Shown here piece after piece: positions 1 through 33,089 of a DNA stretch of 33,089 bases. Position numbers and translations under genes: made by a program. The DNA is from a virus (taxonomy: Duplodnaviria > Heunggongvirae > Uroviricota > Caudoviricetes), in IMG/VR virus record IMGVR_UViG_2861084961_000005. One strand, written 5' to 3'. Positions within the stretch are counted from its first letter, which is position 1, and the number at the start of each line of letters is the position of its first letter. The notes under the pieces are model-generated. The model made no database searches. It was given only the letters and a program-made list of their open reading frames with translations, and was not told where the DNA came from.

Positions 1-981
1 TTATAACGTCACTCCGCCTTTTAGTGGATTCAGAGCGACGGCGTTCTGCAGGTAGTCAGGCGCAAGGTGCGCATAGGTCATTGTCTGTTGAATGCTCGCA
101 TGCCCCAGAATCTGTTGCAGTGCAATTATGTTGCCCCCATTCATCATGAAATGGCTTGCGAATGTATGCCGCAGAATGTGGGTTGCCTGATTGGGAGGTA
201 TATCAGGTTTCACTCTGCGTAAAATCCCGCAAAACTTCTCATAATCTACCTTGAACAATTTGGCGCTGGCCTCCTCTTTAACTTTTTTCTCCAGTTCCTC
301 AGAAATCGGCACTGTTCGCTTTTTACCGTTTTTGGTTTTCAGGAAGGTAACCCTGCAACTTGTAATCTGTGCTGGTTTTAGCGTGGCAACTTCCGTCCAT
401 CTTCCTCCAGTGCTCAGACATAAAAGCGCGACAAGTAAGTCATCACCAGTCAAAACATTTAGCAGTTTTTCGATTTCTGCTTTTTCCAGGAACGTCATTT
501 CAGGGTTAGCCTCCGTCAGTGGCGGCAGTCCGTGAATTGGGTGTTGCCCGGAAAATTCATCCAATTGAATTAATTTTGTGAACATGCCGGATAATCGGTA
601 CATGTCGCGGTTTATCGTTGCAGCACTGATGCCATCACGTAGTCGCATGGAGCGATAATCCATCAAAGCCCTTTTGTTCATCCGACTCACTGGTATATCA
701 CCTATGCCGCTGATGGTTTTGAGCAGATGATTAAACTCTTTTGTCCCATGCTCGTGGTTTTGCCCGTGGTATTTCCACCAGATGTCGAGCAATTCTGTCA
801 AAGTTCGGCGGTCTGCTCGCTGGCCTCCCCATTCTTTCTGACTGGCATTGACGATTGTGTATCGCTCAAATGCTACCGCTTCAGCTTTTCTTTCAAATTT
901 CCTGCGGATGCGTTTTCCATCGCGACCGCGAGGCCTGATATCCACTTCATAACGTCCATCATCGAGCTTTCTGATACTCAT
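1..981 (-). CDS. int: Tyrosine integrase (P2 Int family)
   Basis: Minus-strand ORF; start chosen at ATG 981..979 (MSIRKLDDGRYEV...), the 396-aa track ORF is an upstream over-extension. C-terminal catalytic region HILRHTFASHF...GHASIQQTMTYAHL has the R/H-x-x-R and Tyr pattern of tyrosine recombinases. Confidence 0.9.
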   Translation of the reverse strand: MSIRKLDDGRYEVDIRPRGRDGKRIRRKFERKAEAVAFERYTIVNASQKEWGGQRADRRTLTELLDIWWKYHGQNHEHGTKEFNHLLKTISGIGDIPVSRMNKRALMDYRSMRLRDGISAATINRDMYRLSGMFTKLIQLDEFSGQHPIHGLPPLTEANPEMTFLEKAEIEKLLNVLTGDDLLVALLCLSTGGRWTEVATLKPAQITSCRVTFLKTKNGKKRTVPISEELEKKVKEEASAKLFKVDYEKFCGILRRVKPDIPPNQATHILRHTFASHFMMNGGNIIALQQILGHASIQQTMTYAHLAPDYLQNAVALNPLKGGVTL

Positions 982-1093
982 AAAGCCCCCCGATGAACAC
1001 GAGTTTTCTTGTTGTTTAGCCCTTTGTGGTTGTGTGATGAATATTTTTTTACCAGTAACATGCATTTTATGTGCATGTAATGTCGGTAAATAG

Positions 1094-1387
1094 TTAGCCA
1101 GTTTTGCGGCCTGAGTGTGACGATGTTGTTTCTTCTGGCCCAGAGTGTGCGACGACCGGGGAAATCTGCCCGGATTCTGGCGCAATCTCATCTGTCATAA
1201 TCCATAATGTATATTTTTTAAACAGCGGTGTGTTGACTACTTGCTTTACGATTTGTAGTCCTGGCTCTTTATGTCCACCTTCATAATTTTTCAACGAACT
1301 AAGTGCTAATCCACTAAGCTCGCAAAATTTTTTTTGTGTTAATCCCTCGGCCTTGCGAATAGCGCGAAGTTTCTCCGATATTTTCAT
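1094..1387 (-). CDS. C: Immunity repressor, P2 C-like (XRE-type HTH)
   Basis: 97-aa ORF divergent from cox; N-terminal HTH-like LTQKKFCELSGLALSSLKNYEGG; position and size match P2 C. Confidence 0.75.
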   Translation of the reverse strand: MKISEKLRAIRKAEGLTQKKFCELSGLALSSLKNYEGGHKEPGLQIVKQVVNTPLFKKYTLWIMTDEIAPESGQISPVVAHSGPEETTSSHSGRKTG

Positions 1388-1424
1388 TTGACATGGTTCC
1401 CCTATGGAGACTATATTCCCCTCA
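1388..1424 (+). promoter_or_regulatory. Candidate early promoter Pe with flanking direct repeats (putative C operators)
   Basis: TTGACA at 1388..1393, about 17 bp spacer, CTATAT/TATATT -10-like element; direct repeat TTCCCCT at 1397..1403 and 1418..1424 brackets the -10 element. Confidence 0.4.
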
Positions 1425-1534
1425 AAAGGTACTTGTTCGGAAACCTTTTGGGGCGTGAGTCCAGCCAGTCAGGAACGCTCCTGAGCGGTTTTAAGAGGGC
1501 TGGACGGATAAGATTAGCACGAGAGGTGTGTTTT

Positions 1535-1807
1535 ATGGACGCAAACAACTATGTGGTTAAGTATCCGATTGATGCGGTACACCCTGACAAGTTTGCAGAA
1601 TTGCTCGGAAAACCGCGTGCTGCGGTCGTTGAAATGATCAAAGCTAACAAGTTGCCGGTAGTTGAATTTCGCGATCCAACTAAGCCGAATGCTCGTGCAG
1701 GAGACAAACTGGTTTTCATTCCTGAGTTCAATCGTGGTGTGCGTGAGGCATTCTACAACCGACCGATAGAACAGCGGGACGCGTGGCTGCTGTGGATGGG
1801 GCTTTAA
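1535..1807 (+). CDS. cox: Cox-like excisionase/transcriptional regulator
   Basis: 90 aa from ATG 1535 with RBS GAGAGG upstream; C-terminal ...RDAWLLWMGL resembles the P2 Cox C-terminus; first rightward gene opposite C. Confidence 0.7.
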   Translation: MDANNYVVKYPIDAVHPDKFAELLGKPRAAVVEMIKANKLPVVEFRDPTKPNARAGDKLVFIPEFNRGVREAFYNRPIEQRDAWLLWMGL

Positions 1808-1861
1808 ATCATTGCTAAATCAGGCTGTCAGCAACAGGGCGGACGGCATAAGGGGAACATC

Positions 1862-2050
1862 ATGGCGAACAAAAATAGTACGAACCAGTGCGGCACAGAT
1901 AAGGCACTGACGCAGAGAGAAATTTTAGAACTGGCGGTAAAAATCGGGGATTTCATCAAAGAAGAGGCCGGACGCTTAGATAAACAGGTGTCCGGCAAAG
2001 ATATCAGCGTTATCGCTGGCGTACTGGACTTTATTCACCAGTGCGAGTAA
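1862..2050 (+). CDS. Hypothetical small protein (62 aa)
   Basis: ORF with RBS AAGGGGA just upstream of ATG 1862. Confidence 0.5.
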   Translation: MANKNSTNQCGTDKALTQREILELAVKIGDFIKEEAGRLDKQVSGKDISVIAGVLDFIHQCE

Positions 2051-2053
2051 TGC

Positions 2054-2230
2054 CTATTTTTTCGCGAGTTTTTCTTCGAGTTTTTTCTCAAGAACTGGAT
2101 AGATAGCATCAAATAAGCGTGAAGCTCGGGTTTCTACAGGAACAGGCATTACTGATTGTTCAGTAAGTGCTCCGCCAATGACTGAACAGGTCTGCTCAAA
2201 AAGAAACTTGGTTTTTTCTAAATCATTCAT
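2054..2230 (-). CDS. Hypothetical small protein (58 aa), antisense to the early operon
   Basis: Minus-strand ORF; internal ATG at 2230..2228 preceded by AAGGAA about 8 nt upstream; ends 3 bp from the stop of the 1862..2050 gene. Could be spurious. Confidence 0.35.
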   Translation of the reverse strand: MNDLEKTKFLFEQTCSVIGGALTEQSVMPVPVETRASRLFDAIYPVLEKKLEEKLAKK

Positions 2231-2347
2231 GTCGTTATTCCTTGTGTTACGAACTACTTGCTTACATTTGGAGTGAAAGCAATTGGATAGTACCACAAGA
2301 CCATGCGCCGGACATGGCTAAAAACCGGCTCTGTTTCAGGAGGAGTT

Positions 2348-2518
2348 ATGCAGGAACCTCGTTGTATTGCTCAGTTATTGCGTAACGAAAGCCCCAGGGC
2401 GATTGACTTCACCATCACCCACGGGAAGGGACGCAAGGGAATCATTATCCGCACCAAAAAACAGAGTCCGTTAAAGAAGGCTCTGACCTTTCTGAAAAGC
2501 CGGAGGGTCTGGAAATGA
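2348..2518 (+). CDS. Hypothetical small protein (56 aa)
   Basis: Strong RBS AGGAGG 2338..2343 before ATG 2348; stop overlaps the next start (ATGA). Confidence 0.5.
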   Translation: MQEPRCIAQLLRNESPRAIDFTITHGKGRKGIIIRTKKQSPLKKALTFLKSRRVWK

Positions 2519-3015
2519 CAGTGATGACGCTCAATCTCGTTGAAAAACAGCCAGCAACTATGCGCCGGATAATTGGTAAGCATCTGGCCGTCCCTCGCTG
2601 GCAGGAGACATGTGATTATTACAATCAGATGATGGAGCGCGAACGGCTAACAGTTTGCTTTCATGCGCAGTTAAAACAACGTCACGCAACGATGCGTTTT
2701 GAAGAAATGAACGACGTCGAACGTGAACGGCTGGTTTGTGCAATTGATGAACTGCGTGGGGCATTCTCAAAACGCCGTCAGGTCGGTGCAAGTGAGTATG
2801 CATATATTAGCTTTTTAACTGTCAGTCAGCGCCGTACTTTATTTATGCATGCCGGATTGACTGAAAAAGAATTCAACCAGCCATACTGGCGAATTAATGA
2901 AGAGTCATGTTACTGGCGTGATGCTTTATTCCGTGCATTACGTGAATTATTCAGCCTGTTTGAGTATGCACCGACAATTCTGACGTCGGTAAAACCAGAG
3001 CAATATCTGCATTAA
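2515..3015 (+). CDS. B: P2 gpB-like protein (166 aa), replication-associated
   Basis: Size (166 aa) and position between cox and A match P2 gene B; assignment is by synteny and size, not by a motif I can see. Confidence 0.5.
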   Translation: MTVMTLNLVEKQPATMRRIIGKHLAVPRWQETCDYYNQMMERERLTVCFHAQLKQRHATMRFEEMNDVERERLVCAIDELRGAFSKRRQVGASEYAYISFLTVSQRRTLFMHAGLTEKEFNQPYWRINEESCYWRDALFRALRELFSLFEYAPTILTSVKPEQYLH

Positions 3016-3078
3016 ATAATTAACCAGAGTTTTTAACGCACTTAATTGTGCGGGGCTTCTTTTTGCCTGGAGAAAGTC

Positions 3079-3303
3079 ATGCATACAGTTTCTGAAAATC
3101 AGTGCGGTAAATACGCATTACTGCTGCAACAGGCCAGAACCGAAGCACAGGCCGACGCTGCGACGCGCTTTTCTTCTCATCTTGACGCCATGATTCGCCA
3201 TATCACAAAGGCGGAGTTATCCCGCGTGGAGATAGTCGAGCTGCTCAGTCAGGAGTCGGAAAAATTTCACAATATCGGATTGTCTCGCGGGGAGGTGCTT
3301 TGA
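3079..3303 (+). CDS. Hypothetical protein (74 aa)
   Basis: ATG 3079 with RBS GGAGAAAG; stop overlaps next start. Confidence 0.5.
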
Positions 3304-3602
3304 TGTCCTGCTCTCATTCAGTTGTATTACTGAATAACGCCTTAAAAATCGCCGTTATGGAAAATGGTGATTTATCTCTTATTCAACTTTGTCTTGATAA
3401 AGAAAAACGCGACATAACTGAATCTGTTATCGCGATTTATCAGAATGAATTAAACCTCCTGTCTGATGTGGTCAATTTACTTGTTAAACGAGCTGTATTC
3501 CACAAGCAAATTTCCTCAGTGGATGAAATGACAAAATTAACGACAGAACTTGCCAGTTATTGCGCTGATGTATCCAGGAAACTTAACGATAAAAGGAGCT
3601 GA
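3303..3602 (+). CDS. Hypothetical protein (99 aa)
   Basis: ATG 3303 overlapping the upstream stop (ATGA), RBS GGAGG 3291..3295. Confidence 0.5.
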   Translation: MSCSHSVVLLNNALKIAVMENGDLSLIQLCLDKEKRDITESVIAIYQNELNLLSDVVNLLVKRAVFHKQISSVDEMTKLTTELASYCADVSRKLNDKRS

Positions 3603-3604
3603 TA

Positions 3605-3829
3605 ATGCCGGACAACGTAGATTTTATTCAGGAACAACAGGCTGAATTACTGGAGCGCCAGATTAACGCGGCAAGGGTAAAACATTGCGGTGCTTCTGCG
3701 CTGGTTTGCGAAGAGTGTGACGCGCCAATACCTGCTGCCCGTCGTGCGGCTTATCCGTCAGCCACGCGTTGTGTTTCCTGCCAGTCAGTCTTTGAAGCAA
3801 AAAACAAACATTACCGGAGAACGGCATGA
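3605..3829 (+). CDS. TraR/DksA-family C4 zinc-finger protein
   Basis: 74 aa with CEEC...(about 17 aa)...CVSC four-cysteine finger; RBS AGGAG before ATG 3605. Confidence 0.75.
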   Translation: MPDNVDFIQEQQAELLERQINAARVKHCGASALVCEECDAPIPAARRAAYPSATRCVSCQSVFEAKNKHYRRTA

Positions 3830-4101
3830 GTATTCGTATTGAAATTGGCGAACGTTATGTCGTTACCAGTGACAGCTTTCAGTTTATTCTCCACGAGAAA
3901 AAGAGAGCGGAAAGCGGTAAAAACGCCGGTCAGGAATGGCTGGCGGTGGTTGGTTATTATCCGAAATTAAGCCAGCTCGTTTCCGGCCTGATGCATCACG
4001 ATATTCTGACCGGAAGCGCAAAGTCTTTTGCTGATTTAAACGCGCAGGTTGAGCAACTCAGCAAGCGTTGTTCAGAGGCTTTTGGCTCATATGGTCGTTA
4101 A
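3826..4101 (+). CDS. Hypothetical protein (91 aa)
   Basis: ATG 3826 overlapping upstream stop; stop overlaps the start of gene A. Confidence 0.55.
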   Translation: MSIRIEIGERYVVTSDSFQFILHEKKRAESGKNAGQEWLAVVGYYPKLSQLVSGLMHHDILTGSAKSFADLNAQVEQLSKRCSEAFGSYGR

Positions 4102-6385
4102 AGCCTCCGGGCGTTTTGTCCCTCCGTCAGCATTTGCTGCAGGCACCGGTAAGGCGTTTACCGGTGCTTATGCATGGAACGCGCCACGCGAGGCTGTCGG
4201 GCGCGAAAGACCCCTTACACGTGACGAGATGCGTCAGGTGCAAGGTGTTTTATCCACGATTAACCGCCTGCCTTACTTTTTGCGCTCGCTGTTTACTTCA
4301 CGCTATGACTACATCCGGCGCAATAAAAGCCCGGTGCACGGGTTTTATTTCCTCACATCCACTTTTCAGCGTCGTTTATGGCCGCGCATTGAGCGTGTGA
4401 ATCAGCGCCATGAAATGAACACCGACGCGTCGTTGCTGTTTCTGGCAGAGCGCGACCAGTATGCGCGCCTGCCGGGGATGAATGACAAGGAGCTGAAAAA
4501 GTTTGCTGCCCGTATCTCATCGCAGCTTTTCATGATGTATGAGGAACTCTGCGATGCCTGGGTTGATGCACATGGCGAAAAAGAATCGCTGTTTACGGAT
4601 GAGGCGCAGGCTCACCTCTATGGTCATGTTGCTGGCGCTGCACGTGCTTTCAATATTTCCCCGCTTTACTGGAAAAAATACCGTAAAGGGCAGATGACCA
4701 CGAGGCAGGCATATTCTGCCATTGCCCGCCTGTTTAACGATGAGTGGTGGACTCATCAGCTTAAAGGCCAGCGTATGCGCTGGCATGAGGCGTTACTGAT
4801 TGCTGTCGGGGAGGTCAATAAAGACCGTTCTCCTTATGCCAGTAAACATGCCATTCGTGATGTGCGTGCGCGCCGCCAGGCAAATCTGGAATTTCTTAAA
4901 TCGTGTGACCTTGAAAACAGGGAAACCGGCGAGCGCATCGACCTTATCAGTAAGGTGATGGGCAGTATTTCTAATCCTGAAATTCGCCGGATGGAGCTGA
5001 TGAACACCATTGCCGGTATTGAGCGTTACGCCGCCGCAGAGGGTGATGTGGGGATGTTTATCACGCTGACCGCGCCGTCAAAGTATCACCCGACACGTCA
5101 GGTCAGAAAAGGCGAAAGTAAAACCGTTCAGCTTAATCACGGCTGGAACGATGAGGCATTTAATCCAAAGGATGCGCAGCGTTATCTCTGCCGCATCTGG
5201 AGCCTGATGCGCACGGCATTCAAGGATAATGATTTACAGGTCTACGGTTTGCGTGTCGTCGAGCCACACCACGACGGAACGCCGCACTGGCATATGATGC
5301 TTTTTTGTAATCCACGCCAGCGTAACCAGATTATTGAAATCATGCGTCGTTATGCGCTCAAAGAGGATGGCGACGAAAGAGGAGCCGCGCGAAACCGTTT
5401 TCAGGCAAAACACCTTAACCGGGGCGGTGCTGCGGGATATATCGCGAAATACATCTCAAAAAATATCGACGGCTATGCACTGGATGGTCAGCTCGATAAC
5501 GATACCGGCAGACCGCTGAAAGACACTGCTGCGGCTGTTACCGCATGGGCGTCAACGTGGCGTATCCCGCAATTTAAAACGGTTGGCCTGCCGACAATGG
5601 GGGCTTACCGTGAACTACGCAAACTGCCTCGCGGCGTCAGCATTGCTGATGAGTTTGACGAACGCGTCGAGGCTGCACGCGCCGCCGCAGACAGTGGTGA
5701 TTTTGCGTTGTATATCAGCGCGCAGGGTGGGGCAAATGTCCCGCGCGATTGTCAGACTGTCAGGGTTGCCCGTAGCCCGTCGGATGACGTTAACGAGTAC
5801 GAGGAAGAAGTCGAGAGAGTGGTCGGCATTTACGCACCGCATCTCGGCGCGCGTCATATTCATATCACCAGAACCACGGACTGGCGCATTGTGCCGAAAG
5901 TGCCGGTCGTTGAGCCTTTGACTTTAAAAAGCGGCATCGCCGCGCCTCGGAGTCCTGTCAATAACTGTGGAAAGCTCACCTGTGGTGATACTTCGTTACC
6001 GGCTCCCACACCTTCTGAGCACGCCGCAGCAGTGCTTAATCTGGTTGATGACGGTGTTATTGAATGGAATGAACCGGAGGTCGTGAGGGCGCTCAGGGGC
6101 GCACTAAAATACGACCTGAGAACGCCAAACCGTCAGCAAAGAAACGGAAGCCCGTTAAAACCACATGAAATTGCACCATCGGCCAGACTGACCCGGTCGG
6201 AAAGAATGCAAATCACCCGTATCCGCGTTGACCTTGCTCAGAACGGTATCAGGCCGCAGCGATGGGAGCTTGAGGCGCTGGCGCGTGGGGCAACCGTAAA
6301 TTATGACGGGAAACATTTCACTTATCAGGTCGCTGATGAGTGGCTTGGATTTCCTTCTGTTGATTTTTTTGATTGTGGTGCTTGA
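4091..6385 (+). CDS. A: Replication initiation endonuclease (P2 gpA family, rolling-circle HUH nickase)
   Basis: Start at ATG 4091 (MVVKASGRFVPP...); the track ORF begins at an upstream TTG. Contains HUH-like HWHMMLF and active-site tyrosine region YIAKYISK. Intact at 764 aa. Confidence 0.9.
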   Translation: MVVKASGRFVPPSAFAAGTGKAFTGAYAWNAPREAVGRERPLTRDEMRQVQGVLSTINRLPYFLRSLFTSRYDYIRRNKSPVHGFYFLTSTFQRRLWPRIERVNQRHEMNTDASLLFLAERDQYARLPGMNDKELKKFAARISSQLFMMYEELCDAWVDAHGEKESLFTDEAQAHLYGHVAGAARAFNISPLYWKKYRKGQMTTRQAYSAIARLFNDEWWTHQLKGQRMRWHEALLIAVGEVNKDRSPYASKHAIRDVRARRQANLEFLKSCDLENRETGERIDLISKVMGSISNPEIRRMELMNTIAGIERYAAAEGDVGMFITLTAPSKYHPTRQVRKGESKTVQLNHGWNDEAFNPKDAQRYLCRIWSLMRTAFKDNDLQVYGLRVVEPHHDGTPHWHMMLFCNPRQRNQIIEIMRRYALKEDGDERGAARNRFQAKHLNRGGAAGYIAKYISKNIDGYALDGQLDNDTGRPLKDTAAAVTAWASTWRIPQFKTVGLPTMGAYRELRKLPRGVSIADEFDERVEAARAAADSGDFALYISAQGGANVPRDCQTVRVARSPSDDVNEYEEEVERVVGIYAPHLGARHIHITRTTDWRIVPKVPVVEPLTLKSGIAAPRSPVNNCGKLTCGDTSLPAPTPSEHAAAVLNLVDDGVIEWNEPEVVRALRGALKYDLRTPNRQQRNGSPLKPHEIAPSARLTRSERMQITRIRVDLAQNGIRPQRWELEALARGATVNYDGKHFTYQVADEWLGFPSVDFFDCGA

Positions 6386-6581
6386 GTTTACAATCAGTTA
6401 ATAAACGGTAGGATTGTATGCAGTTAAAACAGAATAGTATAAGACCGCTGTAGGCTTTGGCTTGTCTAGCATCGACAGCAAAAGCTATCATGGAAAAACT
6501 AGCTGTTGTATGTTAGGTGTGCAGAAACGAGAGTAGGGTTGAGCACTGTTGCATTCCAGAATTTAGGGGAGGGGTAAACAT

Positions 6582-7757
6582 ATGAAAAAAAACTCGGTAG
6601 GTGTGGAGGATAAATTAAAACATAAAGCAGTTCAATATATTAATATTGAAGATCTGGAGCTTGATGTTGAAAACCCCCGCTTTGGTGAAGACTCTTCTTC
6701 ATCTGATACACAAGTTGATGTGCTGAATAATATTGTTAAAAATTATGGCGTTACTGATGTAATAAGTTCTATTGCAGTGAATGGTTATTTTTCTGCTGAG
6801 CCAATGGTGGTGAGGAAAAATAATAATAAGAAATTCACTGTAATGGAAGGTAATAGAAGGCTGGCTGCCTGTCTTATACTTAAAAATGATGACAGAGCAA
6901 GAGATCAAGTTAATCTGCATCAACAGTATATTGATAAATACAATTCTCATGGGTGCCCTAAAATAGACCCAGTTCCAGCAATAGTTTTTGAAGACGATGA
7001 TGGTGTAGATAAAAAATCACTTATATCATATTTAGGTGTGAGGCATATCGTATCTACAAAGGATTGGGATTCATACGCTAAGGCTGCATGGATATCTCGA
7101 ACCATCAAGGAAGGAGATATGAGCGTATCTGATATTTCCACTATGATTGGTGACCGTAATAGCACTATAAAAAGACTTTTGTCTGGATATAATTTCATTA
7201 AACAAATGGAGTCTGCTGGGAAGTATAATAAAGATGATAGTGTGAAGAAAGGGAGAGGGAGCAATACTAGTTATCCATTCTCGTGGGTTTATACATTGCT
7301 GAGTTATAAGAGTATTCAGGATTTTGTGGGCTTATCAGATAATCCTACAGACCCTAATCCAATAGATGAAAAGAAATTGGATAATGCGAAGCTTCTAATG
7401 ACAGCTATGTTTGGTAATAAAAATAAAGGACAAAACTCACAAGTTAAAGACTCTCGTAATCTTGGTGTCTTGGCTGAGATAGTTGCTTCTCCAGAAAAAG
7501 TTATACTGCTCAAGCAAGGCAAGGATGTTGAAGACATTAATGACCTAACTCAGCCAATCGGCGATAGGTTGACTAGTTTAATGTTAGAAATTAGAAGTAA
7601 ATTGGACGAATGTCTTACGAGGGTAGGGCGTGAAGATTTACCAATGCAGGATGCTATTCAACTTAATATATATCTTGAGCAAATAAGTAAACAATTTAGA
7701 TCTTTTAGAGTATCAATTAATGAGGCTATTACTGGAAGTGATAGTGAGGGTTTTTAA
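6582..7757 (+). CDS. ParB/Srx N-terminal-domain protein (391 aa), accessory
   Basis: Strong RBS GGGGAGGGG before ATG 6582. ParB box I-like ...LELDVENPRF and box II-like VMEGNRRLAACL; HTH-like segment MSVSDISTMIGDRNSTIKRLL downstream. Gene is strongly AT-rich compared with the phage core. Confidence 0.8.
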   Translation: MKKNSVGVEDKLKHKAVQYINIEDLELDVENPRFGEDSSSSDTQVDVLNNIVKNYGVTDVISSIAVNGYFSAEPMVVRKNNNKKFTVMEGNRRLAACLILKNDDRARDQVNLHQQYIDKYNSHGCPKIDPVPAIVFEDDDGVDKKSLISYLGVRHIVSTKDWDSYAKAAWISRTIKEGDMSVSDISTMIGDRNSTIKRLLSGYNFIKQMESAGKYNKDDSVKKGRGSNTSYPFSWVYTLLSYKSIQDFVGLSDNPTDPNPIDEKKLDNAKLLMTAMFGNKNKGQNSQVKDSRNLGVLAEIVASPEKVILLKQGKDVEDINDLTQPIGDRLTSLMLEIRSKLDECLTRVGREDLPMQDAIQLNIYLEQISKQFRSFRVSINEAITGSDSEGF

Positions 7758-7759
7758 TT

Positions 7760-8554
7760 GTGAATTATGGTTTACGCTCTAAAATGCAGGGATTCGCAAC
7801 AGATGCGGATCAAGCAGAATTTAATGCATTACTTGATGTTAGCGCGACAATAGACTCAGGAATTGAGGATGATAAAATTGCTGGAACTATCTATGATGAG
7901 TTAGAAAATTTAGATGGTCATTTGGAAGAAGAATGGATGATGGAAGATCAGGGAAAGGAGCTTTTAGTTGGTCAGATTGCCGAGCATATACAATGGAGAG
8001 CAAAGGTTTTGGATGATATGTATCCATTTGAATATAAAGAAAATCATCTAACATTAAAGGAGTCTCCTTCCCTTGTTTATCTGTTTTGCTTATGTGTCTC
8101 TGTAATTAATAATTTAACAAAAGGAGATAATGTTAAGTTGCCTAGATTTTTTGAAGTTATGGCTGGGCGATTATTCACAAAATTTTTTAGTTCACACGCA
8201 AAACACATGCATACTGGTTGGCCTCGTTCAAATGGAAATCCTAGTAGTTATAAGGAACTAGCTTATAAATTGAACTCTTCGATCTCACCAAATACAAGAG
8301 AATGGTCTTGGCGCGTAGAGAATGGCTTAAGAGATGAGGATGCATTGAGAATTAAAGATTGTGGTGTGGATTTTGTTACATGGGTTGATTTTTTGGATGG
8401 TAGAGATGGACGTTTATTTGCTTTAGGGCAATGCGCTTGTGGTAATGATTGGCCAACAAAGTTTCAGGATATTAAAATTGAAAGGTTAACACCATGGTTT
8501 CATCCATTAACTTACATTAAGTGTGTTAAAGTTTTCTCACACCTTATGTGTTAG
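7760..8554 (+). CDS. Hypothetical protein (264 aa), co-operonic partner of the ParB-like gene
   Basis: GTG 7760 lies 2 nt after the upstream TAA stop with GAGGG 9 nt upstream (translational coupling); alternative ATG at 7784. Acidic N-terminal third, Cys/His-containing C-terminal third, no motif I recognise. Confidence 0.65.
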   Translation: MNYGLRSKMQGFATDADQAEFNALLDVSATIDSGIEDDKIAGTIYDELENLDGHLEEEWMMEDQGKELLVGQIAEHIQWRAKVLDDMYPFEYKENHLTLKESPSLVYLFCLCVSVINNLTKGDNVKLPRFFEVMAGRLFTKFFSSHAKHMHTGWPRSNGNPSSYKELAYKLNSSISPNTREWSWRVENGLRDEDALRIKDCGVDFVTWVDFLDGRDGRLFALGQCACGNDWPTKFQDIKIERLTPWFHPLTYIKCVKVFSHLMC

Positions 8555-8693
8555 TTGATGAAATGATAAGAGAAGCAAGCGCAGAAGCTGGAATATATTT
8601 GATCGAGTCCGTTAACTATTGCATATGAGCGTTTTAAGGATGAATTTGGTGATATGCAGGATGAGTTAGATGCGTTAATTACTTTTGTAAAGA

Positions 8694-8717
8694 ATTAAAA
8701 AAGCCCAGTGATGGGCC
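8694..8717 (-). terminator. Candidate rho-independent terminator for the minus-strand methyltransferase transcript
   Basis: Minus-strand reading: hairpin GCCCATCACTGGGC followed by TTTTTT, immediately downstream of the methyltransferase 3' end. Confidence 0.4.
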
Positions 8718-8741
8718 ATTACCATATATCAGGGATGTTTC

Positions 8742-9718
8742 TCACAACCGCTTCAAACAAAGGTGGTGGAACTGCATTACTACGACCTTATATCTCTCTT
8801 TTAACATCCGTGCGGCCCCAAAACTATCCATGTCAGGAAAAGTTAGATAACCACCATGATTGGTATATTCTTTACTAAACCCTTGCAGAATCGCCGCTTC
8901 TTTATAAGAGAAGCGTCTGGCTGGCGAGTTTGTTATAAACTCCCACTTGTCCATACCCACTTTTTTAATTCGGGGCTGATGGGATGCAAGGAATATGACG
9001 AAGATTACTTACGATAGTTTTACTAACTTCGTCCCAGTTGCGGCGTCTATTCCTAGATAAATAGTACCAGTGAAATGGGTCATCACAAAACTCACCGATT
9101 GGCCATTCAGGTAATCCCTTTAGTGCTTCACCGATTGTTACATAAGGTAATGATTTTTCCTCACCATGTGTGGCTTCAGGGAATTTATATTCTAGGTCGA
9201 AGTCGTTACGAATACCTACAATTATTAATCTCTTACGCTCTTGCGGTACACCGTAGTGGTGAGCTTTGAGTATATTCCAAACAACTTTATAGCCTATATT
9301 ACCAGCATTGGAGAAGCGTTTATTGATCATCGAGTAGATGCTTAAATGTACTATTTCTCATACCTGAAACATTTTCGACAATAAATGCTTTAGGTTGAAT
9401 ATTGGTTAATGCACGTGCAAACTCTTTATATAAAATTTATACTCCTGTCCGCAGACGTGCGCCACCTTGGCTAAATCCTTGGCATGGATAGCATCCAACA
9501 AGAAGGTCTGCACTCGGAAATTTTTCAACTTCTCGGATATCTTGGATTAGGTAATCTGTTTCTGGTAGGTTTGCGAGATAAACCTCTCTCGCATATGGCA
9601 AAATATCGTTTGCCATAACGATGTCGAAACCAGCTTTGCTTAATCCAGCATCGGAACCACCACAACCCGAGAACAATGATACAGCTTTTGGCATTTTCTC
9701 CCCCTGATAAACCGGCAA
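8742..9718 (-). pseudogene. DNA (cytosine-5)-methyltransferase, disrupted by an in-frame stop and frameshifts
   Basis: Motif I FSGCGG and motif IV PCQ in ORF 9437..9718; in-frame TAA at 9437..9439; motif VI FIVENV in the same frame downstream; motif VIII YGVPQERKR in ORF 8965..9330 (different frame); motif X-like RRFSYKEAAILQGF in ORF 8742..8960 (third frame). Confidence 0.75.
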
Positions 9719-9900
9719 GAGTATAGCTTTTTATATGGCTACTGCATACATCATCCTTATAAATGGCAGTTTCTGGTGTATGCATGGACGTGAATTTTTT
9801 TGCATGCATTAGCTTTACTTATTTGAAGTATTGTCCGTGACGTCTGGTGCGCTTCCAACGTATTCATGAAACTGCATTAAAAGCGCCCATGAAGCGGGCG

Positions 9901-9919
9901 GGCGAGGCGGGGAAAGCAC
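9901..9919. other. cos site (19-nt cohesive end, P2/186 type)
   Basis: GGCGAGGCGGGGAAAGCAC matches the P2 cohesive-end sequence as I recall it; lies in a GC-rich non-coding stretch just downstream of portal gene Q, as in P2. Confidence 0.65.
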
Positions 9920-10059
9920 TGCGCGCTGGCGGTGGTGCTGATTTTATTTTCCAGCGTCTCAGCGCGTCGTGACGGCGCTTAGTCTGCCCGTTGGGGGTTG
10001 GTGTGTCTGCGGGGTGTTTTGTGCGGTGGTGAGCGTGTGAGGGCGTGATGGCGGGTTGT

Positions 10060-10086
10060 AAAAAAGCCGCCCGCAGGCGGCGATGT
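10060..10086 (-). terminator. Candidate rho-independent terminator of the P-Q operon
   Basis: Minus-strand reading: GCCGCCTGCGGGCGGC hairpin followed by TTTTTT, directly after the Q stop codon. Confidence 0.5.
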
Positions 10087-11114
10087 TCAGCCGTTGTCAG
10101 TGTCCAGTGAGTAGTTTTTAAAGCTGATGACTCCTGACCGAGCCAGCCGTTTATCTCGCGGATCCTGTCCTGTAGCGGGATAAGCTCATTGCGGACAAAG
10201 ACCTTTGCCACTTTCTCAATATCACCAGCGACCCGACGTTCTCCGGCTTGCCGCCATCAACTGAAAGGGGATGCGGTGCGCGTCCAGCAGGTCAGCGGCG
10301 CTGGCTTTTTTGATATTAAAAAAATCGTCCTTCGTTGCCACTTCACTGAGCGGGATAATTTTAATGCCGTCAGCTTTCCCCTGCGGGGCATAGAGAAACA
10401 GGTTTTTAAAGTTGTTGCGGCTTTCGACTTGACCATGTTTTCGCGGAGCATTTCGATATCGTTGCGATCCTGCACGGCATCGGTGACGTACATGATGTAT
10501 CCGGCATGTGCGCCGTTTTCGTAATACTTGCGGCGGAACAGCGTGGCCGACTCATTCAGCCAGGCAGAGTTAAGGGCGCTGAGATATTCCGGCAGGCCGT
10601 ACAGTTCCTGATTAATATCCGGCTCCAGCAGATGAAACACGGAGCCGGGCGCGAAAGGTGTCGGCTCGTTGAAGGACGGCACCCACCAGTAAACATCCTC
10701 CTCCACGCACGGCGGGTATATTTTGCCGGTGAGGTTTCCAGTCTGATGACCTTACCGGTGGTGCTGTAACGCTTTTCCAGAAACGCATTACCGAACACCA
10801 GAAAATCCAGCACAAAGCGGCTGAAATCCTGCTGGGAAAGCCACGGATGCGGGATAATGTCGAGGCCAGAATATTACGTTTGACGTAAATCGGTGAGCTG
10901 TGATGCACGGCAGCACGCAGGCTTTTTGCAGACCGGTAAAGCTGACCGGCGGCTCATACCATCTGCCGTTACTGATGCACTCGACGTAATCCAGAATGTC
11001 ACGGCGGTCGAGTACCGGCACCGGCTCACCAAAGGTGAATGCCTCCATTTTCGGGGCGCTGGCGGTCATTGTTTTTGCCGCAGGTTGCGGTGTTTTCCCT
11101 TTTTTCTTGCTCAT
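10087..11114 (-). CDS. Q: Portal protein (P2 gpQ family); reading frame interrupted several times
   Basis: N-terminus MSKKKGKTPQPAAK... from ATG 11114; portal segments continue in ORFs 10612..10908, 10556..10813, 10257..10706 and 9864..10211, each in a different frame; stop TGA at 10089..10087 in the frame carrying the recalled P2 Q C-terminus. Confidence 0.85.
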
Positions 11115-12882
11115 CAGTAAAACTCCAGAATGGTGGATGTCAGCGGGGTGCTGATACCGGCGGTGAGTGGCTCATTTAACAGGGCGTGCATGGTCGCCCA
11201 GGCGAGGTCGGCGTGGCTGGCTTCCTCGCTGCGGCTGGCCTCATAGGTGGCGCTGCGTCCGCTGCTGGTCATGGTCTTGCGGATAGCCATAAACGAGCTG
11301 GTGATGTCGGTGGCGCTGACGTCATATTCCAGACAGCCACGGCGGATAACGTCTTTTGCCTGAGCACCATTGCGGTTTTCATTTCCGGCGTGTAGCGGAT
11401 ATCGCGCGCGGCGGGATAGAACGAGCGCACGAGCTGGAACACGCCGACACCGAGGCCGGTGGCATCAATACCGATGTATTCAACGTTATATTTTTCGGTG
11501 AGTTTGCGGATGGATTCCGCCTGGGTGGCAAAGTCCATGCCTTTCCACTGGTGACGCTCAAGTATTCTGAATTTGCCACCGGCCACCACCGGCGGTGCCA
11601 GCACCACGCATCCGGCGCTGTCGCCACGGTGTGACGGGTCGTAACCAATCCATACCGGGCGGGAGCCGAACGGATTGGCGGCAAATGGTGCATAGTCTTC
11701 CCATTCTTCCAGCGTGTCGACCATGCAGCGTTGCAGCTCCTCGAACGGGAACACCGACGCCTTGTCGTCAACAAATTCACACATGAACAGGTTTTTAAAA
11801 TCGTCGGCGCTGTTTTCGCGTTTGAGCTGCTCAATGTCGAACAGCGTGCAGCCGCCTTTCAGGGCGTCCTCAATGGTGACAATCTGCCGCCACTGGCCGT
11901 CCGCACAGAGAAGACCTCCGGCAAGGGCGTTATGACTGACGTCGATTTCCACGCGTTCGGCGGCGCTGGCGCGTCCCCGGTTAAACAGTTCACCCGACCA
12001 GAACGGGTAGGCGTCGTGCGCCAGCGTGGACGGGGTGGAGAAATAGGTCGAACGCAGGTGACTCTGTGAGGCCATACCTGATGCACCTTACGCAGTACCT
12101 GAAAATTCGGGATCCAGAAAATCTCGTCGACGTACAGGTCGCCGTTATGGCTCTGTGCGGTGTTGGAGTTGGTGCCGAGAAAATCAGTTTTGCGCCGTTA
12201 TTGCCCAGGACAATCGGGTCACCGGTCAGGTCAACGTCAACCAGCCGGGCAAAGGCGATGATGTATTCGCGGAACACATACGCCTGCGTTTTACTGGCCG
12301 ACAGAAAAATCTGGTTATGACCGGTTTTCAGGGCGCGCAGCAGCGCCTCGCGGGAAAAATAAAACGTCGCGCCAATCTGGCGGGATTTCAGGATATCGCG
12401 GATGCGGTGCTCAAGCCCGGCGCGATACCAGTGCAACTGATATTCGAAAGACTGCTCAAAGAAAATCTGCTCCAGCTTTTCGATGGCTTCGTCACTGAAA
12501 AAATTCTTTTTCGGTTTGCGACGCCAGCCTTTGTTGCGGTTAGCGATGTTCGGATTAAGGTCTGCCTCGTTGCCGGTCTGGCTGTAACGGTTGACCCGTG
12601 CCAGTCGTTCAATCTGGCGTCCCAGCAGGTCAATTTCCTTGAAGTCCCCGCCGGTTTTCTGCGGTTTGATGATGAGCTGGGTCAGCCGCGCTTCCAGACT
12701 CATTTCGACACGGCTGATGGGGGCAACGCTGTCCCAGCCGTCGCGCTGTTTCCAGCTCTGCACCGTCGGGCGTTTCATCTGCAACATGGCGGCAATCTGC
12801 GGCACGGAAATCCCTGCCAGTACAGCAGCGCCGCCTGACGACGCGGGTCGTGTAAAAGAGTGGTGTCTGTGGTGATGGTCAT
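11114..12882 (-). CDS. P: Terminase large (ATPase) subunit (P2 gpP family); reading frame interrupted
   Basis: ATG 12882..12880 gives MTITTDTTLLHDPRRQAALL...; bulk in ORFs 11990..12907 and 11269..12075 in different frames; stop TGA 11116..11114 overlaps the Q start. Confidence 0.85.
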
Positions 12883-13055
12883 GAATACCTCGCCGTAATG
12901 AATACACGGCAAGGCTACTGAGTCGCGTCCCGCGATTCGCTAAGGTGCTGTTGTGTCAGTGATAAGCCATCCGGGACTGATGGCGGAGGATGCGCATCGT
13001 CGGGAAACTGATGCCGACATGTGACTCCTCTAATCACTATTCAGGACTCCTGACA
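12883..13055. promoter_or_regulatory. Divergent late-promoter region between P/Q (leftward) and O-N-M-L (rightward)
   Basis: Non-coding gap between divergently oriented operons; no Ogr-type dyad could be pinned down by eye. Confidence 0.35.
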
Positions 13056-13905
13056 ATGGCAAAAAAGTCTCAAAATTCTTTCGTATCGGCGTTGAGGGTG
13101 ACACCTGTGACGGGCGTGTCATCAGTGCGCAGGATATTCAGGAAATGGCCGAAACTTTGACCCGCGTGTCTATGGTTGCCGTATTAACCTGGAACATCTG
13201 CGCGGCATCCTGCCTGACGGTATTTTTAAACGTTATGGTGATGTGGCCGAACTGAAGGCCGAAAAGATTGACGATGATTCGGCGCTGAAAGGCAAATGGG
13301 CGCTGTTTGCGAAAATCACCCCGACCGATGACCTTATCGCGATGAACAAGGCCGCGCAGAAGGTCTATACCTCAATGGAAATTCAGCCGAACTTTGCCAA
13401 CACCGGCAAATGTTATCTGGTGGGGCTGGCCGTCACCGATGACCCGGCAAGCCTCGGCACGGAATACCTGGAATTCTGCCGCACGGCAAAACACAACCCC
13501 CTGAACCGCTTCAAATTAAGCCCTGAAACCTGATTTCAGTGGCAACGCCTGTTGAGCTGGAATTTGAAGACCTGCCTGAAACGTGTTCACCGCCCTGACC
13601 GAAAAGGTGAAGTCCATTTTGGCCGCAAACAGGCCAGCGATGATGCCCGTCTGAATGACGTGCATGACGCGGTGACCGCTGTTGCTGAACATGTGCAGGA
13701 AAAACTGAGCGCCACTGAGCAGCGCCTCGCTGAGATGGAAACCGCCTTTTCCGCACTTAAGCAGGAGGTGACTGACAGGGCGGATGAAACCAGCCAGGCA
13801 TTCACCCGCCTGAAAAACAGTCTCGACCACACCGAAAGTCTGACCCAGCAGCGCCGCAGCAAGGCCACCGGTGGTGGCGGTGACGCCCTGATGACGAACT
13901 GCTGA
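13056..13905 (+). CDS. O: Capsid scaffolding protein (P2 gpO family); reading frame interrupted
   Basis: ATG 13056 (MAKK...); body split between ORFs 13243..13533 and 13552..13905 in different frames; first break at the A-run 13061..13066. Confidence 0.85.
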
Positions 13906-13963
13906 CCGGCGTCAGTCAGTCCGGGAAAACCTTCACGATTAACCCTTAATTTCAGGAAAAACT

Positions 13964-15036
13964 ATGCGCCAGGAAACCCGCTTTAAATTTAATGCCTACC
14001 TGTCCCGTGTTGCCGAACTGAACGGCATCGACGCCGGTGATGTGTCGAAAAAATTCACCGTTGAACCGTCGGTCACCCAGACCCTGATGAACACCATGCA
14101 GGAGTCCTCTGACTTTCTGACCCGCATCAATATTGTGCCGGTCAGCGAAATGAAAGGGGAAAAATTGGCATCGGTGTCACCGGCTCCATCGCCAGCACCA
14201 CCGACACCGCCGGGGGCACCGAGCGTCAGCCGAAGGACTTCTCGAAGCTGGCGTCTAACAAGTACGAATGCGACCAGATTAACTTCGATTTTTATATCCG
14301 CTACAAAACGCTGGACCTGTGGGCGCGTTATCAGGATTTCCAGCTCCGTATCCGTAACGCCATTATCAAACGCCAGTCCCTTGATTTCATCATGGCCGGT
14401 TTTAACGGCGTGAAGCGTGCAGAAACCTCTGACCGCAGCAGCAATCCGATGCTGCAGGATGTGGCGGTCGGCTGGCTGCAGAAATACCGCAATGAAGCCC
14501 CGGCGCGCGTGATGAGCAAGGTCACTGACGAGGAAGGTCGCACCACCTCTGAGGTCATCCGCGTGGGTAAGGGCGGTGATTATGCCAGCCTTGATGCACT
14601 GGTGATGGATGCGACCAACAACCTGATTGAACCGTGGTATCAGGAAGACCCTGACCTTGTGGTGATTGTGGGACGTCAGTTACTGGCGGACAAGTATTTC
14701 CCCATCGTCAACAGGGAGCAGGACAACAGCGAAATGCTGGCCGCTGACGTCATCATCAGCCAGAAACGCATCGGTAACCTGCCGGCGGTACGCGTCCCGT
14801 ACTTCCCGGCGGATGCGATGCTCATCACAAAGCTGGAAAACCTGTCCATCTACTACATGGATGACAGCCATCGCCGCGTGATTGAGGAAAACCCGAAACT
14901 CGACCGCGTGGAGAACTACGAGTCAATGAACATTGATTACGTGGTGGAAGACTACGCCGCCGGTTGTCTGGTGGAAAAAATTAAGGTCGGTGATTTCTCC
15001 ACGCTGGCTAAAGCGACCGCAGAGCCGGGAGCGTAA
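13964..15036 (+). CDS. N: Major capsid protein (P2 gpN family); one frame break
   Basis: N-terminal 66 aa in ORF 13964..14413, then the protein continues in the next frame through ORF 14392..15036; junction at A-run 14160..14164. Confidence 0.9.
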
Positions 15037-15039
15037 CCG

Positions 15040-15782
15040 ATGACGAGTCCCGCACAGCGCCACATGATGCGGGTCTCGGCAGCGATGACCGCGCAGCGGG
15101 AAGCCGCCCCGCTGCGACATGCAACTGTCTATGAGCAGATGCTGGTCAAGCTGGCCGCAGACCAGCGCACACTGAAAGCGATTTATTCAAAAGAGCTGAA
15201 GGCCGCGAAAAAGCGCGAACTGCTGCCGTTCTGGTTGCCGTGGGTGAACGGCGTGCTGGAGCAGGGCAAAGGTGCACAGGATGACATTCTGATGACGGTC
15301 ATGCTGTGGCGTCTGGATACCGGCGATATTGCCGGTGCGCTGGAGATTGCCCGTTATGCCCTGAAGTATGGTCTGACCATGCCGGGGAAACACCGCCGCA
15401 CCCCGCCGTACATGTTCACCGAGGAGGTGGCGCTCGCGGCCATGCGCGCTCATGCTGCCGGTGAGTCTGTGGATACCCGCCTGCTGACGGAGACCCTTGA
15501 ACTGACCGCCGTTGCTGACATGCCTGATGAAGTGCGCGCAAAGCTGCACAAAATCACCGGTCTGTTTCTGCGTGACGGTGGAGATGCCGCCGGTGCGCTG
15601 GCTCACCTGCAACGTGCGACACAGCTCGACTGTCAGGCAGGCGTCAAAAAGAGATTGAACGACTGGAGCGGGAGCTGAAACCGAAGCCGGAGCCGCAGCC
15701 AAAAGCGGCCACCCGCGCCCCGAGTAAGACCCGGAGCGTGACACCGGCAAAACGTGGACGCCCGAAAAAGAAAGCCAGTTAA
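15040..15782 (+). CDS. M: Terminase small (endonuclease) subunit (P2 gpM family); one frame break near the 3' end
   Basis: ORF 15040..15678 then basic C-terminal tail ...KPKPEPQPKAATRAPSK...KKKAS in the next frame ending TAA 15780..15782; junction at A-run 15646..15650. Confidence 0.85.
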
Positions 15783-15881
15783 CAACCGAATGCGCCCCGC
15801 GCCAGGGCGGCACGCCGGTCAGTGACGGTGAATTACCTGACACTGCACCGGCGTCCACCGCCCGACTTTTCAGAGGTAGTC

Positions 15882-16388
15882 ATGATGACGCTGATTATTC
15901 CGCGAAAGGAGGCTCCCGTGTCCGGTGAGGGTACGGTGGTCATCCCGCAACCGGCAGGCGACGAGCCGGTGATTAAAACACGTTCTTTTTTCCCGATATC
16001 GACCCGAAGCGCGTCCGGGAACGTATGCGCCTTGAGCAGACCGTCGCCCCTGCCCGTCTGCGTGAGGCCATCAAGTCAGGCATGGCGGAGACGAATGCGG
16101 AGCTGTACGAGTACCGCGAACAGAAAATTGCTGCCGGTTTACGCGTCTGGCGGACGTCCCGGCGGACGACATCGACGGTGAAAGCATCAAAGTTTTTTAC
16201 TACGAGCGCGCCGTGTGTGCGATGGCGACCGCGTCGCTTTATGAGCGTTACCGCGGCGTGGATGCCAGTGCGAAAGGCGACAAGAAGGCTGACAGCATTG
16301 ACAGCACCATTGATGAACTGTGGCGGGATATGCGCTGGGCGGTGGCGCGTATCCAGGACAAGCCGCGCTGCATCGTGAGTCAAATCTG
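15882..16388 (+). CDS. L: Head completion protein (P2 gpL family); reading frame interrupted
   Basis: ATG 15882 (MMTLIIPRKEAPVSGEG...); continues in ORF 16025..16378 frame (MRLEQTVAPARLREAIKSGMAETNAELYEY...) and ends ...RCIVSQI-stop at 16386..16388. Confidence 0.8.
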
Positions 16389-16592
16389 ATGAAGACCTTT
16401 GCGCTACAGGGCGACACGCTCGACGCCATTTGTGTCCGGTATTACGGGCGCACTGAGGGCGTGGTCGAAGCCGTGCTCGCCGCAAATCCGGGACTGGCTG
16501 AACTGGGTGCGGTGCTGCCACACGGCACCGCCGTCGAACTGCCCGACGTTCAGACCGCGCCCGTGGCTGAAACTGTCAATCTGTGGGAGTAA
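16389..16592 (+). CDS. X: Tail protein X (LysM-like)
   Basis: 67 aa MKTFALQGDTLDAICVRYYG... from ATG 16389; position after L as in P2. Confidence 0.8.
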   Translation: MKTFALQGDTLDAICVRYYGRTEGVVEAVLAANPGLAELGAVLPHGTAVELPDVQTAPVAETVNLWE

Positions 16593-16595
16593 CGC

Positions 16596-16877
16596 ATGAC
16601 AGCAGAAGAAAAAAGCGTCCTGTCGCTTTTCATGATTGGGGTGCTGATTGTTGTCGGCAAGGTGCTTGCCGGTGGTGAACCCATCACCCCGCGTCTGTTT
16701 ATCGGACGCATGTTGCTCGGTGGTTTTGTCTCGATGGTTGCCGGTGTTGTTCTGGTGCAGTTTCCTGACCTGTCACTGCCTGCGGTGTGCGGCATCGGCT
16801 CCATGCTGGGTATCGCCGGTTATCAGGTGATTGAGATTGCCATTCAGCGTCGCTTTAAGGGCAGGGGGAAACAGTAA
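16596..16877 (+). CDS. Y: Holin (P2 gpY family)
   Basis: 93 aa with hydrophobic transmembrane stretches and a basic C-terminus; immediately precedes the endolysin. Confidence 0.8.
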   Translation: MTAEEKSVLSLFMIGVLIVVGKVLAGGEPITPRLFIGRMLLGGFVSMVAGVVLVQFPDLSLPAVCGIGSMLGIAGYQVIEIAIQRRFKGRGKQ

Positions 16878-17373
16878 TGCCGGTAATTAACACGCATCAG
16901 AATATCGCCGCCTTTCTCGACATGCTGGCGGTATCCGAAGGGACGGCGAATCATCCGCTGACGAAAAACCGTGGCTATGACGTGATAGTCACCGGACTGG
17001 ACGGGAAGCCGGAAATTTTCACCGACTACAGTGACCACCCGTTCGCACATGGCCGACCGGCGAAGGTGTTTAACCGTCGCGGTGAAAATCCACGGCCTCC
17101 GGTCGCTATCAGCAGCTTTACCTGTTCTGGCCGCACTACCGCAAACAGCTTGCCCTGCCGGATTTCAGTCCGTTGTCACAGGACAGACTCGCCATTCAGT
17201 TGATCCGCGAACGCGGTGCACTGGATGACATCCGGGCGGGACGCATTGAGCGCGCCATTTCACGCTGTCGCAATATCTGGGCGTCCCTGCCGGGTGCCGG
17301 TTACGGTCAGCGTGAGCATTCACTGGAAAAACTGGTCACCGTCTGGCGTACCGCCGGCGGCGTACCGGCTTAA
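16877..17373 (+). CDS. K: Endolysin (P2 gpK family); one frame break
   Basis: ORF 16877..17203 joined to ORF 17173..17373 in another frame; junction at A-run 17085..17088. Confidence 0.85.
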
Positions 17374-17387
17374 ACGGAGTAAACACC

Positions 17388-17726
17388 ATGAAGAAATTAT
17401 CCCTTTCACTGATGCTGAACGTGTCGCTGGCGCTGATGCTGGCACTGTCCCTGATTTACCCGCAGAGCGTGGCCGTCAGTTTTGTCGCTGCCTGGGCGAT
17501 TCTGGCGACGGTTATCTGTGTGGTTGCCGGTGGTGTCGGCGTGTATGCCACTGAGTATGTGCTGGAACGCTACGGGCGGGAGCTGCCGCCGGAATCGCTG
17601 GCCGTGAAGATTGTCACGGCGCTGTTTTTGCAGCCGGTGCCGTGGCGCAGACGGGCGGCGGCTCTGGTGGTGATGGTGGCGACATTTATCTCGCTGGTCG
17701 CCGCCGGGTGGATTTTACCGCGCTGA
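17388..17726 (+). CDS. lysA: Lysis timing membrane protein (P2 LysA-like)
   Basis: 112 aa, strongly hydrophobic, directly after K. Confidence 0.7.
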   Translation: MKKLSLSLMLNVSLALMLALSLIYPQSVAVSFVAAWAILATVICVVAGGVGVYATEYVLERYGRELPPESLAVKIVTALFLQPVPWRRRAAALVVMVATFISLVAAGWILPR

Positions 17727-17799
17727 TTTATCTCGTGGCGTCGGTGTTCTTCCGGCTGATACGTACGGCCTGCCGTCAGCGTTTTGAGGGGCGGGAACC

Positions 17800-18243
17800 A
17801 TGTCAAAGCTGATGACGGTGCTGGTTGTGTTGTTATCACTGGCGGTGGCCGGTCTGTTTCTGGTGAAACATAAAAATGCCAGCCTGCGCGCCTCGCTGGA
17901 CAGGGCGAACAGTGTCGCCAGTGAACAGCAGGCGACCATCACCATGCTGAAAAATCAGCTTCATGTTGCGCTCACCAGGGCAGACAAAAACGAGCTGGCG
18001 CAGGTGGCTCTGCGTCAGGAACTGGAGAACGCCGCGAAGCGTGAAGCACAGCGCGAGAAAACCATCACGAGGTTACTTAATGAAAACGAAGATTTTCGCC
18101 GCTGGTACGGCGCTGACCTGCCTGATGCTGTGCGCCGGTTGCACCAGCGCCCCGCCTGCACCGACGCCAGTGATTGTCCACAACGCCTGCCCGAAAGTGA
18201 GTCTTTGCCCGATGCCGGGCAGCGACCCGGAGACGAACGGTGA
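17800..18243 (+). CDS. lysB: Inner-membrane spanin component (P2 LysB / Rz-like)
   Basis: N-terminal transmembrane helix, then a charged coiled-coil-like region; canonical position. Confidence 0.7.
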   Translation: MSKLMTVLVVLLSLAVAGLFLVKHKNASLRASLDRANSVASEQQATITMLKNQLHVALTRADKNELAQVALRQELENAAKREAQREKTITRLLNENEDFRRWYGADLPDAVRRLHQRPACTDASDCPQRLPESESLPDAGQRPGDER

Positions 18244-18370
18244 TTTAAGTGCCGATATCCGGCAGCTTGAGAACGCGCTGGCGCGCTGTGCCAGCCAGGT
18301 AAAAATGATTAAACACTGTCAGGACGAAAACGATGCTCAAACCCGACAGCCTGCGCAGGGCGCTGACTGA
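18080..18370 (+). CDS. lysC: Outer-membrane lipoprotein spanin component (P2 LysC / Rz1-like), starts inside lysB in another frame
   Basis: ATG 18080; signal peptide ending in lipobox-like LCAGC; Pro-rich mature region. Confidence 0.65.
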   Translation: MKTKIFAAGTALTCLMLCAGCTSAPPAPTPVIVHNACPKVSLCPMPGSDPETNGDLSADIRQLENALARCASQVKMIKHCQDENDAQTRQPAQGAD

Positions 18371-18800
18371 TGCCGTCACGGTGCTGAAAACCAGTCCAGA
18401 GATGCTTCGGATATTCGTGGATAACGGGAGTATTGCCTCCACGCTGGCGACGTCGCTGTCGTTCGAAAAGCGTTACACGCTCAATGTGATTGTGACCGAC
18501 TTTACCGGTGATTTTGACCTGCTCATCGTGCCGGTGCTGGCGTGGCTGCGGGAAAATCAGCCCGACATCATGACCACTGACGAAGGTCAGAAAAAGGGCT
18601 TCACGTTTTATGCAGACATCAACAATGACAGCAGCTTTGATATCAGCATCAGCCTGATGCTGACCGAGCGCACGCTGGTCAGTGAGGTGGACGGTGCGCT
18701 GCATGTGAAGAATATCCCGGAACCTCCGCCGCCGGAGCCGGTCACCCGCCCGATGGAGCTTTATATCAATGGCGAACTGGTGAGTAAGTGGGATGAATGA
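18333..18800 (+). CDS. R: Tail completion protein (P2 gpR family)
   Basis: 155-aa intact ORF in canonical position. Confidence 0.85.
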   Translation: MLKPDSLRRALTDAVTVLKTSPEMLRIFVDNGSIASTLATSLSFEKRYTLNVIVTDFTGDFDLLIVPVLAWLRENQPDIMTTDEGQKKGFTFYADINNDSSFDISISLMLTERTLVSEVDGALHVKNIPEPPPPEPVTRPMELYINGELVSKWDE

Positions 18801-19245
18801 GTTTAAGCGTTTTGAAGACCGGCTGACCGGACTGATTGAGTCGCTGTCACCGTCAGGGCGTCGGCGACTGAGTGCAGAACTGGCGAAACGTCTGCGGCAG
18901 AGTCAGCAGCGCCGGGTGATGGCACAGAAAGCCCCGGACGGCACACCCTATGCGCCACGCCAGCAGCAGAGCGCCAGAAAAAAGACCGGTCGTGTTAAGC
19001 GAAAAATGTTTGCGAAACTTATCACCAGTCGTTTTTTGCATATCCGCGCCAGCCCGGAACAGGCAGCAATGGAATTTTACGGCGGGAAGTCACCGAAAAT
19101 CGCCAGCGTGCATCAGTTCGGTCTGTCGGAAGAAAACCGGAAAGACGGTAAGAAAATTGATTATCCGGCGCGTCCTCTGCTCGGCTTTACCGGTGAGGAT
19201 GTGCAGATGATTGAAGAGATTATCCTGGCTCACCTCGACCGTTAG
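18793..19245 (+). CDS. S: Tail completion protein (P2 gpS family)
   Basis: 150-aa intact ORF overlapping the end of R. Confidence 0.85.
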   Translation: MNEFKRFEDRLTGLIESLSPSGRRRLSAELAKRLRQSQQRRVMAQKAPDGTPYAPRQQQSARKKTGRVKRKMFAKLITSRFLHIRASPEQAAMEFYGGKSPKIASVHQFGLSEENRKDGKKIDYPARPLLGFTGEDVQMIEEIILAHLDR

Positions 19246-19311
19246 TTGTGCCATTCCCGACACCTCATCGTTACATTGCCGCCGGTATGACCCGGCGGCA
19301 TCCTTCCCGTT

Positions 19312-19946
19312 ATGAACACTCTCGCAAATATTCAGGAACTCGCGCGCGCACTGCGCAACATGATCCGCACCGGCATTATCGTCGAAACCGACCTTAACGC
19401 CGGTCGCTGCCGTGTGCAGACCGGCGGCATGTGCACCGACTGGCTTCAGTGGCTGACCCATCGCGCCGGACGTTCGCGCACATGGTGGGCACCTTCCGTG
19501 GGGGAACAGGTGCTGATTCTGGCCGTGGGCGGTGAACTCGACACGGCGTTCGTTCTGCCGGGGATTTATTCCGGCGATAACCCCGCGCCGTCTACGTCGG
19601 CGGATGCCCTGCATATCCGTTTCCCTGACGGGGCGGTGATTGAGTATGAACCCGAAACCAGTGCACTCACGGTAAGCGGAATTAAAACGGCCAGCGTGAC
19701 GGCTTCTGATTCTGTTACTGCCACGGTGCCGGTGGTCATGGTGAAAGCGTCAACCCGCATCACCTGGACACCCCGGAGGTGGTCTGCACCAACAGACTGA
19801 TTACCGGCACGCTGGAAGTGCAGAAGGGCGGGACGATGCGCGGCAACATTAAACATACCGGCGGTGAACTCTCATCAAACGGTAAGGTACTGCATACCCA
19901 TAAACACCCCGGCGACAGCGGCGGCACAACCGGGAGTCCTCTATGA
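19312..19946 (+). CDS. V: Baseplate assembly protein (P2 gpV family); one frame break near the 3' end
   Basis: ORF 19312..19800, then continues in the next frame to ...GSPL-stop at 19944..19946, which overlaps the W start; junction near 19761..19765. Confidence 0.85.
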
Positions 19947-20290
19947 CAGCGCGTTATCTTGGAATGAATCGCAGTGATGGCCTGACTGTCACTGACCTTG
20001 AGCATATCAGCCAGAGTATCGGCGATATCCTGCGCACGCCGGTCGGCTCACGGGTGATGCGTCGTGATTACGGCTCATTGCTGGCGTCAATGATTGACCA
20101 GCCGCAGACCCCGGCGCTTGAGTTGCAGATTAAGGTCGCCTGTTACATGGCGGTGCTGAAATGGGAACCCCGCGTCACCCTGTCATCCGTCACCACTGAG
20201 CGCAGTTTTGACGGGCGAATGACGGTCACGTTAACCGGTCAGCACAACGACACCGGCCAGCCACTTTCGTTAACCATCCCTGTGAGTTGA
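19943..20290 (+). CDS. W: Baseplate protein (P2 gpW family)
   Basis: 115-aa intact ORF. Confidence 0.85.
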   Translation: MTARYLGMNRSDGLTVTDLEHISQSIGDILRTPVGSRVMRRDYGSLLASMIDQPQTPALELQIKVACYMAVLKWEPRVTLSSVTTERSFDGRMTVTLTGQHNDTGQPLSLTIPVS

Positions 20291-20294
20291 AACC

Positions 20295-21203
20295 ATGCCG
20301 ATTATCGACCTGAACCAGCTACCCGCACCGGATGTGGTCGAGGAGCTGGACTTTGAAACCATTCTTGCCGAACGCAAGGCGACACTGATTTCCCTTTACC
20401 CGGAAGACCAGCAGGAGGCGGTTGCCCGTACCCTGACGCTGGAATCCGAGCCTCTCGTCAAACTGCTGGAGGAAAATGCTTATCGTGAGCTTATCTGGCG
20501 TCAGCGTGTGAATGAGGCCGCACGGGCGGTAATGCTGGTCTGTGCCGCCGGTAATGACCTTGATGTGATTGGTGCCAATTACAACACCACGCGCCTGATT
20601 ATCACCCCGGCAGATGATTCGACCATCCCGCCGACACCGGCAGTGATGGAGTCTGACACCGATTATCGTCTGCGTATTCAGCAGGCGTTTGAGGGCTTAA
20701 GCGTCGCCGGGTCGGTGGGAGCCTATCAGTATCATGGTCGCAGTGCCGACGGGCGTGTCGCGGATATTTCTGTCACCAGTCCGTCTCCGGCCTGCGTCAC
20801 CATCTCTGTGCTGTCACGTGAAAATAACGGTGTGGCATCCGAAGACCTGCTGGCGGTGGTGCGCAACGCCCTTAATGGTGAGGACGTCAGACCGGTGGCC
20901 GACCGTGTGACCGTGCAGTCTGCCGTCATCGTTGAATACCAGATAAATGCCACGCTTTACCTTTATCCTGGCCCCGAAAGCGAACCCATTCGCGCTGCCG
21001 CCGTGAAAAAATTGGAAGCGTATATCACGGCACAGCACCGGCTGGGGCGCGACATCCGACTGTCTGCCATTTATGCCGCTTTGCATGTGGAAGGCGTGCA
21101 GCGTGTCGAACTGGCTGCACCGCTGGCCGACATCGTGCTCAACAATACGCAGGCGTCTTTCTGTACCGAATACAGCGTCGTGACCGGAGGCTCGGATGAG
21201 TGA
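20295..21203 (+). CDS. J: Baseplate protein (P2 gpJ family)
   Basis: 302-aa intact ORF. Confidence 0.85.
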   Translation: MPIIDLNQLPAPDVVEELDFETILAERKATLISLYPEDQQEAVARTLTLESEPLVKLLEENAYRELIWRQRVNEAARAVMLVCAAGNDLDVIGANYNTTRLIITPADDSTIPPTPAVMESDTDYRLRIQQAFEGLSVAGSVGAYQYHGRSADGRVADISVTSPSPACVTISVLSRENNGVASEDLLAVVRNALNGEDVRPVADRVTVQSAVIVEYQINATLYLYPGPESEPIRAAAVKKLEAYITAQHRLGRDIRLSAIYAALHVEGVQRVELAAPLADIVLNNTQASFCTEYSVVTGGSDE

Positions 21204-21807
21204 TTCGCGACTGCTGCCGACCGGCTCATCACCGCTTGAAGTCGCTGCCGCAAAAGCCTGTGCGGAAATTGAAAAAACGCCGGTCAGTATTCGTAAGCTG
21301 TGGAACCCGGACACCTGCCCGGCAAATCTGCTGCCGTGGCTGGCGTGGTCATTTTCGGTTGACCGCTGGGATGATAAGTGGCCGGAAGCGACAAAACGCG
21401 CTGTTATCCGCGATGCGTATTTCATTCACTGCCATAAGGGCACTATAGGCGCAATCCGGCGTGTGGTGGAGCCGCTCGGCTATCTGATTGAGGTGAGGGA
21501 GTGGTGGCAGCTCAACGAGGAGCCGGGGACGTTCCGCATCGTTGTTGGCGTGCTTGAGCAGGGTATTACCGAGGAAATGTATCAGGAGCTGGAGCGCCTC
21601 GTTACTGATGCAAAACCGGCAAGCCGCCATCTGACGGGACTGGCTATCAGTTTAAGTACAACCGGCAACATTTTTGCCGGTGCGGGATGCTATCACGGCG
21701 ACGCCCTGACGGTTTATCCCTACACCCCGGAGGCCATTATTGTCGGAGGGGATTATTTCCCGGCCTCGGCCATTCATTTAATTGATAACCTGAGAGTAAA
21801 CGCATGA
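21196..21807 (+). CDS. I: Baseplate protein (P2 gpI family)
   Basis: 203-aa ORF overlapping the J stop and the H start. Confidence 0.8.
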   Translation: MSDSRLLPTGSSPLEVAAAKACAEIEKTPVSIRKLWNPDTCPANLLPWLAWSFSVDRWDDKWPEATKRAVIRDAYFIHCHKGTIGAIRRVVEPLGYLIEVREWWQLNEEPGTFRIVVGVLEQGITEEMYQELERLVTDAKPASRHLTGLAISLSTTGNIFAGAGCYHGDALTVYPYTPEAIIVGGDYFPASAIHLIDNLRVNA

Positions 21808-23309
21808 CAGTGAAATACTACGCCATTCTGACTAATCAGGGCGCGGCACGGCTGGCTAACGCGACGATGCTCGGCAGTAAGCTGAATCTGACGCAAATGG
21901 CCGTTGGTGATGCGAATGGTGTCTTGCCGACACCAGACCCGGCACAGACAAAACTGATTAATCAGAAACGCATTGCACCGCTGAATCTTCTGAGTGTTGA
22001 CCCGAACAACCAGAGCCAGATTATTGCGGAGCAAATCATCCCTGAGAACGAGGGCGGATTCTGGATCCGTGAGATTGGGCTTTATGATGATGAAGGCGTA
22101 CTCATTGCGGTGGCGAACTGCCCGGAAACGTACAAACCGCAGTTGCAGGAAGGCAGTGGTCGTACCCAGACTATCCGCATGATTCTGGTTGTCACGAATA
22201 CCGAAGCTATTACGCTGAAAATCGACCCATCGGTGGTACTGGCGACCCGTAAATACGTGGATGATGAAGTCCTGGAATTAAGGCTGTATGTGGATGAACA
22301 GATGAGAAACCACATTGCCGCACAGGATCCTCATACCCAGTATGCACAGAAACATAATCCGACATTTACCGGAGAACCAAAAGCGCCGACGCCTGCCGCA
22401 GGAAATAACACCACGCGGATTGCGACCACTGAGTTTGTTCAGGCCGCTATTACCGCTCTGATTAACGGTGCGCCAGCCACGCTGGACACACTGAAAGAAA
22501 TTGCCGCAGCCATTAACAATGACCCGAAATTCAGCACCACCATTAACAATGCGCTGGCACTGAAAGCTCCGCTGTCGAGTCCCGCACTTACCGGAACGCC
22601 AACAGCACCTACTGCGGCACAGTCGGTCAACAATACACAGATTGCCACCACGGCTTTTGTGAAATCAGCAATTGCGGCAATGGTGGGTTCTGCCCCTGCG
22701 GCACTGGATACACTGAATGAACTGGCGGCGGCGCTGGGGAATGACCCTAACTTTTCAACAACAGTGCTTAATGCACTGGCAGGCAAACAACCGCTGGACA
22801 ATACGCTGACTAATTTGAGTGGAAAGGATGTTGCTGGTCTTCTCGCATACCTTGGTTTGGGAGAAGGTGCTCCAGCTATTGGCGTTCCGTTCTTCTGGCC
22901 GTCCGCTGCAATGCCAAATACTGTAATCGACAGCTGGTCCAGTATGGTGTTTTTGAAGTTCAACGGGGCGAAATTTTCTGCCTCTGATTACCCTGTGCTG
23001 GCGAAAGTGTTTCCTTCACTGGTATTACCTGAAGCCCGCGGTGATTTCATTCGTATCTGGGATGACGGGCGAGGTGCCGATGGTGGTCGCGAATTATTAA
23101 GCTGGCAGGAAGCTACAAACTTTTCTCAGTTTGCCGGGAATATAGGCGGAGGTGCGGGACACGCAATTAACTTTCATGATGGCATCGCCGGAAATCAGCC
23201 AGGATTTTCACGATTTAATTTCACCAGTAACTCTGTGGGTGATGGTGTGAATTTTGTTGCTGTCAGACCGCGAAATATTGCATTTAACTTTCTGGTGAGG
23301 GCTAAATAA
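21804..23309 (+). CDS. H: Tail fibre protein (P2 gpH family); C-terminal 148 aa lie inside the invertible segment
   Basis: 501 aa; internal tandem duplication of an approximately 55-aa unit; the left invertase crossover site is embedded at codons ...LLAYLGLGEG. Confidence 0.85.
   Translation: MTVKYYAILTNQGAARLANATMLGSKLNLTQMAVGDANGVLPTPDPAQTKLINQKRIAPLNLLSVDPNNQSQIIAEQIIPENEGGFWIREIGLYDDEGVLIAVANCPETYKPQLQEGSGRTQTIRMILVVTNTEAITLKIDPSVVLATRKYVDDEVLELRLYVDEQMRNHIAAQDPHTQYAQKHNPTFTGEPKAPTPAAGNNTTRIATTEFVQAAITALINGAPATLDTLKEIAAAINNDPKFSTTINNALALKAPLSSPALTGTPTAPTAAQSVNNTQIATTAFVKSAIAAMVGSAPAALDTLNELAAALGNDPNFSTTVLNALAGKQPLDNTLTNLSGKDVAGLLAYLGLGEGAPAIGVPFFWPSAAMPNTVIDSWSSMVFLKFNGAKFSASDYPVLAKVFPSLVLPEARGDFIRIWDDGRGADGGRELLSWQEATNFSQFAGNIGGGAGHAINFHDGIAGNQPGFSRFNFTSNSVGDGVNFVAVRPRNIAFNFLVRAK
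22840..22865. repeat. Left crossover site of the invertible segment (gix/pix-like 26-mer)
   Basis: TTCTCGCATACC-TT-GGTTTGGGAGAA; its right half is the exact reverse complement of the left half of the site at 24623..24648. Confidence 0.6.
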
Positions 23310-23902
23310 TGAAACCTGTTTTTGATGAAAATGGGCTGGCTACAGTGCCGGGCGATATGCGTTGTTTTTATTATGATGCTGAAACATCTGAGTATACGGG
23401 CTGGTCTGATGAATATATTAATACTGGCGTAAGTATGCCCGCCTGTTCCACTGGTATTGACCCGGGCGAATACATTCCGGGGAAAGTGGCAGTATTTACG
23501 GGTAAGGGATGGAGCCATGAAGAAGACCACCGCAATGAGACTGTTTACTCAATCGAAAATGGCGCAGCTGTTACAGTGGATTATATCGGTGCCATCAAAG
23601 ACGGTTATGTCACGCTTTCACCGTTAACGCCATACGATAAATGGGATGGTGAGAAATGGGTGACAGATACTGAGGCACAGCATAGCGCCGCAGTAGATGC
23701 AGCAGAAGCACAGCGCCAGTCGCTGATTGATACTGCAATGGCTTCCATCAGTCTGATTCAACTGAAATTGCAGGCCGGACGTAAACTGACGCAGGCAGAA
23801 ACCACCCGACTTAACGCTGTGCTGGATTACATTGACGCGGTGACGGCAACAGATACCAGCACCGCGCCGGATGTCATCTGGCCTGAACTGCCGGAGGCGT
23901 AG
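23309..23902 (+). CDS. G: Tail fibre assembly chaperone (P2 gpG / Tfa)
   Basis: 197-aa ORF directly after H; C-terminus ...[15 protein letters not shown] resembles the C-terminus of the oppositely oriented copy. Confidence 0.8.
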   Translation: MKPVFDENGLATVPGDMRCFYYDAETSEYTGWSDEYINTGVSMPACSTGIDPGEYIPGKVAVFTGKGWSHEEDHRNETVYSIENGAAVTVDYIGAIKDGYVTLSPLTPYDKWDGEKWVTDTEAQHSAAVDAAEAQRQSLIDTAMASISLIQLKLQAGRKLTQAETTRLNAVLDYIDAVTATDTSTAPDVIWPELPEA

Positions 23903-24332
23903 GCCATTCAATATCTGGCGCACTGGAGGTATCAACCAGTTCCAGTGCGTTCAGATAATCCAGCCACAAATTATATTGCGCCAGTTCCTCACCATTCAGA
24001 CGACCAATAGCCGCTTTACCAGGCCATTGTTTACTGTTCATGTATTCGTTGGCATGGTTAATCAATAATTGCCTCTCTGATTCGGCCTGTTCAATAAGTT
24101 CCTCATGTGATGGTGGAGGTATTTCAACCCATGCAGGATTGCCATAACCGTCCGACCCTCTGATTTTTCCAGTCGGCGGGAATCCTAAAAACTCGGTTGC
24201 ATCCTCCTCGCTAATATCAGTGAATGTGGCGATTTCATCTTCGCTCAATTTATAATCGGAAATTGACGCGGCAGGATAGAATAATGCATTCTTTGGATCA
24301 AATTTATACATTTCAATCACCCCGCTATCCAT
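23874..24332 (-). CDS. Alternative tail fibre assembly chaperone (Tfa'), inverted orientation
   Basis: 152-aa minus-strand ORF ending ...[17 protein letters not shown], parallel to the gpG C-terminus. Confidence 0.75.
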
Positions 24333-24622
24333 CTGTATGCGACTGGCATACTTCCAACCTGTGAAACAGAAAACCCCTGCCTCGATTTTCGCAACACATT
24401 TACGGCCCCTTTATTTGCTCCTGTATCTGCTGCACAAACGATAACTTCGAAATCGTCATACGGAAATGGTATCGGGAATAAAATGTTAGTTTGACTTGAT
24501 GTCATAGCAAATCCCCGCTGTATTATTCTCCCCGACGGGTCTCTATTCCATCCTGTCCCAGATGTCCATTCTGACATACTAGGTATCTGATTTTCCCCTG
24601 TTCCCACATTCCGTTTTGCCGC
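24317..24622 (-). other. Alternative tail fibre C-terminal coding segment, currently unfused (would join H after inversion)
   Basis: Minus-strand frame reads ...[18 protein letters not shown]... starting inside the right crossover site, mirroring ...LGLGE-GAPAIG... at the H junction; no start of its own. Confidence 0.65.
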
Positions 24623-24648
24623 TTCTCCCAAACCAACGTTTATGAAAA
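24623..24648. repeat. Right crossover site of the invertible segment
   Basis: TTCTCCCAAACC-AA-CGTTTATGAAAA: two 12-bp half sites around a 2-bp core, the same architecture as Gin/Hin sites. Confidence 0.6.
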
Positions 24649-24702
24649 TGCAGAGATAACGGGCAAGTGGCATCATCTCCGGTTTTTATTCAGGGGATGC
24701 TC

Positions 24703-25294
24703 ATGCTTATTGGCTATGTACGCGTGTCAACAAATGACCAGAACACGGAATTGCAGCGTAACGCGCTGGAGTGCGCAGGATGTGAGCTGATTTTTGAGGA
24801 TAAAATCAGCGGCACGAAGTCCGACAGGCCGGGGCTGAAAAACTGCTCAGAACATTATCGGAAGGTGACACTCTGGTTGTCTGGAAGCTGGACCGGCTGG
24901 GGCGTAGTATGCGGCATCTGGTCATTCTGGTTGAGGAGCTGCGCGAACGCGGCATTAATTTTCGCAGCCTGACGGATGCCATTGATACCAGTACGCCGAT
25001 GGGGCGTTTTTCTTTCATGTGATGGGTGCCCTGGCTGAAATGGAACGAGAGCTCATTGTCGAGCGGACTCGGGCCGGGCTGGAAGCGGCCAGAGCCAAAG
25101 GTCGTATTGGTGGCAGACGTCCTAAACTCACCGCGAGTGAGTGGGAGCAGGCCGGGCGTTTGCTGGCTGCAGGGGAGTCACGTCAACGCGTGGCACTGAT
25201 TTTTGATATTGGTCTGTCCACGCTCTATAAAAAATTTCCCTCATCAGCGACAAAGAATAAATTGTGTCATCCCTTAGCCAACCGGGACAAATAG
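24703..25294 (+). CDS. Serine recombinase, DNA invertase (Gin/Pin/Hin family); two frame breaks
   Basis: [22 protein letters not shown] (catalytic Ser region) in ORF 24667..24972; C-terminal HTH part in ORF 25019..25294; the middle segment ...[17 protein letters not shown]... is in a third frame; breaks at A-run 24838..24842 and T-run 25007..25011. Confidence 0.85.
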
Positions 25295-25353
25295 CCTGAC
25301 ATCTCCGGCACAACTGAAAATACCACTCACCCATTAACCACGGAGTTGAACGG

Positions 25354-26543
25354 ATGAGTGACTATCATCACGGCGTGCAGGTGCTGGAGATTAACGACGG
25401 CACCCGCGTCATTTCCACCGTATCCACTGCCATTGTCGGCATGGTCTGCACGGCCAGCGATGCGGATGCGGAAACCTTCCCCCTCAATAAACCGGTGCTG
25501 ATTACCAATGTGCAGAGCGCAATTGCAAAGGCCGGTAAAAAAGGCACGCTGGCGGCATCGTTGCAGGCCATCGCCGACCAGTCAAAACCGGTCACCGTTG
25601 TCGTGCGTGTGGAAGACGGCACCGGCGACGACGAGGAAACGAAACTCGCGCAGACCGTTTCCAATATCATCGGCACCACCGACGAAAACGGGCAGTACAC
25701 CGGACTGAAAGCCCTGCTGGCGGCGGAGTCGGTAACCGGTGTTAAACCGCGTATTCTCGGCGTGCCGGGACTGGACACCAAAGAGGTGGCTGTTGCACTG
25801 GCATCAGTCTGTCAGAAGCTGCGCGCTTTCGGGTATATCAGCGCATGGGGCTGTAAAACTATTTCCGAGGTGAAAGCCTACCGCCAGAATTTCAGCCAGC
25901 GTGAGTTGATGGTCATCTGGCCGGATTTCCTCGCATGGGATACGGTCACCAGTACCACCGCCACCGCGTATGCCACCGCCCGTGCGCTGGGTCTGCGCGC
26001 TAAAATCGACCAGGAGCAGGGCTGGCATAAAACACTGTCCAACGTTGGGGTGAACGGTGTTACCGGCATCAGCGCATCTGTATTCTGGGATTTGCAGGAG
26101 TCCGGCACCGATGCTGACCTGCTGAATGAGTCAGGCGTCACAACGCTGATTCGCCGTGACGGTTTCCGCTTCTGGGTAACCGTACCTGCTCTGATGACCC
26201 GCTGTTCCTCTTTGAAAACTACACCCGCACCGCGCAGGTGCTGGCCGACACGATGGCTGAGGCGCACATGTGGGCGGTGGACAAGCCCATCACCGCAACG
26301 CTGATTCGCGACATCGTTGACGGCATCAATGCCAAATTTCGTGAGCTGAAAACAAACGGCTATATCGTGGATGCGACCTGCTGGTTCAGCGAAGAATCCA
26401 ACGATGCGGAAACCCTCAAGGCCGGAAAACTGTATATCGACTACGACTATACCCCGGTGCCTCCTCTCGAAAACCTGACCCTGCGCCAGCGTATCACCGA
26501 TAAATATCTGGCAAATCTGGTCACCTCGGTTAACAGCAATTAA
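25354..26543 (+). CDS. FI: Tail sheath protein (P2 gpFI family); one frame break
   Basis: ORF 25354..26304 continues in ORF 26238..26543 frame; junction at G-run 26174..26176. Confidence 0.9.
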
Positions 26544-26555
26544 GGAGCCTGACCG

Positions 26556-27074
26556 ATGGCAATGCCGCGCAAACTCAAGTTAATGAACGTCTTTCTGAAC
26601 GGCTACAGCTATCAGGGCGTTGCAAAGTCCGTCACGCTGCCAAAACTGACCCGTAAGCTCGAAAACTATCGCGGTGCGGGGATGAACGGCAGCGCACCGG
26701 TAGACCTCGGCCTTGATGACGATGCGCTGTCAATGGAGTGGTCGCTCGGTGGCTTCCCGGATTCGGTTATCTGGGAGCTTTACGCCGCAACCGGTGTGGA
26801 TGCTGTGCCGATTCGTTTTGCAGGCTCTTACCAGCGTGACGATACCGGCGAAACGGTGGCCGTCGAGGTGGTCATGCGTGGACGTCAGAAAGAAATCGAC
26901 ACCGGCGAGGGGAAACAGGGAGAAGACACCGAGTCGAAAATCTCCGTGGTCTGCACCTATTTCCGGCTGACGATGGACGGTAAGGAGCTGGTCGAAATCG
27001 ACACCATCAACATGATTGAGAAGGTGAACGGCGTCGACCGGCTGGAGCAACACCGCCGCAATATCGGCCTGTGA
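26556..27074 (+). CDS. FII: Tail tube protein (P2 gpFII family)
   Basis: 172-aa intact ORF after the sheath gene. Confidence 0.9.
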   Translation: MAMPRKLKLMNVFLNGYSYQGVAKSVTLPKLTRKLENYRGAGMNGSAPVDLGLDDDALSMEWSLGGFPDSVIWELYAATGVDAVPIRFAGSYQRDDTGETVAVEVVMRGRQKEIDTGEGKQGEDTESKISVVCTYFRLTMDGKELVEIDTINMIEKVNGVDRLEQHRRNIGL

Positions 27075-27130
27075 TTTTCATCCGGTCAGCCAGGCTGACC
27101 GGTTAACCCTGATTCAGAAGTGAGAAAACC

Positions 27131-27406
27131 ATGAACAAAGAAAATGTGATTACCCTGGACAATCCGGTCAAGCGTGGTGAGCAGGTTATCGAACAGGTCA
27201 CGCTGATGAAACCCAATGCCGGGACGCTGCGCGGTGTCAGTCTGGCTGCGGTCGCAAACTCCGAAGTCGATGCACTGATTAAGGTGCTGCCGCGCATGAC
27301 GGCACCGATGCTGACCGAACAGGAGGTCGCCGAGCTGGAACTGCCTGACCTTGTGGCGCTGGCCGGTAAGGTGGTCGGTTTTTTGTCGCCGAACTCGGTG
27401 CAGTGA
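27131..27406 (+). CDS. E: Tail assembly chaperone (P2 gpE)
   Basis: 91-aa ORF; contains the slippery run T6G at 27379..27385 near its 3' end. Confidence 0.85.
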   Translation: MNKENVITLDNPVKRGEQVIEQVTLMKPNAGTLRGVSLAAVANSEVDALIKVLPRMTAPMLTEQEVAELELPDLVALAGKVVGFLSPNSVQ

Positions 27407-27558
27407 CGTTTCCGAAAAATCTCTCGGTCGATGACCTGATGGCGGATGTGGCAGTGATATTTCACTGGCCGCCATCAGAACTGTATCCCATGAGCCTGAC
27501 CGAACTCATCACATGGCGCGAAAAGGCGCTCCGGCGAAGCGGAAACACGAATGAGTAA
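27131..27558 (+). CDS. Tail assembly chaperone E+E' made by programmed -1 ribosomal frameshift
   Basis: -1 frame from the T-run is open to TAA 27556..27558 (...FFVAELGAVTFPKNLSVDDLMADVAVIFHWPPSELYPMSLTELITWREKALRRSGNTNE), overlapping the T start; same arrangement as lambda G/GT and P2 E/E'. Confidence 0.7.
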
Positions 27559-29996
27559 CAATGTAAAATTACAGGTATTGCTCAGGGCTGTTGACCAGGC
27601 ATCCCGCCCGTTTAAATCCATCCGCACAGCGAGTAAGTCGCTGTCGGGGGATATCCGGGAAACACAAAAATCACTGCGCGAGCTGAACGGTCACGCATCC
27701 CGTATTGAGGGATTCCGCAAGACCAGTGCACAGCTCGCCGTGACTGGTCATGCACTTGAAAAGGCTCGGCAGGAAGCCGAAGCCCTTGCCACACAGTTTA
27801 AAAACACCGAACGTCCGACCCGTGCTCAGGCGAAAGTGCTGGAATCCGCAAAGCGTGCGGCGGAGGACTTACAGGCGAAATATAACCGCCTGACGGATTC
27901 CGTTAAACGCCAGCAGCGGGAACTGGCCGCTGTGGGAATTAATACCCGCAATCTTGCACATGATGAGCAGGGACTGAAAAACCGTATCAGTGAAACCACC
28001 GCACAGCTTAACCGTCAGCGCGACGCGCTGGCGCGTGTCAGTGCGCAACAGGCAAAACTTAACGCAGTCAAACAGCGTTATCAGGCCGGAAAGGAGCTGG
28101 CCGGAAATATGGTCTCGGTGGGCGCTGCCGGTGTGGGGATTGCTGCTGCGGGAACGATGGCCGGAGTTAAGCTGCTGATGCCCGGTTATGAGTTTGCGCA
28201 GAAAAACTCAGAATTGCAGGCTGTGCTGGGAGTGGCAAAAGACTCCGCCGAAATGACCGCACTCCGCAAGCAGGCGCGCCAGCTCGGCGACAATACCGCC
28301 GCCTCGGCAGATGATGCAGCCGGTGCACAGATTATCATTGCGAAAGCCGGTGGGGATGTTGATGCCATTCAGGCGGCAACGCCGGTCACGCTGAATATGG
28401 CGCTGGCGAACCGCCGCACGATGGAAGAAAACGCCGCCCTGCTGATGGGGATGAAATCCGCCTTTCAGCTTTCAAACGATAAGGTCGCTCATATCGGGGA
28501 TGTTCTCTCCATGACGATGAACAAAACCGCCGCCGATTTTGACGGCATGAGCGATGCGCTGACCTATGCCGCACCTGTGGCAAAAAATGCCGGTGTCAGC
28601 ATTGAAGAAACCGCCGCAATGGTCGGGGCGCTGCATGATGCAAAATCACAGGCTCAATGGCGGGGACGGGAAGCCGTGCCGTGTTAAGCCGCCTGCAGGC
28701 ACCGACGGGAAAAGCATGGGATGCACTCAAAGAGCTTGGCGTGAAAACCTCAGACAGCAAGGGAAACACCCGGCCAATATTTACCATTCTGAAAGAAATG
28801 CAGGCCAGTTTTGAGAAAAACCGGCTCGGTACTGCCCAGCAGGCTGAATACATGAAAACCATTTTCGGGGAGGAGGCCAGCTCAGCCGCCGCTGTGCTGA
28901 TGACTGCCGCCTCAACCGGAAAGCTGGACAAACTGACCGCTGCGTTTAAAGCCTCAGACGGGAAGACCGCAGAGCTGGTAAATATCATGCAGGACAACCT
29001 CGGCGGTGACTTTAAGGAGTTTCAGTCCGCTTATGAGGCGGTGGGGACTGACCTGTTTGACCAGCAGGAAGGCGCACTGCGTAATCTCACGCAGACGGCC
29101 ACAAAGTATGTGTTAAAACTCGACGGCTGGATCCAGAAAACAAATCACTGGCGTCAACCATCGGCATCATTGTCGGTGGTGCACTGGCACTGATTGGTGT
29201 CATCGGTGCCATTGGCCTCGTAGCCTGGCCGGTTATCACCGGCATCAATGCCATCATCGCGGCAGCAGGCGCAATGGGGGCAATCTTCACGACGGTTGGC
29301 AGTGCTGTTATAACCGCCATCGGGGCGATTAGCTGGCCGGTTGTGGCCGTGGTGGCCGCCATTGTCGCCGGGGCGTTGCTTATCCGTAAATACTGGGAGC
29401 CTGTCAGCGCATTCTTTGGCGGTGTGGTGGAAGGGCTGAAAGCGGCATTTGCGCCGGTGGGGGAACTGTTCACGCCACTTAAACCGGTGTTTGACTGGCT
29501 GGGTGAAAAGTTACAGGCCGCGTGGCAGTGGTTTAAAAACCTGATTGCCCCGGTCAAAGCCACCCAGGACACCCTGAACCGTTGCCGTGACACGGGCGTC
29601 ATGTTCGGGCAGGCACTGGCTGACGCGCTGATGCTGCCGCTTAATGCGTTCAACAAACTGCGCAGTGGTATTGACTGGGTACTGGAAAAACTCGGTGTTA
29701 TCAACAAAGAGTCAGACACACTTGACCAGACCGCCGCCAGAACTCAAGCCGCCACGTATGGCAGCGGTGGTTATATTCCGGCGACCAGCTCTTATGCAGG
29801 TTATCAGGCTTATCAGCCGGTCACGGCACCGGCTGGCCGCTCTTATGTAGACCAGAGTAAAAACGAATATCACATCAGCCTGACGGGTGGTACTGCGCCG
29901 GGGACACAGCTCGACCGCCAGTTACAGGATGCGCTCGAAAAATACGAGCGGGATAAACGTGCGCGCGCCCGTGCCAGCATGATGCATGACGGTTAA
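27551..29996 (+). CDS. T: Tail tape measure protein (P2 gpT family); reading frame interrupted at least twice
   Basis: Three consecutive ORFs 27551..28687, 28657..29193 and 29274..29996 in different frames, Ala/Gly-rich with a hydrophobic segment; first junction at AA 28656..28657. Confidence 0.85.
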
Positions 29997-30010
29997 GGAG
30001 GTGACGAAAA

Positions 30011-30489
30011 ATGATGCTCGCGTTAGGTATGTTTGTTTTTATGCGCCAGACGCTGCCACACCAGACCATGCAGCGTGAATCAGATTATCGCTGGCCGTCA
30101 AATTCCCGTATCGGCAAACGGGATGCCTTTCAGTTTCTCGGTGTGGGTGAGGAAAACATCACGCTTGCCGGTGTGCTTTATCCCGAACTGACCGGCGGCA
30201 AGCTGACGATGACCACGCTCAGGCTGATGGCAGAGGAGGGGCGGGCGTGGCCGTTGCTGGATGGCACCGGCATGATTTACGGCATGTATGTCATCAGCAA
30301 GGTGAGTGAAACAGGGAGTATTTCTTTGCAGACGGCACACCCCGGAAAATTGATTTTACGCTGTCGCTCACCCGCGTTGATGAATCACTGGCCGCGCTTT
30401 ATGGCGATATCGGTAAACAGGCGGAATCGCTCATCGGTAAGGCTGGCAGTATGGCGACTAAATTCACGGGTATGACGGGGGCGGGATAA
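30011..30489 (+). CDS. U: Tail protein (P2 gpU family); one frame break
   Basis: ORF 30011..30475, then C-terminus ...GKAGSMATKFTGMTGAG-stop in the next frame ending 30487..30489; junction at T-run 30321..30323. Confidence 0.85.
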
Positions 30490-31652
30490 TGCTGGATGCA
30501 CTGACATTTGATGCAGGCAGTACGCTGACGCCGGATTACATGCTGATGCTCGACAGCAGGGATATTACCGGCAATATCAGCGACCGTCTGATGAGCATGA
30601 CCCTGACGGATAACCGGGGCTTTGAGGCTGACCAGCTTGATATTGAACTGAACGATGCCGACGGGCAGGTCGGGCTACCGATTCGTGGCGCTGTCCTGAC
30701 GGTGTATATCGGCTGGAAAGGTTTTGCCCTGGTATGCAAAGGGAAATTTACCGTTGATGAGGTTGAACACCGGGGCGCGCCGGATGTGGTTACCATCCGC
30801 GCCCGGAGTGCAGATTTCCGCGGGACGCTCAATTCCCGCCGTGAAGGCTCCTGGCATGACACCACGCTCGGTGCGATTGTTGAGGCGATAGCCTCCCGTA
30901 ACAAGCTGGAAGCCAGTGTCGCGCCGTCACTGGCCGGAATTAAAATCCCGCACATCGACCAGTCGCAGGAGTCTGATGCGAAATTTCTGACCCGTCTTGC
31001 AGAACGCAACGGCGGTGAGGTGTCGGTAAAAATGGGAAAACTGCTGTTTCTCAAAGCGGGGCAGGGGGTGACGGCCAGCGGTAAAAAAATCCCGCAGGTC
31101 ACCATCACCCGCAGCGACGGTGACCGCCATCATTTTGCGATTGCTGACCGTGGAGCCTACACCGGCGTAACGGCAAAGTGGTTACACACCAAAGACCCGA
31201 AGCCGCAAAAGCAGAAGGTAAAACTGAAACGCAAAAAGAAAGAGAAACACCTGCGCGCACTGGAGCACCCGAAAGCGAAACCGGTCACGCAGAAGAAAGC
31301 GCCAAAAGTACCGGAAGCGCGCGAAGGTGAATACATGGCAGGTGAGGCTGACAATGTTTTTGCCCTGACCACGGTATATGCCACGAAAGCGCAGGCCATG
31401 CGCGCCGCTCAGGCGAAGTGGGATAAACTGCAACGGGGCGTTGCGGAGTTCTCCATCAGCCTGGCTACCGGTCGGGCTGATATTTACACGGAAACACCGG
31501 TTAAAGTGTCAGGCTTTAAGCGCGTCATAGACGAGCAGGACTGGACAATCACTAAGGTGACACATTTTCTGAATAATAGCGGCTTCACGACGTCCTTAGA
31601 GCTTGAGGTCAGGCTTTCTGATGTGGAGTACGAAACAGAAGATGATGAGTGA
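30489..31652 (+). CDS. D: Tail protein / late control gene D (P2 gpD family)
   Basis: 387-aa intact ORF, start overlapping the U stop. Confidence 0.9.
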   Translation: MLDALTFDAGSTLTPDYMLMLDSRDITGNISDRLMSMTLTDNRGFEADQLDIELNDADGQVGLPIRGAVLTVYIGWKGFALVCKGKFTVDEVEHRGAPDVVTIRARSADFRGTLNSRREGSWHDTTLGAIVEAIASRNKLEASVAPSLAGIKIPHIDQSQESDAKFLTRLAERNGGEVSVKMGKLLFLKAGQGVTASGKKIPQVTITRSDGDRHHFAIADRGAYTGVTAKWLHTKDPKPQKQKVKLKRKKKEKHLRALEHPKAKPVTQKKAPKVPEAREGEYMAGEADNVFALTTVYATKAQAMRAAQAKWDKLQRGVAEFSISLATGRADIYTETPVKVSGFKRVIDEQDWTITKVTHFLNNSGFTTSLELEVRLSDVEYETEDDE

Positions 31653-31732
31653 TGTTTTTATTTTATCTGTTTGTTTATAAGGATAAATTAATTAAAATGG
31701 CACCATTAACAAAACCTGAAGAGGTGCTCGCG

Positions 31733-31951
31733 ATGTTTCATTGTCCTTTATGCCAGCATGCCGCACATGCGCGTACAAGTCGCTATATCACTGACACGAC
31801 AAAAGAGCGTTATCACCAGTGCCAGAACGTGAATTGCAGCGCCACGTTTATCACTTATGAGTCGGTACAGCGATACATCGTGAAGCCGGGAGAAGTCCAC
31901 GCCGTAAGGCCGCACCCGTTGCCGTCAGGGCAGCAAATTATGTGGATGTGA
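31733..31951 (+). CDS. ogr: Late-gene transcriptional activator Ogr (zinc finger)
   Basis: 72 aa MFHCPLCQHAAHARTSRYITDTTKERYHQCQNVNCSATF... with CxxC...CxxxxC finger; alternative upstream ATG at 31697. Confidence 0.85.
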   Translation: MFHCPLCQHAAHARTSRYITDTTKERYHQCQNVNCSATFITYESVQRYIVKPGEVHAVRPHPLPSGQQIMWM

Positions 31952-31955
31952 TCAC

Positions 31956-31988
31956 AAAAATAGCCCCTCACTTGAGGGGCTATTTTTA
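31956..31988. terminator. Bidirectional rho-independent terminator after ogr
   Basis: AAAAAT-AGCCCCTCA-ctt-GAGGGGCT-ATTTTTA hairpin flanked by A- and T-runs, immediately after the ogr stop. Confidence 0.55.
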
Positions 31989-32079
31989 TGGTCGATGTGG
32001 ACGCTATGTGGACAGCGGTTGACATAAATCCATTTATATCATCAGGTTAGGTGCTTTTTTGTGACACCATCCCTGTCTT

Positions 32080-32105
32080 CCCCCACATGATGTGGGGGTT
32101 TTTTT
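32080..32105 (+). terminator. Rho-independent terminator, probably host-derived at the attR junction
   Basis: CCCCCACAT-g-ATGTGGGGG hairpin followed by TTTTTTT. Confidence 0.5.
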
Positions 32106-32186
32106 ATCCTCAATTTGCCTACTGCTTAATGCATTGCAGATGATTTGCTTCCGTTATACTACCGTCAGTTGATAGCGGGAGTATTT

Positions 32187-33089
32187 ATGAATCAATCTTA
32201 TGGACGGCTGGTCAGTCGGGCGGCGATTGCTGCAACGGCGATGGCTTCACTGCTATTGCTGATTAAAATTTTTGCATGGTGGTATACCGGGTCGGTGAGT
32301 ATTCTCGCCGCGCTGGTGGATTCGCTGGTGGATATCGGCGCGTCGTTGACGAATTTACTGGTGGTGCGATATTCCCTGCAACCTGCCGACGATAATCACT
32401 CGTTTGGTCACGGTAAAGCTGAGTCCCTCGCGGCGCTGGCGCAAAGTATGTTTATCTCCGGTTCAGCACTATTCCTGTTTTTGACGGGTATTCAACATCT
32501 GATATCTCCAACACCGATGACAGATCCAGGCGTCGGGGTTATCGTGACAATTGTGGCGCTAATTTGTACGATTATCCTTGTCTCGTTTCAGCGTTGGGTG
32601 GTGCGCCGGACGCAAAGCCAGGCGGTGCGGGCTGATATGCTACATTACCAGTCTGATGTTATGATGAACGGTGCAATTCTGCTGGCGCTGGGGTTGTCCT
32701 GGTACGGCTGGCATCGCGCCGATGCTCTGTTTGCATTGGGAATCGGCATCTATATTTTATATAGCGCGTTACGCATGGGATATGAGGCGGTACAGTCATT
32801 ACTGGATCGCGCATTGCCTGATGAAGAACGGCAAGAAATTATTGATATCGTGACTTCCTGGCCGGGTGTTAGCGGCGCTCACGATCTTCGCACGCGGCAG
32901 TCAGGGCCGACCCGCTTTATTCAGATTCATTTGGAAATGGAAGACTCTCTGCCTTTGGTTCAGGCACATATGGTGGCGGATCAGGTAGAGCAGGCTATTT
33001 TACGGCGTTTTCCGGGATCGGATGTGATTATCCATCAGGACCCCTGTTCCGTCGTACCCAGGGAGGGTAAACGGTCTATGCTTTCATAA
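32187..33089 (+). CDS. fieF: Cation diffusion facilitator family metal efflux transporter FieF (YiiP), host gene
   Basis: 300 aa [36 protein letters not shown]... recognised as Escherichia-type FieF; start at ATG 32187 (track ORF begins further upstream). Confidence 0.9.

Follow-up and report, generated by a model that had tools for sequence, protein, structure and literature searches.

The gene order of bacteriophage P2 (NC_001895) runs int-C-cox-B-A, then Q-P / O-N-M-L-X-Y-K-lysA-lysB-lysC-R-S, and later V-W-J-I-H-G / FI-FII-E-E'-T-U-D-ogr. Long-read assemblies are known to carry deletion errors in homopolymers of 2–8 nt, mostly of 4–5 nt, with A/T runs favoured (PMC12007338). In mutation-accumulation lines of mismatch-repair-deficient E. 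coli, 30,061 substitutions and 5,324 indels were recorded (PMC8510543). The locus described here follows the P2 gene order, with 94.8–97.4% identity to P2 over the aligned late and replication segments and conservation of the E/E' slippery site. It differs from P2 in having a ParB-like gene, a hypothetical gene and a cytosine methyltransferase gene in place of old/tin, and an invertible tail-fibre segment with a serine invertase in place of fun(Z).

The whole stretch of DNA analysed, called the window below, is the 33,089-nucleotide virus record IMGVR_UViG_2861084961_000005. Its source is GenBank record CP012112.1 of the avian pathogenic E. coli strain PSUO78 (approximately 4,395,119-4,428,207; assembly GCA_002215115.1), a strain named in PMC10740950, PMC13119680 and PMC6506621. 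By sequence comparison, window positions 5040-33089 were 100% identical to CP012112.1 4400158-4428207. P2-like phage records matched the prophage at 96.8% identity over 94% of its span, and it was collinear with the prophages annotated in the closest complete genomes, E. coli E7 and E5. In these two prophages the switch genes int, C repressor and Cox are annotated, as is ogr, with cpxP to the left and fieF to the right. The right boundary was placed at 32042, where the alignment to a prophage located at another chromosomal site ended. Exact-match look-ups of the integrase and gpD proteins found each of them in very many genomes. The general layout was as follows.

1-32042, plus strand: P2-like (Peduovirus) prophage, from the int stop codon to approximately the right phage/host junction, inserted between cpxP and fieF.
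1-8538, no strand: first error-free zone, with int, C-like repressor, cox, B, orf80-83, A (4091-6385) and the ParB-like gene (6582-7757); 0 deletions and 0 substitutions relative to E5.
19765-24692, no strand: second error-free zone, with W, J, I, H, G and the invertible tail-fibre segment; 0 deletions.
22852-24639, no strand: invertible tail-fibre segment, in the opposite orientation to E5 and the same orientation as E7, with imperfect inverted repeats at 22840-22866 and 24622-24648.
27379-27385, plus strand: gpE/E+E' slippery site TTTTTTG, of the same length as in E5 and with no indel; the P2 annotation puts a -1 frameshift site in E.

The inversion of the tail-fibre segment relative to E5 is a natural flip.

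The main reference was E. coli E5 (NZ_CP104521.1), which carries this prophage at the same cpxP/fieF site and was sequenced independently. No mismatch was found over the 31.3 kb collinear alignment, and there was no true substitution in 33 kb. The lone E5 mismatch, at 24637, is an alignment-edge effect: it lies in an inverted-repeat arm at the edge of the alignment, and E7 is identical there in the orientation of the window. A second assembly, GCA_949768845.1, showed 0 mismatches over window positions 11817-33089, with longer runs where it differed. The E7 prophage (NZ_CP104523.1) showed 232 mismatches clustered at 10–20 kb and 25–29 kb; they were rejected as changes in the window, being mosaic differences between prophages that all disappeared with E5 as the reference.

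Against this background of identity, 45 deletion events amounting to 46 nt separated the window from E5, 41 in coding sequences and 4 intergenic. They broke the frame of 15 genes and spanned 8539-32105. In E5, all 15 of these genes are annotated at full length, and the runs were longer at all 45 differing sites. The affected genes and runs were the following.

7760-8711, plus strand: hypothetical gene (318 aa in E5); 5 deletions, at 8539, 8594, 8612, 8682 and 8703, each reducing a 2-mer to 1 or a 3-mer to 2.
8719-9694, minus strand: DNA cytosine methyltransferase gene (327 aa in E5); 7 events, 8 nt, at 8780, 8961, 8990, 9322, 9323, 9432 (AA) and 9453.
9886-9888, no strand: C4→C3, intergenic between the methyltransferase gene and Q.
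10087-11114, minus strand: gpQ portal gene; 7 single-base deletions, at 10131, 10225, 10254, 10421, 10708, 10856 and 10929.
11114-12882, minus strand: gpP large terminase gene; 4 deletions, at 11361, 12084, 12180 and 12808.
13056-13905, plus strand: gpO scaffold gene; 5 deletions, at 13061 (A7→A6, 13061-13066), 13155, 13526, 13582 and 13617.
13964-15036, plus strand: gpN major capsid gene; A6→A5 at 14160-14164, truncated product of 149 aa.
15040-15782, plus strand: gpM small terminase gene; A6→A5 at 15646-15650, product of 212 aa.
15882-16389, plus strand: gpL gene; 2 deletions, A5→A4 at 15975 and T4→T3 at 16138.
16877-17373, plus strand: gpK endolysin gene; A5→A4 at 17085-17088.
17388-17812, plus strand: lysA gene; T5→T4 at 17713-17716.
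19312-19946, plus strand: gpV baseplate spike gene; C3→C2 at 19763-19764, truncated product of 162 aa.
24693-24696, no strand: G5→G4, 7–10 nt upstream of the invertase start codon.
24703-25294, plus strand: serine invertase gene; 2 deletions, A6→A5 at 24838-24842 and T6→T5 at 25007-25011.
25354-26543, plus strand: gpFI tail sheath gene; G4→G3 at 26174-26176, truncated product of 316 aa.
27551-29996, plus strand: gpT tape-measure gene; A5→A4 at 28642-28645 and 29137-29140, truncated product of 378 aa.
30011-30489, plus strand: gpU gene; T4→T3 at 30321-30323, truncated product of 154 aa.
31674-31676, no strand: T4→T3, intergenic between D and ogr.
32099-32105, no strand: T8→T7, in host DNA upstream of fieF and outside the prophage.

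The initial annotation had named twelve genes as broken, and all twelve are: Q (7 events), P (4), O (5), N (1), M (1), L (2), K (1), V (1), the invertase (2), FI (1), T (2) and U (1). Eight of the nine junctions that it had placed were exact single-base shortenings in the alignments to E7 and E5; the ninth, given as AA at 28656-28657, was off by 14 nt, the true event there being the A5→A4 at 28642-28645. The stretch that it had delimited, 10087-30489, is indeed affected, but the true span is larger (8539-32105). It had missed 32 of the 41 coding-sequence events, three broken genes (the hypothetical gene, the cytosine methyltransferase gene and lysA) and the events at 9886, 24693, 31674 and 32099. 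It had warned that automated annotation would fragment the genes. In the GenBank record, protein entries are missing for twelve genes: Q, P, O, N, L, K, lysA, V, the invertase, FI, T and U. For the hypothetical gene at 7760-8711, the deposited annotation is a 264-aa truncated product (gene call L038 2721-3515).

The frame breaks are, with a probability of about 0.95, base-calling or consensus errors in the deposited PSUO78 assembly, and the real PSUO78 prophage most probably has the intact form seen in E5. A sequencing chemistry or a consensus step would have under-counted the bases in single-letter runs, so that one base, once two, would have been lost from 45 runs in the window. All 45 indels relative to E5 were deletions, with 0 insertions. 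All 45 fell in runs of at least two bases, although only 45.6% of the bases lie in such runs (P ~4e-16). The fraction of shortened runs was 0.3% for 2-mers, 0.6% for 3-mers, 2.3% for 4-mers, 6.8% for 5-mers, 12% for 6-mers, 29% for 7-mers and 33% for 8-mers. On the plus strand, C-runs were shortened 13 times and G-runs 4 times, although G-runs are the commoner (1870 versus 1560), a strand asymmetry. The converse explanation, insertions in the reference genomes, was rejected: the genes are annotated as intact there, and the longer runs are common to dozens of loci.

The spatial distribution of the events was very uneven (P<1e-5 in a permutation test of the event positions that kept the run-length classes). 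In the zone 1-8538, 13.4 events were expected and none was observed, a result as extreme as which occurred in 0 of 100,000 permutations. A sharp edge was visible at 8539, from which the density rose to approximately 9.5 events per kilobase, even 2-mers being shortened; this densest zone corresponds to the cytosine methyltransferase region. Further to the right, the density was approximately one event per kilobase. The clustering and its edge fit assembly patches or coverage, and not mutation. We propose that differently supported stretches may have been joined at about 8.5 kb, where well-supported sequence could meet, for example, the end of a long-read contig of low coverage or a patch that filled a gap. 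That 13.4 kb of the window is error-free implies an error process that is not uniform, and this counts against an artefact. Low GC content was rejected as the cause of the pattern on the values found (40% in the densest zone, 45% in the error-free zone 1-8538 and 55–58% in the error-bearing late genes). Uncorrected repeats from a second P2-like prophage were also considered as the source of the error zones; the idea is only weakly supported: the segment 8400-11000 does have a second match in E5, but the segment 13600-19800, which bears errors too, has a single one.

The competing explanation is that the prophage is truly degraded, a cryptic P2-like element whose genes were inactivated by real -1 slippage at single-letter runs; its lineage might have lacked mismatch repair. 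Homopolymers are indeed prone to replication slippage, and long runs are known as indel hot spots in E. coli (PMC8510543). One of the events, the gpM A6→A5, moreover recurs in another data set. Slippage would nevertheless have had to yield 45 indels in the 33 kb of the window and 34 in 42.5 kb of plasmid, with 0 substitutions in either. These 79 indels with no substitution are not a plausible mutation spectrum, because mismatch-repair-deficient lines show approximately 5.6 substitutions per indel (PMC8510543). Fourteen of the 45 events are at 2-mers, which are no slippage hot spots, insertions are lacking, and the edge at 8539 has no mutational explanation. The same pattern was seen in conjugation genes of the plasmid and in conserved host DNA. 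Nor were the shortened runs found in any of the 34 related loci in which they were sought, whereas the full-length run was present in 413 locus-by-site observations. Genuine decay is close to refuted, and we regard it as very improbable. The initial annotation had likewise held that homopolymer sequencing or assembly error, not prophage decay, was responsible, and this is upheld by the 45 homopolymer deletions without a real substitution relative to E5, with which the plasmid pattern, the private nature of the events, the deletion in host DNA and the spatial clustering all agree. The induction by mitomycin C that it had suggested is a poor check, because P2-type repressors are classically not SOS-inducible.

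The gpM event calls for separate treatment. Among 153 billion gene positions searched, no match was found to the truncated products of FI, T, U, N and V, so that five of six truncated products were absent, the exception being gpM. The A5 run recurs, with its 212-aa gpM product, in the Logan contig SRR26804541_18, and it is the only shortened run of the window also present in an independent data set. The contig belongs to a P2-like phage 1.3% divergent from the prophage of the window, and its other late genes are all intact. The A5 length thus exists elsewhere or recurs elsewhere as an error, and the gpM A6→A5 could be real. In a mixed situation nearly all the events would be artefacts and a few would be real alleles, notably the one at 15646-15650, a view favoured by the occurrence of this identical run in a phage with otherwise intact late genes. 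Against it, the E5 prophage has A6 at the site and is otherwise identical to the window base for base, and the full-length run is present in eleven other related loci. The same homopolymer may have been miscalled twice. On balance, real alleles among the events seem unlikely.

The error reading, by which all the breaks arose in the assembly, was examined on a plasmid of the same assembly. Comparison of pPSUO78_1 (CP012113.1) with plasmid p1 of E5 over 42.5 kb showed 34 single-base homopolymer deletions and 0 mismatches, in addition to one in-frame 9-nt insertion. The PSUO78 plasmid record lists no protein for traI, traD and traC; the E5 plasmid has protein annotations for all three. As the plasmid shows the same pattern, the defect is therefore one of the assembly and not of the prophage. 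In the host DNA, a 68-nt query across 32099-32105 was present at a coverage of at least 80% in 4,333 complete E. coli genomes; the T7 version of the window had no exact full-length match among complete E. coli genomes, the best being 69 nt with one gap. The PSUO78 assembly itself was absent from the RefSeq complete-genome collection searched, which is consistent with an artefact and does not demonstrate one. In a third-party table, PSUO78 exceeds genomes of similar size by only about 100 coding sequences; this excess would be surprisingly small if about one error per kilobase held chromosome-wide, and it may count against the artefact explanation. No description of the sequencing method of PSUO78 was found in the literature, papers citing the accession included. 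It is extremely improbable that the run lengths are real in PSUO78, the product of a recent mutational process generating only -1 slippage deletions on the prophage, the plasmid and the nearby host DNA. If they were, they would constitute a mutation spectrum unlike that of any described mutator.

Two further explanations concern the function and the handling of the sequence. An alteration of the window after deposition, such as a synthetic or deliberate mutation of a test sequence, could in principle create a deletion-only pattern without substitutions. The segment 5040-33089 is base-identical to the deposited chromosome, however, the segment 1-5039 contains no events, and the pattern recurs in CP012113.1, a second record of this assembly. 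The idea is refuted for 5040-33089, and its probability is close to negligible. Recoding with a function, whether through programmed ribosomal frameshifting or through slippage in transcription, has in its favour that P2-like phages use one programmed -1 frameshift, at the TTTTTTG of gpE/E+E' (27379-27385). That very site is unchanged in the window, the relatives are in frame at all 45 event sites, several genes have 4–7 events, and many events are at 2-mers unable to support slippage. Recoding is refuted by the comparison with intact relatives, and we give it practically no credence. The predicted programmed -1 site of gpE/E+E' would be the sole genuine frame change in the late region.

With the errors set aside, the prophage of the window is an ordinary P2-like phage, probably intact, and nothing in it is biologically new. 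The value of the finding is practical, a quality warning on a public reference genome. Both CP012112.1 and CP012113.1 bear the label complete, and at least three papers have taken them as references (PMC10740950, PMC13119680, PMC6506621), while false frameshifts reach approximately 1.4 per kilobase in the window and 0.8 per kilobase in the plasmid stretch. Any work that includes the PSUO78 assembly will be distorted in these regions, be it counts of pseudogenes, calls of prophage intactness, the clustering of pangenomes or statistics on gene presence. As a general rule, many indels without substitutions relative to a near-identical independent assembly identify an artefact without reads.

Compared with known cases, the automated annotation of the window superficially resembles that of defective or cryptic P2-like prophages, with many pseudogenes. 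Decayed prophages differ from it: the window is free of large deletions, IS insertions and accompanying substitutions, and its events are not shared with relatives. From the usual errors of long-read or flow-based sequencing, known to fragment genes and inflate pseudogene counts, the window departs by its patchy density (0 to 9.5 per kilobase in 33 kb), its sharp edge and its freedom from substitution-type errors. It resembles them in that deletions dominate and the events are confined to runs of 2–8 nt, and it shares with the long-read assembly profile (PMC12007338) a rate that rises with run length, a greater effect on A/T than on G/C runs, and the fragmentation of genes.

Looking up exact copies of the tail-fibre protein gpH led to the GenBank record CP012112.1 (assembly GCA_002215115.1), which was 100% identical to the window from 11804 to 33089; in a second look-up the identity covered 5040–25678 as well. 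By these identities, the window is CP012112.1 at about 4,395,119–4,428,207, cut at the stop codons of the integrase gene and fieF. The strain is avian pathogenic Escherichia coli PSUO78 (O78:H4, from chicken), with plasmids CP012113.1 and CP012114.1, and the papers naming it do not give the sequencing method (PMC10740950, PMC13119680, PMC6506621). The RefSeq complete-genome set that was searched did not include the assembly, an absence that would fit an exclusion for excess frameshifts. P2-like phage records matched the window at about 97% identity, and the window was collinear with annotated P2-type prophages that complete E. coli genomes carry between cpxP and fieF.

Against the first close reference, E. 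coli E7 (NZ_CP104523.1), 46 indel events were observed. Forty-five of them were deletions in the window, all in homopolymers (one removed two bases, the other 44 a single base), and the sole insertion, a 6-nt repeat unit in gpM, kept the reading frame. The 232 mismatches to E7, grouped in two blocks, were gone when E. coli E5 (NZ_CP104521.1) was chosen as reference after sub-segment searches: the 31.3 kb collinear alignment showed no mismatch and exactly the same 45 deletions. The tail-fibre segment 22852–24639 (1788 nt) was inverted relative to E5. The one mismatch within it (24637) falls in a repeat arm at the alignment edge, where E7, in the same orientation, agrees with the window; the window thus equals the E5 prophage, save for 46 bases missing from 45 runs and a natural inversion made by the phage invertase. 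In the E5 annotation, each gene broken in the window has a full-length protein. Two regions of the element are listed here.

22840–24648, invertible tail-fibre segment including its repeats, flipped relative to E5 and in the E7-like orientation
6582–9694, cargo of three genes between A and Q, differing from the old/tin genes of P2

Imperfect inverted repeats of 27 nt flank the invertible segment, a serine invertase gene follows directly downstream, and the orientation of the segment sets the length of gpH (501 aa in the window and E7, 455 aa in E5). The first cargo gene encodes a ParB-like protein of 391 aa, in which the N-terminal ~160 residues match the PADLOC PD-Lambda-5_A models (partial coverage, E = 3e-19). 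The 318-aa product of the second gene had no hit in PADLOC, and the third gene encodes a C5 cytosine methyltransferase with DruM2 as best PADLOC hit (E = 1e-105). At a site known to vary among P2-like phages, the cargo may form an island for defence or anti-defence.

The initial annotation had described frame breaks in Q, P, O, N, M, L, K, V, the invertase, FI, T and U, between 10087 and 30489. Alignment to the close references showed all twelve genes to be broken, and eight of the nine homopolymer junctions it placed were exactly right; the ninth, at 28656–28657, was misplaced, the true event being in the A-run 28642–28645. The affected span is wider (8539–32105) and takes in three further genes, namely the 318-aa hypothetical gene, the cytosine methyltransferase and lysA, together with four intergenic events. 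The restriction to homopolymers is not due to chance, since all 45 deletions lie in runs of at least two bases, which hold 45.6% of the bases (P about 4e-16). The share of runs shortened climbed steadily with length: 0.3% for 2-mers and about 30% for 7–8-mers.

These breaks had been attributed to sequencing or assembly error rather than to decay of the prophage, an attribution upheld by the mutation spectrum, the plasmid, the host DNA, the relatives, the truncated products, the spatial pattern and the strand asymmetry. Real decay would have to produce 45 indels, all deletions and 14 of them at 2-mers, with no substitution. We know of no more indel-prone background than mismatch-repair-deficient E. 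coli. Mutation-accumulation lines of this type gave 30,061 substitutions and 5324 small indels (PMC8510543), and the window spectrum is not of this kind. Deletion errors of long-read assemblies affect runs of 2–8 nt, most often 4–5, and A/T more than G/C runs (PMC12007338), a profile that the window deletions match. One event (T8 to T7, 32099–32105) falls beyond the prophage, in host DNA; no complete E. coli genome had an exact full-length match to the T7 version, and the best of the 4333 with the stretch were one base longer. Among 34 related loci, no shortened run was seen, against 413 sightings of full-length runs, and none of the truncated FI, T, U, N and V products was found among 153 billion collected gene positions. 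The frame breaks fail the tests of decay, and the fault is one of the assembly rather than of the prophage. Programmed recoding was also considered, and the frame breaks failed its tests.

The distribution of the events showed a sharp edge at 8539, with a density then falling rightward: none were present in 1–8538 (13.4 expected) and 20 in 8539–10960 (4.2 expected; permutation P below 1e-5). On the + strand of 8539–32105, C-runs were shortened 13 times and G-runs 4 times, and G-runs outnumber C-runs on the window + strand (1870 vs 1560). GC content does not account for the pattern, and a second P2-like prophage accounts for part of it at most. We propose that too few bases were counted in runs when the consensus was made. 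The abrupt change at 8539, like the error-free blocks 1–8538 and 19765–24692, would then mark stretches differing in read support, for example where well-supported sequence adjoins a gap-fill patch or a contig end of low coverage.

Over 42.5 kb, the plasmid pPSUO78_1 (CP012113.1) from the same assembly showed no mismatch to the E5 plasmid p1. It had 34 homopolymer deletions of one base each, located in 12876–49035 of the record, plus one in-frame 9-nt insertion. The record lists no protein for traI, traD or traC, although the E5 plasmid has all three annotated, and the tra region has more unannotated gaps. This record is no more reliable than the chromosome window. The C/G asymmetry of the window had no counterpart in the plasmid (9 C vs 6 G).

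In the case of the shortened gpM run (A6 to A5, 15646–15650), the A5 form and its 212-aa product recur in the Logan contig SRR26804541_18 (5783–5787), so that this is a genuine but rare allele or else a run miscalled more than once. This contig carries a clearly different P2-like phage, 1.3% divergent from that of the window, with its other late genes intact. E5 has A6 at this site and matched the window at every other base; that the deletion is real in PSUO78 seems rather unlikely. The only non-homopolymer length differences in window and plasmid were in-frame repeat-unit changes: the AGCCGC unit of gpM (15691–15696), present in the window and E5 and missing from E7, and a 9-nt CGGCTGTTG unit at 27531–27539 of the plasmid, in the stretch corresponding to traD. 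Both look like genuine polymorphisms.

Other public records showed peculiarities. In the chromosome records of both E5 and E7, position 1 is the first base of gene A, the replication gene of the prophage (window about 4091); automated rotation of the circular assemblies probably mistook this phage gene for a replicon start gene. In KC618326.1 (‘Escherichia phage P2’, O157:H43 strain T22), the large terminase is given as two overlapping CDSs (10013–11398 and 11358–11786 of the record), which may be another frameshift error. A related prophage in GCA_028597675.1 lacks gene calls for O, S, T and fieF and has cdh in two pieces; with 33 gap openings against the window, this assembly looks indel-prone too.

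In these regions the public ‘complete’ PSUO78 genome cannot be relied on base by base, and a comparison that turns up indels and no substitutions settles cases of this kind without reads. The underlying prophage biology holds nothing novel. The element is a standard P2-like phage, sharing the P2 gene order, with a lineage-specific cargo and the slippery site TTTTTTG of gpE/E+E' conserved at 27379–27385. Its frame breaks are homopolymer indel errors of the well-known kind that fragments genes in error-prone assemblies.

Follow-up and report, generated by a model that had tools for sequence, protein, structure and literature searches.

A probable two-state invertible tail-fibre cassette of the Gin/Pin type in a P2-like prophage of Escherichia coli

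The tail-fibre region of the viral DNA analysed here, a stretch of 33,089 nucleotides (the window), is very probably an invertible Din-type (Gin/Cin/Pin/Hin) cassette with two states, housed in a P2-like prophage of E. coli. Two alternative fibre ends, each with its own assembly chaperone, lie between inverted crossover sites beside a gene for a serine DNA invertase of the same family as the sites; either end fuses in frame to the constant part of the fibre, and E. coli genomes with either orientation exist in nature, their breakpoints falling inside the sites. An invertible fibre module is a real, functional and already known kind of phage device. Gin/Cin/Pin-type fibre cassettes are textbook systems, flipping in P2-like prophages of E. 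coli has already been demonstrated, and several RefSeq genomes contain this very module in annotated form, so that little new is added to the catalogue of such switches. The region nevertheless offers a clean worked example of how the two states of a switch can be read from public genomes alone and the breakpoints narrowed to 15–18 bp.

Judging by gene content, the carrier can be assigned to the P2-like (Peduoviridae) prophages of E. coli. The 99%-identical prophage of strain GPEC1258 has the P2 gene set in the P2 order (int, Cox, A, Q, P, O, N, M, L, X, the lysis genes, V-W-J-I-H-G, FI-FII-E-T-U-D and ogr), and the closest deposited phage, 500465-2, has been placed in Peduoviridae. With the tail sheath gene FI beginning at 25354, the module lies between G and FI, the slot in which the original prediction had located it. 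According to one survey, this hotspot of P2 often contains a DNA invertase, with the neighbouring genes inverted (bioRxiv 10.1101/2024.10.15.618418).

The two fibre ends and two Caudo_TAP chaperones of the module are arranged head-to-head (Table 1). The constant part of H, Hc, is identical among genomes of either orientation, and in the window orientation it continues into Hv, followed by tfa, the start of which overlaps the H stop codon. On the opposite strand lie the alternative fibre end H'v and a second chaperone gene, tfa', as originally proposed and as the open reading frames and Pfam domains bear out. The start of tfa' is placed at 24311 by PGAP (NCBI's annotation pipeline), giving 145 aa, while the longest open reading frame begins at 24332; in the annotation of strains E7, E5 and GPEC1258 the product is WP_032252818.1. 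Inversion in silico joins H'v to Hc in frame as an open reading frame of 455 aa, and this fibre is annotated intact in E5 and GPEC1258 (1368 nt, WP_052491316.1), which agrees with the earlier proposal that inversion exchanges both the end of H and its chaperone. In one orientation, automatic annotation breaks the intact 501-aa fibre into 'partial' pseudogenes.

Hv and H'v have no detectable similarity to each other and belong to different families: Hv has a weak match to the Pfam Phage Tail Collar domain (E 0.008, under Pfam's cut-off), and H'v has a Gp53-like_C domain. Searches of the fibre ends against the sequences of solved structures gave marginal matches only (T4 gp37 for Hv, E 0.0095, and a putative tail fibre, E 0.1), and therefore no receptor can be assigned to either tip. 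NCBIfam placed neither the fibre nor the chaperone proteins in a specific family.

Table 1. Features of the invertible tail-fibre module, in window coordinates.
Feature	Position	Strand	Details	Basis
Constant part of H (Hc)	21804..22865	+	354 aa, C-terminus ...LAYLGLGE	ORF 21804-23309; Pfam Phage_tail_fib N-terminal domain, E 7e-63; PHROG 327 tail protein
Left crossover site (pixL-like)	22840..22865	+	TTCTCGCATACC-TT-GGTTTGGGAGAA, core 22852-22853	Inverted repeat; 23/26 to e14 left site
Invertible segment	22853..24635		1783 bp, core to core	Reversed alignment to E. coli E5 and GPEC1258
Variable fibre end Hv	22866..23309	+	147 aa, expressed in window orientation; H then 501 aa	
tfa, tail-fibre assembly chaperone of Hv (P2 G equivalent)	23309..23902	+	197 aa	Pfam Caudo_TAP, E 3e-27; PHROG 105
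tfa', second tail-fibre assembly chaperone	23874..24332	-	Silent in window orientation	Pfam Caudo_TAP, E 5e-31; PHROG 188
Alternative variable fibre end H'v	24317..24622	-	101 aa, silent in window orientation	Pfam Gp53-like_C, E 1.5e-8
Right crossover site (pixR-like)	24623..24648	+	TTCTCCCAAACC-AA-CGTTTATGAAAA, core 24635-24636	Inverted repeat; 26/26 to e14 right site
Pin/Gin-type serine DNA invertase gene	24703..25294	+		Pfam Resolvase and HTH_7 on two fragments; PHROG 125 DNA invertase
Candidate Fis-dependent recombinational enhancer	24724..24787	+	Inside 5' end of invertase gene	Sequence conservation

The segment is bounded by the only long inverted pair that a repeat finder returned between 21000 and 26500, namely 22840-22866 against 24622-24648 (27 nt, 81% complementary, spaced by 1755 nt). 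This search and a comparison of the two 26-mers uphold the sites as first proposed, with a 2-bp core between 12-bp half-sites. The right site reads TTTTCATAAACG-TT-GGTTTGGGAGAA as its reverse complement, so the core and the inner half-site are identical to those of the left site (14/14), while the outer half-sites agree at 7/12 positions; dyad symmetry between half-sites, read directly off the sequences, holds at 10/12 positions on the left and at 8/12 on the right. The cores are non-palindromic, TT on the left and AA on the right of the + strand, which is the inverted orientation needed for inversion. Within H, the left site occupies the codons ...L-L-A-Y-L-G-L-G-E, which confirms by ORF reading the earlier placement at LGLGE, and the right site on the - strand encodes G-L-G-E-A-A-K-R-N... 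in the same frame, leading into the 101-aa fibre end and its tfa gene.

With up to two mismatches, the 33-kb window has exactly two matches to the 14-mer TTGGTTTGGGAGAA, against a chance expectation of 0.18, and a count of two was reached in 3 of 100 shuffles; the 15-nt inverted match by itself is thus only moderately improbable. The pair is placed beyond chance by its identity to the sites of the e14 P segment, 26/26 on the right and 23/26 on the left. A multi-site, shufflon-like system with at least three sites was also considered and ruled out. At up to two mismatches, the core together with the inner half-site matched these two sites only, and a half-site scan allowing three mismatches gave no additional plausible crossover site in the window, which leaves two sites with two states.

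The neighbouring recombinase is of the Gin/Pin type, as originally proposed. Its open reading frame is split by two 1-nt homopolymer contractions, located by comparison with E. coli E7 (A6 to A5 at 24837 and T6 to T5 at 25006). The restored protein of 197 aa (WP_000905097.1) shares 87% identity with PinE and 80% with Gin, and it matches the Gin structure 3UJ3 over residues 1-182 (E 1e-94), with conservation of the RVSTNDQ motif that holds the active-site serine; NCBIfam gave sub-threshold, generic serine-recombinase matches only. Two G-N13-C cores lie in the 5' end of the gene, at 24724-24738 and 24773-24787. They are separated by 49 bp, some 95 bp away from the middle of the right site, and both are kept in register among the window gene, Mu gin and e14 pinE. 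The Hin enhancer is 65 bp long, with a Fis site at either end, and is found roughly 100 bp away from one hix site (PMC3798978), a description that the interval in the window fits; it is probably a Fis-dependent enhancer. No sigma-70 promoter for the invertase was recognisable, the promoter and terminator scan of 22700-25450 being at chance level.

Comparison of five complete genomes from different strains shows that flipping at these two sites has taken place in nature. As read, the region (3491 bp) aligns with E. coli E7 and APEC17 over 100% of its length at 99.9% identity, while a version flipped in silico precisely at the cores aligns end to end, in one piece, with strains 64.1, E5 and GPEC1258, also at 99.9%. 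Between E7 and GPEC1258, the left flank of 4063 bp is identical, the right flank of 3676 bp differs by 1 base, and the segment is reversed with 1 mismatch in a 1788-bp alignment that reaches a few bases into both sites. Relative to the window, E5 and GPEC1258 carry the segment in reverse orientation with both flanks forward, which maps the breakpoints between flipped and unflipped versions to 22852-22866 on the left and 24622-24639 on the right. Among 5426 E. coli genomes, the Hc/Hv junction was found in 34 and the Hc/H'v junction in 7. The original prediction would have been undermined by a single orientation coupled with a truncated invertase; both orientations are present in complete genomes, with breakpoints confined to the two sites, and this outcome favours the prediction. 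A flip within one lineage, on the view that strain B-766 (flipped) is the same as E. coli W (unflipped), was considered and dropped, since the left flanks of the two are not identical (70 differences in 6841 positions) and several protein accessions and the genome sizes differ as well; the two strains show related prophages in both states and nothing more.

The broken invertase frame raises the question of whether the switch still turns. If the gene were a true pseudogene, the segment would be locked in the Hv orientation unless another invertase of the Pin family flipped it in trans. The A5 and T5 tracts do break the frame as read, Din-family invertases complement each other, and many E. coli genomes hold several such modules (median 2, maximum 12 matching places per genome), which makes trans-acting invertases plausible. 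Against this stands the pattern of indels in the whole window. Compared with GPEC1258, the window has 45 deletions of 1-2 bases, nearly all within runs of the same base, and not one homopolymer expansion; the sole other indel is an in-frame insertion of 6 bp, and substitutions amount to only about 1%. The contractions fall in the portal, terminase, capsid scaffold, capsid, V, sheath, tape measure and D genes, among others, and taken as real they would inactivate these as well; such a pattern is typical of sequencing chemistry and not of gene decay. The two invertase frameshifts are probably errors because they belong to this window-wide set, and, given an intact copy of the identical gene in five genomes, including E7, E5 and GPEC1258, homopolymer miscalls explain them best. 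They are thus most likely sequencing errors rather than biology, and a frozen segment is unlikely. Whether the invertase is intact, a point that the original prediction had raised, therefore receives a divided answer: the gene is broken as read, while the identical gene of other genomes is intact and miscalling accounts best for the difference. More generally, the apparent pseudogenes of the window serve as a warning about homopolymer miscalls. It is very unlikely, too, that A6 and T6 are truly contracted in this isolate, so that its switch is locked or depends on the invertase of another prophage in the same cell; if that were true, one prophage would control the host range of another. In a weaker version of this idea, the near-identity of the right site and the invertase leader to those of e14 might indicate that exchange at the sites themselves, mediated by the invertase, carries Pin-type modules between lambdoid and P2-like phages.

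The two database orientations might also have arisen without any invertase, through RecA-dependent homologous recombination between the inverted repeats or through errors of assembly, for either of which inverted repeats are in principle substrates, and the orientation evidence is comparative. The identity shared by the two sites, however, spans only 15 bp, less than the length needed for efficient RecA exchange. The breakpoints fall at sites like those of the e14 P segment, beside an 87% homologue of PinE, and clean flips with intact in-frame fibres are seen in five independent complete assemblies and in homologous prophages. Moreover, inversion in P2-like prophages has been demonstrated experimentally, with one locus confirmed by PCR (PMC4272514). 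Recombination through RecA or misassembly is accordingly an extremely improbable source of the two orientations.

Under the preferred reading, that of an invertase-driven switch, the small serine invertase, encoded just outside the segment, would bind the two 26-bp sites as dimers, assisted by host Fis bound to the enhancer within the initial ~100 bp of the invertase gene. The enzyme would cut both sites at the 2-bp core and turn one half by 180 degrees, and religation would leave the 1783 bp between the cores inverted; the Fis dependence and the chemistry of strand exchange are extended here from Mu, P1, e14 and Hin. The constant N-terminal part of H (354 aa) and a late promoter far upstream would stay in place. 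In the orientation as read, Hc and Hv would be made as a fibre of 501 aa, followed by tfa, and in the other orientation Hc and H'v as a fibre of 455 aa, followed by tfa'. A population of lysogens would then release two kinds of virion with different receptor-binding tips, and by analogy with the Mu G, P1 C and e14 P segments we infer a change of host range.

Among known systems, the closest is the P segment of e14, a cryptic prophage of E. coli K-12. In addition to the crossover sites and PinE compared above, the two share a common layout, in which a constant fibre part is followed by a bracket of variable end plus tfa and, head-to-head, tfa' plus the second variable end, with the invertase beyond it. 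The segments are of similar length (1783 bp in the window and about 1827 bp between the e14 cores), and the chaperones are related: tfa shares 64% identity with TfaE, and tfa' shares 67% with TfaP over its C-terminal half. The e14 element, however, is defective and lambdoid, whereas the window holds a complete P2-like myovirus, and the constant part in the window is a P2-type H fibre, unlike that of e14. The variable ends also differ, with Hv only 40% identical to StfE and H'v without a significant match to either e14 end.

The G segment of Mu with its invertase Gin belongs to the same class of mechanism and has the layout Sc-[Sv U / U' S'v]-gin; the C segment of P1 with Cin is of the same kind. 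In addition to the relatedness of Gin, the gix sites of Mu have the same 12-2-12 architecture as the sites in the window, and the 5' end of the invertase gene, which bears the enhancer in Mu gin, is conserved in the window gene. The G segment is longer, at 3 kb against 1.8 kb, gix reads TTCCTGTAAACC-GA-GGTTTTGGATAA with a core of GA instead of TT, and the fibre ends and chaperones of the window have no significant protein similarity to Mu S, U, U' or S'v. Invertible tail fibres are also known in P2-like phages, a further example being the Fin invertase of the Salmonella prophage Fels-2. The P2-like prophages of EPEC E2348/69 share both the phage family and the kind of switch with the window: sequencing revealed inversion in two of them, with orientations coexisting within single cultures (Goldberg et al. 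2014, PMC4272514). One of these two loci has three inverted repeats and four variants, and its inversion was also confirmed by PCR (PMC4272514), whereas the module in the window has two sites and two states.

The same prophage exists in E. coli in both orientations of the fibre segment, since strains E7 and APEC17 carry the region as read at 99.9% identity and 100% coverage, and the region inverted in silico finds an equally good, unbroken match in strains 64.1, E5 and GPEC1258. In direct alignment with E5, window 20804-22866 is identical, 22852-24639 is reversed and the sequence from 24622 onward is collinear, with homopolymer gaps as the sole differences. Between E7 and GPEC1258, the left 4063 bp are identical and the right 3676 bp contain 1 base difference, the exchange points being limited to 15-18 bp inside the two crossover sites, and essentially nothing further changes with the flip. 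A count over 5426 complete E. coli genomes gave 34 with the junction between the constant fibre part (Hc, 354 aa) and the variable end as read (Hv), and 7 with the junction between Hc and the alternative end (H'v); related prophages, for example in E. coli W and strain B-766, likewise occur in both states. The switch is real, and it is evidently active in intact relatives. The original prediction, a fibre-swapping inversion, is upheld in structure and interpretation; the anatomy of the module, the family of its enzyme and sites and the natural occurrence of both states are demonstrated.

Features of the fibre module and single-base contractions relative to E. coli E7 (window coordinates)
Feature	Position	Strand	Description
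H, tail-fibre gene	21804-23309	+	501 aa; P2-type N-terminal fibre domain, Pfam 7e-63
Hc end LGLGE	inner half of left site	+	encoded by that half-site
Hv, variable fibre end	3' of Hc	+	147 aa
tfa, tail-fibre assembly gene	23309-23902	+	Caudo_TAP
tfa', second tail-fibre assembly gene	23874-24332	-	Caudo_TAP
H'v, alternative fibre end	24317-24622	-	101 aa; Gp53-like C-terminal domain
Serine recombinase gene	24703-25294	+	just outside right site
Sheath gene FI	starts 25354		after recombinase gene
Contraction	24692		G5 in E7, G4 in window; upstream of invertase gene
Contraction	24837		A6 read as A5; in invertase gene
Contraction	25006		T6 read as T5; in invertase gene

The gene order agrees with that proposed from the sequence, in which the left site lies inside H at LGLGE, the opposite strand carries an alternative fibre end with a second tfa, and the module precedes FI. 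H'v and Hc share one G-L-G-E frame, which for H'v runs through the right site, and in-silico inversion of 22853-24635 fuses Hc to H'v in a 455-aa ORF, the predicted fibre being annotated as an intact gene in flipped genomes. RefSeq names the module genes tail fibre assembly protein, gp53-like domain-containing protein and recombinase family protein. As well, RefSeq treats the 455-aa form as a normal gene, but in genomes of the as-read orientation it breaks up the intact 501-aa H ORF and records two 'incomplete' pseudogene fragments (L001 3001-4506, E7; L007 6001-7284, W); the second fragment in E7 begins 2 nt into the left crossover site, and the split is an artefact of the mosaic fibre.

The predicted inverted 26-bp sites with a 2-bp core are confirmed where they were first placed (22840-22865 and 24623-24648); a repeat finder recovered them as the pair 22840-22866 / 24622-24648, complementary at 22 of 27 positions. 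The left site reads TTCTCGCATACC-TT-GGTTTGGGAGAA and the reverse complement of the right site TTTTCATAAACG-TT-GGTTTGGGAGAA, with core and inner half-site identical and the outer half-sites alike at 7/12 positions. The window has exactly two copies of core plus inner half-site where chance would give 0.18 (<=2 mismatches), a count that, taken alone, is not overwhelming. However, when set against the crossover sites of the e14 P segment (E. coli K-12), the right site equals its counterpart at 26/26 positions and the left one at 23/26, with the TT/AA core arrangement shared. The 12-2-12 build recurs in the Mu gix sites, whose sequence is different. Only these two sites are present in the window, hence only two states.

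The invertase gene as read is spread over three frames; window 20240-25691 is identical to E7 apart from the three deletions in the table. Across the whole window, GPEC1258 comparison yields 45 deletions of 1-2 bases, nearly all in homopolymer runs, with no homopolymer expansion. They lie at 8538-17712 (35 events), 19762, 24692, 24837, 25006, 26173, 28641, 29136, 30320, 31673 and 32098, clustering at 8.5-17.7 kb and absent from 19763-24691, and they put frameshifts into many late genes (those for portal, terminase, scaffold and capsid, together with V, sheath, tape measure and D). Because the homopolymer errors are one-directional and substitutions amount to only about 1%, the contractions look like sequencing error rather than gene decay, and apparent pseudogenes in the window are therefore untrustworthy. 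The sole non-deletion indel relative to GPEC1258, a 6-bp in-frame insertion of AGCCGC at 15691-15696 (3' end of the small terminase subunit gene), is for that reason probably a genuine difference. The restored 197-aa protein (WP_000905097.1) is intact in E7, E5 and GPEC1258; it shares 87% identity with PinE and 80% with Gin, and its residues 1-182 match the Gin crystal-structure sequence (E 1e-94).

[quoted passage not shown] Over its 5' end the invertase gene of the window aligns closely with gin and pinE, and all three share, in register, two G-N13-C cores (24724-24738 and 24773-24787 in the window). The spacing of the cores is 49 bp and their distance to the right-site centre about 95 bp, consistent with a candidate Fis enhancer. 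The best-supported mechanism is inversion of the segment by the Pin-type serine recombinase, probably with Fis, which would exchange the receptor-binding C-terminal end of H along with its cognate chaperone, while Hc and the late operon promoter would remain fixed. Expression would be limited to the cassette facing Hc, the opposite one being without a start of its own. From the models Mu, P1, e14 and Hin, we infer the strand-exchange chemistry, the Fis dependence and a consequence for host range.

The window is a P2-like E. coli prophage, and its right end carries a host gene. The 99% identical GPEC1258 prophage sits between cpxP and fieF, and its annotation covers the complete P2 gene set (integrase, Cox, replication endonuclease, portal, terminase, GPO scaffold, P2-family capsid, lysis genes, V-W-J-I, fibre, sheath, tube, tape measure, D and ogr), and Peduoviridae is the family assigned to 500465-2, the nearest deposited phage. 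Three cargo genes, which may form an island for defence or anti-defence, occupy the P2 old/tin hotspot between replication gene A and portal (window ~6582-9700; L003 7078-10203): a ParB_N-like protein of 391 aa with a match to PADLOC PD-Lambda-5_A over its N-terminal ~170 aa (E 3e-19), a 318-aa protein without a family match and, on the opposite strand, a C5 cytosine DNA methyltransferase (Pfam 2.6e-59). A separate 37,446-bp record (NZ_CP019275.1) of the pig isolate E. coli 13P477T likewise contains the Hc|H'v junction, at 96% identity; this record could represent an excised circle or a P2-like element that was assembled as a replicon in its own right.

Invertible fibre segments are classical, and the switch is of an already known kind, its gene layout equalling those of the Mu G segment with gin and the e14 P segment with pinE. 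In cultures of EPEC E2348/69, Goldberg et al. measured coexisting orientations at two P2-like loci, one of them a three-repeat locus confirmed by PCR (PMC4272514), in contrast to the two sites and two states of the window. A recent survey notes that the Z/fun hotspot in P2-like phages often harbours a DNA invertase and that the adjacent genes are inverted. The right site and invertase leader are nearly identical to those of e14 (24623-24702 vs L006 4606-4685, the e14 comparison sequence), unlike the fibre ends, Hv being only 40% identical to StfE and H'v lacking a significant match in e14. Phages of 33-43 kb such as vB_EcoM-606R2 also carry the invertible segment, along with most of the invertase gene, at 92% identity. 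Together, these patterns suggest that the site-plus-invertase module is exchanged horizontally between unrelated phage types.
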